A DNA stretch of 64,000 bases from an uncultured Acidobacteriota bacterium (GTDB taxonomy: Bacteria; Acidobacteriota; Thermoanaerobaculia; Multivoradales; DATKCC01): positions 151,754 to 215,753 of the forward strand of contig CAWIQD010000026.1 of assembly GCA_963837945.1 (NCBI GenBank), read 5' to 3'. The first letter of the stretch is position 1, and the number at the start of each line of letters is the position of its first letter. Position numbers and translations under genes: made by a program. The notes under the pieces are model-generated. The model had not been told where the DNA came from and did not search any database. It was given only the letters and a program-made list of their open reading frames with translations. Below are positions 1 through 64,000 of the stretch, piece by piece.

Positions 1-1788
1 GGCGGGGTGCCGCTGTTCGAAGGGCTCTCCTTCACCCTCCACGAGGGCGACCACGTCGGGCTGGTGGGGCCGAACGGCTCCGGCAAGTCGACCCTGCTCC
101 GCATCCTCGCCGGCCAGCTCGAGCCGGACGCCGGCGAGGTGCGGACGCGCCGGCGGCTCCGGATCGGCTACGTTCCGCAGGACCCGGTCTTCGCCCCCGG
201 CCGCACGGTCGAGGAGGTGGTCGAGGAGACCCTGGTGGGGCTGCCTTCGATCGAGGCGGGAGAACGGGCCCGCCGCCTGGCCGTCGCTCTCGGCAAGGTC
301 GGGTTCACCGACCCCGGCGAGCGGACGGAGACCCTCTCGGGCGGCTGGCGAAAACGCCTGGCGATCGCCCGCGAGCTGGCGCCGGAGCCGGACGTCCTGC
401 TCCTCGACGAGCCGACCAACCACCTGGACATCGAGTCGATCGCCTGGCTCGAGGAGCTCCTCCGCCGCGAGGCCAAGGCCTTCGTGGCGGTGAGCCACGA
501 CCGCTACTTCCTGGAGGCGGTCGGCCGGCGGATCGTCGAGCTCGACCCTCGCTACCCCGAGGCGCTGTTCGTGGTCGACGGCGGCTACGCCGAGTTCCTC
601 GAGGCCCGCGACGAGCGCCTGCGCCAGGACGAGACCTACCGCGCCACCCTCGCCAACCTGGCGCGGCGCGAGGCGGAGTGGCTGCGCCGCGGGCCCAAGG
701 CGCGCACCTCGAAGTCGAAGGCCCGGATCGACGCGGCCGAGGACCTGTTCACCGAGCTCGACGCCGCCACGGCCCGCTCGCGGACCGCCACCGCCGGAAT
801 CGACTTCACGGCCTCGGGCCGCCGGACCAGGCGCCTCTGGGCGGGCAAGGGGCTCGCCAAGCGGTTCGGAGAGCGCCCGATCCTCGAGGACCTCGACCTG
901 CTCCTCACCCCCGGCAAGCGGCTCGGCGTGGTCGGCCGCAACGGCTCCGGCAAGACGACGCTGCTCCGGATCGTGGTCGGCGAGCTCGAGCCGGACGCGG
1001 GCACCATCGAGCGGGCCGAAGGGCTGCGCGTCGTCTACTTCGAGCAGAACCGGGAGAGCCTGGACCCGGAGCTCACCCTGGAGCAGAGCCTCACGCTCGG
1101 CGGCCCCCGCCCGGATCACGTCGAGTTCCAGGGCCGGGCGCTCCACGTCGCGTCCTGGGCGCGGCGCTTCCTCTTCCCGCCCGAGCGCCTGCGCAGCCCG
1201 GTCGGCCAGCTCTCGGGCGGCGAGAAGGCCCGCGCCGTCCTCGCCCGGCTGATGCTCCGCCCCGCCGACCTCCTGGTCCTCGACGAGCCGACCAACGACC
1301 TCGACATCCCGACCCTGGACGTTCTCGAAGAGGCCCTGCTCGACTTCGCGGGCGCGCTCGTTCTGGTCACCCACGACCGGTTCCTGCTCGACCGGGTGGC
1401 GACCGAGATCCTCGCCCTGCCGGCCGACGAGGCCGACGGCCGGACCGAGCGCTACGCCGACCTCGGCCAGTGGCAGGCGGCCCGGAAGCGCCCGGAGACG
1501 GCCGCGGCGGCCCCTCGGGACGAGCGCTCGCGCCCGACCCGCAAGGCGAGCGGCGGCCCGCCGGCGAAGAAGCTCTCCTACCTCGAGCAGCGCGAGTGGG
1601 ACGGCATGGAGGAGGCCGTGCTCCAGGCGGAGGAGCGACTGCGCGAGGCGGAGCGAACTCTCGCCGATCCGGCCGTCGCGACCGACTCCGCCGCCCTCCA
1701 CGAGCGCTCCCTCGCCCTCGACGCCCGCCGCCTCGAGGTCGAGCGGCTCTACGAGCGCTGGGCCGAGCTCGAAGGGAAGCGGAGCTGA
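1..1788 (+). CDS. ABC-F family ATPase (Uup/EttA-like, tandem ABC domains), 5' end probably truncated by window edge
   Basis: Two Walker A motifs ([18 protein letters not shown]), two ABC signatures ([18 protein letters not shown]), C-terminal coiled-coil tail typical of Uup. The first called codon is GTG at 7 but the frame is open from base 1, and canonical ABC-F proteins have ~20 more N-terminal residues. Confidence 0.9.
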
Positions 1789-1948
1789 AACGGCCGGCCT
1801 ACGGCCCGTTGGCCTTTCGCACGCTCGCCCGTCCGAGAGGAAGGCTCCGCCTCCTGAAGCCGGGGGCCCTGCGCCCCGTCGCGCTGTCCGCGCTCCTCGC
1901 CGGGATTCGTTTCACCGGGCGAGGCCGAGGAGGCAGCCGATCAGGCCT

Positions 1949-2347
1949 CTAGGGGAGCGGACCTGCCTGGCACTGGCACTCCCAACCACCGGTCGCGCAC
2001 ATGTAACCACCGCTGAAGATGTTGCAATGCCCCCAGCCTCCGTTGACGCCGCTCAGGTGGCAGATCTGGCCGCGAGGGGCCCCGACGCAGTTCGAGTCGC
2101 TGCACGACCCGCAAGGGAGCGACGAGGCCGACACGCCTGCCTGCGCGACCGGGAGCGCAACGAGGGAGGAGACGGCGGGGTCACAGCTCGGGGCCGAAGT
2201 GGACGGCGCCGTGACCGCCGGCGATCCTAGGGCCGGGGCCTGGGCAGCCTGTTGGAGGTCGGGAACGGCGGGCTGGTCGCTGGCGCTGAGGGCCGAGGCG
2301 CTCGCGACCAGAAGGCCGGTGAGCAAGAGGGTCGTCGCAAGCTTCAT
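1949..2347 (-). CDS. Small secreted cysteine-rich protein (signal peptide MKLATTLLLTGLLVASASA, Ala/Ser/Pro linker, C-terminal ~50 aa with 9 Cys and many Gly)
   Basis: ORF 1949..2425 trimmed to internal ATG at 2347 that begins a classical signal peptide. C-terminus CGSCSDSNCVGAPRGQICHLSGVNGGWGHCNIFSGGYMCATGGWECQCQ. No family recognised. Confidence 0.5.
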   Translation of the reverse strand: MKLATTLLLTGLLVASASALSASDQPAVPDLQQAAQAPALGSPAVTAPSTSAPSCDPAVSSLVALPVAQAGVSASSLPCGSCSDSNCVGAPRGQICHLSGVNGGWGHCNIFSGGYMCATGGWECQCQAGPLP

Positions 2348-2472
2348 GGTGTCCTCCGAAAGTCGTGGGCGGGGGAGATCCCGCCACCGCTCGACGACTG
2401 TATCGCATGTTCTTAGGTGCGGCAACGCTGCCTATCCCGCTGCCTGGAGCCTGCGCGGCGCCCGGCTTTCCC

Positions 2473-3009
2473 TCACGCCTCTTCCACGTCGTCCAGCTCG
2501 AACCCCAGGCCGCAGCCCGGGCACTCGGGCGTGCCCTCGGGCCACCGGGAGCCGCACGAGGGGCACGTGAAGAGGTCGGGTTGGGTGAAGTCGCCGGCGG
2601 CGGCGAGCTCGGGAACCTCTTCCAGGAGGACTTCCCGGTCGACCTCGACCGCGGCGCCCAGGTCCTCGCGCCGGACGAAGAGGAAGTGCCGGTAGCGGCC
2701 GAGCTCGTTGGCGGCGAGGCTCTCCTCGTGGGCCGCCGCGTCGGGGGTCGGGCTGGTGTGCACGAGCGACCGGATCCCCCGCTCGACGAGGCGCGAGGCC
2801 AGCGCCTCGATCAAGCCCAGCTCGTCGGCTCGGACGAGCGCCAGCTCCGGCGACGGCTCGAGCGGCTCGAGGCCTCCGACGAGCGTCGGCTGGTCCCAGG
2901 CATCGACCTCCCGGGACCAGCGGAGAGTCTCGCCACAGTCCGGGCACACCTCCATCTCGGGCACGAATTCCCCGCCACACTCGGGGCAGACCTTGTAGGC
3001 GCTCTCCAT
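2473..3009 (-). CDS. Hypothetical protein with N- and C-terminal zinc-ribbon motifs (CPECG...CPDCG; CPSCG...CPGCG)
   Basis: 178-aa ORF with reasonable composition and paired CxxC...CxxC at both ends. Immediately upstream, same strand, of the Cys-rich secreted protein. Confidence 0.5.
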   Translation of the reverse strand: MESAYKVCPECGGEFVPEMEVCPDCGETLRWSREVDAWDQPTLVGGLEPLEPSPELALVRADELGLIEALASRLVERGIRSLVHTSPTPDAAAHEESLAANELGRYRHFLFVRREDLGAAVEVDREVLLEEVPELAAAGDFTQPDLFTCPSCGSRWPEGTPECPGCGLGFELDDVEEA

Positions 3010-3463
3010 CGTCGGCTGGCGGCCGGCATGCAGTCCGCGGCTCGTTCGCTTCGTGGATGAAGATTAGCTCAAGGGCCGGTGGGTTGAAAAGCGGGCCGGC
3101 CGGGGAGAGAGACGGCCTCGCCTGTCCGGGTTTCCACCTCCCACCGCACTCTCCAAGTAGAGATGTAGCGATAAGTCGAAGTACGACCCTCCACGGTGGG
3201 GGGCGCCTCCGGCCGGTGAGTGTGCCGCGGGGCGCGGGACCGCGGATGGTCCTCTCGACGTGCCGGCGCTCGGGCGCCGACGCCAGAGGCCATGCGGTCC
3301 GATCTCAGAGACCGGCCCCGCCGGCTCCCCGCACCCCGCAGCCGTGCGCCGCCGCGCGCTCCCTCCACGACCCGCGTTCCTCGTTTCCTGCCGGCGGCCC
3401 GGCGGGCGCACCGCCTGAGCGCTGCCGGCGTACGTTCTCGATCGACCTCTGGAGGAGTATCGA

Positions 3464-4957
3464 TGCAGCACAAGACGCACTTCGCCATCGGCGGCGCCCT
3501 GCTGGCCGTGGCGTTCCTCGTCCCCTGCCCCGCGCAGGCGGACTCGACCCAGGTCCTCATCTCCCACGGCTTGGTGAGCCGGGACGTCGGCGACGGCGCC
3601 GACCTCTTCTTCCGCGGCACGTTCGGCGGCAACGGACGGACCTGCGCCTCCTGCCATCCGCAGGACAACAACCAGACCATCGACCCGGCCTTCATCGCCA
3701 CCCTGTCGCCTTCGGATCCGCTGTTCGCCGACTCGGTCCCGGGGCTCGAGATTCCCGAGCTGCTGACCCAGTTCGGGCTCGTCCTCGAGAACGCCGACGG
3801 CTTCGAGGACCCGACCGCCAAGTTCGTCATGCGCGGGGTTCCGACCAGCCTGTCGATGTCCACCTCGATCCAGGCACCGGTCGGCTTTCCTTTCCCCAAC
3901 ACCACCGGTTGGAGCGGCGACGGCGGGCTCGACGGCACGCTCCACGCGTTCAGCTCCGGCGCGGCCAAGCAGCACTTCACCCAGAGCCTGGCGCGCGTCG
4001 AAGGCACGGACTTCCGGTTTCCCACCGAGACCGAGCTTCTCGAAGATGGAGCAGTTCATGCTCAACTCCGGGCGGCTCGACGACCTCACCCTGAGCAGCG
4101 TCAGCCTGGCGGAGCCGGACGCCGACGTCGGCCGGCGGATCTTCCTCAATGCCGGAGGGGACCCTTCGATCGGCGCCGGCAAGTGCAACACCTGCCACGC
4201 CAACGCGGGGGCCAACATCGACTTCGGCGACCAGGCGAACCACAACTACGACATCGGCATCGAGGACGTGCCCAACCCCGCCCGCCAGGTGCACGACTTC
4301 CCGTTCGACGGCGGCCTCGGCAAGCTCCTCAACAGCGAGGGCACCTACGGCGACGGCACCTTCAACACGCCGCCCCTGGTCGAGGCGGGAGACACGGCGC
4401 CTTACTTCCACAACAACTTGATCGGCGGCCTCGAGGACGCCGTGGCCTACTTCTCGGGCCCGGACTTCAACGCCTCGCCCGCAGCGAGCGTGGTCGGCGG
4501 CATCTCGCTGACGCCCACGGAGTCCGACCAGGTGGCGGCCTTCCTGCGCGTGATCAACGCCGGCTTCAACGTGGCGATCTCCATGCAGCGCAACGCCGCC
4601 GCGATCGTCCTCGAGAACAGCCGCGGCTCGACCTGCTCGGGCAAGTTCAACTGTCCGCAGAGCGCGCCGCCCGGAGGCGACACGACGGGGGTCAAGGAGA
4701 CGGTCGACACCCTCCTGCTGCTCTCCGACGTCGAGGCCGCCGACGCGATCGACGAGCTCAACGCCCGGGGGCTCAACCCCGACGCGGTGACGCTGCTCGA
4801 AAGCGCCATCTCGAAAAACCAGCAGGCGATTTCCGAGAACTCGTCCTCGACGAGGAAGAGCCTCGAGCAGTCGGCCAACGCCGACTTCCAGTCGGCCAAG
4901 GCCGCCCTGGGAAGCGGGCTCGACTTCACCCTCGGGCAGGGCAACCTGCTGTTCTAG
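3464..4957 (+). CDS. Di-haem c-type cytochrome (cytochrome c peroxidase/MauG-like), reading frame interrupted by an apparent +1 insertion near 4045
   Basis: RBS GGAGGAG before ATG 3464, signal peptide, first CxxCH (CASCH), then frame switches at ~4045 (..RFPTETELLE | MEQFMLNSGRLDD..) into ORF 4046..4957, which carries the second CxxCH (CNTCH). The original frame after 4060 is Arg-rich nonsense. Confidence 0.7.
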
Positions 4958-5032
4958 ACCGGGGCACCTCGGCGGGCGTTCCGGCGCCCGCCGAGATCTC
5001 TCGGACACGGACGCGCCAGGTAGGATGAGCGC

Positions 5033-6289
5033 GTGACGGACGCCGCCAGGCGCGACCTCGACCTCGTCCTGTGGGGCGCGAGCGGCTTCACCGGCCGCCT
5101 GGTGGCCCACCACCTGGTGCGCCACGGCAAGGACCTGCGCTGGGCCCTGGGTGGCCGCAGCGGAGAGAAGCTCGAAGCGCTCAGGAACGAGCTGGCGCTG
5201 CTCCGGCCCGAGGCGCGGGACTTGCCGCTCCTGGTCGGTGACAGCCTCGATCCCCGCTCCCTCGAGCCGATCGTGCGGCGCACCCGGGTGGTGTGCACCA
5301 CGGTCGGCCCGTACGCCCGGTTCGGCACGCCGCTGGTCAGCCTGTGCGCCGAGCTCGGCACCGACTCTTGTGATCTGTCCGGTGAGGTGGCGTGGATGCG
5401 CCGCAACGTCGACCGCTTCCACGAGCGGGCAGAGCGGAGCGGCGCCCGCATCGTCCACGGCTGTGGCTTCGACTCGATCCCGTCGGACCTGGGCACCCTG
5501 CTCCTGGCCCGGCGCCTGGCCGAGGAGGGCGCGCGGCTCGCGCGGGCGCGGCTCCGGGTCCGCCGCCTCGACGGGCGGATGAGCGGCGGCACGGCGGCGA
5601 GCCTGTTCGAGATCGCGACCGAGGCGCGCAAGGACCCGGGGACCCGCAAGATCCTCCTCGACCCCTACGGGCTCAACCCGCCGGGGGAGCGCCAGGGGCC
5701 GGACGGAAACGGCGGGCTCGGCCCGCGCTTCGACCGGGACCGGGGCGTGTGGACCGCGCCCTTCCTGATGGCCATGATCAACACGCGGGTGGTCCGCCGC
5801 TCGAACGCCCTGCTCGGCTACCCCTACGGCCGCGACTTCCGCTACGACGAGCGCGTCGACGCCGGCCGGGGGCTCCGGGGCCGGCTCCGGGCGCGCCTCC
5901 TCGCGACCGGCCTCCAGGCGTTCACCGGCGCCGCGGCCGTGGCGCCCACGGCCTGGCTCCTGCGCCGTTTCGTGCTCCCCGATCCCGGCGACGGGCCCTC
6001 GGCCGAGGAGCGCGAGCGCGGCGGCTTCCGGATCGCGATCCTGGGCGACGGCCTCCGCGAGCCGGGCGAGCCGCCGCTCCGCGCCCGGGTCACCGTCACC
6101 GCCGCACTCGACCCGGGCTACGGCGCGACCGCTCCAATGCTCGCCGAGTCCGCCCTCTGTCTCGCCCGGGGCGAGGCGACGGGCCTGCCGGCCGGCGTCC
6201 TGACACCGGCCGCGGCGCTCGGCCTCCCCCTGCTCGAGCGCCTCCGCCCCATGGGCGTCACCTTCGAGGCGTCGCTCGGCGACAGGTGA
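5033..6289 (+). CDS. Saccharopine dehydrogenase-like NAD(P)-binding oxidoreductase (trans-acting enoyl reductase family)
   Basis: N-terminal Rossmann GxSGxxG (LWGASGFTGRLV) and family-typical length and mid-region motifs (VHGCGFDSIPSDLG). Confidence 0.8.
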   Translation: MTDAARRDLDLVLWGASGFTGRLVAHHLVRHGKDLRWALGGRSGEKLEALRNELALLRPEARDLPLLVGDSLDPRSLEPIVRRTRVVCTTVGPYARFGTPLVSLCAELGTDSCDLSGEVAWMRRNVDRFHERAERSGARIVHGCGFDSIPSDLGTLLLARRLAEEGARLARARLRVRRLDGRMSGGTAASLFEIATEARKDPGTRKILLDPYGLNPPGERQGPDGNGGLGPRFDRDRGVWTAPFLMAMINTRVVRRSNALLGYPYGRDFRYDERVDAGRGLRGRLRARLLATGLQAFTGAAAVAPTAWLLRRFVLPDPGDGPSAEERERGGFRIAILGDGLREPGEPPLRARVTVTAALDPGYGATAPMLAESALCLARGEATGLPAGVLTPAAALGLPLLERLRPMGVTFEASLGDR

Positions 6290-6308
6290 CCCTTGGAGCC
6301 GGCGCCGG

Positions 6309-6981
6309 CTAGCCGGGCGGCTCGGCCGCGGCCGGCCGGTAGAGGCGCCGGATCTGGATCCTGCCGCCGCCGCCCCACCCGGCCGCCATCGTCGTCACCA
6401 CCTGGAGGAGCTTGCCGTCGTCGGTGACGTCGAAGCGCTCGGAGACCTCCCGACGGTCGACCTTGCGGACGACGACCAGCGTTTCGCCGGCCCAGCGCGC
6501 CCGGACGGTTTCCTTGCCGTCCTCGGTCTCGGCGGTGTGCGCCCGACCGTCGGCCAGGATCGCCAGCCGCCGGCCGTCGGCATACTCGATCGACCACCCG
6601 CCTTCGATCGGCTCGATGTCCAGGGTGTCGTAGCGCCGGTCCGCTTCCGCATCCGCGCCGGGCCCGATTTCCCCGCCCCGGTCGGAGCCACCGGAGCCTC
6701 CGGCTCCCACCTCCCCAGGTTCCGCCGCCGGACGGCCGTCCCGTCCCCACCCCGGGAACGGTGTCGCCGAATCCCCGGCGGTTGCGCATCGCCTTCTGCA
6801 TCACCTCGCGGGGGTCGTCGCTCAGGTCCTTGTCGAGCTTCCAGACACCTTCGAGGTCGGGTCTCTCGTGGGGCTCCTCGGCGCCGGCCACGACCGGGAA
6901 GGTGAGCGCCGCGACCACCGGCGCGGCGAGGAGCGCCAGGGCCGGCAGGGTCCACGGGCAGAGGTGGCCGCGAAGTCTCAT
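6309..6981 (-). CDS. Secreted hypothetical protein (signal peptide + Gly-rich linker + beta-rich C-terminal domain), apparent +1 frameshift in linker (~6700-6760)
   Basis: ATG at 6981 starts signal peptide MRLRGHLCPWTLPALALLAAPVVA. Credible C-terminal domain (DTLDIEPIEGGWSIEYADGRRLAILADGRAHTAETEDGKETVRARW..) is in the frame of ORF 6309..6710. Joining needs a 1-nt shift. Confidence 0.5.
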
Positions 6982-7008
6982 GGTGTAGCGAATCCGACCA
7001 CTGGATCG

Positions 7009-8589
7009 TCAACCGGTGCGCATGAAGTGCCAGCGGCAGGCGCCCTCGACCGGCTGGAAGACCTCGGGGCGGATCGTCGGGCCGAAGTCGCGGAGAATCG
7101 ACGCCAGGTGCTCGCCGCGGGCGGCCCGCACGAGGGCCTCGGCGGCGCCCGAGCCGGCCTTGGTGATGTAGGTCTGCCAGATCGCCTGGCGGATCGAGAT
7201 GCCGCCCGAGAGGTTGACGTTGGGCAGGCGGGCGGCGCCCTTCTTGAGGATCGAGAGCTTCTCCTTCAAGCTCCGCTCGTCGTCCATCGGGGCGCGCTGC
7301 CAGGCGGTGTAGGGCTTGGGGATCAAGATGTTGACGCCGGCGTGGATCGAGCCGATGCGGCCGGTCTTCCTCGCCTCCTCGAGCATGACCGAGCGGCACT
7401 CGGCGACCAGCTCGAGGATCGCCTGGACGTCGTCGAGCGTCTCGTCCGGGATGCCGACCAGGAAGTAGAGCTTGAGCTGGGTGAAGCCGTGCTCGAAGAT
7501 CATCCGCACCTTCTCGAGCAAGAGGGCGTTGGGGATCGGCTTGTTGAGCTTCACCCGCAGCGCGTCGCTGCCGGTCTCCGGCGCCAGCGTGATCGAACGG
7601 TCGCCCGAGGCATGGAGGGCCGCGAGGACGCCGTCGGTGACCGCCGGGATGCGGATCGAGGAGACCGAGGTGCGGAAGCCGAGGCGGTTGCCCTCCTGGA
7701 GGATGCGCTCGATCTCCGGGTGGTCGCCGACGGCGGTGGCGACGAAACCGAGCTGGTCGGTGACCGGGCGCGCCCGCTCGAGCGAGGCGAGGATGTACTC
7801 CGCCGGATGCCAGCGGAACTTGCCCATGCCGAAGGTCGCCCAGCAGTACTTGCACTTCTCCGGGCAGCCGCGGGACATCTCGATCAGGAACTTGTCCGAG
7901 AACTCGGTGCGCGGGGTGACGATCGCCGTGGTCGGGAGGTACCCGGGGCGGCGCATCTGCTCGGCGGAGAGCTCGAGCTTGTGGAGCTTGTTCTCGCCGA
8001 AGGTGCCCACCAGGTCGTCGCCCTCCTCGGGACGGTGATGAGCGGGCACGTAGAAGCCCGGCCGGGAGGCCAGGCGCTCGAGGACGGCCTCGCGGCTCGC
8101 CTCCTCTTCGAGGGCTCCGAGCAGGTCGGGCAGCAGGTTCTCCGCCGCGCCGAGGGCGAAGACGTCGACCAGCTCGGCCATCGGCAGCGGATTGATCGCG
8201 GCGCACGAGCCGCCCATCACCACCAGCGGGTGCCAGGGTCCGCGCTCGGCGCGGCGCAGCGGAATGCCGCCCCGGTCGAGGAGCCGCAAGAGGCCGACGT
8301 AGTCCTCCTCGAAGGAGACCGAGAAAGCGACGCAGCCGAAGTCCGCGAGCGGCCGGCCGGACTCGACCGAGACCGGCGCGCCGGCGCCGTCGGTGAAGAA
8401 GCGCTCGGCAACCCAGCCCGGCCGGTCGGCCACCAGGCGCAGGGTGCGCTGGAACCCGAGGCTCGACATGCCGACGTGGTAGGTGTTGCCGTAGGCGAGG
8501 GCGAGCCGGAAGGCGCCGTGGCGCGGCAGCTCGTCGACCGGGCGCTCGTCCGCCCGGAACGGAGCCCAGTCCTGCACGGCCGCACTCAT
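7009..8589 (-). CDS. Radical SAM protein with N-terminal B12-binding-like domain (COG1032-type Fe-S oxidoreductase)
   Basis: CxxxCxxC motif CPEKCKYC in the core, ~200-aa N-terminal domain resembling cobalamin-binding domain of class B rSAM enzymes, 526 aa. Confidence 0.8.
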   Translation of the reverse strand: MSAAVQDWAPFRADERPVDELPRHGAFRLALAYGNTYHVGMSSLGFQRTLRLVADRPGWVAERFFTDGAGAPVSVESGRPLADFGCVAFSVSFEEDYVGLLRLLDRGGIPLRRAERGPWHPLVVMGGSCAAINPLPMAELVDVFALGAAENLLPDLLGALEEEASREAVLERLASRPGFYVPAHHRPEEGDDLVGTFGENKLHKLELSAEQMRRPGYLPTTAIVTPRTEFSDKFLIEMSRGCPEKCKYCWATFGMGKFRWHPAEYILASLERARPVTDQLGFVATAVGDHPEIERILQEGNRLGFRTSVSSIRIPAVTDGVLAALHASGDRSITLAPETGSDALRVKLNKPIPNALLLEKVRMIFEHGFTQLKLYFLVGIPDETLDDVQAILELVAECRSVMLEEARKTGRIGSIHAGVNILIPKPYTAWQRAPMDDERSLKEKLSILKKGAARLPNVNLSGGISIRQAIWQTYITKAGSGAAEALVRAARGEHLASILRDFGPTIRPEVFQPVEGACRWHFMRTG

Positions 8590-8677
8590 GGTGGAAGCTA
8601 GAACAGGCGGTTCACGGAGGCGAATTCCGCGCGGGGTTGCGCCTCACCGCCGCACCCCGGCTGGTAGAGTCCCGGCC

Positions 8678-9202
8678 ATGAGGCGGCACGTAGAGCGAGT
8701 GCTCGGAGCGCTCGAGCGCGAGGGCGTCCGATTCCTGGTCGTCGGAGGCGTCGCCGTCGTCCTGCACGGATATCTCCGCACGACGGTAGACCTCGACCTC
8801 GTGATCCAGCTCGATCGAGGAAACGTCCTGCATGCGGTCGACGCTTTCAAGCGGCTGGGCTTCCAACCGCGCGTGCCGGTTCAGCTCGAGAGCTTCGCCG
8901 ACGAGTCGGAGCGAGCGCGGTGGGTCCGCGAGAAGAACGCTCGCGTCTTCTCTCTTGGGCACCCGGACGAGCCGGGCTTTCTCGTCGACCTCTTCGTCGA
9001 GGAGCCGTTCGACTTCGACGAGCGGTACCACCGGGCCGCCATCGCGCTACTCGGCGAGGTGGAGGTCCGGGTGCTGGCGATCGAGGACCTGGTGGAGATG
9101 AAGCGTGCCGCGGGCCGGGCCCAGGACCTGGCCGACGTGGAAGCTCTTCTTCGGCTCCAAGTGGCGGAGGACGACACCGCCGGGCCGGGAAGGGACTCAT
9201 GA
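8678..9202 (+). CDS. Minimal nucleotidyltransferase-fold protein (Pol-beta superfamily; hG[GS]...DhDh motif GGVAVVLHGYLRTTVDLDLV)
   Basis: Trimmed to ATG 8678 (MRRHVERV). Conserved NTase motif. C-terminal AAGRAQDLADVEALLRL segment typical of stand-alone NTases of toxin-antitoxin-like modules. Confidence 0.6.
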   Translation: MRRHVERVLGALEREGVRFLVVGGVAVVLHGYLRTTVDLDLVIQLDRGNVLHAVDAFKRLGFQPRVPVQLESFADESERARWVREKNARVFSLGHPDEPGFLVDLFVEEPFDFDERYHRAAIALLGEVEVRVLAIEDLVEMKRAAGRAQDLADVEALLRLQVAEDDTAGPGRDS

Positions 9203-9390
9203 CCAGGGCGGTGCGAGGCGTGCCGGAACCGGACAGACCCGACACCTGGGACTTCGACCGGGCCCGCGACGCCGCGGTGCGCGAGGGGTTGCGCCTCACT
9301 CCGGCCCAGCGGCTGGCTTGGCTGGAGGAGACCCTCGAAGAGCTGAAGGATCTCCTGGGCCGGGCGCGGAAGAGCAAGGCGGTCCGGTGA
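9199..9390 (+). CDS. Small hypothetical protein (63 aa) overlapping upstream NTase gene by 4 bp (ATGA)
   Basis: ATG 9199 overlaps TGA of preceding gene. Sequence MTRAVRGVPEPDRPDTWDFDRARDAAVREGLRLTPAQRLAWLEETLEELKDLLGRARK. No HEPN Rx4-6H motif. Confidence 0.4.
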   Translation: MTRAVRGVPEPDRPDTWDFDRARDAAVREGLRLTPAQRLAWLEETLEELKDLLGRARKSKAVR

Positions 9391-9446
9391 GGCAGGAGCA
9401 GAGGCTGGCAGCGCCCACCGGGTGTGCCTCCGGTCCGGGCACCCGA

Positions 9447-10532
9447 TCAAAACACGTAATTCACCACGAAGCTCCAGCTCTTGTCGATGAACGTCTCCGG
9501 GCCGTGGTCGGGCTCGGTCTTCCAGTAGTCGTACTCGAGGATCAGGTTGAGGTTGTCCCGCAGGCTGTAGGTGACCCCCGGCAGGATCTCGGTCTCAGTG
9601 GCGGCGGCGCCGTCGTAGGCCACCTGGCTCCAGTTGAGCCGGAGCTGGAGCGGGGCGATCGGCCGCCAGCGGGTGCCCACCAGGTAGTAGGTCGAGTCGT
9701 CGTAGCCCAGGCGCGAGTGGGGGTGGGCGGCATCGGCCGGCTCGCCGCTCTGGTCGAGCACCTCGGCGTAGCCGATCCAGGGCCCGAGGGTGAGGGTCGC
9801 GTCGCCCGCCATCTGCCGGAGGTCAAAGCTCTCCGCCGCCACGTCGTGCCGGGCGATCCGGCCCGAGAGCCCCGAGAGGCCGATGGCGAGCGAGCGGCCG
9901 GGGCCGAAGCTCCAGGTCGGCGCCACCCGGCCGGTCACCGTGTTGCGCAGCTCCGCCGTGTCGTCGCTCTCGACGTCGCGGCCCGGGAGCGAGCCCGCGA
10001 CCTTGTCGTTGTTCACGAAGTACTGGGCCGAGTAGTCGAGGTGGAAGCCCTCGCCCGCCGGGCGGCTGCCGACGAGCTCGGCGCCGTAGTCCGGGTTGAG
10101 CTTCAGGCCGTTGAAGTACTGGACGTTGCCGAAGAAGGAGTCGTCCCAGAAGAGGCCCACCTTGCGGTAGACCTTGCCCACGTGGAGGTCGCCCACGGGG
10201 GTCTTCGCCCAGACGTAGGCCTCCTGGAACCAGACGTCGGAGACGAAGTAGGAACGCAGCTTCGAGTCGCGCGCCCGGGTCTGGACGTGGAGGCCGTAAC
10301 GCCCGTCCTCGGTGGCGCCGTCGAGGTTCAGCACGAAGGCGTAGATCTCGAATTTCTCGCGCGCGCCCTCGAGCTGCGGCAGATACTCGAAGAGGTAGAT
10401 CGAGCCGCCCAGGTCGAAGTGGGTCTCGAGCGTCGAGTCGGCGGCCAGGCCCGGGCGGGCGGCGGCGGCCGCGAGCAGGACGAGAAGGGCGGCGGCGGTC
10501 CGTGCGAGCGGGGATTTCGGTCGGCTGGGCAC
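9447..10532 (-). CDS. Outer-membrane beta-barrel protein (porin-like), last gene of phenolic-lipid operon
   Basis: Signal peptide (LLVLLAAAAARPGLA), alternating amphipathic beta-strand pattern, C-terminal aromatic residue (..NYVF). Confidence 0.7.
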   Translation of the reverse strand: MPSRPKSPLARTAAALLVLLAAAAARPGLAADSTLETHFDLGGSIYLFEYLPQLEGAREKFEIYAFVLNLDGATEDGRYGLHVQTRARDSKLRSYFVSDVWFQEAYVWAKTPVGDLHVGKVYRKVGLFWDDSFFGNVQYFNGLKLNPDYGAELVGSRPAGEGFHLDYSAQYFVNNDKVAGSLPGRDVESDDTAELRNTVTGRVAPTWSFGPGRSLAIGLSGLSGRIARHDVAAESFDLRQMAGDATLTLGPWIGYAEVLDQSGEPADAAHPHSRLGYDDSTYYLVGTRWRPIAPLQLRLNWSQVAYDGAAATETEILPGVTYSLRDNLNLILEYDYWKTEPDHGPETFIDKSWSFVVNYVF

Positions 10533-10675
10533 AGAGGTCTCCTCCGGGTTTCTCTGGCGGGTCGCGAGCAGGGTTCCGAGACCCTATACGAAAACGCGAG
10601 GCCGGCGGATCGCCCCGTCGCGCGCCGGGCCGCCCGAGGGCTACGGCGGCGTCGGCCGACGTCGAGGCGCTCCGC

Positions 10676-11863
10676 TCACGAGACGGCGAGCCGGCGGGCG
10701 AGGCGGAGGGCGCCGCCGACCCCGAGGTCCCGGGGGGCGAGAGCGCGGGCGTGGATCCCCAGCAGGCGCCCGAAGAGCTCGGGCTCGGCGGCCAGGGCGC
10801 CGACCATCCGGCGGCGCAGCCCGGGCCGGCGCTCGACGGCCAGGAGCAGGCGAATCAGGGTCTCCGGCAGGCGACGCAGGCGTCGGTGGGCGCGGGCGTA
10901 GGCGGCGAGCGGCTCGCGGCCGGCGCTCACGCGTCCCCCCTCCGCCTGGGCCGCGAGCACCGCCTCGACGAGGGCGAAGGCGTGGTGGAACGCCAGGGAG
11001 AGGCCCTCGCCGGTGATCGCGTCGAGGTAGCCGGAAGCGTCGCCCACCAGGGCGATCCGCCGTCGCACGACCGCCCGCGGGCGGCGCGCCAGGGGGCCGC
11101 AACCGAGGTCGCGGGAGTCCCTCGGGGCGCCGGCGAGACGCGCCGCGAGCGCCGGCACCCGTGCCAGGAGGGCGTCGAAATTGGCGCTCTCTCCGCTCCA
11201 CAGCATCGCCACCCCCACCCGCTCCCGACCCACGGGAGTGACGTAGGCCTCGCAGCGATCGGCCCAGTGGACCTCGACCCGGTCGCTCCAGGGCGCGATC
11301 CGGTAATGGCGGCGGACGCCGAAGCGGCCGCCTCCCCTGGGCCCCGGGGTCGGCCCGTCGGCACCCCGCCCCGCGAGCCCGGCCCAGGCGCGCACCTTCG
11401 AGCCCAGGCCGTCCGCGCCGACCAGCCAGCTCCCGACGTGGCGCGAGCCGGAGGCGGTCCGGACCGCGGGGCGCTCGCCGCGCCCCGTGCCGAGCTCGAG
11501 GACGGTCGCCCGCTCGCCCCAGACGAGGCGCGCGCCCAGGGCCTCGGCGCGCCCCGCCAGCGCCTCGTGGAGCGCCGTCCGGCGCACGCCGAGGCCGGCG
11601 GCGCCACCGGGGAAGCGGCCGTCGGCCACCGTGTCGCCGTCGAGATAGCGGATGCCGCGGAAGGGAGAGCAGTCCGCGGAGCCCGGAAGCTCGACCCCCA
11701 GCTCGGCGAGGCGCGCCAGTCCGTCGGGCATCAGCCCCTCGCCGCACGGCTTGTCGATCGGCGGCCGGTCGCGGTCGAGGACGGTGACGGAGAGGCCGGC
11801 GAGACGGGCCCGGATCGCCACCGCGAGCCCCGCCGGCCCGCCGCCGACGACCAGCAGGTCCAA
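10676..11863 (-). CDS. FAD-dependent oxidoreductase (geranylgeranyl-reductase/flavin monooxygenase family; SrsC-like hydroxylase candidate)
   Basis: Dinucleotide-binding motif LLVVGGGPAGLAVA, DxxxxGxG-like GDASG motif. Start set to TTG 11863 (GGGAGTGAG spacer TTG) rather than the Arg-rich ATG at 11968. Start uncertain. Confidence 0.75.
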   Translation of the reverse strand: MDLLVVGGGPAGLAVAIRARLAGLSVTVLDRDRPPIDKPCGEGLMPDGLARLAELGVELPGSADCSPFRGIRYLDGDTVADGRFPGGAAGLGVRRTALHEALAGRAEALGARLVWGERATVLELGTGRGERPAVRTASGSRHVGSWLVGADGLGSKVRAWAGLAGRGADGPTPGPRGGGRFGVRRHYRIAPWSDRVEVHWADRCEAYVTPVGRERVGVAMLWSGESANFDALLARVPALAARLAGAPRDSRDLGCGPLARRPRAVVRRRIALVGDASGYLDAITGEGLSLAFHHAFALVEAVLAAQAEGGRVSAGREPLAAYARAHRRLRRLPETLIRLLLAVERRPGLRRRMVGALAAEPELFGRLLGIHARALAPRDLGVGGALRLARRLAVS

Positions 11864-11864
11864 C

Positions 11865-13724
11865 TCACTCCCTTCCCGCTCGCCGGAGCCGGGCGTAGGC
11901 GAGGCTCGAGCGGGTGACCGCGGCGGCCAACCGCAGCGGGGTGACCGGCGCCGGCGCCTCGAGCTCACCGGCGAGCCAGAGGCGGAGCGCCTCGGCGCGG
12001 CGAAGCTTGCCCGAGGAGGTCCGGGGAAGGGTGCCGGGCTCGAGCACCGCGACCCGTCCCGCGGCGAGGCCGGTGCCGGCGATCACCGCTTCCCGGACCG
12101 CCGCCGGCAGCGCCCGGCGCACCGGCCTCGCGGCGCCGCGCGCCGCCTCCACCAGGATGAGCAGCTCCTCCTGGTCGGCCTCCTCGGGAAGGTAGCTCGC
12201 GGCGACCGCGCAGCCGGCGCGCGCGCCCGGAGCGGCGCAGGCGGCGGTCTCGATCTCCTCCGGCCCGTAGTTGCGACCGCGCAGGATGACCAGGTCCTTG
12301 GCGCGGCCGGTCAGGTAGAGCTCGCCGTCCGAGAGGAAGCCCACGTCGCCGGTGTCGAGCCAGCCCTCGACCACGACCCGGGCGGTCGCCTCCGGGCGGC
12401 CCAGGTAGCCGTCCATGAGCGACGGGCCGCGCACCCAGATCCGCCCCACCCGGCCGGCGGGCAGCGGGTGGCCGAGGTCGTCGCGCACCTCGAGCTCGAC
12501 GCCGGGGAGGGGAGAGCCCAGCGCCACCAGCTCGCGGCCGGCCGGTCGCCCGGGCCCGGCCGCCGGCGCGGCCCGGCGCGCCGCCTCGCCGGGTTCGAGC
12601 GAGCGGCGCTCGAAGCGCGCGGCGGTGAAGGGGCTGCCGAGCGGCGCGAAGGTCACCCCCAGGGAGGCCTCCGAGAGCCCGTAGACCGGGGTCAGGGCCT
12701 CGGCGCGGAAGCCCCAGCGCGCGAAGCGATCGGCGAAGGCGCGAAGCGTCCGGGCCGAGACCGCCTCGGCGCCGTTCAATGCCACCCGCCACGACGAGAG
12801 GTCGACACCGTCGAGCTCCTCGTCGCGGATCTTCTCGACGCACAGCCCGTAGGCGAAATTGGGGGCGGGCGAGACCATGGCGCGCGACCGGGAGATGGCG
12901 CGCAGCCAGGCCGCGGGCCGGCTCACGAAGACCTCCGGGCCGAGGAGCGTCAGGTCGGTCGCGAGCTCGAGCGCCGGGAAGACGCAGCCGATCAGCCCCA
13001 TGTCGTGGTAGAGCGGCAGCCACGAGACACCGGTGGGAGTGAGGCGGTCGGCGTCGGGCCAGAGCCCGTTGAGCGTCGTGACCTGGGCGAGGACCGCGCG
13101 GTGGGAGAGGGCGACCGGCTTGGGGTCGACGGTGGTGCCCGAGGAGAACTGGACGAGCGCCAGGTCGGAGGGCGCGGCCCGCCGGAGCGCGCCGGCTGCC
13201 GCCGGCTGCGGTAGCTCCTCCAGGGTGCGGCAGCCGAGCGCCGGCCGGGCGCGCTCGATCGCCTCCCCCAGGAGGCGGCGGACCCGCCGGTCGGCGAGCA
13301 CCAGGCGGGCCCCGGCGGCGGTGATCATGCGCGCGGTCCGGCGGTGGTACTCGACGAGGCGCCCCAGGCGCACCGGCGGGTAGAGCGGGACGGGGACGGC
13401 GCCCGCCACCAGGCTGCCGAAGAAGGCGGCGAAGAACTCCGGCGAGGTCGGATGGACCAGGGCGACCCGATCCCCTGGCTCGACGCCCGACGCGGCGAGG
13501 GCGGCGGCGGTGCGCCGCGCGCCCTCGACCACCGCGCGCCAGGGCAGGAAGGTCGCCCGCTCGCGCCGGTCGAGGAAGGTGAGACCGCGATCCTCGACCC
13601 CTGCGGCCCGCTCCAGGAGGTCGAGCAGGGTCTCGTCGGGCGCGGCAGAGCCCCCGTAGGGCAGGGGTCCGGGGCCGGCGAGCTCGACACTCGCGGCTCG
13701 CTTTGTGGGCTCAGGCGCCGTCAA
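11865..13724 (-). CDS. Fatty acyl-AMP ligase / acyl-CoA synthetase family (AMP-binding enzyme; FtpD-like)
   Basis: AMP-binding signature FSSGTTVDPKPV, downstream adenylate-forming core motifs (YGLSE, TGD, SSGKLRRA). 619 aa. Confidence 0.85.
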   Translation of the reverse strand: MTAPEPTKRAASVELAGPGPLPYGGSAAPDETLLDLLERAAGVEDRGLTFLDRRERATFLPWRAVVEGARRTAAALAASGVEPGDRVALVHPTSPEFFAAFFGSLVAGAVPVPLYPPVRLGRLVEYHRRTARMITAAGARLVLADRRVRRLLGEAIERARPALGCRTLEELPQPAAAGALRRAAPSDLALVQFSSGTTVDPKPVALSHRAVLAQVTTLNGLWPDADRLTPTGVSWLPLYHDMGLIGCVFPALELATDLTLLGPEVFVSRPAAWLRAISRSRAMVSPAPNFAYGLCVEKIRDEELDGVDLSSWRVALNGAEAVSARTLRAFADRFARWGFRAEALTPVYGLSEASLGVTFAPLGSPFTAARFERRSLEPGEAARRAAPAAGPGRPAGRELVALGSPLPGVELEVRDDLGHPLPAGRVGRIWVRGPSLMDGYLGRPEATARVVVEGWLDTGDVGFLSDGELYLTGRAKDLVILRGRNYGPEEIETAACAAPGARAGCAVAASYLPEEADQEELLILVEAARGAARPVRRALPAAVREAVIAGTGLAAGRVAVLEPGTLPRTSSGKLRRAEALRLWLAGELEAPAPVTPLRLAAAVTRSSLAYARLRRAGRE

Positions 13725-13956
13725 GCTTCCTCTCGACCGCGTCCACCAGGTCGCCGATGGTCGTGATCGCCTCCTCGTCCTGTGGGTCCAGGCAGACCTC
13801 GAACCGGTTCTCGACCTCGACCGCCAGGGTGAGGAGGCGGATCGAGTCGAGCGCCAGGTCTTCGACCAGTCGCATGGGGGGCTGGAGCGGGCGCTCCCAG
13901 GCCAGGTGCTCCCGCGCCACTTCGCGAATTCCCTGCAAGATCTCCTCCCGGCTCAC
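13711..13956 (-). CDS. Acyl carrier protein
   Basis: 81 aa. Phosphopantetheine attachment motif DLALDSIRLL. GTG start 13956 overlaps TGA of the upstream methyltransferase gene (GTGA). Confidence 0.8.
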   Translation of the reverse strand: MSREEILQGIREVAREHLAWERPLQPPMRLVEDLALDSIRLLTLAVEVENRFEVCLDPQDEEAITTIGDLVDAVERKLDGA

Positions 13957-14531
13957 CGCCCTCGCCCCCCGGCCGGCTCCGCGTCGTGCGGCACGGAGCG
14001 CGAGCTCGCCGCCCGCTCGAGCGCCGCGACTTCGACCCGGATGCGGTGGCCGAGGAGGAGGCCGTTGGCACCGGAGAAGAGGAGCGCGGTCACCCAGGCG
14101 GTGTGGACGAGCGGCAGGGCGGCGATCTCGAGCGCCACCGCCAGGTAGTTGGGGTGGTGGAGGTAGCGATAGGGCCCGGCGGTGACCGGGCTCGCCCCGG
14201 GGACGACGATCACCCGCGTCGTCCAGCGCTCGCCGAGGGCCTGGATCGCCCGGTAGCGAAGCGCCGACGCGATCGCCAGGACGAGGAGGGCCGCGGCCGC
14301 CAGGGCGGGCAGGAAGGGCCGGTCCAGGAGCCAGACCTCGGCCACGCACGAGACGAGAAACGCCGCGTGGAGAGCGACCATCCAGGGATAGTGCCCCGCC
14401 CCCACCTCCACCCCGCCCCGCGCCAGCAACCGCCGAGCATGCCCCCGCGCCAGCCGCAGCTCGGCAAGCCGCTCGAGCGCCACGATCCCGACGAGCACGG
14501 TGAAGAGGACCCGGGTATCGACCGTCGCCAT
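13953..14531 (-). CDS. Isoprenylcysteine carboxyl methyltransferase (ICMT)-family membrane methyltransferase (SrsB/FtpB-like)
   Basis: 192 aa, multiple TM segments, ICMT/PEMT-type C-terminal motif (RYLHHPNY...E). Positioned between type III PKS and ACP. Confidence 0.75.
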   Translation of the reverse strand: MATVDTRVLFTVLVGIVALERLAELRLARGHARRLLARGGVEVGAGHYPWMVALHAAFLVSCVAEVWLLDRPFLPALAAAALLVLAIASALRYRAIQALGERWTTRVIVVPGASPVTAGPYRYLHHPNYLAVALEIAALPLVHTAWVTALLFSGANGLLLGHRIRVEVAALERAASSRSVPHDAEPAGGRGR

Positions 14532-14655
14532 TGGCGTGGAATCCTATCCCCTCCCTTCCCCCCGCGAGGAGCCACAGGTCATCGGGCAATCCCGGCGGAG
14601 CGGGAGGCCCGCTCCGGCTGCGAACCCACCCTAGCCCTCGCCTCCCTCGCCCACC

Positions 14656-15729
14656 TCACCACTCCACCAGCACCAGCTCCGAGCAGAACCCCGGCCCCAT
14701 CGCCAGGATCAACCCCGCCGTTCCCGGCTCCGGCCGCCGGCTCGCCATCGTCTCCTCGAGGACCAGCAGCACCGACGTCGACGACAGGTTGCCCACCTCG
14801 CGCAGGCTCCGCCAGGTCACGTCGAGGGCCCCCGCGGGCAGCTCGAGCGCCTCCTCCATCGCCTCGAGCACCTTCGGCCCGCCCGGATGGCAGACCCAGG
14901 AGCCGATCGCGGCGCGGTCGAGGCCCTGGCCGGCGAGGAAGGCGTCGACGTCGTGGCGCAGGTGGCGCCGGACGACGTCCGGCACCTCCGCCGAGAGGAC
15001 GATCTGGAAGCCGCTCTCCGAGATGTCCCAACCCATGACCCGCTCCGAGTCGGGGTAGAAGACCGAGCGGGTGGCGACCACCCGGGGCCCCGGCCGGTCC
15101 CCGGCTCCGTTCCCCGGCAGCGCCCTCTCGGCGCCCGCCACCACCACCGCCGCGGCGCCGTCGCCGAACAGTCCGGAGGCGATCAGGTTCGGGATCGAGA
15201 GGTCCTGGAGCTGCATCGTCAGGCTGCACAGCTCGACCGACAGGAGCACCGCGACCTGGTCGGGGTAGGCCCGCACGTAGTCCGCCGCCCGCGCGATGCC
15301 GGCGGCGCCCGCCACGCAGCCGAGGCCGAAGATCGGCACCCGCTTGAGCCGCGGGGAGAGGCCCAGCCGGTTGATCAGCCGGGCGTCGAGCGACGGCGTG
15401 GCGATGCCGGTCACCGAGACCGAGATCAGGCAGTCGACCTCCTCGGGGGCGAGGCCGGCGCGGCCGAGGGCGTCCGAGAGCGCCGCGCCGCCCACCTCCT
15501 GGGCCACCCGGATCCAGGCGTCGTTGGCCTGGCCCCAGGTCTCGAGGGCCTCGTACTCGTCGATCGGCAGGGCGAGATGACGGCCGCCGACCAGGACGTT
15601 TCGGTGGAGCTGCTCGAGGCGGGCCAGGTTGTGGTGGCGCCTCGCCCAGTGGCGCCGCAGCGTCGCCAGCAGGGTCTCCTGGTCGTAGTAGTGGGGAGGG
15701 AAGGCGTGGCCGACGGCGACGACTCTCAC
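14656..15729 (-). CDS. Type III polyketide synthase (chalcone/stilbene synthase superfamily; alkylresorcinol/alkylpyrone synthase-like)
   Basis: Catalytic Cys context GLGCVAG, CHPGGPKVLEAMEEAL (His) and GNLSSTSVLLVLEE (Asn) motifs. Start set to GTG 15729 overlapping upstream TGA. Confidence 0.9.
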   Translation of the reverse strand: MRVVAVGHAFPPHYYDQETLLATLRRHWARRHHNLARLEQLHRNVLVGGRHLALPIDEYEALETWGQANDAWIRVAQEVGGAALSDALGRAGLAPEEVDCLISVSVTGIATPSLDARLINRLGLSPRLKRVPIFGLGCVAGAAGIARAADYVRAYPDQVAVLLSVELCSLTMQLQDLSIPNLIASGLFGDGAAAVVVAGAERALPGNGAGDRPGPRVVATRSVFYPDSERVMGWDISESGFQIVLSAEVPDVVRRHLRHDVDAFLAGQGLDRAAIGSWVCHPGGPKVLEAMEEALELPAGALDVTWRSLREVGNLSSTSVLLVLEETMASRRPEPGTAGLILAMGPGFCSELVLVEW

Positions 15730-16109
15730 CCGGCCTCCCCTTCGGGTCCGGCCACCGCCGCCATCAGCAGGCCGCAGACCGTGTAGAGGCCGAACCAGCC
15801 GATCACCAGGGTCCACCAGGCGTGGGCCGAGAGGGTCGAGGCCCCGGCCACCGTCAGGGCGAGCACGGGCCCGCGAAAGACCCATGCGGTCCAGGCCGCG
15901 GCGAGACCCGCCGCCCAGCGGTTGAGATGACGCTCGCGGACCAGCGCGAAGAGCGCCACGAGGCCCAGCCCCTCGAGCACCCAGAGGCCGAGCAGGTAGG
16001 GCGCGGGCAGCGCCTGGGGGCGCGCCAGGTCGAGGGCCTCGACGCCGAAGTGGAACAGCGCCTGAGCCAGGATCACGAGGGGCAGGGCCAGCACGAGAAA
16101 GCGGACCAA
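15726..16109 (-). CDS. Small integral membrane protein (4 predicted TM helices), first gene of PKS operon
   Basis: 127 aa, hydrophobic. Stop overlaps PKS start (GTGA). TTG start inferred. Confidence 0.5.
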   Translation of the reverse strand: MVRFLVLALPLVILAQALFHFGVEALDLARPQALPAPYLLGLWVLEGLGLVALFALVRERHLNRWAAGLAAAWTAWVFRGPVLALTVAGASTLSAHAWWTLVIGWFGLYTVCGLLMAAVAGPEGEAG

Positions 16110-16150
16110 GGTCCGGCGATGATATCTCCCTTCCCTCAGCTGCTAAAGTC

Positions 16151-17203
16151 GTGACATCTCCCTCCGGCCCGCCGGTTTCCCCGGCTCCGGGCGGCCCGGA
16201 CCTCCGCGCGCCCGGGCCGAGGCGGACCGATGATCCGCTCGCCTGCGCAGGCCGTATAGGGAACTGGATGACCGATCAGGCCGGAATCGTGACGAATGAG
16301 CCGAGTGTCTCGGGGAGCAGAGTGAACGGGAGGGGGCGTCCCCTTCCCCCCCGTGGGGTGGGAAGGGGATCGAGGGGTTGCGGGGGGCATCCGGTCAATC
16401 GCGACACGCCGCCCGCCGGAACCTGCTCGGCGGCCCCCGGGCGCCCGGCCCTCCTGGTCTTCACCCGGGGCGCGGACGCCGAGGGCCATCGCCGCCGACT
16501 CCTGCCGCGGCGCTTCGGCGACCGGGAGCGGGAGCTCTACCGGCTCTGCCTCGACGAGGCCCTGGCGGCCGCCCGTGGCGCCGGATGCCGGCTCGCGGTC
16601 TCCTCGCCGGCGCCCCTGGCGCTGCCGGAGGACGCCCAGCCGATCCCGCAGCGGGGCACCGGCTTCGGCGAGCGCCTCGCGGGGGCGTTCGACGAGGCTT
16701 TGCGCCCGGCCGGCGACGGCGGGCCCGGCGCGCTGGTCGCGGTCGGCACCGACACCCCCGGCCTGCGCCCGGCGCACGTCGAGCAAGCGCTCGCGCTCCT
16801 CGGCAACGGCCCGGGCGCCGAGCGGCGGGTGGTGGTCGGCCCGTCGCCCGACGGCGGCCTCTACCTGCTCGCCGCCCGGTGCCCGCTGGGCAGCCTGATC
16901 CGCCGCGTCTCCTGGTGCCGCAAGGGAACGCTCGCGAGCCTGCTCGCGACGCTTCGCGCCGCCGGCCTGGCGGTCGAGCTGCTCGAGCCGCTCGCCGACC
17001 TCGATCGCCCGGCGGACCTCGAGCGCTGGATCGCCCGCCGGGCGGCCGGCCGGGAAGGCCCGCTCGCCCGCCTGGCGGCGGCCCTCGGCCGGCTCCTCGC
17101 CGCTCTGCGCAGGCCCGCGGCGCTCTCGCCGCCGGTCCGCCCCCACCTCGCCTTCCTACCCGTGCCGGGCGGCCGCTCGCCGCCGCGCGGACGGCGGCAC
17201 TGA
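16151..17203 (+). CDS. DUF2064 family protein (MobA-like NTP-transferase fold; arsenosugar-type biosynthesis-associated glycosyltransferase-like)
   Basis: Conserved block ALLVFTRG...GFGERLAGAFDEAL...VAVGTDTPGL...VVVGPSPDGGLYLLA. True start uncertain (possibly ATG 16378 with an indel at the CCCCC run ~16430, or GTG 16349). Confidence 0.65.
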   Translation: MTSPSGPPVSPAPGGPDLRAPGPRRTDDPLACAGRIGNWMTDQAGIVTNEPSVSGSRVNGRGRPLPPRGVGRGSRGCGGHPVNRDTPPAGTCSAAPGRPALLVFTRGADAEGHRRRLLPRRFGDRERELYRLCLDEALAAARGAGCRLAVSSPAPLALPEDAQPIPQRGTGFGERLAGAFDEALRPAGDGGPGALVAVGTDTPGLRPAHVEQALALLGNGPGAERRVVVGPSPDGGLYLLAARCPLGSLIRRVSWCRKGTLASLLATLRAAGLAVELLEPLADLDRPADLERWIARRAAGREGPLARLAAALGRLLAALRRPAALSPPVRPHLAFLPVPGGRSPPRGRRH

Positions 17204-17327
17204 CCACCGAATCCGAAGCGACCTTCCGGACCGGCGTCGAAGCCGGCGAGACCGGGGGGTCTCGCCGCCCGCCGGGCGCGCCGGCCGGGCACGGCGAGCG
17301 AGAGAAACGACCAGGGGGAACACGACG

Positions 17328-18404
17328 GTGAGACCGCGCAGATCGCAGGTGGGGGCGGCGCTGCTGCTCCTCGCAGCAGGGACCGGGGCGTGCGCCCGGC
17401 CAGGGGGGGACGACGGGGCGGCGAAGGCGTCGCCGCCGGCTACGTCCGACGTCGTCGTCCAGTACGACTGCATCCCGAACTACGCCAACTGGGGGGCGGT
17501 CACCGACCTCTACCAGAAGACGACCGGCGTGAGGGTGCCGCCGGACATGAAGGGCTCCTCGGCGGCGATGGCCGCCCTCGAGGCGGAGAAGGCGAACCCG
17601 CAGGCGGACACCGCCTACTACTCCGGGGCGATCGGCTACGAGGCGGCGCGGCGCGGTCTGCACCAGGCCTACGAGCCGGCCGGCTGGGACCAGATCCCCG
17701 ACGGCCTGAAGGATCCGGACGGCAAGTGGTGGACGGTGCACACCGGCGCGATCGCGCTCGTCGTCAACACCGCGGCGCTCGGCGACAAGCCGGTGCCGAA
17801 GAGCTGGCAGGACCTGCTCCGCCCCGAGTACAAGGGGCTCGTCGCCTACGACGACCCGACCTGGGGCGGGACGGCGTACACCTTCGTCTACGGCATCAAT
17901 CACCTCCTGGGAGGCGACGCGCACGACTTCGAGCCCGGCCTCGCCTACCTCGAGAAGCTCGACGCCAACGTCCAGTCCTACCCGCGGGAGTCGATCTACA
18001 ACGACGTGCTGCGGGGCGAGATCCCGATCTGGATCAACGCCGACGGCAACGGCTACAAGATGCGCTACGTCGACGGCGGCCCGATCGAGGTGGTGATCCC
18101 GGAGGAAGGGTCGGTCTCGATGCCGCTGGTCATGGGGCTGGTCGCCGGCGCGCCGCACGAGGCGGCGGCCAAGCGCTATCTCGACTGGCTGCTCACCGCC
18201 CCGGCGCAGGCCGAGTTCGCCCGCTCCTACTTCCGGCCGGTGGTGCCGGGCGCGATGCCCGCGGAGGTGGCGAAGAACTTCCTGCCACTGGCCGACTACG
18301 CGCGGGTCCAGAACCTCGACCTGGGCGAGATGGCCGCCGCCTCGGACCCGCTCAAGCGCGCCTGGCAGGAGCGGATCCGCCACGGGGAGGGGGCGCCCGA
18401 GTGA
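17328..18404 (+). CDS. ABC transporter periplasmic substrate-binding lipoprotein (family 1, Fe3+/thiamine/polyamine-type)
   Basis: Lipobox LLAAGTGAC, SBP_bac_1-like sequence. Confidence 0.8.
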   Translation: MRPRRSQVGAALLLLAAGTGACARPGGDDGAAKASPPATSDVVVQYDCIPNYANWGAVTDLYQKTTGVRVPPDMKGSSAAMAALEAEKANPQADTAYYSGAIGYEAARRGLHQAYEPAGWDQIPDGLKDPDGKWWTVHTGAIALVVNTAALGDKPVPKSWQDLLRPEYKGLVAYDDPTWGGTAYTFVYGINHLLGGDAHDFEPGLAYLEKLDANVQSYPRESIYNDVLRGEIPIWINADGNGYKMRYVDGGPIEVVIPEEGSVSMPLVMGLVAGAPHEAAAKRYLDWLLTAPAQAEFARSYFRPVVPGAMPAEVAKNFLPLADYARVQNLDLGEMAAASDPLKRAWQERIRHGEGAPE

Positions 18405-19306
18405 GATCCGCCGGGTCGCGGGGGGCGAGGCATCTCGGTGCCCGGCCGCTGGTGGGGGCGCTTCTGTGCCTGCCGCTCGGTCTCTTCCTGCTCGCGGCCT
18501 TCGTGGTGCCGCTCGCCGGGCTCCTGCCCGACAGCCTGCACGCCACCCCGGGGATCCTGGGGCGGCCGGCGAGCGCGGCGGGAGCCGGCGCGGCGGCGGG
18601 TCTCGGCAACTATGCCCGGGCGCTCGCCGCGGCGGGCGAGCTCGCCGCCTTCCGCAACAGCCTGGTCCTCTCGCTGTCGGTGGCCGCGGCTTCGATCGTG
18701 CTCTGCCTGCCGCCGGCCTGGATGCTCGCCCGCCACCGCTTCCCCGGCAGAGCGGCCCTGCGCACCGTGCTCGCCCTGCCGCTCACCTTCTCCGGGGTGA
18801 TCGTCGGGTTCCTCGCGATCCTGGTCCTCGGGCGCCTCGGGCTGCTGCCGGCGGTGCTTCGGGTGCTCACCGGCCGGCCGCTCCTCGCCGGCAGCGCCTA
18901 CACCCTGGGCGGGCTGGTGGCGGCCTACGTCTACTTCGAGGTGCCGCGCGCCACGCTGACCCTCGAGGCCGCCTTCGGGCGCCTCGACCCGGACCAGGAG
19001 CGCGCCGCCGCCACCCTCGGGGCGAGCTGGCTCGAGCGGCTCTTGCGGATCACCCTGCCGCAGCTCTGGCCGGCCCTGGTCTCCACCCTGGCGGTGACCT
19101 TCGCCGCCTCGATGGGCTCGTTCGGGGTGGCCCTGATCCTGGCCCGCAAGCTCGAGCTCGTGCCGCTCGCGATCTACACCGAGTACACCGGCTTCCTGGA
19201 CTTGGGGTACGCCGCGGCGCTCTGCCTGCTGCTCGCCGGCGCCACGCTGGCGGCGGCCGGCCTGCTGCGCTGGCTGACCCGCGGCGAGGAGTGGATCTAC
19301 GGATGA
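18401..19306 (+). CDS. ABC transporter permease (first of two)
   Basis: GTG 18401 overlaps SBP stop (GTGA). Multi-TM, permease EAA-like loop region. Confidence 0.75.
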   Translation: MRSAGSRGARHLGARPLVGALLCLPLGLFLLAAFVVPLAGLLPDSLHATPGILGRPASAAGAGAAAGLGNYARALAAAGELAAFRNSLVLSLSVAAASIVLCLPPAWMLARHRFPGRAALRTVLALPLTFSGVIVGFLAILVLGRLGLLPAVLRVLTGRPLLAGSAYTLGGLVAAYVYFEVPRATLTLEAAFGRLDPDQERAAATLGASWLERLLRITLPQLWPALVSTLAVTFAASMGSFGVALILARKLELVPLAIYTEYTGFLDLGYAAALCLLLAGATLAAAGLLRWLTRGEEWIYG

Positions 19307-20136
19307 GGGGCCGGCCGAGCGCAGGCGGGCGCGCGGGCCGGCGCCTGGGAGTGGCCTACTGCTGGGCCCTCGGAGCGCTGGTGCTCCTGCCCGTGGCGGT
19401 GGTGGTCGCCGGCGCCTTCCTGCCCGCCGCCCGGCTGGGCATGGCGAGCGAGGGCTGGGTGCGGGGGCGCGAGGCGGCGGTGTCGCTCAAGTGGTTCGCC
19501 TACGTGCTCCATCTCTACGGGGGATCGCTCCTCTACTCGGCGGCGCTCGCGGCCGTGGCGGTGAGCGCCGGCCTGGCGCTCTGCCTGCCCGCGGCCTACG
19601 GCCTGGTGCGGCACCCGTTCCCGGGCGCCAAGCTCCTGGAGGAGCTGGCGCTCCTACCGCTCGCCGTGCCCGGGATCGCGGTGGCGATCGCGCTCATCGA
19701 GACCTACGCCCTGGTGCGCGGCGCCTGGTGGTTCGTGGCGGTGGGCCACCTCCTCTACACCGTGCCTCTGCTGCTGCGCACCCTGCTCCACGCACTCCGC
19801 GGCGAGGCCTTCGACGAGGAACGCGCGGCGGCCACCCTGGGCGCCGGCCCGCTCGCTCGCTTCGCCCGGATCACCTGGCCGCGGCTGCGCCGGCCGGCGA
19901 GCCTGGGAGCGCTGATCGTGGCGGCGGTCTCCTGGGGCGAGTTCAACGCCAGCTTCCTCCTCGCGACGCCGCTCCACCAGCCCTACCCGGCGGCGCTGTT
20001 CGCGACCTACACCTCGAACAGCTTCGCGGTCTCCTCGGCCGCGACCACGCTCTTTTTGGCTGGCATCCTGCCGCTGCTCGTCGCCATCGAGCGGCTGGGC
20101 CGGAGCGAGCTGATCGCCGTCAGGCAGGGGGCGTGA
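19303..20136 (+). CDS. ABC transporter permease (second)
   Basis: ATG 19303 overlaps upstream stop (ATGA). 277 aa, 6 TM. Confidence 0.75.
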   Translation: MRGRPSAGGRAGRRLGVAYCWALGALVLLPVAVVVAGAFLPAARLGMASEGWVRGREAAVSLKWFAYVLHLYGGSLLYSAALAAVAVSAGLALCLPAAYGLVRHPFPGAKLLEELALLPLAVPGIAVAIALIETYALVRGAWWFVAVGHLLYTVPLLLRTLLHALRGEAFDEERAAATLGAGPLARFARITWPRLRRPASLGALIVAAVSWGEFNASFLLATPLHQPYPAALFATYTSNSFAVSSAATTLFLAGILPLLVAIERLGRSELIAVRQGA

Positions 20137-21419
20137 GCGCCGTGGCGGAGCGTACGCGGCGGGGAGGCGAGGCCGGGCGAGGCGTGGCGATCGCCATCGA
20201 GCGGGTGAGCTTCGCCTACGGCGGCCGGCAACGGGACGGAGTCGTGTCCGGCCGCCTCCCGCCGGCCGGGCTCTCCGAGCTCACCCTGGAGGCCCCGGCC
20301 GGAGAGGTCACCACCGTCCTCGGCCCTTCGGGCGCCGGCAAGTCGACGCTGCTCGCGATCGTCGCCGGCCTGCTCGCGCCGCAGTCGGGAGACGTCCGCT
20401 TCGACGGCCGCTCGGTGCGCGGCGTGCCGCCCGAGCGCCGGCGCCTGGGGGTGGTCTTCCAGAGCTACGCCCTCTTCGCCCACATGACGGTCGAGGACAA
20501 CGTGGCCTTCCCCCTGCGGGTGACGCGCGGCGGCGCCGGCCGGCGCGGCGAGCGCCCGGCCACCGGCAGGCTGGGCCGGCGGGCCGCCCGCGCCCGCGTG
20601 GCGCCGCTCCTCGAGCGCTTCGAGATCGCCCCGCTCGCCGGGCGCTACCCGAGCCAGCTCTCGGGCGGCGAACGCCAGCGGGTGGCCCTCGCCCGGGCCC
20701 TCGCCTCCGAGCCCCGGGCGCTCCTGCTCGACGAGCCGCTCGCGGCCCTCGACGCCCGCCTGCGCCTGGCGCTGCGCTCCGAGCTCGCCCGGCGCCTCGC
20801 CGAGTCCGGAGTGACCACCCTCTACGTGACCCATGACCAGGAGGAGGCGATGGCCCTGGGCGACCGGGTGGCGGTGCTGCGCGACGGCCGGCTCGAGCAG
20901 GTCGGCACCCCCGAGGCCCTCTACCGCCGGCCCGCCACGCCCTTCGTCGCCTCGTTCATCGGCGAGGCGAACTTCCTGCCGGTCACCTGGGACCGGCGGC
21001 AGGGCACCCTCTCCGGCCCGTTGGGACGCTGGTCGCCGGACGGGGTGGACGCGAGCGGCCTCGGCGCGACCAACGGCTCCGCCCCGGGACGGCTGATGGT
21101 GCGGCCCGAGGACCTCGCCCCCGCGGCTCCCGAGGTCGCCCACCTGCTGGCCGAGGTGGTCAGCTCGACCTTCCTCGGCGGGCGCCGGCGCCTCACCGTC
21201 GTGGCGCACGCCTGCCATGAGCAACGCCGCGCCGGGGACGGCGCCGGCCTGGAGCTCCAGGTCGACCTGCCGGCGGCGCTCGCCGCCCGCCCGGGCGAGA
21301 TCGTGCCCCTGGCGATCGACTTCCGCCGCGCCGTGCTGCTGCCCTCGGAGCCGGTGATCCCATCGAAGAGTGCCGCCGCGGCCGCCGAGCGCGCACCGGC
21401 GCGAGAGGAGACCCCATGA
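20133..21419 (+). CDS. ABC transporter ATP-binding protein with C-terminal TOBE-like domain
   Basis: Walker A GPSGAGKST, signature LSGGERQRVALARAL, Walker B LLLDEP, H-loop. GTG start overlaps permease stop. Has a ~20-aa Arg/Gly-rich insertion after AFPLRV. Confidence 0.85.
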   Translation: MSAVAERTRRGGEAGRGVAIAIERVSFAYGGRQRDGVVSGRLPPAGLSELTLEAPAGEVTTVLGPSGAGKSTLLAIVAGLLAPQSGDVRFDGRSVRGVPPERRRLGVVFQSYALFAHMTVEDNVAFPLRVTRGGAGRRGERPATGRLGRRAARARVAPLLERFEIAPLAGRYPSQLSGGERQRVALARALASEPRALLLDEPLAALDARLRLALRSELARRLAESGVTTLYVTHDQEEAMALGDRVAVLRDGRLEQVGTPEALYRRPATPFVASFIGEANFLPVTWDRRQGTLSGPLGRWSPDGVDASGLGATNGSAPGRLMVRPEDLAPAAPEVAHLLAEVVSSTFLGGRRRLTVVAHACHEQRRAGDGAGLELQVDLPAALAARPGEIVPLAIDFRRAVLLPSEPVIPSKSAAAAAERAPAREETP

Positions 21420-22378
21420 GCGAGCCCAGCCACCAGCCCCGAACGTCCCCGCTCGATCCCGCCGGCACGCCCGGCCCCGGCGGCCCGGATTCCGCCCCAG
21501 GCTCCGGCCCAGATTCCGGTGGACCCCCGCGGGTCGCGCTCGAGTCGCTCGACACCCTCTGGTTCCAGGTCGCGGGCACGGTATGCAACCTCGCCTGCAC
21601 CCACTGCTTCGTGTCGTGCTCGCCGACCAACCACACCCACGACTACCTGAGCCTCGAGACGGTTCGCCGCTACCTCGCGGAGGCCGAGGAGCTGGGCGTC
21701 AAGGAGTACTACTTCACGGGCGGCGAGAGCTTCCTCAACCCGGAGATGGAGGCGATCCTCGAGGCCTCGCTCGGCGCCGGCCCGACGACCGTGCTGACCA
21801 ACGGCGTGCTGCTCGACGAGGAGCGCTGCCGGCGGCTGGCCGCGATCTCGGCCGCCTCGCCCTACTCCCTCGACGTGCGGGTCTCGCTCGACGGCTTCAC
21901 CGCCGAGGCGAACGACGCGATCCGGGGCGAGGGCGTCTTCGCGCGGGCGATGGCGGGCATTCGCAACCTGGTGGCGGCGGGCCTGAATCCGGTGCTCACG
22001 GTGACCGAGGTGCACCAGGAGAACGCTTCGGACGAAGGCAAGGCGCGGTTCTTCGAGCTGCTCCGGGGGCTCGGGATCGGCAAGCCGCGGCTCAAGGTGC
22101 TGCCGATCTTCCAGATCGGCGCCGAGGCCGAGCGCGGCGGCGCCTACGAGACCTGGCAGCGCCTCTCCGCGGGCGACGTGCCCGACGGCTCGTGGGACCA
22201 CCTCCAGTGCTCGAGCTGCCGGATGGTGACCGACCAGGGCGTGTGGGTGTGCCCGATCCTGGTCAACGAGCCCGAGGGGCGGATGGGCGAGACGCTCGCC
22301 GACTCGCTCACCACGTACCCGCTCGCCCACCCGGCGTGCTGGACCTGCCACGTCTACGGAGTGTCATGCCGAACCTGA
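21416..22378 (+). CDS. Radical SAM protein with C-terminal Cys-rich domain (rSAM/Cys-rich family, ArsS-like architecture)
   Basis: N-terminal CxxxCxxC (CNLACTHC). C-terminal cluster CSSC...C...CWTC...C. ATG overlaps ATPase stop (ATGA), so co-transcribed with the ABC importer. Confidence 0.8.
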   Translation: MSEPSHQPRTSPLDPAGTPGPGGPDSAPGSGPDSGGPPRVALESLDTLWFQVAGTVCNLACTHCFVSCSPTNHTHDYLSLETVRRYLAEAEELGVKEYYFTGGESFLNPEMEAILEASLGAGPTTVLTNGVLLDEERCRRLAAISAASPYSLDVRVSLDGFTAEANDAIRGEGVFARAMAGIRNLVAAGLNPVLTVTEVHQENASDEGKARFFELLRGLGIGKPRLKVLPIFQIGAEAERGGAYETWQRLSAGDVPDGSWDHLQCSSCRMVTDQGVWVCPILVNEPEGRMGETLADSLTTYPLAHPACWTCHVYGVSCRT

Positions 22379-22424
22379 CGGCCGCGCTCCGTCTCGGCCG
22401 GCGGCTCGCGCGGAGGGACCGACC

Positions 22425-23480
22425 ATGAGCCAACGACCGCCGCAGTCGCGTGAGGAGGGGCAGCGCGCGCGCCTCGCCGAGCAGCGCCGGATCGCTCGCG
22501 AGAAGCTGACCGCCCACCGCGGGATGGCGACCTGGGGGGAGAAGCTCGTCCCCCTGGGAGAGTTCCGCAAGGCCGCGGGCGCGGTCGGGCGCCGGCTCTC
22601 GGAGGACGAGCGCCGGGCCGAGCGCCGCGCCTTCGCCTCGTCCCGGCCGGCCGCGCCCGACCCGACGCCGATCGAGGGGCCCTACGGCAGGATCGCGGTC
22701 TTCGGCGGCGTCTACTCGAACCACCTGGCGCTCGCCGCCCTGCTCGAGGACGCCCGGCGCCGGGGCGCCGAGGCGATCTACTGCCTGGGCGACCTGGGCG
22801 CCTTCGGGCCGCACCCGGAGAAGGTGCGCCCGCTGCTTGCGGACGGCGGCGTCCGCTCGATCCAGGGCAACTACGAGGAGTCGCTCGCCACCGACGCCCC
22901 CGACTGCAACTGCGGCTACACCGATCCGCGGGACAACCACTTCGCCGATCTCTCCTACCGCTACACCGAGGAGAACACCTCCGACGACTTCAAGGCCTGG
23001 ATGGGGCGGCTGCCGCGCCGGCGCCGGGTGCGCCTCGGCGAGCGCCAGCTCCTCCTGGTCCACGGCTCGCCGCGGCGAATCAACGAGTTCCTCTTCGCCT
23101 CGGCGACGCCGGACGCCTTCCTCGAGGTGCTGCTCGACCAGGAGGGGGCCGACGGTCTGCTGGTCACCCACACCGGGCTCCACTGGCACCGGCGCCTGCC
23201 CTCGGGGCGCGACGCGGTGAACGTCGGGGTGATCGGCCGGCCGGCCAACGACGGGCGGACCGAGGTCTGGTACGCACTGCTCGACGCCCCGGACGGCGGC
23301 GGCCGCGACGGCGCGCCGCGCGTGGATCTGGTGCCGCTCGCCTACGACTGGCGCGCCCTCGCCGCCGAGATGCGCGCCGAGCGCCTGCCGGAGGAGTTCG
23401 TCACGACCCTCGAGACCGGCTGGTGGACCACCTGCCTCGAGGTCCTGCCCGCCAAGGAGCGGTCCGCGTCCAGGTTCTAG
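22425..23480 (+). CDS. Metallophosphoesterase (calcineurin-like phosphoesterase family) with ~80-aa N-terminal extension
   Basis: Motifs IAVFGGVYSNH, CLGDLGAFGP, GNYE, LVHGSP, THTG typical of MPE fold. Confidence 0.75.
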   Translation: MSQRPPQSREEGQRARLAEQRRIAREKLTAHRGMATWGEKLVPLGEFRKAAGAVGRRLSEDERRAERRAFASSRPAAPDPTPIEGPYGRIAVFGGVYSNHLALAALLEDARRRGAEAIYCLGDLGAFGPHPEKVRPLLADGGVRSIQGNYEESLATDAPDCNCGYTDPRDNHFADLSYRYTEENTSDDFKAWMGRLPRRRRVRLGERQLLLVHGSPRRINEFLFASATPDAFLEVLLDQEGADGLLVTHTGLHWHRRLPSGRDAVNVGVIGRPANDGRTEVWYALLDAPDGGGRDGAPRVDLVPLAYDWRALAAEMRAERLPEEFVTTLETGWWTTCLEVLPAKERSASRF

Positions 23481-23505
23481 GGCCGGGCGATAGACTCGCC
23501 CGCGC

Positions 23506-24571
23506 CATGGAGTACACCGCCCGCAAGAGCTTCGCCCACGACCAGGTGCCCGGCGTCGGGGTGTTGGTGGTCAACCTCGGGACGCCGGAGGCGCCGACGG
23601 CGAAGGCCCTGCGCCCCTACCTGCGGGAGTTCCTCTCCGACCCGCGGGTGATCGAGCTGCCGCGCTGGAAGTGGTGGCCGATCCTCAACCTGTTCGTGCT
23701 CACCCGCCGGCCGAAGACGTCCGCCCACCTCTACGAGACGGTCTGGACCGAGGGGGGCTCGCCGCTCGCCCTCTCGACCGAGCGCCAGGCGGCCGGGCTG
23801 GCCGAGATCCTGGGCCGCGAGGTGGGGCCGCCGGTCCACGTGCGGGCGGGCATGAGCTACGGCGAGCCGTCGGTGGGGCGCGCCCTCCGCGAGCTGCGCG
23901 AGGCCGGGTCCACCCGCCTCCTGGTGCTCCCGATGTATCCCCAGTACTCGGGCACCACCGTCGGCTCGGTGTTCGACGCGGTGGCCCGCGAGCTCACCTC
24001 CTGGCGAGTGGTGCCCGAGCTCCGGACGATCCACGGCTGGCACGACGAGCCGGGCTACGTCGGCGCGCTCGCCGCCTCGATCCGGGAGCTCTGGGAGCGG
24101 CCCGGCGCGGGCGGCGCCCCCGAGAAGCTGCTGTTCTCCTTCCACGGGATTCCGCAGCGCTACTTCGAGGGCGGCGATCCCTACCCGTGCCTGTGCCGCA
24201 AGACCGCGCGGCTGGTGGCGGGGGAGCTGGGGCTGGCCGACGACCGGTGGATCGTGGCCTTCCAATCCCTGTTCGGGCGCGAGGAGTGGATCAAGCCGTA
24301 CACGGCGGACACGGTCGCCGCGCTGGGACGCGCCGGGGTCGCGAGCCTGGACGTCGTGTGCCCCGGGTTCTCGTCGGACTGCCTGGAGACGCTCGAGGAG
24401 ATCGACGTCCAGAACCGCCGGTTCTTCACCGAGGCGGGCGGCGGGCGGTTCCGCTACGTCCCGGCCCTCAACGACCGGCCGGACCACCTGCGCTTCCTGG
24501 CCGACCTGGTGGCGCGCCACCTGACGGGCTGGGTGGAGCCGGCTTCCGGCCCCACACCGGCTCGGGCGTGA
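23506..24571 (+). CDS. hemH: Ferrochelatase
   Basis: Trimmed to ATG 23506 (MEYTARKSF...VGVLVVNLGTPEAPT). Family motifs throughout. C-terminal region CPGFSSDCLETLEEI. Confidence 0.9.
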
Positions 24572-24899
24572 TCTCCGGCTCGGGCGCAGGGCCCGGATCG
24601 CTCCAGCCCTGCTCCGAGACCAGCATCACCGGGCGCACCGTCATGTCCCGGTCGACCAGGATCTGGCACGACAGGCGCACGCCGTCCAGCCCGCGCTCCT
24701 CGAGGCGCAGGCCCTCGGCCTCGGTCATCTTCTCGGGCTCGCCGGCCACGAGCTCGACCCGGCAGGTCGTGCACCGGGCCCAGCCGCCGCAGCGGTGGCC
24801 GATGTCGACGCCGGCGCCCTCGATGGCGTGGACGAGCCGGGTGCCGGCGGCGACCTCGGTGCGGATCTCTCCTTCGTGGAGGATGGTCACGATCGGCAT
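24468..24899 (-). CDS. 2Fe-2S ferredoxin (plant/adrenodoxin-type) with Pro-rich C-terminal tail
   Basis: ATG 24899 (MPIVTILHEGE..). Cys ligands C-x-C..CxxC and a distal C (HRCGGWARCTTC...SCQI). Tail overlaps hemH 3' end by ~100 bp. Confidence 0.7.
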   Translation of the reverse strand: MPIVTILHEGEIRTEVAAGTRLVHAIEGAGVDIGHRCGGWARCTTCRVELVAGEPEKMTEAEGLRLEERGLDGVRLSCQILVDRDMTVRPVMLVSEQGWSDPGPAPEPEITPEPVWGRKPAPPSPSGGAPPGRPGSAGGPAGR

Positions 24900-24996
24900 G
24901 GTGGTCTCGAAGGGTAGCAGACCCGCCGGCACGGCGTAGAATGCCGGCTCCGGTTCCGGGTCTCCCGCCCGGAACCCTCTCCCCCGACACGCGCCC

Positions 24997-26535
24997 GTGG
25001 AAGCCGGACCCCGCCGCAAGCTGGTCACTGCCTCGGTCCTCCTGGGCCTCTTCCTGGGCGCCATCGAGGCCACGGCGGTCGCCGCCGCCATGCCGACCGT
25101 GGTCGGCGAGCTGGGCGGCGTGGCGCACTACAGCTGGGTCTTCTCCGCCTACCTGGTGGCGACCACGGTCACCGTCCCGCTCTACGGCAAGCTCTCGGAC
25201 CGCCACGGCCGGCGCCTGATCTACGCCGTCGCCGTCGGCCTCTTCTGCCTCGGCTCCGCGCTCTCGGGCGCCGCCCGGACCCTGCCCCAGCTGATCGCCT
25301 TTCGCGCCCTCCAGGGGCTGGGCGCGGGCGGAGTGTTCCCGGTGGCGGTCACCGTCATCGGCGACATCTTCAACCTCGAGGAGCGGGCGCGGATGCAAGG
25401 GGTGTTCTCCGGGGTCTGGGGGCTCGCGAGCCTGATCGGCCCCGCCTTGGGCGGGGTCATCACCCAGCTCCTGTCCTGGCGCTGGGTCTTCTACCTGAAC
25501 GTCCCGCCGGGCATCGCCTCGGCGATCATCCTGGCGGCCTATCTCGAGGAGCGCCCCGAGCCGCGCGAGCACCGGCTCGACCTGCTGGGCATCGGGGCGC
25601 TGGTGTTCTCGGTGTCCGCCCTTCTCTTCAGCCTGCTCGAGGGCGCCCACCTGTGGGGCTGGGGCGATCCGAGGAACGTCGGCCTGCTCGCCGCGGCGGT
25701 GGCGGCAGCCGCCGTCTTCGTCCGCCAGGAGCGCCGCGCCGCCGAGCCGATGCTGCCGGTCGAGCTGCTGCGCAGCCGCCTGGTCGCCCTGGCCGCCGCG
25801 GAGAGCGCCGCGCTCGGTGCGATCATCTTCACCGCCTCGGCGTACGTCCCGATGTACGGCCAGGGGGTCCTCCTCGGCACGGCGATCGACGCGGGGCTCC
25901 TGCTGGCGCCGATCTCGGTCGGCTGGCCGCTCGCGAGCGCGCTCGCCGGACGGCTCCTGCTGAGGACCGGCTACCGGCGCCTGATGGTGGTGGGAGGCGT
26001 CCTGGCGGTGGCGGGAGGCTTGGTGCTCGCGACGGTCGGGCCGGGCGCCGGGAGGGCGCACCTCATGGTCGCGATGCTGGTGCTGGGTTGCGGTATGGGG
26101 CTCGTCAACACCCCCCAGCTGGTCGCGGTCCAGACCGCCGTGCCGTGGCGCCAGCGCGGGGTGGCGACCAGCGGCCTCCAGTTCTTCCGGACGATCTCGG
26201 GTGCGGTGGCGGTGGCGGTCTTCGGCCTGATCCTCAACCATCGGCTGGCCGCCGCCGCCGCGCGCTCGGCCCTCGACGTCGCGAGCGCCGACACCCTGCT
26301 CGACCCGGCGCTGCGCAAGAGCGTCTCGCCGGAGACCCTGGCCGCCCTCTCGGACGCCCTCTACCACGGCCTCTATCCGGTCTTCGTGGGGATCGCGATC
26401 CTCGCCGTCGCCCTGCTCGTGGCCGCCCTCGCCTTCCCGCCCGGCTCGGCCCGCTCGCTCTCCCACCCCGAGGAGGGGGGAGGGACGCCCTCGTCCGAAG
26501 AGGGCGAGCGGCCGCACGGTACGATCACCGAATGA
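24997..26535 (+). CDS. MFS transporter (14-TM drug:H+ antiporter EmrB/QacA-like)
   Basis: 512 aa, MFS motifs ([10 protein letters not shown]), 14 hydrophobic segments. Confidence 0.85.
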
Positions 26536-28524
26536 CCTCGCCCTTCCAGGCCACGCTTCTCGGGATCGCCCTGGCGGCCTCGGGAGCGGTGGCGGCGGCG
26601 CCATCGGCCCCGGCGCCGCCGGACGCCGCGCCCGGGGCCGAGCGGCCGGCAGCGCCCGCGACCAACCGGCTGGCCGGGGAGTCGAGCCCCTACCTGCTGC
26701 TCCACGCCGGCAACCCGGTCGACTGGTATCCCTGGGGGCCGGAGGCGATCGAGACCGCCCGGCGCGAAGGCAAGCCGATCTTCCTCTCGATCGGCTACTT
26801 CAGCTGCTACTGGTGCCACGTCATGGAGCGCCAGGTCTTCTCCGACCCGGCGATCGCGGCGCTCATGAACCGCTGGTTCGTCAACGTCAAGGTCGACCGG
26901 GAAGAGCGGCCGGACCTGGACGAGATCTACTTGACCGCCACCCGGATGCTCACCGGCGAGGGCGGCTGGCCGAACTCGGTCTTCCTCACCCCGGACCTCG
27001 AGCCCTTCTTCGCCGGCAGCACCTTCCCGCCGGCCGACACGCCGGACCGCACCGGCTTTCCCACCGTGCTGCGCCAGATCCACGAGGCGTGGACCGGGCG
27101 GCGGGAGGAGGTCGAGCGGGTGGCCTCCCAAGTGGCGGGCGGGATGGAGCGGGCGATCGCCCGGCAGCGGGAGCCGACCGCCGACGTGCCGCCGGCGGCC
27201 GCCGCCCGGCGCGCGGTGACCGAGCTCGAGGGCCGCTTCGACGCCGAGTGGGGCGGCTTCGGCCCGGCGCCCAAGTTTCCCGACGCCGGCAGCCTCGCCC
27301 TGCTCGAGGAGGCGGCCCGCGGTGGCGACGAGACCGCCGGCAGGGAGCTCGGGACGACCCTCGAGCGCATGGGCGAAGGCGCGATCTACGACCAGCTCGG
27401 GGGCGGCTTCCACCGCTACGCCCTCGACGCGCGCTGGCGGGTGCCCCACTTCGAGAAGACGCTCTACGACAACGGTCTCCTGGCCGGCGCGCTGGCCGAG
27501 GCCTACGAGCGGACCGCCGACCCCGAGCTCGCGCGCCTGGGCCGGGGGACGGCCGAGTTCCTACTCCGCGCGATGGCGCTTCCCGGCGGCGGCTTCGCCT
27601 CGGCGATCGACGCCGAGACCGACGGCGTGGAGGGCGCCTACTACGCCTGGACCGTTCCCGAGCTCGAGGCGGCCCTCGGCGCGGAGGGCTTCGCCCGGCT
27701 CGCTCCGGTCTACGGCTTCGGCGACCCCCCGAACCTGGACCGCGGCCGGCGGACCCTCTACCTGAGCGCGCCCCTCGCGGAGCGGGCACGCCACCTCGGG
27801 ATCTCCCGCGAGGCGCTCCTCGCCCGGCTCGAGCCCCACTTGGCGGCGCTGCGCTCGGTCCGCGAGAAGCGGCCGTCGCCGGCGATCGACGACAAGGTGC
27901 TCGCCGACTGGAACGGCCTGGCGATCGGCGGGCTCGCCCGGGCGGGGCAAGCGTTCGGGGAGCCGCGCTACCTGGAGGCCGCCCGGCGAGCCGCGCTCTT
28001 CGTGCTCGGCGAGCTCCGGGGCGCGACCGGAGCCGCCGGCAAGACCCCGGGCCCCCTCCTCCACGCCTGGCGGGGCGGCGAGGCGAAGATCCCCGCCTTC
28101 CTGGACGACTATGCCTTCTTGATCGACGGGCTCCTGGCGCTCCAGGACGCGACCGGCGAGGCCCGCTGGCTCGCCCGGGCGCGCGAGCTCGCCGACGAGC
28201 TCGAGACCCGCCTGCGCGATCCGGCGGGTGGCTACTTCCTCGCCGCACCCCGGCCGCACCTGCTGTTTCAGCCCAAGAGTGCCGTCGACGGAGCCCTGCC
28301 CTCGGGCAACGGGACGGCGGCGCTCGACCTCCTCGAGCTCGCCCAGAGGACCGGGGAGGCCGAGTACCGCCGGCGCGCCGAGGCGGTGCTCCGCGCCTTC
28401 GGCCGCGACCTGGTGGCTTACCCCGCGGCGGTCGCCACCCTGGCGCGGGCCCGGCTGCGCGCGGAGGAGCCCGCGAAGCCCGTCCGGCCGGCCGCCACCG
28501 GGCCCTCGCGGCGCCCGGCGGTAA
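26532..28524 (+). CDS. Thioredoxin-domain protein of DUF255/YyaL family (N-terminal Trx-like + alpha/alpha-toroid domain); 3' end unresolved
   Basis: ATG overlaps MFS stop (ATGA). Conserved [28 protein letters not shown] motifs. This frame has no stop until 30740. The family ends near ..ATLARARL (~28460), so a +1 indel probably diverts to the TAA at 28522. The end coordinate is an inference. Confidence 0.7.
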
Positions 28525-28548
28525 GATCGCCCGCGGAGCCGCTCACCG

Positions 28549-29010
28549 ATGCCCGAGACCCCCCTCGACTACCACGCCATGGTCCAGCGCGCCCTGCGCT
28601 CGGTGCTGCGCGCCGCCCTCGCCGAAGTGGCCGAGGAGGGCCTGCCCGAGGACCATCACTTCTTCATCGGCTTCCGGACCCGCGATGCCGGCGTGGCGGT
28701 GCCGGCGTTCCTCCGCGACCGCTACCCGGAAGAGACGACGATCGTGCTCCAGAACCAGTTCTGGGATCTCGAGGTCGACGACGAGGGCTTCTCGGTGACC
28801 CTGACCTTCGGCGGCTCGCGCGAGCCGCTCTTCGTCCCGTGGGAGGCGGTGACCACCTTCGTCGACCCGCCGGCGGAGTTCGCCCTGCGCTTCGACCTGC
28901 CCGAGGGCGGCGAGGAGGAGCCCGCCGCGGAGGCCGAGAGCACCCCGGGCTCGCCCGAAGCGACGGCCCCGGTGGTCAACCTCCGCGACTTCCGGAAGAA
29001 GGACGAGTAG
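28549..29010 (+). CDS. sspB: Stringent starvation protein B-like ClpXP adaptor
   Basis: SspB family N-terminal domain (HFFIGFRT...WEAVTTF) and acidic disordered tail ending in a basic ClpX-binding-like segment. Confidence 0.75.
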
Positions 29011-29021
29011 AGCCCGCCTCG

Positions 29022-30077
29022 TCAAGGATCCAAGCCCGAATACATCACCTCCCCGACGACCGAGCTGCCCTCGGGCAGCGTGCCGCCGGCGACGCGCCGG
29101 CAGATCAGCCGCTCGCGCACCCGGCTCCCCGGCGGCACCTCGGCGTCCCAGCCGACCACGCAGCCCTCGAGCACCGCGCCGGGCCCCACCCGAGCCCCGG
29201 GAAGCAACAGGCTCCGGCGCAGGCTGGCGCCCCGTCCCACCACCGCCTCGGCCTCCACCACCGACCGGCGCAGGCGCACGCCCGGGCCCAGGCGCGCGGT
29301 CGGCGCGACCCAGTTGCGCCGCAGCACCCGGACGATCCGCGGCCCGGCGCCGCCGGCGGTGGCGGCGTTGCGCAGCCTGCGCGGCGTGCCCAGGTCGTAC
29401 CAGGGCCGGCCGGTGACCACCGCCTGGATGCGCGCTCCCTCCGCGAGGAGCGGCTGGTAGAGGTCCTCGACGATGTGCGAGCACCCTTCGCCCACGCGCT
29501 CGAGCAGCTCCGGGTCGAGTACGTGGGCGCCGGCGAAGACGAGGCGCCGAATCCCCTCCGAGCGCTCGGCGGCCGGGTCGGGCGGCCCCGAGCGGAAGGA
29601 GGTCACCCTGCCGCCCTTGCGCTCCACCGCCACTCCGCCGCCGAAGCGGGCGGGGTCCGCGGCGCTCGCGAAGAGCAGGGTCGCGGCGGCGCCGCTCTTC
29701 TGGTGGCGCCGGACCAGGCGGCCGACGGGCCAGCGGCAGAGCGAGTCGCCGTTGACCAGGACCACCGCGTCGGCCGGCGCGAAGAACTCGCCGAGCGGGC
29801 CGAAGGCGCCCAGGGTGCCCAGGATCTCCGGCTCCTCGGAGTAGGTGAGCGGCACCTCCCGGAAGCTCTCGCCGAAGCGGTCGCGAATCGCGCCGCCCAG
29901 GTGGTGGAGGTTGAGGGCGATCGCCTCGCAGCCGGCGGCCGCCAGGCGCTCGAGGGTGAGCTCGACGACCGGCTTGCCGCGCACCGGCAGCAGGGGCTTG
30001 GGTCGGGTGTCGGTGAGCGGGCCCAGGCGGGTGCCGTACCCCGCCGCCAGGACGAGCGCCCGGATCCGCGCCGCCAT
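29022..30077 (-). CDS. Sugar-phosphate nucleotidyltransferase (NDP-sugar pyrophosphorylase, GlmU/RmlA-like with C-terminal left-handed beta-helix)
   Basis: N-terminal [21 protein letters not shown] motif. Hexapeptide-repeat C-terminus. Confidence 0.8.
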
Positions 30078-30107
30078 CTCAGCGCGCGGGCAGCTCGGGC
30101 GCCGAGC

Positions 30108-30677
30108 TCACCCGCCCTCCGGCGCGAACGTCATGTCCGCGGGGGCATCCGGGTGCTCGCTCAGGTAGTCCTGGTAGAGACGGAGGTAGTTGCGCCGCTC
30201 GGCGCGGCTGGGATCGAAGCCGAGCCGCTTGGCGAGCGCCTCGGCGGCGTCGCCCTCGAGCTCCGCGAAGTCGCCGATCGGCGTGTGGTCGAGCGCCACC
30301 GTCACGCCTCCGACCCGCCACATCTCGCGGCGCTTCTCGTAGCGCCGGGTCACCGCGTAGCCGAGGCTCTCGAAGAGCAGGCGCACCTGCTCGGGATCGG
30401 TGACCTCGCTCTCGTACTCCTGGCGGACCTTGACGCGGCCCTCGTAGCGCGCCGGCCCCTTGAAGGTCAGCCAGGCACCGCGCGTGTCCTGGCGCAGGCG
30501 GAGCACGCAGCCGGCCGCCTCGAGCTTCCCCGCGCGGTCGAGCAGCCAGTTCTCCTCGAGCGAGGAGGCCCAGACCCGCTCGGCCTCCATGTCGATCAGC
30601 CGGTCGCGCACCCGGTCGTGCTCGACGGCCGAGAACTTGAGCTCGCGCTCGACGCTCTGTCCCTCGCTCGGTCCCAT
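30108..30677 (-). CDS. CYTH-domain protein (class IV adenylate cyclase / triphosphatase-like)
   Basis: Trimmed to ATG 30677. N-terminal ExExK (ERELKF), 189 aa. Confidence 0.7.
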
Positions 30678-30685
30678 AGGGGTCT

Positions 30686-32068
30686 TCACTCTCCGGAGAG
30701 GCGGTCGAGGAAGAGCGCCGTCGCACGGATGCCGTCGTAGAAGTTGTCGACCTTGAAGCGCTCGTTGGGCGAGTGGAGGCCGTCGTCGGGCAGGCCGAAG
30801 CCCATCATCAGGATCGGCACGTCGAGGACCTCGGAGAAGGTGGAGACGATCGGGATCGAGCCGCCCTCGCGCACCAGCACCGGGCGCTTGCCCCAGACCT
30901 GCTCCATCGCCGCCGCGCACGCCTCGACCTCTGGGCCCTTGGTCTCGAGGAGGGTCGGCTGGGCGCCGTGGAGGTCGAGGACCTCGACCGTCACCCCCCG
31001 CGGGGCCACCTGGTGCACGTAGTCGGTGAACAGGCGCGCTATCTTCTTGGGGTCCTGGTCGGGCACCAGGCGCATCGAGACCTTGGCGCCGCCCCAGGAC
31101 GCGATGACCGTCTTCGCCCCCTTGCCCTCGTAGCCGCCGAAGATGCCGTTGACGTCGCAGGTGGGGCGCGCCCAGGTGCGCTCGCGGGTGGTGTAGCCCT
31201 GCTCGCCGAAGGTCTCCGAGACGCCGATCGAGGCGGCGTACTCGGCCTCGTCGAAGGGCAGGGCCGCGAACTCCTCGCGCTCCCAGTCGGCGAGCGGGCG
31301 CACGTCGTCGTAGAAGCCGGGGACGAGGACCCGGCCGGTCTCGGCGTCCCACAGGCGGCTCACGATGTGGCACAGGGCGTTCAGCGGGTTGGTCACGCCG
31401 CCGCCGAAGGTGCCGGAGTGGAGGTCCTTGTCCGGGCCGGTCACCCGGATCTCCATGTACGCCAAGCCTTTGAGGCCGTAGATCAGGGACGGCTGGCCCG
31501 GGGCGTACATCGAGGTGTCGGAGATCACCACGCAGTCGGCGGCCAGGCGGCGGCCGCCGTCCTCGCGGACGTGGCGCTCGATCGCCTCGCCCCCCGACTC
31601 CTCCTCGCCCTCGACCAGGAACTTGACGTTGACCGGCAGCGAGCCGCGCTCGGCGAGGATCGCCTGGACCGCCTTGACGTGGGCGAAGGACTGGCCCTTG
31701 TCGTCGGTCGAGCCGCGGGCGACCAGGAAGCCGTTCTCGATCGTCGGCTCGAAAGGCGGGCTCTTCCAGAGCTCGAGCGGGTCGGCGGGCTGGACGTCGT
31801 AGTGGCCGTAGAAGAGGACGGTCGGGCGGCCCGGAGCGCCGGTCCACTCGCCGTAGACCAGCGGGTAGCCGCCGGCGTCCACCGTCTCGGCGGCGAGGCC
31901 GGCCGCCTTCATCTGGTCGATCAGGAAGCCGCTCGCGCGGCGGACCTCGTCGGCGTACTCGGGATCGGTCGAGATCGACGGGATGCGCAGGAAGTCCTGG
32001 AGCTCTTCGAGGTAGCGCCCCTTCTCGCGGTCGATGTGATCGAGGACGTCCTGGCTGTCGTGGCTCAT
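30686..32068 (-). CDS. M20-family metallopeptidase (dipeptidase/ArgE-DapE-like)
   Basis: Trimmed to ATG 32068 (MSHDSQDV). M20 motifs [21 protein letters not shown]. Confidence 0.85.
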
Positions 32069-32277
32069 GGTGACTGCTCCTCCTTCACGCGGCTCGGGCT
32101 GGCCTGGCACCTGGACCTCTGGGTCGGCACGCCGCGGACCGGAACGGACGACAATGAAGCCGGCCCGCGCGGGGGCGGTTGGCCGGGTCTCAGAGCATAG
32201 CCCGGTTTTCGCCTTGCCTCAATCATGGGCACCCTCCGGCGTCCCTCGGCGACGCCCGCCCCGGGGCTCACCGGCGC

Positions 32278-32877
32278 TCAGGGGGCGCGGTCTTCGGGAG
32301 CGACGGCGACCGGGTCGGGGCGGGTGCGGGCGATGCGGGTGAGGTTGACGGCGTTGATCACGAAGTGGGCGGTCATCGGAGCGAGCAGGGTACCGAGCTC
32401 GCGGACCAGCAGGCCGAAGGCGACCCCGGCGACGGCGGCGAACAGGGCCCAGAGCAGGAACGTCCGGCCCGGGCCGGTGTGGAGGAGGGCGAAGAGCACG
32501 GTCGCGACGACGATCCCGAGCGAGCCTTGGACCGCGCCGCGGAAGAAGAGCTCCTCGGCGAAGGCGGAGATCAGGGCGAGGGCGAGGGCGTCGGGCGTCG
32601 GCAGGCCGGAGAGGACGCCGGCGAGGTGCCGCTCGAGGTCGCGGGCGGCGCCCAAGGTGCGCCGGCCGAGCTCCCAGAGGCCGACGAGGGCGAGGCCGGT
32701 ACCCACGCCCCAGGCGAGCTCGAGCCACCAGCGGCCGGGGGTGAGGAGCTGGTCGAGGGCGAGGCCGCCGCGCGCGAGGCCCATCCAGACGGCGCCGGCG
32801 ATCGCCAGGACGAGGTAGACGGTCCAGGCGATACGGAAGAGGCGGGAGGGGCCGATGCGCGGGGGGTCAGGAAGCAT
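32278..32877 (-). CDS. CPBP-family intramembrane glutamic endopeptidase (CAAX protease-like)
   Basis: EELFFRG motif, multiple TM helices, second His motif (FALLH). Confidence 0.8.
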   Translation of the reverse strand: MLPDPPRIGPSRLFRIAWTVYLVLAIAGAVWMGLARGGLALDQLLTPGRWWLELAWGVGTGLALVGLWELGRRTLGAARDLERHLAGVLSGLPTPDALALALISAFAEELFFRGAVQGSLGIVVATVLFALLHTGPGRTFLLWALFAAVAGVAFGLLVRELGTLLAPMTAHFVINAVNLTRIARTRPDPVAVAPEDRAP

Positions 32878-32956
32878 GGGTCGGGTCGGGCTGGTCAGTG
32901 GGGGTGGTTGTGGCTAAGGAGGCGTGGCACACGTCCGCGAGCGGGTGGCTTTCTCG

Positions 32957-33300
32957 GCGGCGAACTGCGCCGGCGAGAAACCACGCGCTCCCGCGGACTG
33001 CCACCTCGGCGGGTGAAAGAACGACCCGCGCTTCGGCGGGGGGAGAGGGGGGATCGGCGTTCGGTGCTCTCCTCGCCGTAGACTGCGCCGGCGAGAAACC
33101 ACGCGCTCCCGCGGAATGCTACCTCGGCGGGTGGAACTGAGATCCGCCTTTCGGCGAGGGGAGAAGAGGGGGGAACGGCGCGGTCGGACTTCGTAGCGCA
33201 TGGCCCCGGCCGGTTACCCACATGTCGACCGGCAACCCCGCCTGAAGCGGCCGAGCTCTGTCTCGGCCGGCCGAACGGTGTGCGGGCACCGAGCGCCTCG
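32957..33300. repeat. Intergenic repeat locus A: two tandem ~115-bp copies (32957-33070, 33072-33185) plus a cggccgag..ctcggccg hairpin segment (33248-33290); same family as locus B at 50384-50800
   Basis: Direct comparison: actgcgccggcgagaaaccacgcgctcccgcgga[c/a]tgc[c/t]acctcggcgggtg.. duplicated. gaagcggccgagctctg[t/c]ctcggccgg shared with 50531-50560. Confidence 0.7.
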
Positions 33301-33319
33301 ACTCGTCCCCCCGGTGCCC

Positions 33320-33976
33320 TCAGTCTTCGAAACTCTTCCCGGTCTTCTTCCAGTCCGACAAGAACTTGTCCAGGCCTGCGTCGGTCAGGGGGTGGTGGTA
33401 AAGCTTCTCGAGGGTCGCGAAGGGGATCGTCGCGACGTGGGCTCCGAGGAGCGCGGCCTGGACGACGTGGAGCGGGCTTCGGACGGAGGCGACCAGGACC
33501 TCGGTCTCGAACTGGTAGTTGGCGTAGATCGCGATCACCTGCTCGACGAGCTCCAGGCCGTCGCCGCCGACGTCGTCGATCCGTCCGACGAAGGGCGAGA
33601 TGTAGGCCGCTCCGGCCTTGGCGGCGAGAAGGGCCTGGGCGGCCGAGAAGCAGAGCGTCACGTTGGTCGGCGTGCCCTCGGCGGCCAGGTCGCGGACGGC
33701 GCGCAGCCCGGCGGGCGAGAGCGGCACCTTGACCACGACGTTGGGCGCCAGGCCGGCGAGGCGGCGGGCCTGCTCCATGATCTCGCCGTGCTCGGTCGCC
33801 AGGACCTCGCCCGAGACCGGTCCGGGGACCAGGCGGGCGATCTCCTTCACGGTCGGCAGGTAGGGCTTTCCCTGCTTCGCGATCAGGCTCGGGTTGGTGG
33901 TGATGCCGTCCACCATCCCCCACTCGAGCCCCTGCTCGATCTCCTGGACGTCGGCGGTGTCGAGAAAGAATCTCAT
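33320..33976 (-). CDS. Transaldolase / fructose-6-phosphate aldolase (TalC/FSA subfamily)
   Basis: MRFFLDTADV start, catalytic Lys context VVVKVPL, 218 aa. Confidence 0.9.
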   Translation of the reverse strand: MRFFLDTADVQEIEQGLEWGMVDGITTNPSLIAKQGKPYLPTVKEIARLVPGPVSGEVLATEHGEIMEQARRLAGLAPNVVVKVPLSPAGLRAVRDLAAEGTPTNVTLCFSAAQALLAAKAGAAYISPFVGRIDDVGGDGLELVEQVIAIYANYQFETEVLVASVRSPLHVVQAALLGAHVATIPFATLEKLYHHPLTDAGLDKFLSDWKKTGKSFED

Positions 33977-34013
33977 CGGTTTCGGCGCTCCTCGCGCTCG
34001 GGTCGGTTGCGGG

Positions 34014-36530
<2,517 letters not shown>

Positions 36531-36709
36531 GTCGTCCGAATCGGTCTCAGGGCTTGTGGATGAATCTCCGGCCGTCGCGAGGGCGCTCCCGGGCGCCCCT
36601 CGCAAGGCACGCCGACGCAGGCGTAGCGGGGCCTACGTCGAGGAGGCGCAACGCCGCGAGGGGTGATTTGGGAGCGCCCGCAGCAGGTCGGAGATTCATT
36701 CACGAGGTC

Positions 36710-39448
<2,739 letters not shown>

Positions 39449-39520
39449 CTAAAAAGAAGCGCTAGGTTCAACTGAATCAATCATTTACGAGGCGGTTTCC
39501 GCACGCTGCGAAAAACTCGC

Positions 39521-40624
39521 TCAAACGGCTTCCAGACGACCGCCCTCGAGGCGCCAGCGGCGGTCGGTGGCGAGGCCTTCCCAGACCGCCGGGCGGTTGG
39601 AGCTCGCGATCATCTGCTCGGCTCCGGTCCCCGCCCCGGCGAAGACCCGCCAGACCGCCGCGAGGCTCTCGGCGGAGAGCTCGGCGTCGAGGTCGTCGAG
39701 CAGGTAGACCGGGCTCCGGCCCGCGTTCTCGATCACCTTGCCGTGGGCGACGGCGAGCGCCAGGGAGAGGAGCTTGCGCTCCCCCGCCGAGGTCACCTGC
39801 GCGGCCGGGTGGGCCCCCCACCGGATCTCGAGCTCGTCGCGGTGCGGTCCGACGAGCGGCGTGCCCCGCCGGCGCTCGGCGGCGGCGGCGCGCTCGAGCC
39901 GCTCGGTCGCCGCCTCGACCCCGTCGAGCGCCGCCCGCGGCGAGGGCCGGTAGGAGAGGGCGACGGCGGGCAGGGGAAGGGCGATCTCGGCGAGCACCCC
40001 GGCCAGGGCCTCGGCGAGGGCGCGGACGTAGCCGCTGCGCAGCCGGACCACCTCGACCGCCGCCTCGGCGAGCACCCGGTTCCAGGCGGCGAGGCTCTCG
40101 TCCCCCGCCGCGCGGGTCGAGGCGCGCCGCGGCTCGCCGGCGAGCAGCCCGCGTTTGGCGGCCAGGGCCTCGCGGTAGCGCCGGAGCACGTCCAGGGCGC
40201 CGGGGCGCAGGCTGACGACACCGCGGTCGAGGAGGCGCCGGCGGCGGACCGGCGGACCGGCGATCACCTCGACGTCACCGGAGGTCCAGGCGACGACCGG
40301 CAGGATGGCGAGGTGCTCGGCGAGGGAACCCCGGCTGCCGTTGACCGCGCGCCGGCGGCCGTCCGGCCCCCAGGCGACCTCGAGACCGGCGCGCGAGGCC
40401 TCCTCGACCTCGGCCCGCAGCCGGAAGGAGCTCTCGCCGTGCCGGACGCACTCGGCGAGCCGAGGGGTGCGGAAGCTGCGGGTGGTGGCGACGGCGTAGA
40501 CCGCCTCGAGGAGGCTCGTCTTGCCGGCGCCGTTGCCGCCCAACAGGAGATGGCGGCCCGGGCCCGGCACCCAGGCGAGGGATTCGAGGTTCCGGAAGCG
40601 CTCGGCTTCGAGCGAGACCAGCAT
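39521..40624 (-). CDS. recF: DNA replication and repair protein RecF
   Basis: Walker A GGNGAGKTSLLEA, SMC-like signature, 367 aa, conserved position downstream of dnaN. Confidence 0.9.
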   Translation of the reverse strand: MLVSLEAERFRNLESLAWVPGPGRHLLLGGNGAGKTSLLEAVYAVATTRSFRTPRLAECVRHGESSFRLRAEVEEASRAGLEVAWGPDGRRRAVNGSRGSLAEHLAILPVVAWTSGDVEVIAGPPVRRRRLLDRGVVSLRPGALDVLRRYREALAAKRGLLAGEPRRASTRAAGDESLAAWNRVLAEAAVEVVRLRSGYVRALAEALAGVLAEIALPLPAVALSYRPSPRAALDGVEAATERLERAAAAERRRGTPLVGPHRDELEIRWGAHPAAQVTSAGERKLLSLALAVAHGKVIENAGRSPVYLLDDLDAELSAESLAAVWRVFAGAGTGAEQMIASSNRPAVWEGLATDRRWRLEGGRLEAV

Positions 40625-40655
40625 CAGGAGAGCCGACGCGGCAAGCGGGCCGAGC

Positions 40656-41772
40656 TCAGATCCGCATGGGCATGATGACGCAGAGGTAACGGCCCTTGCC
40701 GTCGTCGTCCTCCGGGTAGCCCACCGTCTGGGTGTTCTCGTCCTTGAGCTCGAGGCGTACCTTGTCGACCTCCACCGCTCCCAGGAACTGGTCGAGGTAG
40801 TCGGGGTTGATGCCGATCTTGAACTCGGGGCCCGCGTACTCGCACTCGACCCGCTCGGTCGCCTCTCCCAGGTCGGGGTTGACCGCCGAGACCACCAGCT
40901 CGTCCGGGGCGAACGACAGGCGCACCGCGCGCGCCCGGTCGCCGGTCAGGAGAGCCACGCGCTTGACCGCGTCGCCCAGGCTCCGCCGGTCGAAGACCGC
41001 CTTCTTGTCGTTGTCCTTGGCGATCACCCGCTCGTAGTCCGGGAAGGTCCCCTCGAGGATCCGGCAGGTCGAGCTCCCGGCGCCCGAGGCGAAACGACAG
41101 GTGGTGCGCGCCCCGGCGGTAGCCCACCGCCTCGTCGCTCTCGAAGCGCTGGAGCTCCTGGAGCGCTTTCCTCGGCACCAGGACCGAGTCCTCCTCGGGG
41201 CCTTCGCCCGCCGCCAGGCCGGCGACCGGCGCCTCGACCAGCGCCAGGCGATGGCCGTCGGTCGCCACCAGCTCGATCGAGGCCTCCTTGAACTTGAGCA
41301 GGGCGCCGTTGAGCTGGAAGCGCGACTCCTCGCTCGAGACCGCGAAGAGGATCTTCGAGATCATCTTGCGGACTTCGGCGAACGGGATCTCGACCCGGTT
41401 CTCCTCGTCGACCGTCGGCAGCGTGGGGAAGTCCTCGGGCGGCAAGCCGTGGATCTTGAAGCGCGAGTTGCCGGCCTTGATCGTCAGCTCCCGCGGCTCC
41501 TCCTGGATGAGGTGGACCTCCTGGCCGACGAGCGAGCGGATGATCTCCATGAACTTCTTCGCCTGGACGGCGATCGCCCCCTCGGCGGCGACGTCGGCCT
41601 CGCAAAAGGAGGTGAGCGACACGTCGAGGTCGGTGGCCGCGAGGCTCAGCCGGTCCCCCTTGGCGGAGAGCAGGAGGTGGGCGAGCACGGGGATCGTCGT
41701 CTTGCGTTCGACGATGCCCTGCATCGGTGCCAGCTCGGCGAGGAATTGGTTGCGCTCGACTCGGACGTCCAT
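40656..41772 (-). CDS. dnaN: DNA polymerase III beta sliding clamp; apparent +1 frameshift at ~41060-41075
   Basis: ATG 41772 with AAGGAGGGAG RBS. N-terminal two-thirds in one frame (..SFRLGRRELD), C-terminal third (CRILEGTFPDYERVIAKDNDKK...IMPMRI) in the +1 frame. Confidence 0.9.
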
Positions 41773-42024
41773 CGCTCTACTCCCTCCTTGGAAGGACAGA
41801 GGAATATATAGCACAGCAGAAGTAGTCCATAGGTCCTGTGGAACGGCGGACGGTTGTCGCAAGTACCATCGATCGAAGGGGTTGAGCTCTCCGCAGTCAG
41901 CGGAAGACCGGGTGTCGAGAACCTGTGGACGGGAGGTGGAAAACTCTCGGGCCAGAAGCTTTCCGCAGCTCGTCCACAGGCCGGCTCACAGGGATCTCCA
42001 CAGCAAATCCGGAGGAGGCCGGGG
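41773..42024. promoter_or_regulatory. dnaA-dnaN intergenic region with five TGTGGA/TCCACA DnaA-box-like motifs and a short AT-rich stretch (candidate oriC)
   Basis: cctgtggaa, acctgtggac, ggtggaaaac, cgtccacagg, atctccacag. ggaatatatagcac AT-rich patch. Confidence 0.5.
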
Positions 42025-43347
42025 TCAGGAGAAGTGCTCCTGGATCAGGCGGACGGTGCGGTCGAGGTCCTCGTCGGTGGTGCGCAGCTGCTCGATCTTC
42101 TCCACCCCGTACATGACCGTCGAGTGATGCTTGTTGTTGAACTGCTTGCCGATCTCGGGGTAGGAGAGGTCCGTCAGCTTCTTGCACAGGTACATCGCGA
42201 CCTGGCGCGGGAAGGAGATCTGCTTGGAGTTGTTCCGGCTCTTGATCTCGCTGACCTTGAGGCCGTAGTGGCGGGCGACGAACTTGATGATCTCGGCCGC
42301 CGAGCCCCGGTGGTCGTCCTGGGGCAGGATGTCCTTCAGGGTCTCCTTGGTGAGCTCGAGCGACAGCGGCTTGCCGGTGAGCGAGGCGAAGGCGATCACC
42401 CGGTTGAGCAGCCCTTCGAGCTCGCGGATGTTCGAGCGCACCTGGCGGGCGACGAAGTAGGCGACGCCCTGCGGCAGCTCGACCCCCTCGGTCTCGGCCT
42501 TGCGGCGGAGGATGGCGACCTTGGTCTCGAGGTCCGGCGGCTGGATGTCGGTGATCAGGCCCCACTCGAAGCGGCTTCTGAGGCGCTCCTCGAGGGTCGG
42601 GATCTGGCGCGGCGAGGAGTCCGAGGAGAGGATGATCTGGCGCTGGCTCGAGTAGAGCGTGTTGAAGGTGTGGAAGAACTCCTCCTGGGTGCGCTCCTTG
42701 TTGGCGAGGAACTGGACGTCGTCGACCAGCAGGACGTCGATCGTCCGGTAGCGCTCGCGGAAGACCGGCATGCGGTCGAAGCGGATCGAGTTGATCAGCT
42801 CGTTGACGAACTGCTCGGCGGCCAGGTACATCACCTGCAGCCGCGGGTGGTGGCGCAGGATGTGGTGGCCGATGGCGTGGAGCAGGTGGGTCTTGCCGAG
42901 CCCGACCCCGCCGTAGAGGAAGAGGGGGTTGTAGCTGCGCGACGGGCTCGAGGCGACCGCCTGGGCGGCGGCGTGGGCGAACTCGTTCGACTTGCCGACG
43001 ACGAAGGTCTCGAAGGTGTAGCGCGGGTTGAAGCCGTTCGGCGCCGGGGCGGCGGCGTGCGCCGTACGCGTCGCCTCGGGCGCGGGGCCGGCGGCGGGCG
43101 CGCTCTCGTCCTCGGAGGAGAACAGGACCTGGAACGGCGAGCCCGCGAGGCCGGCCATCGCCCGGTCGACGGCCGGGCGGTAGCTCTCCTCGAGGGTGTG
43201 GAGGAACCGGGTGTTCGGCGCCACGAGGACGAGGCGCTCAGGATCCTCCGACCGGACCCTGAGGGGCTTGAACCAGGTGGCGTACTCCTCGGGCTCGAGC
43301 TGGTGGGCGAGCTGTTCGCGGAGGCGATCCCAGTGGCTCTGTGTCAC
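42025..43347 (-). CDS. dnaA: Chromosomal replication initiator protein DnaA
   Basis: AAA+ Walker A GGVGLGKTHLLHA, DnaA signature and C-terminal DNA-binding helix (VMYGVEKI). 440 aa. Confidence 0.95.
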   Translation of the reverse strand: MTQSHWDRLREQLAHQLEPEEYATWFKPLRVRSEDPERLVLVAPNTRFLHTLEESYRPAVDRAMAGLAGSPFQVLFSSEDESAPAAGPAPEATRTAHAAAPAPNGFNPRYTFETFVVGKSNEFAHAAAQAVASSPSRSYNPLFLYGGVGLGKTHLLHAIGHHILRHHPRLQVMYLAAEQFVNELINSIRFDRMPVFRERYRTIDVLLVDDVQFLANKERTQEEFFHTFNTLYSSQRQIILSSDSSPRQIPTLEERLRSRFEWGLITDIQPPDLETKVAILRRKAETEGVELPQGVAYFVARQVRSNIRELEGLLNRVIAFASLTGKPLSLELTKETLKDILPQDDHRGSAAEIIKFVARHYGLKVSEIKSRNNSKQISFPRQVAMYLCKKLTDLSYPEIGKQFNNKHHSTVMYGVEKIEQLRTTDEDLDRTVRLIQEHFS

Positions 43348-43373
43348 GGCTCAGCTTACGGAACGAGGACAAG

Positions 43374-43404
43374 TTTCCACAACATTTCCACAGACTGTGG
43401 AAAA
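43374..43404. promoter_or_regulatory. Cluster of three DnaA boxes immediately upstream of dnaA
   Basis: TTTCCACA (43374-81), TTTCCACA (43385-92), inverted TGTGGAAAA (43396-404). Match TTWTNCACA consensus. Confidence 0.6.
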
Positions 43405-43547
43405 GGTATCCGCCGTGGAGGGGGGGCGGCGGCACGGCTCTTCCCGAACTAGGGCGAGCGAGATAGTACCACACGGCGGACGATCCGCAAGAGCTCGGAG
43501 AAGATTTCGAGGCATTCGTACAAGTCCTTTGTCTACAAATATTTGCA

Positions 43548-45263
43548 TCAGAATGGCGAGGCCAGTGCCCGGCCTTCGGGGGCCAGCTCGAGGGCACCGC
43601 GAACCGGCGGCTCGAGGGCTCTCGCGAGGCGCAGCAACGAGGCCGGAAGGAGCGGCCGGCGCTGCTGGAGGAAGATCTCGAGCCAGCCCGCGGGCTCCGG
43701 GTAGTAGGTGAGCCGAACCGACTGGCCGGCGGCCACCCCGGCGGCCTTCTTGGCGAGCTCGACCGCGCGGTCGATCCCTCCGAGCTCGTCGACCAGCCCG
43801 AGGCGGCGGGCGTCGCTGCCCAGCCAGACCCGGCCCCGGCCGATCCGGTCGACCGCCGCGCGGGTCATGCCGCGCCCTTCGGCGACCTGGCCGACGAAGG
43901 CGTCGTAGACCCGGTCCATCTCGCGCTGGATGACGGTGCGCTGCTCGGCGGTGAGCGGCGCCGGGTTGGCGAACAGGTCGGCGTGGGCGCCGCGCGCCAG
44001 CGGGTCGTGGGTGACGCCCAGCGTCTCGCGCTCGAAGCGCTCGGTGGCGAAGCGGCCGCTGATGACGCCGATCGAGCCGGTGATGGTGGCGGGCTCGGCG
44101 ACGATCTTCCGGGCCTTGGCGGCGATGTAGTAGCCGCCCGAGGCGGCGAGGTCGGACATCGAGACGACCACCGGCTTGTGCTCCTGGAGGCGGTCGAGCT
44201 CGCGCAGGATGAGGTCCGAGCCGAGCGCCGAGCCGCCCGGGCTGTCGATGCGCAGCACGACGGCCGCCACCGAGGAGTCGTCCGCGAGCTGGCGGAAGAT
44301 CCGGGTGAGCTCGTCCGACCCGACGAAGGTCTCCTCGGTCCAGGGTTGCGTTCCGCCCCCGCCGCGCACGATGGTGCCGGAGGCGAAGACGAGGGCGATC
44401 TGGCGGCCCGAGAAGGCCGGCGCCTGGCCCCAGGTCTCGAGCGGAGCGAGGCGCGGGTTGGTCGAGCCGGAGCGCTTCTCGACCAGGTCGCGGAACTCGT
44501 CGGGGTAGATCAGGGAGTCGACGAGGCCGGCGTCGACCGCCTCCTTGGGGGAGAGCGGCGCCCGGTCGATCAGGCCCCGGACCTCGGCGGGCGAGAGCTT
44601 GCGGCTCTCGGCGATGGCGTCGACGATCTGCGAGTACTCGCCGTCGAGGACCGCGTCCAGGGCCTGGCGGGCGGGCGGGCTGTGGTCGCTGCGGGTGAAC
44701 TGCTCGCCGGCGCTCTTGTACTCCCCGACGGTCAGGAACTCGGGCTCGATCTTGAGCTTGTCGAGCGTGCCGCGCAGGAAGTAGGAGTCGGCGTAGAGCC
44801 CCATCAGGTTGACCGAGCCGACCGGCGCCAGGTGGATGTGGTCGCAGGCGGTCGCCAGGTAGTAGCCGAGGGTGCCGTTGCCGCCTTCGCCGATCGACTC
44901 GAAGTAGCACTCGACGAACTTGCCCGCCGCCGAGATCTCCCGGAGCTGGTGGCGGAACTCCTGGGCCTTGGCGAGCCCGAAGCCGGTGTCGCGGATGTAG
45001 AGCGCGACCCCGGCGACCGAGGAGTCCCGGCGGGCGGCGCGGAAGCCCCGATAGAGGTTGGCGACGCTCTCGCCGGGAGCGTAGGCCGAGAAGCCTGGCA
45101 GCGAGGCCGCGCTCTGCTCCGGCACCTTCCCCTCGACCCGCCAGACCAGCACGGTGGGGCCGCCGAGGTGAGGACCCTCGCCCCCGGAGAGAAGGATCCC
45201 GAGGACGGTCGCGGCCGCGGCGAAGAGGACCAGGACGGCGAAGACGATGATGAGCTTCTTCAT
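43548..45263 (-). CDS. sppA: Signal peptide peptidase SppA (protease IV, 67K type)
   Basis: N-terminal TM anchor, two ClpP/crotonase-like domains, catalytic Ser/Lys contexts. 571 aa. Confidence 0.85.
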   Translation of the reverse strand: MKKLIIVFAVLVLFAAAATVLGILLSGGEGPHLGGPTVLVWRVEGKVPEQSAASLPGFSAYAPGESVANLYRGFRAARRDSSVAGVALYIRDTGFGLAKAQEFRHQLREISAAGKFVECYFESIGEGGNGTLGYYLATACDHIHLAPVGSVNLMGLYADSYFLRGTLDKLKIEPEFLTVGEYKSAGEQFTRSDHSPPARQALDAVLDGEYSQIVDAIAESRKLSPAEVRGLIDRAPLSPKEAVDAGLVDSLIYPDEFRDLVEKRSGSTNPRLAPLETWGQAPAFSGRQIALVFASGTIVRGGGGTQPWTEETFVGSDELTRIFRQLADDSSVAAVVLRIDSPGGSALGSDLILRELDRLQEHKPVVVSMSDLAASGGYYIAAKARKIVAEPATITGSIGVISGRFATERFERETLGVTHDPLARGAHADLFANPAPLTAEQRTVIQREMDRVYDAFVGQVAEGRGMTRAAVDRIGRGRVWLGSDARRLGLVDELGGIDRAVELAKKAAGVAAGQSVRLTYYPEPAGWLEIFLQQRRPLLPASLLRLARALEPPVRGALELAPEGRALASPF

Positions 45264-46285
45264 GGACGAGTGCTCTCCTGCCCGAGCAGATGGTCGCGCC
45301 AGCGGGCAACGTCCCGAGCGCGCAGCCGCGCCAGGTGGCAGACGGCGTCGCCGGGGTGGACCAGCGGCGAGCGGGTCAGGCCGATCACGATGCCGCCCGC
45401 GGGCGCCTCGAGCTGGCTGCGCTCGCGGCCGAACGGGTTGGTGTTGATCGAGATGACCTGGCCGCGGCGAACGGGGTCTCCGAGCGAGACCTTGAGGTCG
45501 AGGATACCGCCGGCGTTCGCCCGGAGCCAGGTGCTCTTCTTGACCTCGAGGCGCAGGGGCGGCGGCTCGGGCCGGCCGTCGGGGAGCATCCCCAGGTGGC
45601 CGAGCACCCGGAGGACGCCGGCGATACCGACGTCGATCAGGCGCCGCTCGAACACCCGGGAGCTCCCCGCCTCGTAGACGATCGTCGGCACCCCGGAGTC
45701 CGCCGCCGCCCGGCGCAGGGCGCCCTCCGGCCCGCGGCCGTGGATCACCAGCGGGCAGCCGAAGGCTGCGGCCAGCTCGCTGACCCGCGGGTCGGCGAGG
45801 TCGGCGCGGACGTGCGGGAAGTTGGCTCGGTCGCCGCCCGCCGTGTGGAGGTCGATGCCGTAGTCGCTCCGGTGCACCACGTCCCGGAACATCCGCTGGG
45901 CGAGCCGGGCGGTGAACGAGCCGTCGGCGTGGCCGGGGAACGAGCGGTTGAGGTCGCGGCCGTCCGGCAGGGTGCGGCTCTGGTTGAGGAAGCCGGGCAC
46001 GTTGACCACCGGCACCGCGATCAGGCAGCCGGAGAGGCCCGAGAGGTCATGGTCGATCAGCAGGTTGCGGATGATCGCGACGCCGTTGAGCTCGTCGCCG
46101 TGAACCGCGGCGGTGAGGAAGAGCGTCGGTCCCGGCTGCAGGCCCCGGACCACGGTCAAGGGGACGTAGAGCGGGTCGGCGGTGTAGAACTCGCTCACCT
46201 CCAGGCGCACCTCGGCCGACTCTCCCGGCGCGATCGTCCGGCCGCCGAGCCGGATCGGCCGCCAGGCCGGCGCGGCGCCGGTCAC
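45260..46285 (-). CDS. Succinylglutamate desuccinylase/aspartoacylase (AstE/AspA) family zinc hydrolase
   Basis: Motif [11 protein letters not shown], conserved HxxxE region. Overlaps rimK by 4 bp. Confidence 0.8.
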
Positions 46286-47169
46286 CTAGCGCCGTCCAGG
46301 TGGTCGAGCATGAACTGCACCATGGCTCCGGCCACGTCGACGCCGGTGGCGGACTCGATCCCCTGGAGGCCCGGAGAGCTGTTGACCTCGAGGACCATCG
46401 GGCCGTCGGCCGAGGGCATCAGGTCGACCCCCGCGATGTTCAGGCCCAGGACGTGCGCCGCCTCGAGGGCGGTGCGCTCGTACTCGGGCTCGAGCTCGAC
46501 GGCCGAGGTCGAGCCGCCCCGGTGGACGTTCGAGCGGAACTCCCCGGGGGCGGCCTGCCGGCGCATGGCGGCGACCACCCGGTCGCCGACCACGATCGCC
46601 CGGATGTCCTGGCCCCGGGCCTCGCGGATGAAGGCCTGGATCAGGATGTTCTGCTTGAGCGAGCGCATGGCGTCGAGGACCGACTCGGCCGAGCCGACCG
46701 ACTCGGCCAGGATGACGCCGACCCCCTGCGTTCCCTCGAGGAGCTTGAGCACCACCGGCGTGCCGCCGACCCGCTTGATCGCGTCGCGCAGGTCCTCCCG
46801 GCGGCGGGCGAAGGCGGTCGGCGGGATGCCGATGTCATGGCGCGAGAAGAGCTGGAGGGTGCGCAGCTTGTCGCGGCTGCGGGCCACCGCCTGGCTCTCG
46901 TTGGCGGCGAACACGCCCATCATCTCGAACTGCCGGAGCACCGCCAGGCCGTAGAAGGTGATCGAAGCCCCGATCCTCGGGATGATGCCGTCGAGGTCCC
47001 GGACCGCCCGGCCGTGGTAATCGATCTCCGGGCGGCGCTTGGAGAGGTTCACCACGCAGTGGAGCGCGTCGATGACGACCGCCTGCGCTCCCCGGGCCTG
47101 GGCCGCCTCGACGAGGCGGGCGGTGGAGTAGAGCTTCGGGTTGCGCGACAGGACTGCGAGCTTGGCCAT
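46282..47169 (-). CDS. rimK: RimK-family ATP-grasp alpha-L-glutamate ligase
   Basis: [19 protein letters not shown] start, ATP-grasp motifs, 295 aa. Confidence 0.85.
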
Positions 47170-47176
47170 GAGCTTC

Positions 47177-47632
47177 CTAGGAGAGCCGCGGTTGGAGGTA
47201 CTTGCGGGCGACGTCGACGACGAAGTCCCCCTCGAGAGCCTTCCGGCCCAGGATCATACGGAAGAGCATGGTCGAGCGATCGGTGAGGGTGATACGGATC
47301 CGCTTCTCGACCGGTCCGAGCACCACCAGGGTCTCGATCACCGGGCGGATCTCCCGGTGCCCTCCGGAGTCGGTCACCCCGATGCGCGCGAGCTGCCGGA
47401 CCCGCGCCGTGATCCGGCGCTCGGGCCGGCGGCGGTCGGGCGCCAGGACGATCTCGAGGTCGGCCTGACCCCCCGCCAGCTCGGCGACGGTGCGCAGCGA
47501 AGCGACGTGCAGGGAGGACGTTCGGGCGCCGGTGTCGACCTTCGCCTTGCACGACGGGACGCCGAGCTCCGGCAGCGCCACGTACTCCTTCCACCCGATG
47601 AGGACGCCGGGCCGCTCCGGGCGGTCGGTCAT
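47177..47632 (-). CDS. RimK-associated retropepsin-like putative aspartic protease (DUF785/ATP-dependent zinc protease family)
   Basis: Trimmed to ATG 47632. Conserved VDTGARTS (D-T/S-G). Common genomic partner of rimK. Confidence 0.65.
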
Positions 47633-48202
47633 TCGGAAAATCCTACCAGAGGGAGGCCCCGGACCCGAGTGCCCATTTGGCAGCAAGGAGATTGCGACCG
47701 TCGCCAGGCGCCACGCTTCGGCACCGGTGCCGTCCGGGCGCAGCCCGCGAGGGCAAAGGCCCGGGGGGACTCAGCGACCCTCCGCGGAGCGCCCGTTCGG
47801 GCGGACCGGAGGAGCCGGCCGAGAGGCCCCGGCCGGGAATGAAAGACCCTGGCACATGGGTTGCAAGAATCGAAGACAGCAAACGACTGGAAGCGGGAAG
47901 GTTCCTCCAACCACCACTAGCCCACCACTAATCCCAATCCACTACGCTCACCACATCCCCCTAAACGACACAGGGGTAGATTCCTAGATCCCACCCCGAA
48001 CCGGAGCCTTCCCCTTCCGCTTCACTCCCCTCCGGTTGCCCGGCATCATCACCGAATCGAGTCGCGCGGTCTAGTCGCGCTGCGGCATCGCCCTCGACAG
48101 TGAAGGTCGGCTCGTGCGGCCGAATCGGCAGGCGTGCCTGTCGCGATCGCCAGATTGGCATCCGGCGGACGCTCGTCGTGCCGCGCCGCGTAGAATCCGG
48201 CC

Positions 48203-49264
48203 GTGCCCGCCTCGGCCGATCTCCTCGCCTGGTACGACCGTCATCGCCGCGCGCTGCCGTGGCGGCGCGACCGCGATCCGTACCGCGTCTGGATCTCGGA
48301 GATCATGCTCCAGCAGACCCGCGTCGAAACGGTCCTCCCCTATTACCGGCGCTTCCTCGAGCGCTTCCCGACGGTCGAGGCCCTGGCGGCGGCACCGCTC
48401 GACGACGTGCTGGCGCTGTGGTCCGGGCTGGGCTACTACCGCCGCGCCCGCCAGCTCCACGCCGCCGCCGGACGGATCGCCCGGCGGGGATTCCCCGAGA
48501 GCGCGGCCGGCCTGGCGGAGCTTCCGGGCATCGGGGCCTACACGGCGGCGGCGATCGCCTCGATCGCCTTCGGCGAGGCGGTGCCGGTGGTCGACGGCAA
48601 CGTCGAGCGGGTCGTGGCGCGCCGGCTGGCCCTCGCCGAGGACCCGAAGCGCGCGCCGGCCGGCCGGCTCATCCGGGCGGCCGCCGGCGAGCTGGTCGAT
48701 CCGCGGCGGCCGGGCGACAGCAACCAGGCGCTGATGGAGGTGGGGGCGACGATCTGCGCGCCCCGCGCCCCGCGCTGCCTGCTCTGTCCGCTGGCCGAAG
48801 GCTGCCGGGCCCGCGAGCTGGGCGATCCCGAGCGCTTCCCGCCGGCGCGCAAGCGCCGGGCGCCCGAGCGGGTGCACCGTGTCGTGGCCTGGGTCGAGCG
48901 GGACGGCCGCCACCTCCTCTTCCGGCGACCGGACGGCGAGGAGCTCCTGGCGGGCACCTGGGAGCTGCCCTGGTGCGAGCCGGCGGCGGCGCCGCGGCAG
49001 GTCGATCGGGCGGCGGTCGAGGGCGACCTGGGCCGGCGCTACGGAGGACGGTGGGCGCTCGCGGAGGCCGTCGCCCGGGCGCGCCACTCGATCACCTACC
49101 GGGCGATCGAGCTCGACGTCTGGCGCGCGTGGGTGGAGCGGGGTGGCCACGGGGTCGCCGAGGGGCCGGAGGCGGGCTGGTTCAGCGCCCGGGAGCTCGC
49201 GGCCGTCGCCACGTCCTCGATGGTGTCCAAGGTGCTGGCTGCGGTCGGCGCCGCCGGGTCCTGA
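48203..49264 (+). CDS. mutY: A/G-specific adenine DNA glycosylase MutY
   Basis: HhH-GPD domain, 4Fe-4S loop Cx6CxxCx5C (CAPRAPRCLLCPLAEGC), C-terminal NUDIX-like domain. Confidence 0.9.
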   Translation: MPASADLLAWYDRHRRALPWRRDRDPYRVWISEIMLQQTRVETVLPYYRRFLERFPTVEALAAAPLDDVLALWSGLGYYRRARQLHAAAGRIARRGFPESAAGLAELPGIGAYTAAAIASIAFGEAVPVVDGNVERVVARRLALAEDPKRAPAGRLIRAAAGELVDPRRPGDSNQALMEVGATICAPRAPRCLLCPLAEGCRARELGDPERFPPARKRRAPERVHRVVAWVERDGRHLLFRRPDGEELLAGTWELPWCEPAAAPRQVDRAAVEGDLGRRYGGRWALAEAVARARHSITYRAIELDVWRAWVERGGHGVAEGPEAGWFSARELAAVATSSMVSKVLAAVGAAGS

Positions 49265-49279
49265 GCCGCGGGCGGTGGC

Positions 49280-50276
49280 CTACGCCTTCGTCTCTTCCGT
49301 GCCGCCGCCGCCCGCCAGGATGTACCAGCCGATCAGCTTGTCGTCGAGCTCGCGCAGGCGCTTGGCGACCAGCGAGCACAGCAGCTTGAGGAGCGGCAGC
49401 GACGAGACCTTGCCGATGTCCAGGATGCCGCCCAGGACCTCGCCGCGGGATGGCGAGGACCACCGCGCCGCCCTCGTGGGCGCGGGCGTCCGCCGAGCGG
49501 GGCTCGCGGTCGATCAGGGCCATCTCGCCGAAGTAGTCGCCGCGCTCGAGGAAGGCGAGGGCCTCCTCGCCGGCGCCCGGGATGTACTTCGAGATCATCA
49601 CCCGGCCCTCGAGGACGACGTACATCTCGTCGCCCGGATCGCCTTCGCGGAACAGCACCTCGTTGGGATGGAGCTTGCGCTCCTGGGAGAGGCTGGTCAG
49701 GAAGTTGATCTCGAGGCTCGAGAGCCGCTGCTCTTCGAAGAGCTTGCGCTTCGAGGCGAGGTCGACCCGGAACTCGCCGGCGACCGGGCCGCCGGCGGGC
49801 GGCGCCTCGGTGCCCGGAGGCCGGCCGCCCTTGGAGAAGAACTGCTCGAGCCGGGAGTTGGTGGCCCGCAGCTTCCGGGAGAGGCTCTTCCAGAAGGTCC
49901 AGTAGAGGGCGAGGGCGAGCCGTCGCTCGCCGTCGAGGGCGGAGGCGAGGGCGACCGGGTTGAAGCCGAGCAGCTCGGTGTCGCCCTCGGTCATGGCGTC
50001 GCCGGAGCGGGTGTTGCGGTCGACGAAGGCGGTCTCGCCGAAGAGCTCGCCGGGGCCGAGGGTGGCGAGGGCGTACTGGCCGTACGGGGTGTGGCGGTGG
50101 ATGCGGACCCTGCCGGCTTCGATCAGATAGGCGTCGAAGGTGGAGTCGCCCTCTTTGACGATGGTGACGCCGGTGGGGTATCGGGTGAGGGAGACGCAGC
50201 CGTCGAGGGCGTCGAGCTGCTCGTTGGTGAAGTGGGAAAAGGCATCCCACCTGCGGAGACGCTGAGGAACCTTCAC
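49280..50276 (-). CDS. Tandem cyclic-nucleotide-binding (CAP effector) domain protein; apparent +1 frameshift near 49440-49452
   Basis: Two cNMP-binding domains (GELFGETAF; GDYFGEMALI..RSA). C-terminal 53 aa (EVLGGILDIGK..LIGWYILAGGGGTEETKA*) only in the +1 frame ending TAG 49280-82. Confidence 0.7.
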
Positions 50277-50383
50277 GGTGGGGGGAAGTCTATCCGAAGG
50301 ACGGCGGGCTGCGGGGTCTGCGAGGCGGGGGTCGAGGTGGTTGGGGCGTGGTGGGGGTGCCAACGGCCCGGTGGGCGGTGGCT

Positions 50384-50800
50384 CTTCGGCGGCGGACTGC
50401 GCCGGCGAAGAGCCACGCATCCCCCCGGGCCTGCGTACGACCGGACTGCGGACGGCTGGGCCCGCCGCCCATCGGGTAGAGGGAAATGGGGGGAATCGGC
50501 GGGATCGGACTCCCGGAGGGCACCGAACCAATGAAGCGGCCGAGCTCTGCCTCGGCCGGGCGATCAATGCGGCGAGCAGCGATCGGTCCGCCGGAGCCGG
50601 AAGCGGACCCCTGCCGATTCCGGTTCCGGGCCGTCTGCCTCGGCCGGGCGATCCTGGGCGAGCACCGAGCGGCTGCCGGAGGCGAGCCCGGACTCATCCG
50701 ACCCCGGTCCCCGGGCCGAGCTCTGCCTCGGCCGGGCGATCTTCGGGGTGAGCACCGAGCGGCCAGCCGGAGCCGAGCCAGGATCCATTCCGACCCCGTC
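50384..50800. repeat. Intergenic repeat locus B: copy of the locus-A element followed by three tandem ~88-bp units each containing the cggccgag..ctcggccg hairpin
   Basis: ggcggcggactgcgccggcgaagagccacgca.. resembles 32961-. Units at ~50537, 50626, 50716 share ctgcctcggccgggcgatc...gagcaccgagcgg...ccggagccg. Confidence 0.7.
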
Positions 50801-50810
50801 CCCGGGCGGC

Positions 50811-52091
50811 TCAGCGCTGCGCCACCTCCTCCTCCAGCAGCTCGAGAGCCGTCGCGAGCTGCGCCTCGGTGATGGTCAGCGGCGGGGTGATCTGGAGGAC
50901 TCTCCCCTCGGGGCCTCCGGCGAGGGCGAGGACCCCGCGTTCGAGGAGGGCGCGGACGACCCGCTTGGCGGTGGCGGCGTCACGGAGCTCGACACCCCAG
51001 AGAAGGCCCAGGCCGCGGACGGCGCCTACCTTCTCGTAGCGCTCGAGCCAGGGGCCGAGGCGGGCGGCGATCTCCTCGCCGAGGTGCTCGGCCCGGGCGG
51101 GAAGCGTCTCTTCTTGCAGGACGTCGAGGACCGCGAGGGCGGCGGCGCAGGCGGGGGGGTTGGCGAGGAAGGTGGCGGTGTGGAGGGCTTCGGCGCCCGC
51201 CTCCCAGCACGCCATCACCTCCCGGCGCCCGATCGTCGCCGCGATCGGCAGGCCGCCGCCCAGGGCCTTGCCGCAGCAGAGGAGATCGGGGCGGACGCCC
51301 TCGCGCTCGACGGCGAAGAGCCGGCCGGTGCGGCCGAAGCCGGTGAAGACCTCGTCGGCGACGAGCAGCACGCCGTGCTCGCGGCAGAGGGCGGCCACCT
51401 TCGGGAGCCAGCCGGCGGGCGGCGGGATCACGCCTTCGCGGCCGACCACCGGCTCGAGGATGAGCGCACCCGGCCGGGCGTCTCCGAGCAGGCGCTCGAG
51501 GCTCCCCGGCTCGGCGCCGTAGGGGAGGCGGTGGACGTGGGGGTGGAGGTGGGCCTCGAAGGGGCGGCGGAAGGCCGGCCGCGAGGTGGCCCCCAGCGCT
51601 CCGAGCGTGACCCCGTGGTACGACGGGTCGAAGGCCACGATCCCCGGCCGGCCGGTCGCGAGCAGCGCGCTCTTCAGGGCGACCTCGACGGCGTCGGCGC
51701 CCGAGATCGCGAAGTGCACCCGGGGATCGTCGACCGGGGCGAGAGCCGCGAGGCGCCGGGCGAGCTCGATCCGCGCCGGGTGGGCGGCGACGTCGCCCAG
51801 GCCGTGGAGGAGGCGTCCGGCCTGGGCGGCGGCCGCCGCCACGACCCGCGGGTGGCGGTGCCCGACCGCGGCGACGCCGAAGCCGGCGGTCAGGTCGAGG
51901 TAGCGGTTGCCGTCGACGTCGAGGACGTTGGCCCCGAGCGCCTCGGCCCAGACGATCGAGCCCTCGCCGCCCACCAGGGTGTTGACCCCCGGCGCCTCGG
52001 TGGCGGCGAGCTCGCGCCAGAGCGAGCGCGAGCGGGGGCCGGGCGGGGGGACCGGGACGTCGGGCGGGAGATCGCCGGAGCGGAGGGACAT
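50811..52091 (-). CDS. Class III pyridoxal-phosphate aminotransferase (acetylornithine/4-aminobutyrate aminotransferase-like)
   Basis: PLP-lysine context LLCCGKALGGG, DEVFTGFGRTG motif, 426 aa. Confidence 0.85.
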   Translation of the reverse strand: MSLRSGDLPPDVPVPPPGPRSRSLWRELAATEAPGVNTLVGGEGSIVWAEALGANVLDVDGNRYLDLTAGFGVAAVGHRHPRVVAAAAAQAGRLLHGLGDVAAHPARIELARRLAALAPVDDPRVHFAISGADAVEVALKSALLATGRPGIVAFDPSYHGVTLGALGATSRPAFRRPFEAHLHPHVHRLPYGAEPGSLERLLGDARPGALILEPVVGREGVIPPPAGWLPKVAALCREHGVLLVADEVFTGFGRTGRLFAVEREGVRPDLLCCGKALGGGLPIAATIGRREVMACWEAGAEALHTATFLANPPACAAALAVLDVLQEETLPARAEHLGEEIAARLGPWLERYEKVGAVRGLGLLWGVELRDAATAKRVVRALLERGVLALAGGPEGRVLQITPPLTITEAQLATALELLEEEVAQR

Positions 52092-52118
52092 GGCTCGGTG
52101 CCGGCGCGGGGGCCGGGC

Positions 52119-52709
52119 TCAGATCTCGCGGCGGCCGGCGAGCGAGCGGCCGAGGGTGACCTCGTCGGTGTACTCGATGTCGCCGCCGACCGGCATCCCG
52201 AAGGCGAGACGGGTCACCCGCGGCCCGCGGGGCTTGAGCAGCCGCGCGAGGTAGAGGGCGGTCGCCTCCCCCTCGACGTTGGGGTTGGTCGCCAGGATCA
52301 CCTCGTCGATCCCGTCCAGGCGGGCCATCAGGGAGTCTACGGCGAGCTGGTCCGGACCGATGCCGCGCTGCGGCGAGAGGGCTCCGAGCAGGACGTGGTA
52401 GAGCCCGCGGTACTCGCCCGTGCGCTCGATCGGCGCGATGTTGAACGGCTCCTCGACGACGCAGAGCGAGCGCCGGTCGCGCTCGGGATCGGCGCAGAAG
52501 CGGCAGGGGTCGACCGCGGTGATGGCGTTGCAGGTCGAGCAGTGGAAGAGGCGGTCCTTGACCTCGAGGATCGAGCTCGAGAGCGCCTCGGCCTCGGAGC
52601 GCGGGACCCGCAGCAGGTGATGGGCCAGGCGGGTCGCCGTCTTGGTTCCGATGCCGGGCAGGCGGGAGAGCTCTCCGACGAGGCGGGCGAGAGGATCGGG
52701 AGTCGTCAT
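52119..52709 (-). CDS. recR: Recombination protein RecR
   Basis: HhH (LPGIGTKTA), C4 zinc finger (CSTCNAITAVDPCRFC), Toprim domain. ATG 52709. Confidence 0.9.
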   Translation of the reverse strand: MTTPDPLARLVGELSRLPGIGTKTATRLAHHLLRVPRSEAEALSSSILEVKDRLFHCSTCNAITAVDPCRFCADPERDRRSLCVVEEPFNIAPIERTGEYRGLYHVLLGALSPQRGIGPDQLAVDSLMARLDGIDEVILATNPNVEGEATALYLARLLKPRGPRVTRLAFGMPVGGDIEYTDEVTLGRSLAGRREI

Positions 52710-52768
52710 CGGTCCCCCATGGGGGGGCGCCCGCCCCCGGGTGAGCCGAGCGGCAGCAGTCGCGGCAT

Positions 52769-53074
52769 CTACAGCAGGTCCGGCATGCCGGGGATGCCGG
52801 AGGCGAGCGAGCCCATCCGGCTCTGCAGCTGCTCGTCGACCTGGCGGCCCGCCTGGTTGACCGCCGCGACGATCAGGTCCTGGACCATCTCGGGGTCTTG
52901 CGGGTCGAGGACCTCCGGGTCGATCGTGACCGCCAACAGCTCCTTGTGGCCGCTCATCCTCACCGTCACCATGCCGCCGCCGACGCTCGTCTCGACCACC
53001 AGCTCGGCGAGCTCGCGCTGCATCTTCTCCTGCATCTGCTGCGCCTGCTTCATCAGTTGGCGGATGTTGGTCAT
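52769..53074 (-). CDS. ybaB: Nucleoid-associated protein YbaB/EbfC
   Basis: 101 aa, MTNIRQLMKQAQQMQEKMQ.. and family-typical C-terminus. Confidence 0.9.
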   Translation of the reverse strand: MTNIRQLMKQAQQMQEKMQRELAELVVETSVGGGMVTVRMSGHKELLAVTIDPEVLDPQDPEMVQDLIVAAVNQAGRQVDEQLQSRMGSLASGIPGMPDLL

Positions 53075-54786
53075 CTACGTCTCCTCCTGCCTCTCGTTCG
53101 GGGTGGGCTCGGGCTCGACCCGCTCGACGGTGTCCTGGAAGATCTCGAGCACGGTCTGGACCGTCGGGTTGTCCGGTGCCGCGGCGGCTTCGTCGTCCGG
53201 GACGGCGTCCTCGGGGGCCGCGGTGCCGGGCCGGGCGCGGACCGTGGTCCACCGCGCACCGGATCCCCAGACGTCGGCCACCGCGCGGTCGACGACCTCC
53301 CGGTTGGCGGCCTTGCTGAGCCGGTCCCGGAGCAGCTCGTCGCCGGCCTCGATCTCGACCTCGAGCGCTCCGTCCACCCAGCGCAGGGAGCGCGCGTGGC
53401 GGAGGTAGCCCGCGAGCGGCGGCTTGGCGTCGCTGACCCGCTCCAGGAAGGCCTCGACGGAGCCCGCGGCGGGGGGCCGGGGCGCCGCCGGGGGCGCGGG
53501 CTCGGGCGGCGGCGGCCGGTCGGGCGGTTCGATCGGCTCGCCCGGCTCGCCCGGCTCGGGGCCTCCCGGCGCTCGCGGGCGGGGGTTCGGCCGGCGTCCT
53601 CGCCGGGGCGCCGACGGGCGGCGGGCGGGACCGGAGGCGCCGTCCGCGGGGCCTCGGCGGGCGCCGTCCGTCCGGCGAGGAGCGCCTCGACACGGGTCAG
53701 GCGGGGAAGCTCGGCGGAGCGCAGCCACGCGATCTCGACCGCAAGCAGGGCGGAGTCGCTCCGGCGCACCGTCTCCTCGCTTGCCAACAGCTGCTGGAGC
53801 AGGCGCAGGAGGTTGTCGAAGCCGGCGGCCCGGGAGCGCTCGGCGAGCCGGTCGGCCTCCTCGCGCGGCAGGTCGACCCGGTCCGGATCGGTGCCCATCG
53901 CGAGGTGGATCGCGTCGCGGCAGTAGCCGAGGAACTGGGCGTAGACGTGCCGCGGGTCCCAGCCTTCGGCTTCGATCTCCCCGACCACGGCGGCGATCTC
54001 CGTCCGGTCGCCGGCGAGCACCGCTGCCAGCAACCTCTCGAAGAGAGCGGTGTCCAGGCCGCCCAAGAGGCGCACCGCGTCCTGGTCGGCGATCGCGCCG
54101 GAGCCGAAGGTGGCGAGCTGGTCGAGCAGGGCGACCGAATCGCGCACGCTGCCCTCACCGGCGCGGGCGATCAGCCGCAGCGCGGCGTCGCTCGCCTCGA
54201 TCTGCTCGCTCTCGGCGATCCCGCGCAGGTGCGCGGCGAGGATCTCCGACGACACCCGGCGGAAGTGGAACTCCTGGCACCGCGAGAGCACCGTCGCCGG
54301 GACCGCGTCGATCTCGGTGGTCGCGAAGATGAAGACGAGGTGGGGCGGCGGCTCTTCGACGATCTTGAGCAGCGCGTCGAAGGCCTGGCGCGAGAGGCGG
54401 TGGATCTCGTCGATGACCACCACCTTGTAGCGGTCGCGCGCCGGGCCGTACTTCAGCCCCTCGGTCAGCTCGCGCACCTGCTCGACCTTCGAGTAGGTGG
54501 CCGCGTCGACCTCGATCACGTCGAGGTCGCTGCCGGCGGTGATCTCGAGGCAGGCCGTGCACTCGTTGCAGGGGTCGGCCGCCGGGCCGCGCTCGCAGTT
54601 GAGCGCCTTGGCCAGCACCCGGGCGGCCGAGGTCTTGCCGACGCCGCGGATGCCGGAGAAGAGGTAGGCCTGGGCGATGCGGCCCTCGGTCAGCGCGTTG
54701 CGCAGGGCCGTGACGATCGGTCCCTGGCCGACGACGCTCTCGAAGTCCTGCGGCCGCCACTTGCGGGCGAGTACCTGGTAGGCCAT
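53071..54786 (-). CDS. dnaX: DNA polymerase III subunits gamma/tau
   Basis: AAA+ Walker A GIRGVGKTS, zinc module CNECTACLE, SRC motif. Long Pro/Arg-rich linker then tau C-terminal domain. Confidence 0.9.
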   Translation of the reverse strand: MAYQVLARKWRPQDFESVVGQGPIVTALRNALTEGRIAQAYLFSGIRGVGKTSAARVLAKALNCERGPAADPCNECTACLEITAGSDLDVIEVDAATYSKVEQVRELTEGLKYGPARDRYKVVVIDEIHRLSRQAFDALLKIVEEPPPHLVFIFATTEIDAVPATVLSRCQEFHFRRVSSEILAAHLRGIAESEQIEASDAALRLIARAGEGSVRDSVALLDQLATFGSGAIADQDAVRLLGGLDTALFERLLAAVLAGDRTEIAAVVGEIEAEGWDPRHVYAQFLGYCRDAIHLAMGTDPDRVDLPREEADRLAERSRAAGFDNLLRLLQQLLASEETVRRSDSALLAVEIAWLRSAELPRLTRVEALLAGRTAPAEAPRTAPPVPPAARRRPGEDAGRTPARERREAPSRASRASRSNRPTGRRRPSPRPRRRPGPPPRAPSRPSWSGSATPSRRSRATSATRAPCAGWTERSRSRSRPATSCSGTGSARPPTGRSSTARWPTSGDPVRGGPRSAPGPAPRPPRTPSRTTKPPRHRTTRRSRPCSRSSRTPSSGSSPSPPRTRGRRRRR

Positions 54787-54821
54787 GGTCTCGAAGGGTC
54801 CCGAGGTCGAGGTAGAAAGAG

Positions 54822-54960
54822 CGGGCCAGCGACCGACGAAGGGTTCCGGTTGATCTGCGGCACTCGGCCGACAGACCTTATCGCTGCTCCCTTCCGGGCC
54901 TGACGAGGTTCGGTCGCGGCCGATGCACAGGACCCGAACCCTTCGTCGGTCGCTGCCCGC
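54822..54960 (-). ncRNA. ffs: Signal recognition particle RNA (4.5S/ffs), small type
   Basis: Minus-strand domain IV motif GUCAGGCCCGGAAGGGAGCAGC. 5' GGGCAGCGACCGACGAAGGGUUCGGGUCC pairs with 3' GGAACCCUUCGUCGGUCGCUGGCCC to form the long SRP hairpin. Canonical position upstream of dnaX. Ends approximate (+/-5 nt). Confidence 0.8.
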
Positions 54961-55111
54961 TCTCGAGCATGGTAAGGGCTCGACCCCGAGGATGTAAAGG
55001 CGGCCGGAGGGCGCCGTATTTCTTCGCCGGCGTGGCGGGTTTGCTCAGCGGCGGCGCTTCCGGTAAGATCGTGCGCTGCCCGCGGGCGCTCCGGCGGGCT
55101 CGCCGAGCAGA

Positions 55112-55579
55112 ATGGATCGCCAGTGGATGCAAGCGGCGCTTGCCGAGGCCGAGAGCGCGGCGGCGCTCGGCGAGGTGCCGGTCGGCGCCGTGGTGGTGTG
55201 CGGCGGCGAGATCGTCGGCCGAGGGCACAACCGGCGCGAGAGCGACCGGGATCCGTTGGCCCACGCCGAGCTCCTGGCGATCGCCGAGGCCGCGCGGCGG
55301 CTGGCGAGCTGGCGGCTCGTGGGCTGCACCCTGTACGTGACGCTCGAGCCGTGCGCCATGTGCGCCGGTGCGCTGGTCAACAGCCGGGTCGAGCGCCTGG
55401 TGTTCGGCGCGGCGGATCCGAAGGCGGGGTACTGCGGCAGCCTGGGCGATCTCGTCCGGGACCCGCGCTTGAACCACCGTCTGGAGGTGACCGGCGGCGT
55501 GCTGGCCGAGGAATGTGGCCGCCGGCTGAGCTTGTTCTTCCAGGCGCTCCGCTCGGGCGGTCCGAACCGGCCCGGGTGA
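55112..55579 (+). CDS. tadA: tRNA-specific adenosine deaminase
   Basis: CDA-fold zinc motifs HAELLAI and PCAMCAGA, 155 aa. Confidence 0.9.
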   Translation: MDRQWMQAALAEAESAAALGEVPVGAVVVCGGEIVGRGHNRRESDRDPLAHAELLAIAEAARRLASWRLVGCTLYVTLEPCAMCAGALVNSRVERLVFGAADPKAGYCGSLGDLVRDPRLNHRLEVTGGVLAEECGRRLSLFFQALRSGGPNRPG

Positions 55580-55616
55580 GTTGCTCTTTGACGATTCGGA
55601 GTGGCAGCACCAGCGC

Positions 55617-55708
<92 letters not shown>

Positions 55709-55726
55709 TTGAATTGACAGCGCTTG

Positions 55727-55816
55727 GGAGAGGTGCCAGAGCGGTCGAATGGGGCGGTCTCGAAAACCGTTGACCGTGCAAGCGGTCCGTGGGTTCGAAT
55801 CCCACCCTCTCCGCCA
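55727..55816 (+). tRNA. tRNA-Ser (anticodon CGA)
   Basis: Same acceptor and T-arm as the preceding tRNA. Anticodon loop CTCGAAA. Long variable arm. Encoded CCA. Confidence 0.9.
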
Positions 55817-55999
55817 ACCTCGCGACCGGCGAGCCGTGCGTCCCGAAGAAGGGCGTCGGGCCGCCGCGCCGCGGGTCCCCCGGCCGGTGGGTGTTCCCGG
55901 CGGCCGGGCGTAGAGAGCAGCCCGGTGCCTCGCAGGCCGCCAAGGCGTGTCCGGCGAGGCTGAACTCGACATACTTGCAACGCGACGAGGCGAACGACA

Positions 56000-56134
56000 G
56001 TGAAACGGACCTATCAACCGAACAACCGCCGCCGCAAGAAGAAGCACGGCTTCCGGGAGCGGATGCGGACCAAGAACGGCCGGGCGGTGCTCGCCCGGCG
56101 TCGCAGGAAGGGCCGCAAGCGCCTCTGTGTGTGA
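56000..56134 (+). CDS. rpmH: 50S ribosomal protein L34
   Basis: GTG start. [44 protein letters not shown], 44 aa. Confidence 0.95.
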
Positions 56135-56518
56135 TGCCGCCCCGGCGGGCAGAGTCCGCCCACGGGGAGGGTCTGTCGCGCGAGCGGCGGCTGCGCCGGA
56201 GGCTCCGAGTACCTGCGGTGCTACCGGCGGGGCCGGCGGCTGCGCGGCTCGTTCCTGCGGCTGCACTTCGCTCCGAACCCGCTCGGTCACCCGAGACTGG
56301 GAATCACCGCCAGCCGGAAGGTGGGCAAGGCGGTGGTGCGCAACCTGCTGAAGCGGCGCGTGCGGGAGATCTACCGCCGCTGGCCGCGGCGGGTGGAGCT
56401 GCCGGCGCTCGACCTGGTCGTTCACCTGGAGCCGGCGGCCGCCGGGGCGAGCTTTCCGGCGCTCGCCGGCGAGCTCTCGGAGCTGCTCGGCCGGCTGGTC
56501 GAGAGGGAAGGGCGGTGA
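56134..56518 (+). CDS. rnpA: Ribonuclease P protein component; apparent +1 frameshift near 56198-56203
   Basis: Conserved core ([51 protein letters not shown]) lies in the same frame as rpmH, directly after its stop, with no start codon. A plausible N-terminus ([22 protein letters not shown]) from ATG 56134 is in the -1 frame. Confidence 0.8.
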
Positions 56519-56748
56519 GGGGGAGCGCCACGCCCGGCGTCGCCGTGCGGGCGGTGGTCGCCCTCGTCGCCGGCTACAAGCGCCGCGTCTCGCCCCTCCT
56601 GCCCCGCTCGTGCCGCTACTCTCCCACCTGCTCGGAGTACGCGGGCCTGGCGATCCTGGAGCACGGCCTGCTCAGAGGCGGCGGCCTCGCTCTGTGGCGG
56701 CTGCTTCGCTGCCAGCCGCTCGGCGCCGGAGGCATCGACCTGCCGTGA
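56515..56748 (+). CDS. yidD: Membrane protein insertion efficiency factor YidD
   Basis: 77 aa, conserved [23 protein letters not shown] motif. GTG overlaps rnpA stop (GTGA). Confidence 0.9.
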
Positions 56749-56828
56749 CGGCGCCCGGCGCCTCGAGGAGCGAATGACGGAGGGCCCGACCCTCCATCCA
56801 TCCCGCCCACGATCGAAGGAAGGAACGA

Positions 56829-58613
56829 GTGGAAAACAAGCGAGTCCTGCTGGCGGTTCTCCTGTCGGTGGTCATCATCATCGGCTGGAGGCTGGTCTTC
56901 CCACCGCCGGAGCCGCCGAGGCCCGCGGTGGAGTCCCCCGCCGCCGGGGCGCCGGCCACCCAGCCCGAAGCCGGAAGCGAGAAGTCGACGAGCGCGGCGG
57001 CGCAAGCCGACGGCACGGCGGAACCGGGCGGGGCCGCCGAGGAGCCCGCGGCGGAAGAGGCCGCAGCGCCCACGGCCGGCGACGGAGAGGAGCTTCCCGC
57101 CGAGCCGGTGGGCGCCGCGAGCGAGAGCCGTCCGACGCTCGAGGGCCCGGGCTTCCGCGCGCGCTTCAGCAACCGCGGCGCGGTGCTGGTCTCCTTCGAG
57201 CTCCCGGGCTACGACAGCGACGGTGGGGAGGCGGTGGACCTGGTGCGCGATCGCAGCGGGATGCCCTACCCGTTCGCCCTGGTCGACGCGAAGGGCCAGG
57301 CCCTGGCCGTCGACCAGGCGCTGTTCGCGGTCGAGGAGGGCAAGGACGAGGCCGGCCATCCGTCGGTCTCCTTCTCGTACTCCGGCCCCGCCGGGCGGGT
57401 GACCAAGCGGTTCACGGCGCTGCCCGAAGGTCTCCTGGGCGTGCAGATCGAGGGTCGGACCAAGGGCCCCTGGGGCCTGGTGATCGGCCCCGGCTTGCGC
57501 AACCCGACCGCCACGGACGAGGCGCGGAAGTTCAAGTACCGCGGGGCGGTCTACCGCCTGGACGGGAAGGTCCATACCCTGGTCCCCGAGAAGGAGAGCA
57601 AGCCGACGGAGCTCGCCGGGTCGGACCTGTCGTGGATCGGCACCGAGGACACCTACTTTCTCGGCGCGCTCGTCCCCGAGACGCCGGTCGAGCACGTGAC
57701 CGTGACCCCGTGGCTGGTGGTGCCGAAGGAGCGGGGCGGCCCGCCGAGCTTCGAGCCGGTGCCTGCGGGCGGCCCGAAGAACGAGCAGAAGGACCTGCGG
57801 CGGGAGCTCCGCGTGGTCCTGGTGCCGAGCGGGGGGACCTTCGCCGGGCAGGCGTACTTCGGCGCCAAGGACCTGGAGGTGCTGGGCAGGCTGCCCGCAC
57901 ACCTCGAGGAGACGGTGCAGCTCGGGATGTTCGGGTTCCTGGCGCGCGGATTCCTGATCGGCCTGAAGTGGACCTACGCCCACGTCGTCTCGAACTACGG
58001 CTGGGCGATCGTCCTGATGACGGTGCTGATCAAGCTCGTCCTCATGCCGTTGACCCACAAGAGCTACGTCTCCATGCAGAAGATGCAGGAGCTGGCTCCC
58101 GAGATCAAGGCGATCCGCGCCAGGTACAAGGGCAAGAAGGACAAGAAGGGGCGGCCGGACCTCGAAGCCCAGCGCAAGATGAACGAAGAGGTGACGGCGC
58201 TCTACAAGCGCGAGGGGGTCAACCCGGCCGGGGGATGTCTGCCGATGCTGATCCAGTTCCCGGTGCTCCTCGCCTTCTACCGCCTGCTGTCGCGGGCGGT
58301 CGAGCTGCGCGGCGCGCCCTGGATCTTCTGGATCAAAGACCTGTCGATGCACGACCCGACCTACGTGCTGCCGATCGTGATGGGCATCGCCCAGCTCGTG
58401 CAGCAGTGGATGGCGCCGTCGGGCGGCGACCCGCGGCAGCGCAAGATGATGATGCTGATGCCGATCTTCTTCACCGTGCTGTTTTTGGGCTTCCCCAGCG
58501 GGCTCGTGCTGTACTGGCTCACCAACAACCTCCTGACGCTCTTGCAGCAGGGGATCTACCAGCGCATGAAGGCCAAGAAGGCCGCCGCGGCCGCAGGCCA
58601 GGCGGCGTCGTGA
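56829..58613 (+). CDS. yidC: Membrane protein insertase YidC
   Basis: N-terminal TM, large periplasmic domain, conserved 5-TM core (NYGWAIVLMTVLIKLVLMPL, GCLPMLIQFPV). 594 aa. Confidence 0.95.
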   Translation: MENKRVLLAVLLSVVIIIGWRLVFPPPEPPRPAVESPAAGAPATQPEAGSEKSTSAAAQADGTAEPGGAAEEPAAEEAAAPTAGDGEELPAEPVGAASESRPTLEGPGFRARFSNRGAVLVSFELPGYDSDGGEAVDLVRDRSGMPYPFALVDAKGQALAVDQALFAVEEGKDEAGHPSVSFSYSGPAGRVTKRFTALPEGLLGVQIEGRTKGPWGLVIGPGLRNPTATDEARKFKYRGAVYRLDGKVHTLVPEKESKPTELAGSDLSWIGTEDTYFLGALVPETPVEHVTVTPWLVVPKERGGPPSFEPVPAGGPKNEQKDLRRELRVVLVPSGGTFAGQAYFGAKDLEVLGRLPAHLEETVQLGMFGFLARGFLIGLKWTYAHVVSNYGWAIVLMTVLIKLVLMPLTHKSYVSMQKMQELAPEIKAIRARYKGKKDKKGRPDLEAQRKMNEEVTALYKREGVNPAGGCLPMLIQFPVLLAFYRLLSRAVELRGAPWIFWIKDLSMHDPTYVLPIVMGIAQLVQQWMAPSGGDPRQRKMMMLMPIFFTVLFLGFPSGLVLYWLTNNLLTLLQQGIYQRMKAKKAAAAAGQAAS

Positions 58614-58628
58614 CGAGGAAACCAGAAG

Positions 58629-60149
58629 ATGCCTGACGATCGCAGAAGGAAGTTCTTTTCCGGCCGCTCGGTGGAGCAGGCCCTGGTGGCGGCCGCGAGC
58701 TACCACGGGATCGACCCGAGCGAGATCGAGTATCGAGAGATCGAGAAGCGGCACGGCTTCGTCCGCACCCGCCGCAACGCGGTGATCGCCGTCGATCCGG
58801 ACCACCCGCGCAAGGCGGTGACCGCCGCCCCGGCCGCGGCACGTCCGGCGCCGGCGGCCCCGCCGGCGCCGGCGGGTGGCGAGGAGAGCCGCCGCGAGGA
58901 GCGCCCGACTCGGCCGCGCGAGGAGCGCCCCGCACGGTCGCGGGAGGAGCGCCCACGCCGGCAACGGGAGGACCGCCCGGCCCGGCCGCGACAGGAGGCC
59001 GCCCCGGAGGTGGAGGCGGCCCCCGAACCGGTTGCGCCTGAGGCCGCCGAGCGCGGTGGCGAGCAAGAAGGGCGCCGGCCGGAGCGGCCGCGGCGCGAGC
59101 GGCGGGGGCGCGGCCGGGGTCGCGGAGGAAGCGGCGAGCCTCGCCAGGAGCGGCCGGCTGCGTCCCGCGCGGCGAAGAAGCCGAGCGAGAGCGCCGCCCC
59201 GACTCCGCCCTGGTGGCTCGCCGAGCCGGTCGAGGAGGACACCCACTACGGCGTGGAGGACCTCGACGAGGAGCTCGACGAGACGGAAGAGCTCGACGAG
59301 ATGGAGGCGTTCGACGAGCCGGAGGAGGACGAGGACGGCGAGGTCGAGGACGACGAGATCGAGGACGACGAGGGCGAGGCCGGATCCGAAGGGCCGGAGG
59401 AGAGCGGGCCCGAGAGCGACGACAGGTTCCGTCACGTTCGGCGCTCGGAGGGCCTGCGGCGACGGACGCCGCCGGGCCCGCCGGGCCCGCCGGCAGCGGC
59501 GCCCCGGAGCGAGGAGGGGCCGCGGAGAGAAGGTCGCGGCGGTGGAAGGCGCCGGCGAGGAGGCCGGGGCCGGGGGCCGGAGGCCGCTGGCGAGCTACGG
59601 CAGCGATCGGGCTCGCGGCGGGAGCCCGCGGCTCCGGAGGCGCCGCCGCCGGCTCCGCCCGAGCCGCGGATCCCGCGCTCGGAGCGGCTGCCCCGCGAGG
59701 AGGGGGAGCTGGCGGATGCCGCTCGCGAGGCCCTCGAACGGCTGCTCGAGTTCGTCGGCGTGGAGGCGGAGGCCGACTTCTACCGCGACGGCGAGCGGCT
59801 CGAGATCGAGCTCTGGGGACCGGACGACCAGATCCTGCTCGATGACGAAGGCCAGCTGCTGCTCGCGATCGAGCACCTCCTGCCGCGGATGATCCGCGGG
59901 ATCTACGGCGACGCCCTGCCGGTGCGGGTGGACTGCGCCGACTTCCACGCCGATCGCGAGGACCGGCTTCGCGACCTCGCGCGCCGCACCGCGGACGAGG
60001 TCCGGCGGCGGGGCCGGCCGCGGACCCTCGAAGAGATGGATCCGGCCGAGCGCCGGATCGTCCACATCACCCTCGAGGACGACCCGACGGTGGCTACCGA
60101 GAGCATCGGGGACGGGTACTTCAAGAAGCTGAAGGTCATGCCGGCGTAG
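58629..60149 (+). CDS. jag: Jag/KhpB RNA-binding protein (Jag_N + KH + R3H) with ~330-aa low-complexity Arg/Glu/Pro-rich insertion
   Basis: N-terminal Jag_N (FFSGRSVEQALVAAASYHGI), C-terminal KH and R3H domains (..ERRIVHITLEDDPTVATESIGDG..). Acidic stretch EEDEDGEVEDDEIEDDEGE and RERP repeats in between. Confidence 0.85.
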   Translation: MPDDRRRKFFSGRSVEQALVAAASYHGIDPSEIEYREIEKRHGFVRTRRNAVIAVDPDHPRKAVTAAPAAARPAPAAPPAPAGGEESRREERPTRPREERPARSREERPRRQREDRPARPRQEAAPEVEAAPEPVAPEAAERGGEQEGRRPERPRRERRGRGRGRGGSGEPRQERPAASRAAKKPSESAAPTPPWWLAEPVEEDTHYGVEDLDEELDETEELDEMEAFDEPEEDEDGEVEDDEIEDDEGEAGSEGPEESGPESDDRFRHVRRSEGLRRRTPPGPPGPPAAAPRSEEGPRREGRGGGRRRRGGRGRGPEAAGELRQRSGSRREPAAPEAPPPAPPEPRIPRSERLPREEGELADAAREALERLLEFVGVEAEADFYRDGERLEIELWGPDDQILLDDEGQLLLAIEHLLPRMIRGIYGDALPVRVDCADFHADREDRLRDLARRTADEVRRRGRPRTLEEMDPAERRIVHITLEDDPTVATESIGDGYFKKLKVMPA

Positions 60150-60482
60150 GAGCCTCGCCTCAAACCGACAGGGAGCCGGGATCCGGCAGGTGGATTCTCG
60201 CGCAGAGCCGCAGAGGATGGCGATCGATGGGCGCGCCGCGGGAGAGCCCGGTTTCCCGGGCCGCCGTTGAGTGGGTGTACAGGATCCAGACGCGGCCTGG
60301 GCCAGGGCTGCTGGAGTCGGTCTATGAGGCGTTCCCCGCACCTCAGCTCACGGCGCCAGGCTACGAGGCGCATCGGATCGAGGAGGGCATCACTCCCCCC
60401 TCGTCGACATGAGCCGCGCCTCTGCGCCTCTGCGGCTCTGCGCGAGACTTCTCCAGCCTGGGTCGTCGTGCACACGCAGGCG

Positions 60483-60854
60483 TCAGAGGCGGTATCGGCG
60501 CTTCATCTCGAGGTAGCGGCCGTACGCCTTGGCGTCGAGCTCGGACGTCAGGTGCTCCTCGAGCAGCGGCAGGAGCTCGTCGCGGAGGAACGCGCCGCGG
60601 GCCATCCACTGGAGGTAGCTCCGGCCGCCGTGATGGTAGGGGCCGTAGAGCTTTCCACCCGGGAATGTCGCCTCGAGCCAACGGAAGAGGTTCTCGTGGT
60701 CGGTGTGCATCCGGAGCGTGATCTGAGGCTGCCGGCCGTCGCCGCCGAAGTGCCCTTCGCCCACGAGGATGCCGACCAGGACGCCGACGTCGAACGGCGT
60801 GGGAGAGGAGCGCGGGTCGCGAGAAGCAGGTTGTTTCACCGTCGGGTTTCCCGT
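60483..60854 (-). CDS. Small LAGLIDADG-like (single-motif) putative homing endonuclease, free-standing between jag and rsmG
   Basis: Motif LVGILVGEGHFGGDG then GDG + ITLRMH...LFRWLEATFPGGKLYGP...SYLQW pattern reminiscent of I-CreI-type enzymes. Good codon usage in the C-terminal 120 aa. The ORF's N-terminal extension to 61043 is spurious (runs through non-coding repeats and into rsmG). True start unresolved (GTG within 60845-60854 or further downstream). Confidence 0.4.
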   Translation of the reverse strand, partial: TGNPTVKQPASRDPRSSPTPFDVGVLVGILVGEGHFGGDGRQPQITLRMHTDHENLFRWLEATFPGGKLYGPYHHGGRSYLQWMARGAFLRDELLPLLEEHLTSELDAKAYGRYLEMKRRYRL

Positions 60855-60915
60855 GAAACGTGGCCCCGGCGGGATGGCCGACGCGGTTGTTTCACCGTCG
60901 AGTTTCCCGTGAAAC
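60829..60915. repeat. Two 31-bp hairpin repeats separated by a 25-bp spacer (CRISPR-like mini-array or operator)
   Basis: Copy 1 (60829-60859) GGTTGTTTCACCGTCGGGTTTCCCGTGAAAC, copy 2 (60885-60915) identical except G>A. Terminal inverted repeat GTTTCAC/GTGAAAC. Starts GTTG and ends GAAAC like many CRISPR repeats. Confidence 0.6.
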
Positions 60916-60960
60916 CCACGGGTGGTCAAGGGCTCCCGCGGGGGGATAATCGGGGCCGCC

Positions 60961-61593
60961 ATGGACCGCCTTCTTCCCGAGCTCACCCGCGACGAGCTCG
61001 CCCGGCGCCTCGCGCGGGCATCGAGCGTCGAGCTTTCCGTCACGGCCCTCGACGCCCTCCACGCCCACTACCAGGAGCTCCGCCGCTGGGCTCCCGCGCT
61101 CTCGCTCATCGGCCCCGGAGCCGCCGACGAGATCGTCGAGCGCCACTACGCCGAAGCCCTGGAAGGCCTGGCCGCGATCCCGGCGGACGCCCGGACCCTG
61201 GTCGACGTCGGCTCGGGAGCCGGCTTCCCCGGCGTCGTCCTCGCCGCCGCCCGGCCCGACCTCGAGGTGACCCTGGTCGAGCCCCGCGAGCGGCGGTGGG
61301 CCTTCCTCCTGAGCGCCTGCCGGCGTGCCGCGTTGCCCTGCCGGTGCCTGAATGTTAGAGTCGGCAGCCCGTTGCCTCCGGAGCTGCCGGAGAGGATCGA
61401 CGTGGTCACGACCCGGGCGCTCAAGCTTCCCACCGAGGTCCTCGAAGCGCTCGCCGGCCGACTGACGCCGGGGGGCCGGATCTTGATCTGGGCCGGGGAA
61501 GCGGACCCGCCGCTGCCACCGATCCTCGAGCTCCGGGGCTCCCGGCCGCTGGCCGGAAGCCGCCATCGCCGAATCGTCGAGCTCGGCAAGTAG
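60961..61593 (+). CDS. rsmG: 16S rRNA (guanine527-N7)-methyltransferase RsmG (GidB)
   Basis: ATG 60961. SAM-binding VDVGSGAGFPGVVLA, 210 aa. Confidence 0.85.
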   Translation: MDRLLPELTRDELARRLARASSVELSVTALDALHAHYQELRRWAPALSLIGPGAADEIVERHYAEALEGLAAIPADARTLVDVGSGAGFPGVVLAAARPDLEVTLVEPRERRWAFLLSACRRAALPCRCLNVRVGSPLPPELPERIDVVTTRALKLPTEVLEALAGRLTPGGRILIWAGEADPPLPPILELRGSRPLAGSRHRRIVELGK

Positions 61594-61616
61594 CACCGTC
61601 TCGGGGCGCGCACCGA

Positions 61617-62375
61617 ATGGCCAAGATCGTCGCAGTCGCCAACCAGAAGGGCGGGGTCGGCAAGACCACCACCGCGATCAACCTGGGCGCCGCCTTGGGC
61701 GCCTTCGAGCGGCGCGTGCTCCTGGTCGATTGCGACCCCCAGGGCAACGCCACGCGCGGCGTGGGCCTGCGCGCCGCCGCGCCGCACCTCTACCAGGTGC
61801 TCGCCGGCGACGCCCCGATCCGGAGCGCCATCCGGCCCTCGGGCTTCCCCAATCTCGACATCCTGCCCTCCGACCGCGACCTGGTCGGCGTCGAGGTGGA
61901 GTTCGTCGGCACCGAAGGCTGGCAGCTGCGCTTGAAGCGGGCGCTCGCCGAGGTCGGCGGCGACTACGAGGTCATCCTCCTCGACTGCCCGCCGTCGCTC
62001 GGGCACCTCACGGTCAACGCCCTGGCCGCGGCCGACGGCGTCCTCGTGCCTCTCCAGTGCGAGTACTTCGCGCTCGAGGGGGTCAGCGAGCTGATGGCGA
62101 CCGTGCGGCGGGTCAAGGCGACCCTCAACCCGAAGCTGGAGATCGCGGGCATCCTCCTTACCATGTACGACGACCGGACCAACCTCTCCAAGGACGTGGC
62201 CGCCGAGATCCGCCGCCATTTCGGCGACCGGGTCTTCCAGTCGGTCGTGCCGCGCAACGTCCGGCTCGCCGAGGCGCCCAGCCACGGCCTGCCGATCTTC
62301 GACTACGACATCAAGTGCCGCGGCGCCGAGGCCTACCTCGACCTGGCGCGAGAGTACATGCGGGGGGCGGCGTGA
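61617..62375 (+). CDS. parA: Chromosome partitioning ATPase ParA (Soj)
   Basis: Deviant Walker A KGGVGKTT, 252 aa. Confidence 0.95.
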   Translation: MAKIVAVANQKGGVGKTTTAINLGAALGAFERRVLLVDCDPQGNATRGVGLRAAAPHLYQVLAGDAPIRSAIRPSGFPNLDILPSDRDLVGVEVEFVGTEGWQLRLKRALAEVGGDYEVILLDCPPSLGHLTVNALAAADGVLVPLQCEYFALEGVSELMATVRRVKATLNPKLEIAGILLTMYDDRTNLSKDVAAEIRRHFGDRVFQSVVPRNVRLAEAPSHGLPIFDYDIKCRGAEAYLDLAREYMRGAA

Positions 62376-63226
62376 GCGCCGCGAAGAAGCGCGGCCTGGG
62401 GCGCGGGCTCGACGCCCTGCTCGCGGACGAGCCGGCGCGCAGCCTGCCGGTCGACCGCCTGCGTCCGAACCGGTTCCAGCCGCGCACCGACTTCGACGAC
62501 GCCAAGCTCGCCGAGCTGGCGGAGTCGATCCGCGCCCAGGGCGTGGTCCAGCCGATCGTCGTCACGCCCGACGGCAGCGGCGGCTTCACCATCATCGCCG
62601 GCGAGCGGCGCTGGCGGGCGGCCCGCAAGGCGGGGCTCGCCGAGGTGCCGGTCGCGGTCCGCGAGGTCTCGGGCGACCGCGAGCTCCTGGAGCTCGCCCT
62701 GGTCGAGAACCTCCAGCGCAGCGACTTGAACCCGGTCGAGGAGGCCGAGGCCTACCGCACCCTCGCCACCAGCTTCGACCTCTCGCAGGAGGAGATCGCT
62801 CTGCGGGTCGGCAAGAGCCGTACGACGGTGACCAACGCCCTGCGGCTCCTCAACCTGCCGGGCGAGATCCTCGACGAGGTGCGCAGCGGGCGGCTCACGG
62901 CCGGCCAGGCCAGGCCGCTCCTCGCGATCAAGGACCGCGCCCGCCAGCTCGCCCTGGCGCGCGAGGCGGCACAGGAGAGCCTCACCGCCCGGCAGCTCGA
63001 GCGCCGCTCGAGCCCCGGCCGGCGCCCGAAGACCCGACGGGCGCCCGCACCGGAGGAGCCCGAGGTCTTCGCCGCCGCGGCCGCCGAGAAGCTCACCAAG
63101 CGGTACCAGACCAAGGTCGAGATCCGTCGCCAGCCGCCGCGGGGCGTGATCCAGATCCATTTCCACTCGGAGGAGGAGCTCATCCGCCTCTACGACCAGC
63201 TCATGGAGCGAGGAGGACGTCGATGA
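62372..63226 (+). CDS. parB: Chromosome partitioning protein ParB (Spo0J)
   Basis: GTG overlaps parA stop (GTGA). ParB box GERRWRAA, HTH, C-terminal dimerisation domain. Confidence 0.9.
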   Translation: MSAAKKRGLGRGLDALLADEPARSLPVDRLRPNRFQPRTDFDDAKLAELAESIRAQGVVQPIVVTPDGSGGFTIIAGERRWRAARKAGLAEVPVAVREVSGDRELLELALVENLQRSDLNPVEEAEAYRTLATSFDLSQEEIALRVGKSRTTVTNALRLLNLPGEILDEVRSGRLTAGQARPLLAIKDRARQLALAREAAQESLTARQLERRSSPGRRPKTRRAPAPEEPEVFAAAAAEKLTKRYQTKVEIRRQPPRGVIQIHFHSEEELIRLYDQLMERGGRR

Positions 63227-63658
63227 TCTTCAGGGCGGACAATCCGGAAGGCGAGCTCAACGGGTTCGTGGACGCGGGAAGCCACTTCCGGGGCGAAGCT
63301 CCGGTTCGAGACGACCTTCCGCGTCGACGGCAAGGTCGAGGGCGCGATCGTCTCGAGCGGCACCCTGGTCGTGGGCGAGGGGGGCGAGGTGGACGGCGAG
63401 GTGCGGGTGGGTCAGATCTTCATCTCGGGGACGGTCCGGGGCTCGGTCCAGGCGAGCCGCAAGATCCAGCTCTGCGCCGCCGGCAAGATCTTCGCCGACC
63501 TCGAGACCCCTTCGCTGGTGATCGAAGACGGGGCGATGTTCGACGGCCGCTGCGTGATGAGCCGGGAGCGCCAGGCCGAGCCCGCCCAGGGGGGCGTTCC
63601 GGCCCGCCCGGCCGCGGTCAAGCCGATCCAGCCGGTCTCCGCGCGCAACGAGCATTGA
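63223..63658 (+). CDS. Bactofilin (CcmA/BacA-like cytoskeletal protein); apparent +1 frameshift near 63298
   Basis: ATG overlaps parB stop (ATGA). N-terminal 25 aa in one frame. The bactofilin beta-helix core (LRFETTFRVDGKVEGAIVSSGTLVVGEGGEVDGEVRVGQIFISGTVRG...GAMFDGRCVMS) is in the +1 frame. Removing one g in gaaGctc restores GELRFE. Confidence 0.75.
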
Positions 63659-63673
63659 GAGCCTGAGCCAGTG

Positions 63674-64000
63674 CTACGGCGCCTCGAGGCGTCCCGGCCC
63701 GCCGCCCTCGAGCGTCTCGTAGGAGGGCACGAAGGTGAGGGGGTGGGCCTTCAGGAACTCCCGGCTGAACGCCTCGGTGAGCACCCGGCCGTCGAGGTCC
63801 CGGGCGACCGGCAGCCCCAGCCCGTAGAGCAGCGTCGGCGCCACGTCGACCAGCCCGGCACCGGTGATCAGCGTGTCGGGACGGATCCCCTCGCCCAGGA
63901 GGAGCACGACCCCGTCCGGTGCGCCGTCCAGCCGGCCTCCGAGGGCGGGCCGTCCGGCCGCCGCGAGCCAGGCCCGGGACAGCCCGCCCAGGGTGTCGAC
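63674..64000 (-). CDS. C-terminal part of an alkaline-phosphatase-superfamily enzyme (sulfatase/phosphomutase/nucleotide pyrophosphatase-like); gene continues beyond window
   Basis: ORF ending 63674 with ..GIRPDTLITGAGLVDVAPTLLYGLGLPVARDLDGRVL.., typical of the C-terminal metal-binding region of AP-superfamily proteins. No stop before window end. Confidence 0.45.
   Translation of the reverse strand, partial: VDTLGGLSRAWLAAAGRPALGGRLDGAPDGVVLLLGEGIRPDTLITGAGLVDVAPTLLYGLGLPVARDLDGRVLTEAFSREFLKAHPLTFVPSYETLEGGGPGRLEAP

What the first reader, a model, noticed from the sequence alone, without database searches (positions are those of the whole stretch)
4040..63300. At least six (probably eight) genes show single-base +1 frame disruptions, including essential dnaN and rnpA; most likely assembly indels
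Conserved protein sequence continues in the +1 frame in the di-haem cytochrome (~4045), the secreted protein (~6700-6760), dnaN (~41060-41075; ..GRRELD then CRILEGTFPDYERVIAKDN..), the cNMP-binding protein (~49440-49452), rnpA (~56198-56203; core lies directly after the rpmH stop in the rpmH frame without a start codon) and the bactofilin (~63298; gaaGctc). Probable additional cases are the DUF255 protein (no stop for >2 kb past its conserved end near 28460; a TAA exists in the +1 frame at 28522) and the DUF2064 start (~16430 CCCCC run). All are consistent with one inserted base. Loss of dnaN or rnpA is not viable, so the simplest explanation is systematic insertion errors in the assembly (e.g. 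long-read or low-coverage MAG). A degrading genome with a second intact copy elsewhere is the alternative.
Basis: seen in the sequence. Interest (0 to 1): 0.6.

Follow-up and report, generated by a model that had tools for sequence, protein, structure and literature searches.

The report
Single-base assembly errors breaking genes
Seven or eight genes in this 64-kb stretch, including indispensable ones, are thrown out of frame by single stray bases that close relatives lack and that tend to sit in one short sequence motif, so they are almost certainly sequencing or assembly errors and not biology.

Summary
All six are +1. The DUF255 case is plausible but unproven. The DUF2064 case is not supported. 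One break was missed: dnaX, with a net -1/+2 shift in its linker.

The window comes from a 72% GC Thermoanaerobaculia (Acidobacteriota) genome. Two syntenic relatives (80-95% amino-acid identity) have all five comparable genes intact. Each window break there is one extra base in an otherwise collinear alignment. Downstream of the breaks, differences from relatives sit almost entirely at third codon positions of the shifted frame. Those frames were therefore under selection until essentially now. The sites share no slippery sequence, stop codon or stimulator.

The rnpA and bactofilin insertions each duplicate a base inside GAGCTC(C). So does the only frameshift found in a relative's assembly (parB in L009). 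A motif-agnostic permutation gives p = 0.007. This points to context-specific long-read consensus error, possibly at a methylated motif.

Verdict: an assembly artefact and not a biological feature, so interest is low. One practical caveat applies. In this high-GC DNA the wrong frames stay open, so the errors produce near-normal-length chimeric ORFs that length-based quality checks would miss.

The parts
4037..4045 (+). Frame break (+1) in a di-haem cytochrome c peroxidase-like gene (about 3461-4957). The extra base is either T in GAGCT[T]C (4037/4038) or A/G in CTCGA[A]G (4044/4045).
   Evidence: Frame switch +0 to +1 at 4043. The repaired protein matches P0247 over residues 3-497 in one stretch, and the alignment has no gap at ELLE|MEQFML.
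6694..6760 (-). Frame break (+1) in a signal-peptide protein (6981 down to 6309). The candidate site is GAG[G]CTC at 6694-6700, in the same 13-mer context (GCCGGAGGCTCCG) as the rnpA site.
   Evidence: The N-terminal frame has no stop and becomes Arg/Gly-rich junk. The protein-like C-terminal frame has no start codon upstream of 6710. No homologues or Pfam match were found.
28440..28521 (+). Possible +1 break near the C-terminus of the DUF255/thioredoxin-domain gene (about 26530-28524). The candidate site is GA[A]GCCC at 28475-28481.
   Evidence: The gene's frame stays open to 30740, across sspB and minus-strand genes. Removing one A gives a stop at TAA 28522-28524, with sspB starting at ATG 28549. 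This is not verified against relatives.
41070..41071 (-). One extra base in dnaN (gene 41772 down to 40656). The window reads GAGCT[C]GACC where the relative reads GAGCT-GATC.
   Evidence: This is the single gap in a 1116-nt alignment to L001. tblastn splits the gene into frames -2 and -3. The repaired 371-aa protein covers 100% of its homologues at 91-93% identity.
49445..49445 (-). One extra base in the cNMP-binding protein gene (50276 down to 49280). The window reads ATCCC[G]CGGCGAG where the relative reads ATCCC-CGGCGAG.
   Evidence: tblastn places residues 1-276 and 277-330 exactly one nucleotide apart, and the downstream segment is 96-100% identical to relatives.
53471..53665 (-). Net -1 (or +2) frame change in the Pro/Ala-rich linker of dnaX (54786 down to 53075). 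The exact site is unresolved, and the C6 run at 53471-53476 is a candidate.
   Evidence: Relatives' DnaX (574 and 565 aa) matches the window in two frames. The conserved C-terminal domain 'GSVEAFLERV...TVQTVLEIFQDTVERVEPE' is in the other frame. The linker is too divergent for DNA-level mapping.
56201..56202 (+). One extra G in rnpA (ATG 56134, overlapping the rpmH TGA, to 56518). The window reads CCGGAG[G]CTCCGAG where relatives read CCGGA-GCGCCGAG.
   Evidence: DNA alignments to L009 and L010 show a single 1-nt gap at this point. tblastn splits the gene into frames 1 and 2. Homologues read RRSAEYLRCY.
63296..63297 (+). One extra A in the bactofilin gene (63223-63658). The window reads GGCGA[A]GCTCCGG where relatives read GG(A/G)GAGCTCCGG.
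   Evidence: DNA alignments to L009 and L010 show a single 1-nt gap. tblastn splits the gene at residue 25. After repair the Pfam Bactofilin match runs 3-97/98.

Best explanation
The frame breaks are consensus errors of the sequencing or assembly process, not features of the organism's DNA. Most are single spurious inserted bases. The window is a normal origin-proximal chromosome segment of a 72% GC Thermoanaerobaculia bacterium (gyrA-gyrB-recF-dnaN-dnaA ... ffs-dnaX-ybaB-recR ... rpmH-rnpA-yidD-yidC-jag ... rsmG-parA-parB-bactofilin).

Shown here:
- Each mapped break is one extra base relative to otherwise collinear relatives.
- The affected reading frames have been under selection up to the present.
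- The insertions are biased towards one context. A base inside GAGCTC(C) is duplicated, giving GA[A]GCTC, GAG[G]CTC or GAGCT[T]C.

Inferred, not shown: the data are long-read (probably Nanopore-only, Flye/Medaka-type) metagenome assemblies, and the basecaller or polisher stutters at this motif, perhaps because it is methylated in this lineage. The remaining sites (cNMP, dnaX) would be ordinary low-coverage indels.
For: 1. Relatives are intact. In L001/L002 and L010/L011 (one lineage, each locus seen in two assemblies) and in L009 (a second lineage), dnaN, cNMP, dnaX, rnpA and bactofilin are each called as a single full-length gene. When tblastn places those proteins on the window, only these five of about 33 genes change frame.
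2. Each break is exactly one base. dnaN has one gap in 1116 nt. The cNMP halves abut with one nucleotide between them. rnpA and bactofilin each show a single 1-nt gap.
3. Selection persists downstream of the breaks. Differences from relatives by codon position in the shifted frame are 3/3/34 for dnaN, 1/0/13 for cNMP, 9/8/35 for bactofilin and 13/12/37 for rnpA. None of these segments contains a stop.
4. Essential single-copy genes are hit (dnaN, rnpA, dnaX). About 8 of about 62 genes are affected.
5. There is a context bias. The rnpA and bactofilin insertions, and the only frameshift seen in a relative assembly (parB of L009), each duplicate a base inside GAGCTC. In a permutation over all hexamers, 145 of 20000 random sets reached 3 of 5 events sharing a hexamer. 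The dnaN insertion abuts GAGCTCC. The cytochrome, secreted-protein and DUF255 intervals contain matching variants.
6. No shared slippery codon, in-frame stop or stimulator appears at the sites.
7. Literature context. [quoted passage not shown] In high-GC Propionibacterium, the two strains carrying 5mC GRGCYC methylation (a motif that includes GAGCTC) had more than 100 differences in native-DNA R10.4.1 assemblies, against 2 in the strain lacking it. The authors also state that DNA modifications can cause basecalling errors (PMC11649196).
Against: - No reads are available, so the extra bases cannot be shown to be unsupported.
- The source assembly and its technology are unknown. Exact look-ups of two window proteins found nothing.
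- The relatives belong to other species (83-90% nucleotide identity), so very recent strain-specific mutations cannot be excluded.
- The strong excess of insertions (6-7 of 7-8) and the mostly non-homopolymer contexts differ from the textbook long-read error, which is a homopolymer deletion.
- The motif association rests on three well-mapped events plus post hoc candidates, and the cNMP and dnaX sites do not fit it.
- The methylation link is an inference. No methyltransferase gene lies in the window, and PMC11649196 does not itself localise its errors to GRGCYC.
- The relatives' assemblies have far fewer frameshifts (1 in about 55 kb) than the window.
Confidence: 0.86

Rival explanations
1. 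The insertions are real, very recent mutations. The sequenced population would be a degrading or hypermutating lineage, or a mixed population whose consensus picked up minority alleles. Function would be supplied by intact copies elsewhere or by other cells.
For: Reads were not inspected. The relatives are other species, so strain-specific events are possible. A context bias could in principle reflect a mutational hotspot.
Against: dnaN, rnpA and dnaX are essential and normally single-copy. Eight hits in 64 kb would imply about 13% of genes inactivated, yet no substitutions, stops or further indels have accumulated downstream. All other genes are intact. The same motif-linked insertion type appears in an unrelated gene of another assembly, which fits a technical cause better.
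Confidence: 0.07
2. The extra bases are real and are bypassed during expression. The mechanism would be programmed +1 ribosomal frameshifting, quadruplet decoding or transcript-level correction, so full-length proteins are still made.
For: Six or seven breaks go in the same direction (+1). The downstream frames are under selection. Two sites carry a GGAGG (Shine-Dalgarno-like) string at the break.
Against: The breaks are not conserved in either related lineage. No slippery P-site codon, in-frame stop or rare codon is shared between sites. The GGAGG string is created by the insertion itself. dnaX needs the opposite net shift. The only tRNAs in the window are two ordinary tRNA-Ser. No precedent exists for genome-wide +1 recoding in free-living bacteria (own knowledge).
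Confidence: 0.03
3. The dnaX break alone is a natural programmed -1 frameshift or transcriptional slippage site, like the one that makes the gamma subunit in E. coli or Thermus.
For: The break lies after domain III, roughly where gamma and tau diverge in E. coli. An in-frame C CCC CCG heptamer lies at 53476.
Against: Here the conserved tau C-terminal domain is the part that lies out of frame, which is the reverse of known systems. Relatives encode tau in one frame. No A-rich slippery heptamer or A-run is present. The zero frame runs to a 571-aa junk-tailed ORF instead of a prompt stop.
Confidence: 0.03

Closest known systems
Residual indel errors in long-read (Nanopore/PacBio) assemblies and MAGs that split or fuse predicted proteins
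   Same: Isolated one-base indels occur at roughly 1 per 8 kb. They hit genes regardless of essentiality and are absent from related or independent assemblies. The downstream coding signal is intact. Nanopore-only Flye/Medaka MAGs are acknowledged to retain indels (PMC12313526; PMC9262707 abstract).
   Different: Classic cases are dominated by deletions in long homopolymers. Here most events are insertions. Several duplicate a single base inside GAGCTC(C), and only dnaX may involve a homopolymer (C6).
Methylation-motif-associated basecalling errors in native-DNA Nanopore data
   Same: The errors recur at a short palindromic motif. GAGCTC belongs to GRGCYC, a 5mC motif documented in high-GC Propionibacterium strains whose native ONT assemblies carried many more errors (PMC11649196).
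   Different: Published motif-linked errors are mainly substitutions (for example the A/G bias in 10.64898/2026.01.14.699587, abstract). Methylation of GAGCTC in this lineage is not shown, and the technology behind the window is unknown.
prfB-type programmed +1 ribosomal frameshifting
   Same: One base must be skipped to read the conserved downstream frame.
   Different: There is no conservation in relatives, no in-frame stop or hungry codon, and no slippery P-site codon. Many unrelated genes are affected.
dnaX -1 programmed frameshift (E. coli) / transcriptional slippage (Thermus)
   Same: It is the same gene and roughly the same position, after domain III.
   Different: The conserved C-terminal tau domain is the part out of frame. 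No A-rich slippery site is present, and relatives have a single ORF.
Pseudogene-rich degrading genomes (e.g. Mycobacterium leprae, recent symbionts)
   Same: Many genes carry frameshifts.
   Different: Core replication and RNA-processing genes are affected, yet there is no secondary decay. Each gene has exactly one lesion, and codon-position patterns show continuing selection.

Membership tests
Assembly/consensus indel artefact | The lesion is absent from related or independent assemblies of the same locus | tested here: met
   dnaN, cNMP, dnaX, rnpA and bactofilin are intact in L001/L002, L010/L011 and L009. These relatives are other species, not the same strain.
Assembly/consensus indel artefact | The reading frame downstream of the lesion shows no decay and still carries a purifying-selection signature | tested here: met
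   Differences by codon position in the shifted frame are 3/3/34 (dnaN), 1/0/13 (cNMP), 9/8/35 (bactofilin) and 13/12/37 (rnpA). No stops occur.
Assembly/consensus indel artefact | Lesions hit genes irrespective of essentiality | tested here: met
   dnaN, dnaX and rnpA are affected alongside accessory genes.
Assembly/consensus indel artefact | Raw reads do not uniformly support the extra or missing base | not testable with these tools
   No reads are available, and the source assembly was not found by exact protein look-ups.
Assembly/consensus indel artefact | The errors show a technology-typical sequence context | tested here: inconclusive
   Three of five DNA-mapped events duplicate a base inside GAGCTC (permutation p = 0.007). 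Only one candidate homopolymer site exists (C6 in dnaX). The methylation link is inferred from the literature only.
Programmed +1 ribosomal frameshift (prfB-like) | The shift site is conserved in orthologues | tested here: not met
   Orthologues in two lineages are in a single frame.
Programmed +1 ribosomal frameshift (prfB-like) | A slippery P-site codon is followed by an in-frame stop or rare codon, with an upstream SD-like stimulator | tested here: not met
   The zero-frame codons at the breaks (GAA-GAT, GAC-CTG, CGG-CGA, AGG-CTC, GAA-GCT) share nothing and include no stop. GGAGG occurs at only two sites and is created by the insertion.
dnaX programmed -1 frameshift / slippage | An A-rich slippery heptamer or A-run where the -1 frame terminates promptly, while full-length tau stays in the zero frame | tested here: not met
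   No A/T run occurs in the linker. The conserved C-terminal domain is in the -1 frame and the zero frame is a junk tail.
Genuine pseudogenes (degrading genome) | Several lesions per gene, relaxed selection, and essential functions retained elsewhere | tested here: not met
   Each gene has one lesion and selection is retained. Second copies elsewhere cannot be tested from one window.

The most novel reading that the evidence does not exclude
The extra bases are really in the DNA and arise from a motif-targeted process at GAGCTC(C), for example modification-dependent polymerase stutter or a nuclease/repair scar in vivo. The cell would tolerate them through efficient +1 correction during transcription or translation. 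That would amount to widespread recoding of essential genes in a free-living acidobacterium.
Probability: 0.02. Interest if true: 0.9.

Novelty: not a real feature. Interest (0 to 1): 0.12.

Why it matters
Biologically it does not matter, because the genes are ordinary and almost certainly intact in the organism. It matters for data quality.

About one gene in eight in this window would be mis-translated. Because the wrong frames of 72% GC DNA rarely contain stops, the errors do not give obviously truncated proteins. They give chimeric ORFs of near-normal length:
- dnaN: 412 aa called, 371 aa real.
- dnaX: 571 aa called, about 574 aa in a relative.
- Bactofilin: 147 aa called, 145 aa real.

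Length-ratio checks and completeness estimators can miss these, and the junk tails can enter protein databases.

The apparent concentration of insertions at GAGCTC(C), seen also in a relative's assembly, is a testable hint. A methylated motif may cause systematic consensus insertions in long-read MAGs of this lineage.

Tried and rejected
- Exact look-ups of window proteins (rpmH, transaldolase) to find the source contig returned nothing on record.
- The metagenome scan with the 5033-6289 gene found relatives of that gene (86%, 77%...). Their flanks are not syntenic with the cytochrome or the secreted protein, so sites 4043 and 6757 could not be compared at DNA level.
- A fused query (radical-SAM protein + DUF255) was meant to pull relatives for both ends of 1-30 kb. 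DUF255, DUF2064 and the secreted protein therefore remain without close homologues.
- Pfam and PDB searches of the repaired cytochrome did not cover the junction. The representative-library search did.
- A suspected -1 break at 9174 was rejected. It is a nucleotidyltransferase gene with a proper stop, followed by a small gene starting at an overlapping ATGA.
- An apparent strand flip at 13960-14659 was rejected. It is an ICMT-family gene on the minus strand.
- Fine mapping of the dnaX break by DNA alignment and by local codon scores failed because the linker is low-complexity and divergent.
- Comparing duplicate assemblies of the relatives (L001 vs L002, L010 vs L011) for motif-linked indels gave only two intergenic 1-nt indels and one 6-nt in-frame indel, which is uninformative.
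- Widening the motif to GRGCYC made one-insertion variants too common (883 in the window) to be informative.
Full report
**What the window is.** The window is 64 kb at 68-76% GC. A repaired DnaN finds its best matches (up to 91-93% identity) among metagenome proteins labelled Thermoanaerobaculia/Acidobacteriota. Gene content is that of an origin-proximal chromosome region:
- M20 peptidase, transaldolase, gyrA, gyrB, recF, dnaN and dnaA on the minus strand.
- An S49 peptidase and a RimK cluster, a MutY-like gene, a cNMP-binding protein, an aminotransferase, and recR-ybaB-dnaX preceded by SRP RNA.
- Two tRNA-Ser genes, then rpmH-rnpA-yidD-yidC-jag, rsmG-parA-parB-bactofilin.

**Checking the observation.** A codon-usage Viterbi segmentation and three-frame translations show same-strand frame switches with no stop codon at about 4043, 6757, 41058, 49446, 56204 and 63296. 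The segmentation also shows the DUF255 frame running on past its coding signal at about 28548. Other apparent switches turned out to be normal gene boundaries, such as overlapping stop/start pairs, a small gene after a nucleotidyltransferase at 9197, and an ICMT-family gene.

**Comparison with relatives.** Two related lineages were retrieved with syntenic loci covering window 30-64 kb.
- L001/L010 come from ENA ERZ25039549 contig_13843 (517 kb). Near-identical second assemblies are L002 and L011.
- L009 comes from ERZ25039483 contig_13094 (559 kb).

Nucleotide identity to the window is 83-90%. When tblastn places the relatives' called proteins on the window, about 33 genes match and only five change frame: cNMP, dnaN, dnaX, rnpA and bactofilin.

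At DNA level the breaks look like this.
- dnaN differs by a single 1-nt gap in 1116 nt: GAGCT[C]GACC against GAGCT-GATC.
- cNMP has one extra base at 49445: ATCCC[G]CGG against ATCCC-CGG.
- rnpA has one extra G: GGAG[G]CTCC against GGA-GCGCC.
- Bactofilin has one extra A: GCGA[A]GCTCC against G(A/G)GAGCTCC.

The rnpA start is an ATG overlapping the rpmH TGA, as in the relatives. This explains why the rnpA core sits in the rpmH frame without a start codon.

For the cytochrome no syntenic relative was available. With one base removed, however, the protein aligns in a single stretch (residues 3-497) to a 66%-identical representative. It shows no gap at the junction in an alignment with eight homologues.

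The secreted protein has no homologues or Pfam match. Its break rests on coding statistics, on the absence of a stop in the N-terminal frame, and on the absence of a start for the protein-like C-terminal frame.

- dnaX is an additional break. Residues 1 to about 435 of the relatives' DnaX match one frame, and the conserved C-terminal domain matches another, a net -1 (or +2) shift within the Pro/Ala-rich linker. It could not be mapped more finely. A C6 run at 53471-53476 is a candidate.
- DUF255 remains plausible. The only homologues obtained are distant and have different C-termini.
- DUF2064 is not supported. The conserved N-terminal strand is in frame with the domain, and an in-frame GTG lies at 16358.

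**Artefact or biology?**
1. The relatives are intact at every comparable site.
2. dnaN, rnpA and dnaX are essential genes.
3. Downstream of each break, differences from relatives fall overwhelmingly at third codon positions of the shifted frame: 3/3/34 in dnaN, 1/0/13 in cNMP, 9/8/35 in bactofilin and 13/12/37 in rnpA. No secondary stops or indels occur. The downstream frames were therefore translated throughout the divergence from the relatives. The lesions are either not real or extremely recent.
4. The sites share no slippery codon, in-frame stop, rare codon or upstream stimulator, and dnaX needs the opposite net shift. This argues against a recoding mechanism.
5. The insertions are not randomly placed. 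The rnpA and bactofilin insertions each duplicate one base inside GAGCTC(C). So does the only frameshift detected in the relatives, a T in parB of L009 (GAGCT[T]CC against GAGCTCC in L010, L011 and the window).
   - In a permutation that considers every hexamer, only 145 of 20000 random sets of five deletions reached three events sharing a hexamer.
   - The dnaN insertion abuts GAGCTCC.
   - The cytochrome, secreted-protein and DUF255 intervals each contain a matching one-base-duplicated variant. The secreted-protein candidate shares a 13-mer with the rnpA site. These three were noticed after the fact and are not counted in the test.

A context-specific error that recurs in a different gene of a different assembly is the signature of a technical process.

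**Likely mechanism (inferred).** The relatives' record names ('contig_N') match those of Flye-assembled long-read MAGs such as the Microflora Danica set. Those MAGs are Nanopore-only and polished with a single Medaka round to reduce indels (PMC12313526).

GAGCTC is part of GRGCYC. In high-GC Propionibacterium freudenreichii, the two strains with 5mC GRGCYC methylation had more than 100 differences in native-DNA R10.4.1 assemblies, against two in the strain lacking it. The authors note that DNA modifications can cause basecalling errors (PMC11649196).

I therefore propose that the window comes from a modest-coverage long-read assembly in which a modified GAGCTC(C) motif provokes one-base stutter insertions. 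Ordinary indels would account for cNMP and dnaX. This step is not shown. The source and technology of the window are unknown, and no methyltransferase gene lies in the window.

**Practical consequence.** In this GC-rich DNA the off-frames stay open. The broken genes therefore appear as ORFs of roughly normal length with junk tails: dnaN 412 aa, dnaX 571 aa, bactofilin 147 aa. Length-based quality checks would miss them.

**Verdict.** Rivals are real recent mutations (about 0.07), expression-level recoding (about 0.03) and a natural dnaX frameshift (about 0.03, dnaX only). This is not a real biological feature, so interest is low.

Noticed in passing
L009:16560-16566 (parB, 16063-16918): The relative's assembly carries its own +1 frameshift in parB. 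A T is duplicated inside GAGCTC (GAGCT[T]CC), so no parB gene was called there. parB is intact in the window, L010 and L011.
   Followed up: yes
window 10676-16109 (minus strand): A small biosynthetic cluster. It contains a type III polyketide synthase (14656-15885), an ICMT-family methyltransferase (13953-14531), a carrier protein (13711-13956), an AMP-dependent ligase (11865-13724) and an FAD-dependent oxidoreductase (10676-11968). A porin-like gene follows at 9447-10532.
   Followed up: partly
window 8588-9390 (+): A toxin-antitoxin-like pair. A DUF6036/AbiEii-type nucleotidyltransferase (8588-9202) is followed by a 64-aa ORF starting at an overlapping ATGA (about 9197-9390). At first it looked like a -1 frameshift, but it is not one.
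   Followed up: yes
window 54841-54939 (-), 55617-55708 and 55727-55816 (+): SRP RNA lies directly upstream of dnaX (72 bits, full length). Two tandem tRNA-Ser genes (GGA and CGA anticodons) lie upstream of rpmH.
   Followed up: yes
window 58629-60149 (+): The Jag/KhpB-like protein carries a roughly 350-aa Arg/Glu/Pro-rich disordered insert. Its length varies among relatives (466, 534 and 506 aa), and the insert produces many spurious tblastn hits to off-frames of this GC-rich DNA.
   Followed up: no
window 16110-16350: A lower-GC intergenic stretch with stops in all frames lies between the divergent 15726-16109 gene and DUF2064. It gave no Rfam match at gathering threshold. The true DUF2064 start codon is unclear.
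   Followed up: partly
window ~28000-32000 versus 42025-43347: Cumulative GC skew reaches its minimum near 30 kb, while dnaA lies at 42.0-43.3 kb. The skew switch and dnaA are thus about 12 kb apart. oriC was not located.
   Followed up: no
window 5033-6289 and loci L012-L015: The saccharopine-dehydrogenase-like gene has 66-86% identical relatives in JGI metagenome contigs, but their flanking genes differ. The cytochrome and the secreted-protein gene are therefore not conserved neighbours.
   Followed up: partly

What the first reader, a model, noticed from the sequence alone, without database searches (positions are those of the whole stretch)
9447..16109. Complete ftp/srs-like phenolic-lipid operon: type III PKS + ICMT-like methyltransferase + ACP + FAAL + flavin oxidoreductase + OM barrel
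Seven co-directional genes linked by 4-bp GTGA/TGA overlaps (membrane protein-PKS, MT-ACP) or short gaps. The enzyme set is a small membrane protein, type III PKS (catalytic Cys/His/Asn motifs), ICMT-family membrane methyltransferase, ACP, fatty acyl-AMP ligase, FAD-dependent oxidoreductase, then an OM beta-barrel. This reproduces the logic of the Myxococcus ftp operon (FAAL loads a fatty acid on ACP as starter for the type III PKS) and the Streptomyces srsABC operon (PKS + membrane methyltransferase + flavoprotein hydroxylase giving alkylresorcinols/alkylquinones). The OM barrel suggests export or envelope insertion in a diderm. The product is probably a methylated, hydroxylated alkylresorcinol/alkylpyrone-type lipid.
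Basis: partly seen in the sequence, partly recalled or inferred. Interest (0 to 1): 0.7.

Follow-up and report, generated by a model that had tools for sequence, protein, structure and literature searches.

The report
Fatty-acid-primed phenolic lipid gene cluster
This is a real but ordinary gene cluster for making a long-chain phenolic lipid, the same kind already described in Myxococcus (ftp) and Streptomyces (srs), here found in an uncultured acidobacterium with one extra small membrane protein of unknown role; the neighbouring outer-membrane porin probably does not belong to it.

Summary
Seven co-directional minus-strand genes fill 9447-16109 with the stated domains and the two GTGA overlaps. 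The core is an ftp-type cluster. It has a type III PKS (Cys138/His281/Asn314; closest solved relative M. tuberculosis PKS11, E 2e-102), an ICMT-family membrane methyltransferase, a stand-alone ACP, a fatty acyl-AMP ligase with the FAAL-specific residues, and a flavoprotein. The order PKS-MT-ACP-FAAL-flavoprotein recurs in 19 of 68 related loci with enough flank, including Myxococcaceae. The host is an uncultured Thermoanaerobaculia-like acidobacterium, and the cluster lies about 26 kb from dnaA.

Two corrections. The porin follows the cluster only in the nearest relatives. More distant porin homologues sit between a DUF2064 gene and an ABC-importer binding protein, both of which flank the cluster here, so it is more likely an uptake partner than an exporter. 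The small 4-helix membrane protein is a genuine conserved partner. It belongs to a narrow unannotated family (72 representatives among 1.84 billion) and lay directly upstream of this PKS wherever examined.

The product is probably an O-methylated alkylresorcinol or alkylquinone; an alkylpyrone is the main rival.

Verdict: new member of a known kind, modest interest.

The parts
15726..16109 (-). Small integral membrane protein (127 aa, four predicted transmembrane helices). It belongs to an unannotated family and its stop overlaps the PKS start (GTGA).
14656..15729 (-). Type III polyketide synthase (357 aa), FtpA/PKS11-like, predicted alkylresorcinol or alkylresorcylic acid synthase.
   Evidence: Pfam Chal_sti_synt_N and Chal_sti_synt_C. 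The best PDB match is M. tuberculosis PKS11 (4jao), E 2.4e-102 over the full length. The triad is C138/H281/N314, and W234 occupies the cyclisation-specificity position (PMC5916927). A 100% identical protein, P0001, comes from a 280-kb NCBI/ENA contig.
13953..14531 (-). ICMT-family integral membrane methyltransferase (192 aa), in the SrsB/FtpB position.
   Evidence: Pfam ICMT 1.5e-24 and PEMT 1.1e-6. Three hydrophobic blocks are predicted. SrsB homologues are annotated as isoprenylcysteine carboxyl methyltransferase (PMC6669644).
13711..13956 (-). Stand-alone acyl carrier protein (81 aa). Its start overlaps the methyltransferase stop (GTGA).
   Evidence: Pfam PP-binding 3.2e-6. NCBIfam ACP models down to 3.7e-12, all below their curated cut-offs. 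The D-S motif places the attachment serine at Ser38.
11865..13724 (-). Fatty acyl-AMP ligase (619 aa if the TTG at 13724 is the start), in the FtpD position.
   Evidence: The best NCBIfam match is 'fatty acyl-AMP ligase' NF006624, 456 bits (cut-off 600). The best PDB match is E. coli FAAL 3pbk, E 2.3e-90, followed by other FAALs; CoA ligases match only the C-terminal part. Residues equivalent to EcFAAL W224/P226/M231/F279 are conserved, and the FAAL-specific helix and insertion segments align without deletion (PMC8460268).
10676..11863 (-). FAD-dependent oxidoreductase (395 aa from the TTG at 11863), in the SrsC/FtpE position; presumed ring hydroxylase.
   Evidence: Pfam FAD_binding_3 2.5e-14. 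The best NCBIfam match is the geranylgeranyl reductase superfamily model, 86 bits, below its cut-off. The best PDB matches are aromatic polyketide hydroxylases, E about 1e-8. The GxGxxG, GADG and GDA motifs are present. It is 46-55% identical to the gene that follows PKS-ICMT in srs-like three-gene loci L022, L023, L029 and L045.
9447..10532 (-). Outer-membrane porin (361 aa). It is adjacent and co-directional but probably not a functional member of the cluster.
   Evidence: Pfam Porin_4 5e-9. It has a hydrophobic N-terminal signal-like segment and a C-terminal Phe. It follows the cluster only in L001/L003 and the fragment L087. Homologues in L083, L084 and L086 lie between DUF2064 and the binding-protein gene, with no PKS genes nearby. 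It has its own GGAGGAG ribosome-binding site after a 143-nt gap.
16119..16146 (-). The single sigma-70-like promoter match in the region. Its -10 element ends 10 nt before the TTG start of the membrane-protein gene.
   Evidence: one match, against 0.0 expected from shuffles. This is a consensus match only, and promoter rules for this phylum are not established.

Best explanation
This is an ftp-type phenolic-lipid biosynthetic cluster in an uncultured Thermoanaerobaculia-like acidobacterium.

Proposed mechanism:
1. The fatty acyl-AMP ligase adenylates a long-chain fatty acid and transfers it to the phosphopantetheine arm on Ser38 of the stand-alone ACP, bypassing CoA.
2. The type III PKS takes the acyl chain from the ACP onto Cys138 and extends it with three malonyl (or methylmalonyl) units.
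3. The PKS closes the ring by aldol condensation, giving an alkylresorcylic acid or alkylresorcinol.
4. The ICMT-family membrane methyltransferase O-methylates the ring.
5. The flavoprotein hydroxylates the ring, so the end product is a methoxy-alkylhydroquinone or alkylbenzoquinone that stays in the membrane.

The small four-helix membrane protein encoded just upstream is a lineage-specific partner. It most plausibly holds the soluble PKS at the membrane or receives its hydrophobic product.

Shown here: the identities of the six proteins, their catalytic and family-specific residues, and the conservation of gene order. Inferred from the characterised Myxococcus ftp and Streptomyces srs systems: the order of steps, the starter, the product and the role of the membrane protein.
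For: - Domain and family matches for all enzymes.
- PKS triad C138/H281/N314, with Trp234 at the position reported as essential for resorcinol formation in ArsB and conserved in FtpA, SrsA, PKS10 and PKS11 (PMC5916927).
- FAAL-specific residues and segments are present (PMC8460268).
- The order PKS-ICMT-ACP-FAAL-flavoprotein recurs in 19 of 68 loci with at least 5.5 kb of downstream flank. These include a Myxococcaceae MAG (L032: PKS 63%, MT 56%, ACP 40%, FAAL 54%, flavoprotein 45% identity, with 4-nt gene overlaps).
- Literature: FtpA accepts an acyl-ACP made by the FAAL FtpD (PMC5707447). MxFAAL loads MxACP (PMC8460268). SrsA and FtpA products are further oxidised to alkylquinones (PMC10896814). 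SrsB-type enzymes are ICMT-like and SrsC-type enzymes are monooxygenases (PMC6669644).
- Relatives with PKS-ICMT-flavoprotein only (L022, L023, L029, L045) show that the ftp form equals the srs form plus an ACP-FAAL pair.
Against: - No product chemistry is available.
- The closest solved homologue, PKS11, is named an alpha-pyrone synthase, and the conserved Myxococcota type III PKS cluster is catalogued as an alkylpyrone cluster (PMC12766979). The ring type is therefore uncertain.
- The flavoprotein scores best against a geranylgeranyl-reductase superfamily model (86 bits, below cut-off) and carries a KPCGEG motif that I recall from that family. Hydroxylase activity is inferred from gene position, not from a diagnostic sequence feature.
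- The 124-nt PKS-to-MT gap, larger or interrupted in relatives, means co-transcription is not shown.
- No phosphopantetheinyl transferase gene was looked for.
- The role of the membrane protein is pure inference.
Confidence: 0.78

Rival explanations
1. The enzymes are the same, but the PKS lactonises instead of performing the aldol closure. The end product is then an O-methylated long-chain alkylpyrone rather than an alkylresorcinol or alkylquinone.
For: [quoted passage not shown] The conserved type III PKS cluster of Myxococcota, present in M. xanthus DK1622, matches a characterised alkylpyrone cluster, citing Hug et al. 2019 (PMC12766979). From my own knowledge, the ICMT-type BpsB of Bacillus subtilis methylates alkylpyrones (Nakano 2009).
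Against: Trp234 sits at the position reported to specify resorcinol formation (PMC5916927). A ring hydroxylase makes most sense for a resorcinol-to-quinone route (PMC10896814). Type III PKSs of this group often make both ring types in vitro, so the two readings are not exclusive.
Confidence: 0.25
2. One reading: all seven genes form one operon, and the porin exports the lipid or inserts it into the outer membrane.
For: The porin is co-directional and only 143 nt downstream. The arrangement is kept in the closest relative L001/L003 and in fragment L087.
Against: Only 1 of 67 related loci with at least 7.5 kb of downstream flank has it. In six relatives the flavoprotein gene is followed directly by the B12-radical-SAM gene that lies beyond the porin here. 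Porin homologues at 57-67% identity sit between DUF2064 and a PhnS-like binding-protein gene with no PKS genes nearby. General porins pass hydrophilic solutes, not C15-C20 lipids (established knowledge). The porin has its own ribosome-binding site, and a GC-rich hairpin followed by a U-run lies in the gap, although that fold is no better than shuffles.
Confidence: 0.06
3. The flavoprotein is a reductase of the geranylgeranyl-reductase type, acting for example on the alkyl chain or on a quinone. In that case no quinone is made by ring hydroxylation.
For: The best NCBIfam hit is TIGR02032 GG-red-SF, covering profile positions 1-288 of 297 at 86 bits, against 59 bits for the Ubi hydroxylase family. 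A KPCGEG motif is present. The digeranylgeranylglycerophospholipid reductase 3oz2 is among the PDB hits.
Against: The score is below that family's cut-off of 158.8. The top PDB hits are aromatic polyketide hydroxylases. The gene is homologous (46-55%) to the third gene of srs-like three-gene loci, and that position is occupied by a monooxygenase in characterised systems (PMC6669644).
Confidence: 0.12
4. The condensing enzyme is a FabH-type KAS III and the locus is ordinary fatty-acid initiation or activation.
For: There are weak secondary Pfam/NCBIfam hits to ACP_syn_III and FabH models.
Against: FabH models score 55-58 bits against cut-offs of 249-292, while a type III PKS model scores 204 bits. 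The 60 best of 103 PDB matches (E up to 1e-10) are all type III PKSs. The FAAL, ICMT and flavoprotein context does not fit fatty-acid initiation.
Confidence: 0.01

Closest known systems
Myxococcus xanthus ftp operon (FtpA type III PKS, FtpB methyltransferase, FtpC ACP, FtpD FAAL, FtpE flavoprotein; Hayashi et al. 2011, ChemBioChem 12:2166)
   Same: It has the same five protein types. The gene order is the same as in a Myxococcaceae MAG locus (L032), with 40-63% identity. FAAL-to-ACP-to-type III PKS priming is the documented logic of the system (PMC5707447, PMC8460268).
   Different: The phylum differs (Acidobacteriota, Thermoanaerobaculia-like). A conserved small membrane-protein gene sits directly upstream of the PKS here, and no homologue was detected in the Myxococcota loci. 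I could not read the 2011 paper or obtain M. xanthus sequences, so the gene-letter assignments rest on my own knowledge and on citing papers.
Streptomyces griseus srsABC and the mycobacterial pks10 three-gene operon (alkylresorcinol to methoxy-alkylquinone, 'polyketide quinones')
   Same: Both combine a type III PKS, an ICMT-like membrane methyltransferase and a flavoprotein (PMC6669644, PMC5916927). Close relatives of the window PKS occur in exactly this three-gene form (L022, L023, L029, L045).
   Different: The srs and pks10 operons have no ACP or FAAL; their starter comes from acyl-CoA. SrsA incorporates methylmalonyl-CoA, and extender choice here is unknown.
Mycobacterium tuberculosis PKS11 (PDB 4jao)
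   Same: It is the closest solved structure, with a full-length alignment (E 2.4e-102), an identical triad spacing and a conserved Trp230 equivalent.
   Different: PKS11 lies in a cluster with type I PKS genes (PMC5916927), not next to a stand-alone ACP and FAAL.
Cyanobacterial hidABC and planctomycetal methyltransferase-oxidoreductase-type III PKS operons
   Same: They also make alkylresorcinols, followed by methylation and a FAD-dependent oxidoreductase (PMC10896814).
   Different: The gene order is reversed (MT-oxidoreductase-PKS) and there is no ACP or FAAL. The planctomycetal methyltransferase appears to C-methylate.

Membership tests
Type III polyketide synthase (chalcone synthase-like) | Chal_sti_synt N- and C-terminal domains above Pfam gathering scores | tested here: met
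   61.5 and 67.9 bits against cut-offs of 27.
Type III polyketide synthase (chalcone synthase-like) | Cys-His-Asn catalytic triad at the canonical aligned positions | tested here: met
   C138, H281 and N314 align to PKS11 C138, H277 and N310.
Type III polyketide synthase (chalcone synthase-like) | Closer to type III PKSs than to FabH/KAS III | tested here: met
   The DpgA model scores 204 bits against 58 bits for FabH. The 60 best of 103 PDB matches (E up to 1e-10) are all type III PKSs.
Alkylresorcinol/alkylresorcylic acid synthase subgroup | Trp at the ArsB W281-equivalent position that favours aldol (resorcinol) closure | tested here: met
   W234 aligns to PKS11 W230. The equivalence of positions is taken from PMC5916927.
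Alkylresorcinol/alkylresorcylic acid synthase subgroup | Resorcinol-type product from a long-chain starter | not testable with these tools
   This needs an enzyme assay or heterologous expression with LC-MS.
Fatty acyl-AMP ligase (FAAL) | Best matches are FAALs rather than fatty acyl-CoA ligases | tested here: met
   NF006624 FAAL scores 456 bits and is the top model, although below its cut-off of 600. The top full-length PDB matches are FAALs or FAAL-like loading enzymes (E. coli FAAL 3pbk first, then FadD23, FadD32 and FadD28 among others), while CoA ligases align only from about residue 390.
Fatty acyl-AMP ligase (FAAL) | CoA-pocket-blocking residues (EcFAAL W224, M231, F279), the FAAL-specific helix and the FAAL-specific insertion | tested here: met
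   W235, M242 and F290 are conserved, together with P237 (equivalent to P226). The helix segment (PEVFVSR against TQDFAMR) and the segment where, from my own knowledge, the FAAL-specific insertion lies align to 3pbk without deletion (features from PMC8460268).
Fatty acyl-AMP ligase (FAAL) | Transfers acyl-AMP to holo-ACP and rejects CoA | not testable with these tools
   This is a biochemical assay.
ftp-type cluster (FAAL/ACP-primed type III PKS with tailoring enzymes) | Co-located type III PKS, ICMT-like methyltransferase, stand-alone ACP, FAAL and flavoprotein, in that order on one strand | tested here: met
   The same order occurs in 19 of 68 related loci, including Myxococcaceae L032.
ftp-type cluster (FAAL/ACP-primed type III PKS with tailoring enzymes) | Orthology to the characterised M. 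xanthus FtpA-E proteins themselves | not tested
   No M. xanthus sequence was available in the tools. A Myxococcaceae MAG served as proxy.
ICMT-family methyltransferase (PF04140), SrsB/BpsB type | ICMT domain above threshold in a polytopic membrane protein next to a type III PKS | tested here: met
   86.7 bits against a cut-off of 24, with three hydrophobic blocks. The substrate (phenol O-methylation) was not tested.
Class A flavoprotein aromatic hydroxylase (SrsC/FtpE type) | Diagnostic assignment to hydroxylases rather than to the related geranylgeranyl reductases | tested here: inconclusive
   FAD_binding_3 is above its cut-off, and the GxGxxG, GADG and GDA motifs are present. However, the best NCBIfam model is GG-red-SF, below its cut-off, and PDB hits to hydroxylases are weak (E about 1e-8).
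Porin as a component of the biosynthetic cluster | Conserved co-location with the PKS genes across related genomes | tested here: not met
   It is present in 1 of 67 loci with enough flank. Homologues elsewhere are linked to DUF2064 and an ABC binding protein instead.

The most novel reading that the evidence does not exclude
The small four-helix membrane protein may be a previously unrecognised dedicated partner of a type III PKS, acting as a membrane dock or product acceptor. In this acidobacterial lineage the ftp-like genes may also work together with the conserved divergent block (radical SAM, metallophosphoesterase, ferrochelatase, often DUF2064). The product would then be a redox-active polyketide quinone tied to haem or respiratory function, rather than a simple envelope lipid.
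Probability: 0.12. Interest if true: 0.55.

Novelty: new member of a known kind. Interest (0 to 1): 0.3.

Why it matters
The finding extends the FAAL/ACP-primed type III PKS pathway, characterised only in Myxococcus, to uncultured Thermoanaerobaculia-like Acidobacteriota, where it is widespread and syntenic. I found no paper describing it in that phylum.

Related products act as alternative respiratory electron carriers in mycobacteria and as membrane components giving antibiotic tolerance in Streptomyces (PMC5916927, PMC10896814). The cluster is therefore a reasonable candidate for membrane or redox adaptation in an abundant, poorly known soil and sediment group.

The only new element is the conserved unannotated membrane protein. 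It offers a small, testable question about how a soluble type III PKS hands a very hydrophobic product to the membrane.

Nothing here overturns current understanding.

Tried and rejected
- **Exact-sequence look-up.** Looking up the window PKS and its 100% identical database entry P0001 found no contig on record. Context therefore came from relatives.
- **Remote homology of the membrane protein.** An exhaustive profile search found 72 representatives and no link to a named family.
- **RNA elements.** There is no Rfam family in or near the cluster. Folds of the two intergenic gaps are no more stable than shuffles (z -0.22 and -0.34). The scan's terminator-like hits lie inside coding sequence and match the chance expectation.
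- **Literature.** Hayashi 2011, Nakano 2012 and Anand 2015 are not held. One review held no mention of ftp or srs. Statements about those systems rest on citing papers and my own knowledge.
- **Upstream genes in other lineages.** A crude scan found assorted unrelated ORFs upstream of the PKS and no equivalent small membrane protein. The scan is too rough to prove absence.
- **Rejected readings.** A FabH/KAS III identity for the PKS, an ordinary FadD identity for the ligase, and a mobile-element or viral origin. The locus is chromosomal, about 26 kb from dnaA.

Full report
**What is there**

The window has about 73% G+C. Between 9447 and 16109 the minus strand carries seven ORFs with third-position GC of 0.90-0.97. 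The many overlapping ORFs on other frames have 0.57-0.82 and are artefacts of composition.

Read from the sequence, the genes are:

| Gene | Coordinates (minus strand) | Length | Start |
|---|---|---|---|
| Small membrane protein | 16109-15726 | 127 aa | TTG |
| Type III PKS | 15729-14656 | 357 aa | GTG |
| ICMT-family methyltransferase | 14531-13953 | 192 aa | ATG |
| ACP | 13956-13711 | 81 aa | GTG |
| Acyl-AMP ligase | 13724-11865 | 619 aa | TTG |
| Flavoprotein | 11863-10676 | 395 aa | TTG |
| Porin | 10532-9447 | 361 aa | GTG |

The junctions measure -4, +124, -4, -14, +1 and +143 nt.

**Identity of each protein**

*PKS.*
- Pfam gives Chal_sti_synt_N and Chal_sti_synt_C.
- The best solved relative is M. 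tuberculosis PKS11 (E 2.4e-102, full length), followed by CylI and other type III PKSs.
- FabH models score 55-58 bits against cut-offs near 250-290, while a type III PKS model scores 204 bits.
- The triad is Cys138/His281/Asn314.
- Trp234 aligns with PKS11 Trp230. PMC5916927 reports this position as essential for resorcinol formation in ArsB and conserved in FtpA, SrsA, PKS10 and PKS11.

*Ligase.*
- Its best family model is 'fatty acyl-AMP ligase', and its best structures are FAALs or FAAL-like loading enzymes: E. coli FAAL 3pbk (E 2.3e-90), then among others FadD23, FadD32 and FadD28. CoA ligases match only the C-terminal part.
- It keeps the residues that block the CoA pocket in EcFAAL: W224, M231 and F279 correspond here to W235, M242 and F290. 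The conserved Pro226 is here P237.
- The FAAL-specific helix and insertion segments align without deletion.

*Other proteins.*
- The ACP has its D-S motif at Ser38.
- The methyltransferase is a polytopic ICMT-family protein (1.5e-24), the family to which SrsB-type enzymes are assigned (PMC6669644).
- The flavoprotein has the FAD-binding motifs of the PHBH fold. Its assignment to hydroxylases rather than the related geranylgeranyl reductases is ambiguous by sequence.

**Host and conservation**

The PKS is 100% identical to a protein from a 280-kb NCBI/ENA contig. Its relatives at 73-90% identity are from MAGs labelled Thermoanaerobaculia or Acidobacteriota. The window also holds dnaA, recF, gyrB and gyrA, so the cluster is chromosomal and about 26 kb from dnaA.

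I fetched 80 loci from species-representative genomes and ten more from metagenome collections. I searched the seven proteins against them with tblastn.

Among 68 loci with at least 5.5 kb downstream of the PKS:
- 19 have ICMT, ACP, FAAL and flavoprotein in the same order.
- 3 lack only the flavoprotein.
- 28 have only the flavoprotein homologue.
- 11 have none of these.

The 19 include a Myxococcaceae MAG (L032) and other MAGs labelled Proteobacteria or Sulfomarinibacteraceae. In L032, ACP, FAAL and flavoprotein overlap by 4 nt.

Close relatives of the PKS (64-71% identity) also occur as PKS-ICMT-flavoprotein, the srsABC arrangement, with flavoproteins 46-55% identical to the one here (L022, L023, L029, L045). 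The ftp form therefore looks like the srs form with an ACP-FAAL pair inserted, and both forms occur among relatives of this PKS at 64-78% identity.

**The porin**

The porin follows the cluster only in the closest relative (L001/L003, PKS 90%) and in one fragment (L087). In six other relatives the flavoprotein gene is followed directly by the B12-binding radical SAM gene. In the window that gene lies beyond the porin and a nucleotidyltransferase-like gene.

A scan for porin homologues found four more distant ones (57-67% identity). In three of them (L083, L084, L086) the porin lies between a DUF2064 gene and a PhnS-like substrate-binding protein gene on the same strand. In the fourth (L085) it is followed by the binding-protein gene. 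No PKS genes are within reach in any of them.

The window has both partner genes on the other side of the cluster. DUF2064 (about 16268-17203) and the binding protein (17328-18404) head a plus-strand row that continues with two permeases, an ATPase, a radical SAM protein, a metallophosphoesterase, ferrochelatase and an MFS transporter. The porin is therefore more likely the outer-membrane partner of that importer than an exporter of a C15-C20 lipid.

**The small membrane protein**

Its homologues start with a conserved M-x-R-F-L-V-L-A-L-P, which supports the TTG at 16109.

The family is narrow. There are 51 hits in the word-indexed search, none with a name or Pfam domain, and 72 representatives among 1.84 billion in the exhaustive profile search. 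No domain above threshold was found in ten divergent or long members.

The gene is found upstream of the PKS on the same strand in 20 of 83 loci, all with PKS identity of at least 68%. Members only 45-47% identical are still in that place.

**Mechanism**

By analogy with documented systems, I propose the following:
1. The FAAL adenylates a long-chain fatty acid and loads it on the ACP. FtpD/FtpC do this (PMC5707447), and MxFAAL loads MxACP (PMC8460268).
2. The PKS uses the acyl-ACP as starter and adds three C2 units.
3. The PKS closes a resorcinol ring.
4. The ICMT-like enzyme O-methylates the ring.
5. The flavoprotein hydroxylates it, yielding a hydroquinone/quinone. PMC10896814 states that SrsA and FtpA products are further oxidised to alkylquinones.

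The protein identities and gene order are shown here. The steps and the product are inferred.

The main rival is an alkylpyrone product. PKS11 is named a pyrone synthase, and the conserved Myxococcota type III PKS cluster is catalogued as an alkylpyrone cluster (PMC12766979). A second uncertainty is whether the flavoprotein hydroxylates or reduces.

**Context worth noting**

In the Thermoanaerobaculia/Holophagales-labelled relatives, the cluster is always divergent from a block of radical SAM and metallophosphoesterase genes. That block often includes DUF2064, and in more distant members a Pyr_redox-like protein, ferrochelatase and DUF2911. One locus (L015) keeps this block, the membrane protein and the PKS, but lacks the four downstream genes.

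This adjacency is restricted to one clade, so inherited synteny cannot be separated from functional linkage with the data at hand.

**Novelty and verdict**

The kind of system is known: ftp in Myxococcus, and srs or pks10 in actinobacteria. The instance is in a phylum where I found no description of it. It carries one conserved, unannotated accessory gene. I file it as a new member of a known kind, with modest interest of 0.3.

The most novel reading not excluded is that the membrane protein is a dedicated PKS partner and that the cluster works with the neighbouring radical SAM/haem block. I give this about 12%.

Noticed in passing
window 16268-24571 (+): A plus-strand gene row runs divergently from the cluster. 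It holds DUF2064 (TIGR04282-like, 82 bits, below cut-off), a PhnS-like binding protein, two permeases, an ABC ATPase, a radical SAM protein (best model 'Rv1681 family', 113 bits, below cut-off), Metallophos_2 and ferrochelatase hemH, followed by an MFS transporter at 24997-26535. The radical SAM + Metallophos_2 pair (often with DUF2064) is divergent from the PKS cluster in at least 13 related loci. The ABC transporter is inserted only in the window's closest relatives. Its function is unknown.
   Followed up: partly
L083, L084, L086 (metagenome loci); window 9447-10532: Homologues of the porin lie in the order DUF2064, porin, substrate-binding protein on one strand, without PKS genes. This suggests an outer-membrane channel plus ABC importer unit whose parts are split to either side of the PKS cluster in the window.
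   Followed up: partly
window 8588-9202 (+) and about 9200-9400: A DUF6036/AbiEii-like nucleotidyltransferase gene, with a 63-aa neighbour in relative L001, sits between the porin and the B12-radical-SAM gene. It could be a small toxin-antitoxin-like insertion. Together with the porin it separates the flavoprotein gene from the radical SAM gene, which are adjacent in other relatives.
   Followed up: no
window 7009-8589 (-): A B12-binding radical SAM protein (TIGR03960-like, 203 bits, below cut-off; Radical_SAM_N2) lies directly downstream of the flavoprotein gene on the same strand in six relatives (L004, L009, L011, L014, L016, L017). It may be an additional tailoring enzyme, or merely syntenic.
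   Followed up: partly
window 33300-43400 and 52700-62400: This is a chromosomal origin-type neighbourhood. It holds dnaA (42025-43347, -), recF, gyrB, gyrA, a probable dnaN fragment, yidC, probable rnpA, parA, SRP RNA (54841-54939) and two tRNA-Ser genes (55617-55816). Cumulative GC skew turns upward from about 30 kb.
   Followed up: partly
L002 11192-12616; L001 11068-11556: The PKS-to-methyltransferase junction is variable. It is 124 nt in the window and about 490 nt in the nearest relative, and it holds an opposite-strand SLFN/AlbA_2-HATPase gene in L002. The membrane protein-PKS pair and the MT-ACP-FAAL-flavoprotein group may be separate transcription units.
   Followed up: no
L015 (Holophagales-labelled MAG): This locus keeps the radical SAM, Metallophos, DUF2064, membrane protein and PKS genes, but has no detectable ICMT, ACP, FAAL or flavoprotein homologue within 10 kb downstream. 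The membrane protein-PKS pair therefore persists without the tailoring and priming genes.
   Followed up: partly
window 16109 versus database protein P0121: The public 122-aa version of the membrane protein starts at an internal GTG. The conserved N-terminus in homologues indicates that the TTG five codons upstream is the true start.
   Followed up: yes

What the first reader, a model, noticed from the sequence alone, without database searches (positions are those of the whole stretch)
16151..23480. Fe3+-type ABC importer translationally coupled to a radical SAM/Cys-rich protein, flanked by DUF2064 and a metallophosphoesterase
SBP, two permeases, ATPase and a radical SAM gene are chained by GTGA/ATGA start-stop overlaps (18401, 19303, 20133, 21416). 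A radical SAM enzyme is therefore stoichiometrically co-expressed with an uptake system, which is unusual. The rSAM has an N-terminal CxxxCxxC plus a C-terminal six-Cys cluster. That architecture matches the 'radical SAM/Cys-rich domain' family, whose characterised member is arsenosugar biosynthesis ArsS. DUF2064 (upstream) is a family repeatedly found with ArsS-type genes. A metallophosphoesterase follows after a 46-bp gap. This could be an organoarsenical/organophosphonate-type modification pathway fed by the importer, or an uncharacterised import-and-process module.
Basis: inference. Interest (0 to 1): 0.65.

Follow-up and report, generated by a model that had tools for sequence, protein, structure and literature searches.

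The report
Importer-coupled radical SAM arsenic-type module
A soil acidobacterium has joined an uptake pump for phosphate-like organic anions to an uncharacterised radical SAM enzyme and a phosphatase-like protein, and in related genomes that same pair is repeatedly linked or fused to arsenic-methylating enzymes, which points to a third, unstudied enzyme family for making or processing organic arsenic compounds.

Summary
The anatomy is real. DUF2064, a binding protein, two permeases, an ATPase and a radical SAM (rSAM) gene are chained by 4-nt overlaps. A metallophosphoesterase (MPE) follows 46 nt later and ferrochelatase 26 nt after that.

The family labels need correcting:
- The rSAM is not an ArsS equivalog (61 bits against a cut-off of 300). 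Its best hit is the Rv1681 family (113 against 380).
- The "Fe3+-type" binding protein most resembles binders of sugar phosphate, pyridoxal phosphate and aminoethylphosphonate.

The arsenic idea is nevertheless supported by independent evidence:
- In 51 related loci with ≥6 kb flanks, rSAM sits with MPE in 49, a flavoprotein in 43 and an ArsM-family methyltransferase in 24.
- Different phosphate/arsenate uptake systems are slotted into the cluster in different lineages.
- Natural rSAM–ArsM, flavoprotein–rSAM and DUF2064–rSAM fusion proteins exist.
- The MPE's invariant Cys-x-Cys aligns with Cys74/Cys76 of apparent Car1 (MPE-type arsenate reductase) orthologues from ars operons.

This window lacks ArsM and the flavoprotein. 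Elsewhere its DUF2064–importer unit stands alone.

Most likely function: an imported pentavalent arsenical or analogue is reduced by the MPE and alkylated by the rSAM. All of this is inferred from context; nothing has been shown biochemically.

The parts
15726..16109 (-). Small hydrophobic protein of 127 aa with no Pfam family, transcribed divergently from the operon. It is a recurrent neighbour of the rSAM cluster.
   Evidence: GC3-based gene call; no Pfam hit. Homologues (37-89% identity) lie next to the rSAM cluster in most related loci, including loci without the type III PKS. In L012, L025 and L043 it is on the same strand as the cluster. A sigma-70-like site for it lies at 16146-16119.
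16358..17203 (+). DUF2064 protein, related to TIGR04282 and CofC (nucleotidyl-/glycosyl-transferase-like). The ORF is open from 16151, but the likely start is 16358.
   Evidence: PF09837 scores 62.3 bits (cut-off 25.8). TIGR04282 scores 82.4 bits, below its cut-off of 134. The N-terminal ~69 codons are absent from homologues. It is the first gene of both the stand-alone importer operon and the ArsM/Pst-type clusters. It is fused to an rSAM of this family in P0370.
17328..18404 (+). Periplasmic substrate-binding protein of an ABC importer (SBP_bac_6 class), with an N-terminal signal or lipoprotein-like sequence.
   Evidence: PF13343 scores 124 bits. The best NCBIfam models are the 2-aminoethylphosphonate binders PhnS/PhnS2, far below cut-off. 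The nearest solved structures are 5t1p, 8x1a, 4r72-75, 6wce (pyridoxal-5-phosphate binding protein) and 4r6y (putative AEP binder). Homologues of 70-89% identity are abundant in Thermoanaerobaculia.
18401..19306 (+). ABC importer permease 1. Its GTG start overlaps the SBP stop (GTGA).
   Evidence: BPD_transp_1 scores 41 bits. The best NCBIfam models (ModB, CysT/W, PhnU) are all below cut-off.
19303..20136 (+). ABC importer permease 2, with an ATGA overlap.
   Evidence: BPD_transp_1 scores 31 bits. It is 92% identical to its L001 counterpart.
20133..21419 (+). ABC importer ATPase with a C-terminal TOBE-like domain, GTGA overlap.
   Evidence: ABC_tran scores 119 bits, with a weak TOBE_2 hit. The best NCBIfam model is PhnT2 at 289 bits, below its cut-off of 458.
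21416..22378 (+). Radical SAM enzyme of a small uncharacterised family. It has CX3CX2C at C57/C61/C64 and a conserved C-terminal six-Cys region. Its ATG overlaps the ATPase stop (ATGA).
   Evidence: PF04055 scores 71.8 bits. The best NCBIfam hit is the Rv1681 family at 113 bits against 380; ArsS scores 61.5 against 300. Homologues of 47-88% identity occur mainly in Thermoanaerobaculia. Only 173 clusters at 50% identity reach E<=1e-30 among 1.84 billion representatives. Fusions with ArsM, the flavoprotein and DUF2064 exist.
22425..23480 (+). Metallophosphoesterase-fold protein with an invariant Cys-x-Cys (C161, C163) and a degraded metal motif I. It is the constant partner of the rSAM.
   Evidence: PF12850 scores 32.2 bits. 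In an AF2 model of moderate confidence (pLDDT 72), the closest folds are SapH 3qfm, 1nnw and 2gju. It lies immediately downstream of the rSAM in 65 of 73 loci with enough sequence. C161/C163 align with C74/C76 of MPEs encoded in ars operons. GGVYSNH replaces SD(V/I)H(G/S)N, and GNYE is shared with those MPEs.
23507..24571 (+). Ferrochelatase (HemH), 26 nt downstream of the MPE. It is probably co-transcribed and is a syntenic neighbour in relatives.
   Evidence: PF00762 scores 374 bits. HemH lies downstream of the cluster in 23 of 51 loci, usually straight after the flavoprotein gene that this window lacks. No terminator-like site lies between the genes.

Best explanation
The operon joins two conserved modules.

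Module A is DUF2064 plus a PhnS/AfuA-like ABC importer. It takes up a phosphate-like organic anion and probably activates it. In other Thermoanaerobaculia it is a stand-alone operon that also includes a phosphate-selective porin.

Module B is an uncharacterised radical SAM enzyme plus a metallophosphoesterase-fold protein with a Cys-x-Cys motif. It belongs to a small family that is an arsenic-processing cassette in its relatives, where the core is ArsM-type methyltransferase, rSAM, MPE and an FAD/NAD(P) oxidoreductase.

Proposed mechanism (every step is inferred):
1. The importer brings in a pentavalent arsenical. This could be arsenate or, given the phosphonate-type binding protein and the absence of ArsM here, an arsonate such as methylarsonate or another organo-oxyanion.
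2. The Car1-like MPE reduces it to the trivalent state through its Cys161/Cys163 pair.
3. The rSAM uses a SAM-derived radical to form a new C-As bond on the trivalent arsenical, held by its C-terminal cysteines. This would be analogous to ArsS and ArsL, although the enzyme belongs to neither family.
4. DUF2064 then tailors or activates the product.

The 4-nt stop/start overlaps make importer and enzyme synthesis coupled.
For: Shown directly:
- Gene order, overlaps and Cys motifs.
- rSAM and MPE are adjacent in 65 of 73 loci.
- In 51 loci with >=6 kb flanks the neighbours are MPE 49, flavoprotein 43, ArsM-like 24, DUF2064 22 and Pst-like transporter 10.
- The ArsM-like protein scores 337 bits on the arsinothricin ArsM model and 205 bits on the arsenite methyltransferase subfamily. 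It keeps the YGCG, SNCVLNL and GCISGA cysteines.

Independent of gene order:
- In Acidobacteria bacterium Mor1 (L064) the genes are rearranged into divergent operons. ArsM there is followed by an aquaglyceroporin (MIP) and a PHO4 phosphate transporter.
- Distant loci carry an AhpD/CMD-like gene followed by flavoprotein, rSAM and MPE.

Gene fusions:
- P0257 and P0381 are rSAM-ArsM fusions.
- P0248 and P0264 are flavoprotein-rSAM fusions.
- P0370 is a TIGR04282-rSAM fusion.

Uptake systems:
- Four different phosphate/arsenate-type uptake systems are linked to the pair: PstSCAB-like, PhnDEC-like, MIP plus PHO4, and the window's SBP_bac_6 type.
- Two of them end in a 4-nt overlap with the rSAM gene. 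In Roseomonas, PhnC overlaps the MPE gene.

The MPE:
- tblastn against plasmids finds its homologues in ars operons: arsR-DUF6428-MPE-DMT-GNAT-ACR3 in Hymenobacter, and arsR-MPE-arsM in Paraclostridium.
- The Cys-x-Cys aligns with Cys74/Cys76 there.
- PMC12124457 states that the MPE Car1 is an As(V) reductase needing Cys74/Cys76 and that the Paraclostridium Orf1 is about 40% identical to it.

The binding protein:
- Its nearest relatives bind organophosphates or phosphonates.
Against: - The window has no ArsM-like gene, no flavoprotein partner and no ars resistance genes within 64 kb. The arsenic link therefore rests on homologues.
- Only about half of related loci have ArsM nearby.
- The DUF2064-porin-importer unit occurs without rSAM/MPE in 3 of 3 other contexts read. 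The importer may have a phosphorus-related job of its own, and its junction with the rSAM may be lineage-specific (window, L001, L003, L047 only).
- The MPE is only 28-34% identical to the ars-operon MPEs (about 33-38% to the Roseomonas cluster MPE). It lacks the Asp and His of motif I that they keep.
- The rSAM is not an ArsS or ArsL family member.
- Its C-terminal domain could not be modelled (pLDDT below 50).
- No biochemical data exist for any member.
Confidence: 0.5

Rival explanations
1. Phosphorus scavenging with built-in arsenic detoxification. The importer, with DUF2064 and (in relatives) a phosphate-selective porin, exists to acquire phosphate, organophosphate or phosphonate. Such systems also admit arsenate or arsonates. 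The rSAM-MPE pair (with ArsM and the flavoprotein in relatives) is co-expressed to convert the co-imported arsenical into a harmless organoarsenical. It is not there to make a product that the cell wants.
For: Every linked transporter type belongs to a phosphate or phosphonate family: Pst, PhnD, PhnS-like, PHO4 and Porin_O_P. Module A stands alone in other genomes. MPE homologues sit in arsenic resistance operons.
Against: No efflux pump (ACR3, ArsB or ArsP) was seen in the clusters whose genes were scanned. A MIP channel next to ArsM (L064) suggests deliberate As(III) entry. ArsM and PstSCAB move as one unit inside the cluster. A rSAM is an expensive solution for detoxification.
Confidence: 0.2
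2. Arsenic-free organophosphorus chemistry. The importer brings in a phosphonate or phosphoester. The rSAM performs C-P or C-H radical chemistry on it, and the MPE hydrolyses a phosphoester intermediate.
For: The binding protein and ATPase score best on 2-aminoethylphosphonate transporter models. The Roseomonas relative uses a PhnD-type phosphonate importer. The MPE fold is a phosphoesterase fold.
Against: The MPE has lost the Asp and His of metal motif I and has Tyr in place of His in GNH(D/E), so it is a poor candidate for a hydrolase. ArsM-family proteins with all As(III)-binding cysteines are adjacent to, and fused to, this rSAM family. An aquaglyceroporin is also linked.
Confidence: 0.1
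3. One reading: the rSAM is an ArsS-type enzyme, and the cluster is an arsenosugar pathway like that of cyanobacteria.
For: The architecture is similar (an N-terminal rSAM core followed by a Cys-containing C-terminal region). One fusion member, P0381, aligns to the ArsS model end to end at 60 bits. A 37%-identical homologue in Roseomonas sits beside a true TIGR04282 protein (185 bits) and near a GT2 glycosyltransferase.
Against: TIGR04167 scores 61.5 bits against a cut-off of 300 and ranks fifth, behind Rv1681-family and SPASM-type models. No DUF3641 hit was found. The linked ArsM is closer to the arsinothricin-type model than to the arsenosugar-type model (337 against 123 bits). The partner set of MPE and flavoprotein is not part of the NCBIfam families named for arsenosugar biosynthesis (ArsS, arsenosugar-type ArsM, TIGR04282) that appeared in these scans.
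Confidence: 0.07
4. Lipid tailoring. The rSAM-MPE(-flavoprotein) set works with the divergently transcribed type III polyketide synthase cluster (FAAL, ACP, ICMT-like methyltransferase, FAD hydroxylase). Together they would modify a phenolic lipid, possibly producing an arsenic- or phosphorus-containing lipid.
For: The type III PKS lies within 9 kb of the rSAM, on the opposite strand, in 32 of 51 loci, even when other genes are inserted between them. The DUF2064-rSAM fusion P0370 sits next to a CDP-alcohol phosphatidyltransferase, a fatty-acid hydroxylase and glycosyltransferases.
Against: The rSAM-MPE pair occurs without the PKS in Longimicrobiales, Planctomycetota, Fibrobacterota and several Acidobacteriota. 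The linkage may therefore be inherited synteny. No fusion or overlap ties the two gene sets together.
Confidence: 0.08
5. Iron or haem function: a ferric-iron importer feeding Fe-S or haem assembly, with ferrochelatase downstream.
For: The binding protein belongs to the class often annotated 'Fe3+ ABC'. The ATPase hits a ferric ABC model at 209 bits. HemH lies 26 nt downstream.
Against: No ferric binding-protein model appears among the NCBIfam hits, which are AEP, polyamine, thiamine and sulfate types. The closest characterised structures bind organophosphates. In relatives the same position holds Pst- or Phn-type phosphate-family importers. HemH follows the cluster whichever importer is present.
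Confidence: 0.03

Closest known systems
ArsS, the arsenosugar-pathway radical SAM enzyme (NCBIfam TIGR04167, 'rSAM/Cys-rich')
   Same: About 300 aa, with CX3CX2C near the N-terminus followed by a Cys-containing C-terminal region. Its family is genomically linked to ArsM and to DUF2064/TIGR04282 proteins. The presumed chemistry is addition of a SAM-derived radical to a trivalent arsenical.
   Different: It scores only 61.5 bits against a cut-off of 300, over the core only, and has no DUF3641 hit. It has different constant partners (MPE and flavoprotein). The linked ArsM is closer to the arsinothricin type. It occurs mainly in Thermoanaerobaculia.
ArsL/ArsM of the arsinothricin cluster arsQML (PMC8552651)
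   Same: An rSAM gene next to an ArsM whose best model match is the arsinothricin ArsM (337 bits). It is a minimal cassette that builds a C-As bond with SAM.
   Different: BgArsL is 428 aa with CX3CX2C at residues 194-201. The enzyme here is 320 aa with the motif at 57-64. No ArsL model appears among the top NCBIfam hits. There is no ArsQ permease; importers are linked instead.
Car1, the metallophosphoesterase-type arsenate reductase of Rufibacter tibetensis, and the Orf1 proteins of Paraclostridium ars operons (cited in PMC12124457)
   Same: MPE fold and a GNY(D/E) motif in place of GNH(D/E). The Cys-x-Cys is at the aligned position of Cys74/Cys76. A conserved Cys lies in the xCxGD motif. The proteins occur next to arsM.
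   Different: Identity is 28-34%. The Asp and His of motif I are lost (GGVYSNH). There is an extra conserved 85-aa N-terminal extension and a C-terminal GWWTTC segment with a fourth invariant Cys. The Car1 sequence and paper could not be read here.
AfuABC, P5PA and PhnSTUV-type ABC importers (SBP_bac_6 class)
   Same: The same binding-protein fold class, two permeases, and an ATPase with a TOBE-like tail. The nearest solved relatives include AfuA-type proteins, the pyridoxal-phosphate binder P5PA and a putative AEP binder.
   Different: All equivalog models fall far below cut-off (109.7 bits against 310 for PhnS). The ligand is unknown. The importer is preceded by DUF2064 and, in relatives, by a Porin_O_P gene.
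Rv1681 (MoeX) family radical SAM proteins (NCBIfam NF049973)
   Same: It is the best-scoring curated model for the rSAM (113 bits, residues 56-235).
   Different: The score is far below the cut-off of 380 and the C-terminal region does not align. That family's function is also unknown.

Membership tests
Radical SAM superfamily (PF04055) | Pfam score above the gathering cut-off, and a CX3CX2C cluster motif | tested here: met
   71.8 bits against 29.5. C57/C61/C64 are invariant in 25 homologues.
ArsS (TIGR04167, arsenosugar rSAM/Cys-rich protein) | NCBIfam equivalog score of at least 300 bits over the full length | tested here: not met
   61.5 bits, with residues 43-189 aligned to model positions 5-147 of 303. 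It ranks fifth among the hits.
ArsS (TIGR04167, arsenosugar rSAM/Cys-rich protein) | C-terminal DUF3641-type domain. That ArsS carries this domain is recalled from memory, not checked here. | tested here: not met
   A Pfam scan at E<=0.01 returns only Radical_SAM and Fer4_12.
ArsS (TIGR04167, arsenosugar rSAM/Cys-rich protein) | Genomic linkage to ArsM | tested here: inconclusive
   Linkage is met for the family: 24 of 51 loci and two fusion proteins. It is not met in this window, where tblastn finds no ArsM-like gene.
ArsS (TIGR04167, arsenosugar rSAM/Cys-rich protein) | 5'-deoxyadenosyl transfer to DMAs(III) | not testable with these tools
   This needs an enzyme assay.
ArsL (arsinothricin rSAM) | A protein of about 430 aa with a mid-protein CX3CX2C (positions 194-201 in BgArsL) | tested here: not met
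   The enzyme here is 320 aa with the motif at 57-64. BgArsL features come from PMC8552651.
SPASM/twitch rSAM maturases | A SPASM domain hit (PF13186) or an equivalog score | tested here: not met
   No SPASM Pfam hit. ScmF, ScmE and mycofactocin models hit the core only, at 64-83 bits against cut-offs of 265-400. The C-terminal CxxCx10C...CxxCx6C pattern resembles an auxiliary-cluster motif only loosely (reading of the sequence).
DUF2064 (PF09837) and TIGR04282 | Pfam gathering score; NCBIfam cut-off of 134 bits | tested here: inconclusive
   Pfam is met at 62.3 bits against 25.8. TIGR04282 is not met at 82.4 bits against 134. The protein is therefore a DUF2064 member but not a TIGR04282 equivalog.
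Car1-type MPE arsenate reductase | MPE fold with the catalytic Cys-x-Cys (Cys74/Cys76) | tested here: met
   PF12850 scores 32.2 bits against 27, and Foldseek hits MPEs. C161/C163 align with C74/C76 of the Hymenobacter ars-operon MPE and with the Paraclostridium MPE. The essential role of these Cys is stated in PMC12124457.
Car1-type MPE arsenate reductase | Intact binuclear metal site (Asp and His of motif I) | tested here: not met
   GGVYSNH is found where the ars-operon MPEs have SD(V/I)H(G/S)N.
Car1-type MPE arsenate reductase | Thioredoxin-coupled As(V) reduction | not testable with these tools
   This needs an enzyme assay. The Car1 paper is not held.
Ferric-iron ABC importer (FbpA/SfuA type) | The binding protein matches a ferric-binding equivalog or its closest characterised relatives bind iron | tested here: not met
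   NCBIfam hits are AEP, polyamine, thiamine and sulfate binders, all below cut-off. Among PDB hits, sequences deposited as iron binders score 23-30 bits, against 48-119 bits for 5t1p, AfuA-type entries, P5PA and the AEP binder. That AfuA binds sugar phosphates is recalled from the literature and was not verified here.

The most novel reading that the evidence does not exclude
This rSAM family would be a third, unrecognised class of C-As bond-forming radical SAM enzyme, after ArsS and ArsL. It would work with a Cys-x-Cys MPE reductase and a dedicated flavoprotein. Soil Acidobacteriota would wire it to importers so that they deliberately acquire arsenic (or scavenge other microbes' methylarsenicals) to build an organoarsenical. 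That product could be an arsenolipid, given the adjacent phenolic-lipid genes and, in distant relatives, phospholipid head-group genes.
Probability: 0.2. Interest if true: 0.85.

Novelty: new variant of a known kind. Interest (0 to 1): 0.62.

Why it matters
Only two radical SAM enzymes are known to make carbon-arsenic bonds: ArsS for arsenosugars and ArsL for arsinothricin (review PMC12159101). The genes behind most environmental organoarsenicals, arsenolipids included, are unknown.

This family is distinct from both. It is highly conserved (70-88% identity across many MAGs) and common in soil Thermoanaerobaculia. Fusion and neighbourhood evidence tie it to ArsM, to an arsenate-reductase-like MPE and to at least four kinds of phosphate/arsenate uptake system.

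If the inference holds, it gives three things:
- a small, testable cassette for a new organoarsenical;
- a case of importer-coupled ("acquisitive") arsenic metabolism;
- a functional handle on DUF2064 and on the Cys-x-Cys MPE subfamily.

It would also bear on arsenic cycling in soils and paddy fields.

Tried and rejected
- **Riboswitch or leader RNA.** Rfam at gathering threshold over the whole window, and at E<=1 over 15600-24700, gave nothing in the region.
- **Structure of the rSAM.** The AF2 model from a 25-sequence alignment was poor (mean pLDDT 55, C-terminal region below 50). I did not use it for fold search.
- **PDB profile search with the rSAM alignment.** It hit only the common core of BlsE, SkfB, viperin and MoaA.
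- **PDB sequence searches.** The partner flavoprotein (query: L025 unk377) and DUF2064 gave nothing.
- **Literature.** There are no papers for 'DUF2064', and none describing an rSAM-MPE-ArsM cluster. The Car1 paper (PMC11309893) is not held, so the Car1 comparison rests on apparent orthologues on plasmids and on a citing paper.
- **ArsL identity.** Rejected on architecture.
- **Marinobacter plasmid hit to the rSAM.** It is an unannotated two-piece match (possibly a pseudogene) with no informative context.
- **ArsM-like gene, flavoprotein or ars resistance genes in the window.** None found in the genes scanned or by tblastn.
- **Promoter and terminator scan.** It found no internal signals on the + strand, which is weak evidence only.

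Full report
**1. What is in the sequence**

The window is 74% GC. Its closest relatives for every gene examined are metagenome-assembled genomes of Acidobacteriota, class Thermoanaerobaculia. An identical MPE (P0121) lies on a 280-kb public contig.

On the + strand between 16151 and 24571 there are eight genes with third-position GC of 0.89-0.97.
- The SBP stop overlaps the permease-1 start (GTGA, 18401).
- Permease 1 overlaps permease 2 (ATGA, 19303).
- Permease 2 overlaps the ATPase (GTGA, 20133).
- The ATPase overlaps the rSAM (ATGA, 21416).
- The MPE follows after 46 nt.
- Each start has a GGAGG-like motif 5-10 nt upstream.

Pfam confirms DUF2064, SBP_bac_6, two BPD_transp_1, ABC_tran (with a weak TOBE_2), Radical_SAM and Metallophos_2.

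Two amendments are needed. First, the DUF2064 gene most likely starts at 16358, because the first ~69 codons of the ORF have no counterpart in homologues. Second, a ferrochelatase gene follows the MPE after 26 nt with no terminator-like site, so the transcription unit probably runs to 24571. No Rfam family, riboswitches included, matches the region.

**2. Family assignments**

The rSAM has CX3CX2C at C57/C61/C64 and six C-terminal cysteines, all invariant in 25 homologues of 68-88% identity. Against NCBIfam it is a member of nothing:
- Rv1681 family: 113 bits (cut-off 380)
- ScmF: 83 bits
- mycofactocin maturase: 75 bits
- ScmE: 64 bits
- ArsS/TIGR04167: 61.5 bits (cut-off 300)

All of these align to the rSAM core only. 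There is no SPASM or DUF3641 Pfam hit.

The DUF2064 protein passes Pfam but not TIGR04282 (82 bits against 134).

The binding protein scores best on 2-aminoethylphosphonate binders, though far below cut-off. Its nearest solved relatives are 5t1p, 8x1a, the AfuA-type entries 4r72-75, the pyridoxal-5-phosphate binder 6wce and a putative AEP binder. Entries deposited as true iron binders score much lower. 'Fe3+-type' is therefore a superfamily label, not a substrate call.

**3. Comparative genomics of the rSAM**

A pattern scan of one genome per species returned 517 relatives, of which I kept 80 loci. Four more loci came from contig look-ups.

tblastn with the window's proteins, and with proteins from relatives, shows that the rSAM gene is followed immediately by the MPE gene in 65 of 73 loci that have enough downstream sequence. 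Among the 51 loci with at least 6 kb on both sides, the neighbours within 9 kb are:

| Neighbour | Loci (of 51) |
|---|---|
| MPE | 49 |
| 377-aa protein | 43 |
| Type III polyketide synthase (opposite strand) | 32 |
| ArsM-like methyltransferase | 24 |
| DUF2064 | 22 |
| PstSCAB-like transporter | 10 |
| The window's own type of binding protein | 2 |

The 377-aa protein initially had no Pfam hit. Full-length fused versions show it to be a Pyr_redox_2/3 FAD/NAD(P) oxidoreductase.

The methyltransferase scores 337 bits on the arsinothricin-type ArsM model and 205 bits on the arsenite methyltransferase subfamily. It keeps the cysteines of the YGCG, SNCVLNL and GCISGA motifs and has a Cys-rich tail. 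That these motifs are the As(III)-binding cysteines of ArsM/AS3MT is established knowledge, and PMC8552651 mentions the four conserved Cys.

**4. The linkage does not depend on gene order**

- In one set of loci the order is DUF2064, ArsM, PstS, PstC, PstA, PstB, rSAM, MPE, flavoprotein, with PstB overlapping the rSAM by 4 nt (L025).
- In another set, the ArsM-PstSCAB block sits between the MPE and the flavoprotein (L006, L019, L022, L024).
- In Acidobacteria bacterium Mor1 the genes are split into divergent operons. ArsM there is followed by an aquaglyceroporin (MIP) and a PHO4 phosphate transporter (L064).
- In Polarisedimenticolia and Fibrobacterota the order is an AhpD/CMD-like gene, flavoprotein, rSAM, MPE.
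- On a Roseomonas plasmid, a 37%-identical full-length homologue of the rSAM lies in TIGR04282 (185 bits), DUF547, a second rSAM, rSAM, PhnD, PhnE, PhnC, MPE. PhnC overlaps the MPE gene.

An exhaustive profile search of 1.84 billion representatives shows that the family is small, with 173 clusters at E<=1e-30. It contains natural fusions:
- rSAM-ArsM (P0257, P0381)
- flavoprotein-rSAM (P0248, P0264)
- TIGR04282/DUF2064-rSAM (P0370)

The fusions were confirmed by NCBIfam and Pfam. Together, adjacency in many arrangements plus fusions is strong evidence that the rSAM, ArsM, the flavoprotein and DUF2064 act in one pathway.

**5. The MPE**

It is as conserved as the rSAM (69-89% identity). It has four invariant cysteines: C120 in YCLGD, C161 and C163 in DCNCGY, and C337. 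Its metal motifs are altered: GGVYSNH where MPEs have DxH, and GNYE where they have GNH(D/E). A model of moderate confidence (pLDDT 72) matches the MPE folds SapH, PF1291 and PH1004.

tblastn against plasmids found 29 records, mostly Hymenobacteraceae, other Bacteroidota and Paraclostridium. In the contexts I read, the homologue sits in an arsenic operon: arsR, DUF6428, MPE, DMT, GNAT, ACR3 in Hymenobacter, and arsR, MPE, arsM in Paraclostridium bifermentans.

PMC12124457 reports that the MPE Car1 of Rufibacter tibetensis (Hymenobacteraceae) is an As(V) reductase whose Cys74 and Cys76 are essential. It also reports that the Paraclostridium Orf1 is about 40% identical to Car1 and has these cysteines.

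In my alignment the Hymenobacter protein has its Cys-x-Cys exactly at residues 74 and 76, and C161/C163 of the window's MPE align with them. GNY(D/E) and the Cys of xCxGD are shared as well. The window's subfamily and the Roseomonas protein differ in having lost the Asp and His of motif I. The MPE is thus a divergent relative of MPE-type arsenate reductases. It has the redox cysteines but probably lacks a working binuclear hydrolase site.

**6. The importer**

Homologues of the window's binding protein at 70-89% identity are abundant in Thermoanaerobaculia. In all three additional contexts I read, the operon is DUF2064, a phosphate-selective porin (Porin_O_P) or an unannotated 414-aa protein, SBP, permease, permease, ATPase. 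No rSAM or MPE follows.

DUF2064 plus importer is therefore a self-standing module. Only the window, L001, L003 (which keeps the porin) and L047 have it joined to rSAM-MPE. In a neighbour-joining tree of the rSAM, the window, L001 and L003 group together next to ArsM/Pst-type loci. This suggests that the SBP_bac_6 cassette replaced the ArsM-Pst cassette at the same position.

The window has neither an ArsM-like gene nor the flavoprotein anywhere in its 64 kb. No ars resistance genes were found among the neighbours scanned.

**7. Interpretation**

Shown:
- the gene chain and its overlaps;
- the family memberships and non-memberships;
- the co-occurrence counts;
- the fusions;
- the alignment of the Cys-x-Cys.

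Inferred: module B (rSAM plus MPE, with ArsM and a flavoprotein in relatives) processes arsenic. The MPE would reduce a pentavalent arsenical. The flavoprotein would recycle the MPE or supply electrons. ArsM would methylate. The rSAM would form a further C-As bond with a SAM-derived radical. This last step follows the analogy with ArsS and ArsL, the only rSAM enzymes known for this chemistry.

At least four unrelated phosphate/arsenate-type uptake systems are recruited, several of them overlapping the rSAM or MPE gene. This argues that the substrate or its precursor comes from outside.

In this window the phosphonate-like binding protein and the missing ArsM suggest import of an already organic oxyanion such as an arsonate. 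This is the weakest step. I put this explanation at about 0.5.

The main rival, at about 0.2, is that the importers serve phosphorus acquisition and module B detoxifies co-imported arsenic. Arsenic-free phosphonate chemistry, a literal ArsS/arsenosugar reading, a phenolic-lipid tailoring role and an iron/haem role are less likely, for the reasons given under the rivals.

**8. Novelty**

None of the full-text searches run against the held literature library turned up a description of this cluster. No curated model names the rSAM or the MPE.

It works like the ArsM-plus-rSAM organoarsenical systems but is a member of neither the ArsS nor the ArsL family. It also brings its own partners: a Car1-like MPE, a flavoprotein, DUF2064 and importers. 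I therefore rate it a new variant of a known kind. It is of real interest to arsenic biochemists, but it rests entirely on genomic inference, and the window holds a reduced version that lacks ArsM.

Noticed in passing
window 10676-15729 (- strand): A phenolic-lipid type cluster lies divergent from the operon. It comprises a type III polyketide synthase (14656-15729), an ICMT-like methyltransferase (13953-14531), an 81-aa ORF whose L001 counterpart carries a PP-binding (ACP) domain (13711-13956), an AMP-binding fatty-acyl ligase (11865-13724) and an FAD_binding_3 hydroxylase (10676-11863). It resembles the Streptomyces srsABC alkylresorcinol/alkylquinone genes (a resemblance recalled from memory). 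The PKS is an opposite-strand neighbour of the rSAM cluster in 32 of 51 related loci.
   Followed up: partly
window 23507-24571 (+): Ferrochelatase lies 26 nt after the MPE gene. In relatives it usually follows the flavoprotein gene that is missing here, so this lineage appears to have cleanly lost that gene between the MPE and HemH.
   Followed up: partly
L012 9194-10909: PstB and the rSAM read as a single 571-aa ORF with no stop codon between them. This is either a natural ABC-ATPase-rSAM fusion or an indel error in a long-read MAG.
   Followed up: no
L092 713-3901: The rSAM-ArsM fusion protein P0257 is followed by an EPSP-synthase-family gene and a RibD-like deaminase/reductase. An AroA-like enzyme is also a hallmark of the Streptomyces arseno-organic (bisenarsan) cluster (recalled from memory).
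   Followed up: no
L093 6115-14365 and L094: The DUF2064-rSAM fusion P0370 lies directly after a CDP-alcohol phosphatidyltransferase and a concentrative nucleoside transporter. Next to it are GT2, GT87, DUF547 and fatty-acid hydroxylase genes. This context suggests lipid head-group synthesis.
   Followed up: no
L087 1871-8831 (Roseomonas haemaphysalidis plasmid p546-1): A proteobacterial counterpart of the module: TIGR04282, DUF547, a TrsS/Tes-like rSAM, a homologue of this rSAM, PhnD/E/C-type importer and MPE. DUF547, FAD oxidoreductases, a VTT-domain protein and GT2 lie nearby.
   Followed up: partly
window 7009-9202: A second, unrelated radical SAM gene (Radical_SAM_N2 plus Radical_SAM, 7009-8577, - strand) lies next to an AbiEii/DUF6036 nucleotidyltransferase-like gene (8699-9202, +). 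A Porin_4 outer-membrane porin is at 9447-10532 (-).
   Followed up: no
window 26536-28548: About 2 kb has no confident gene call by the GC3 criterion, although long ORFs overlap it. The syntenic stretch in L001 encodes a Thioredox_DsbH protein and two proteins without Pfam hits, upstream of SspB.
   Followed up: no
window 54841-55813: Bacterial small SRP RNA (54841-54939, - strand) and two tRNA genes (55617-55705 and 55727-55813, +).
   Followed up: no
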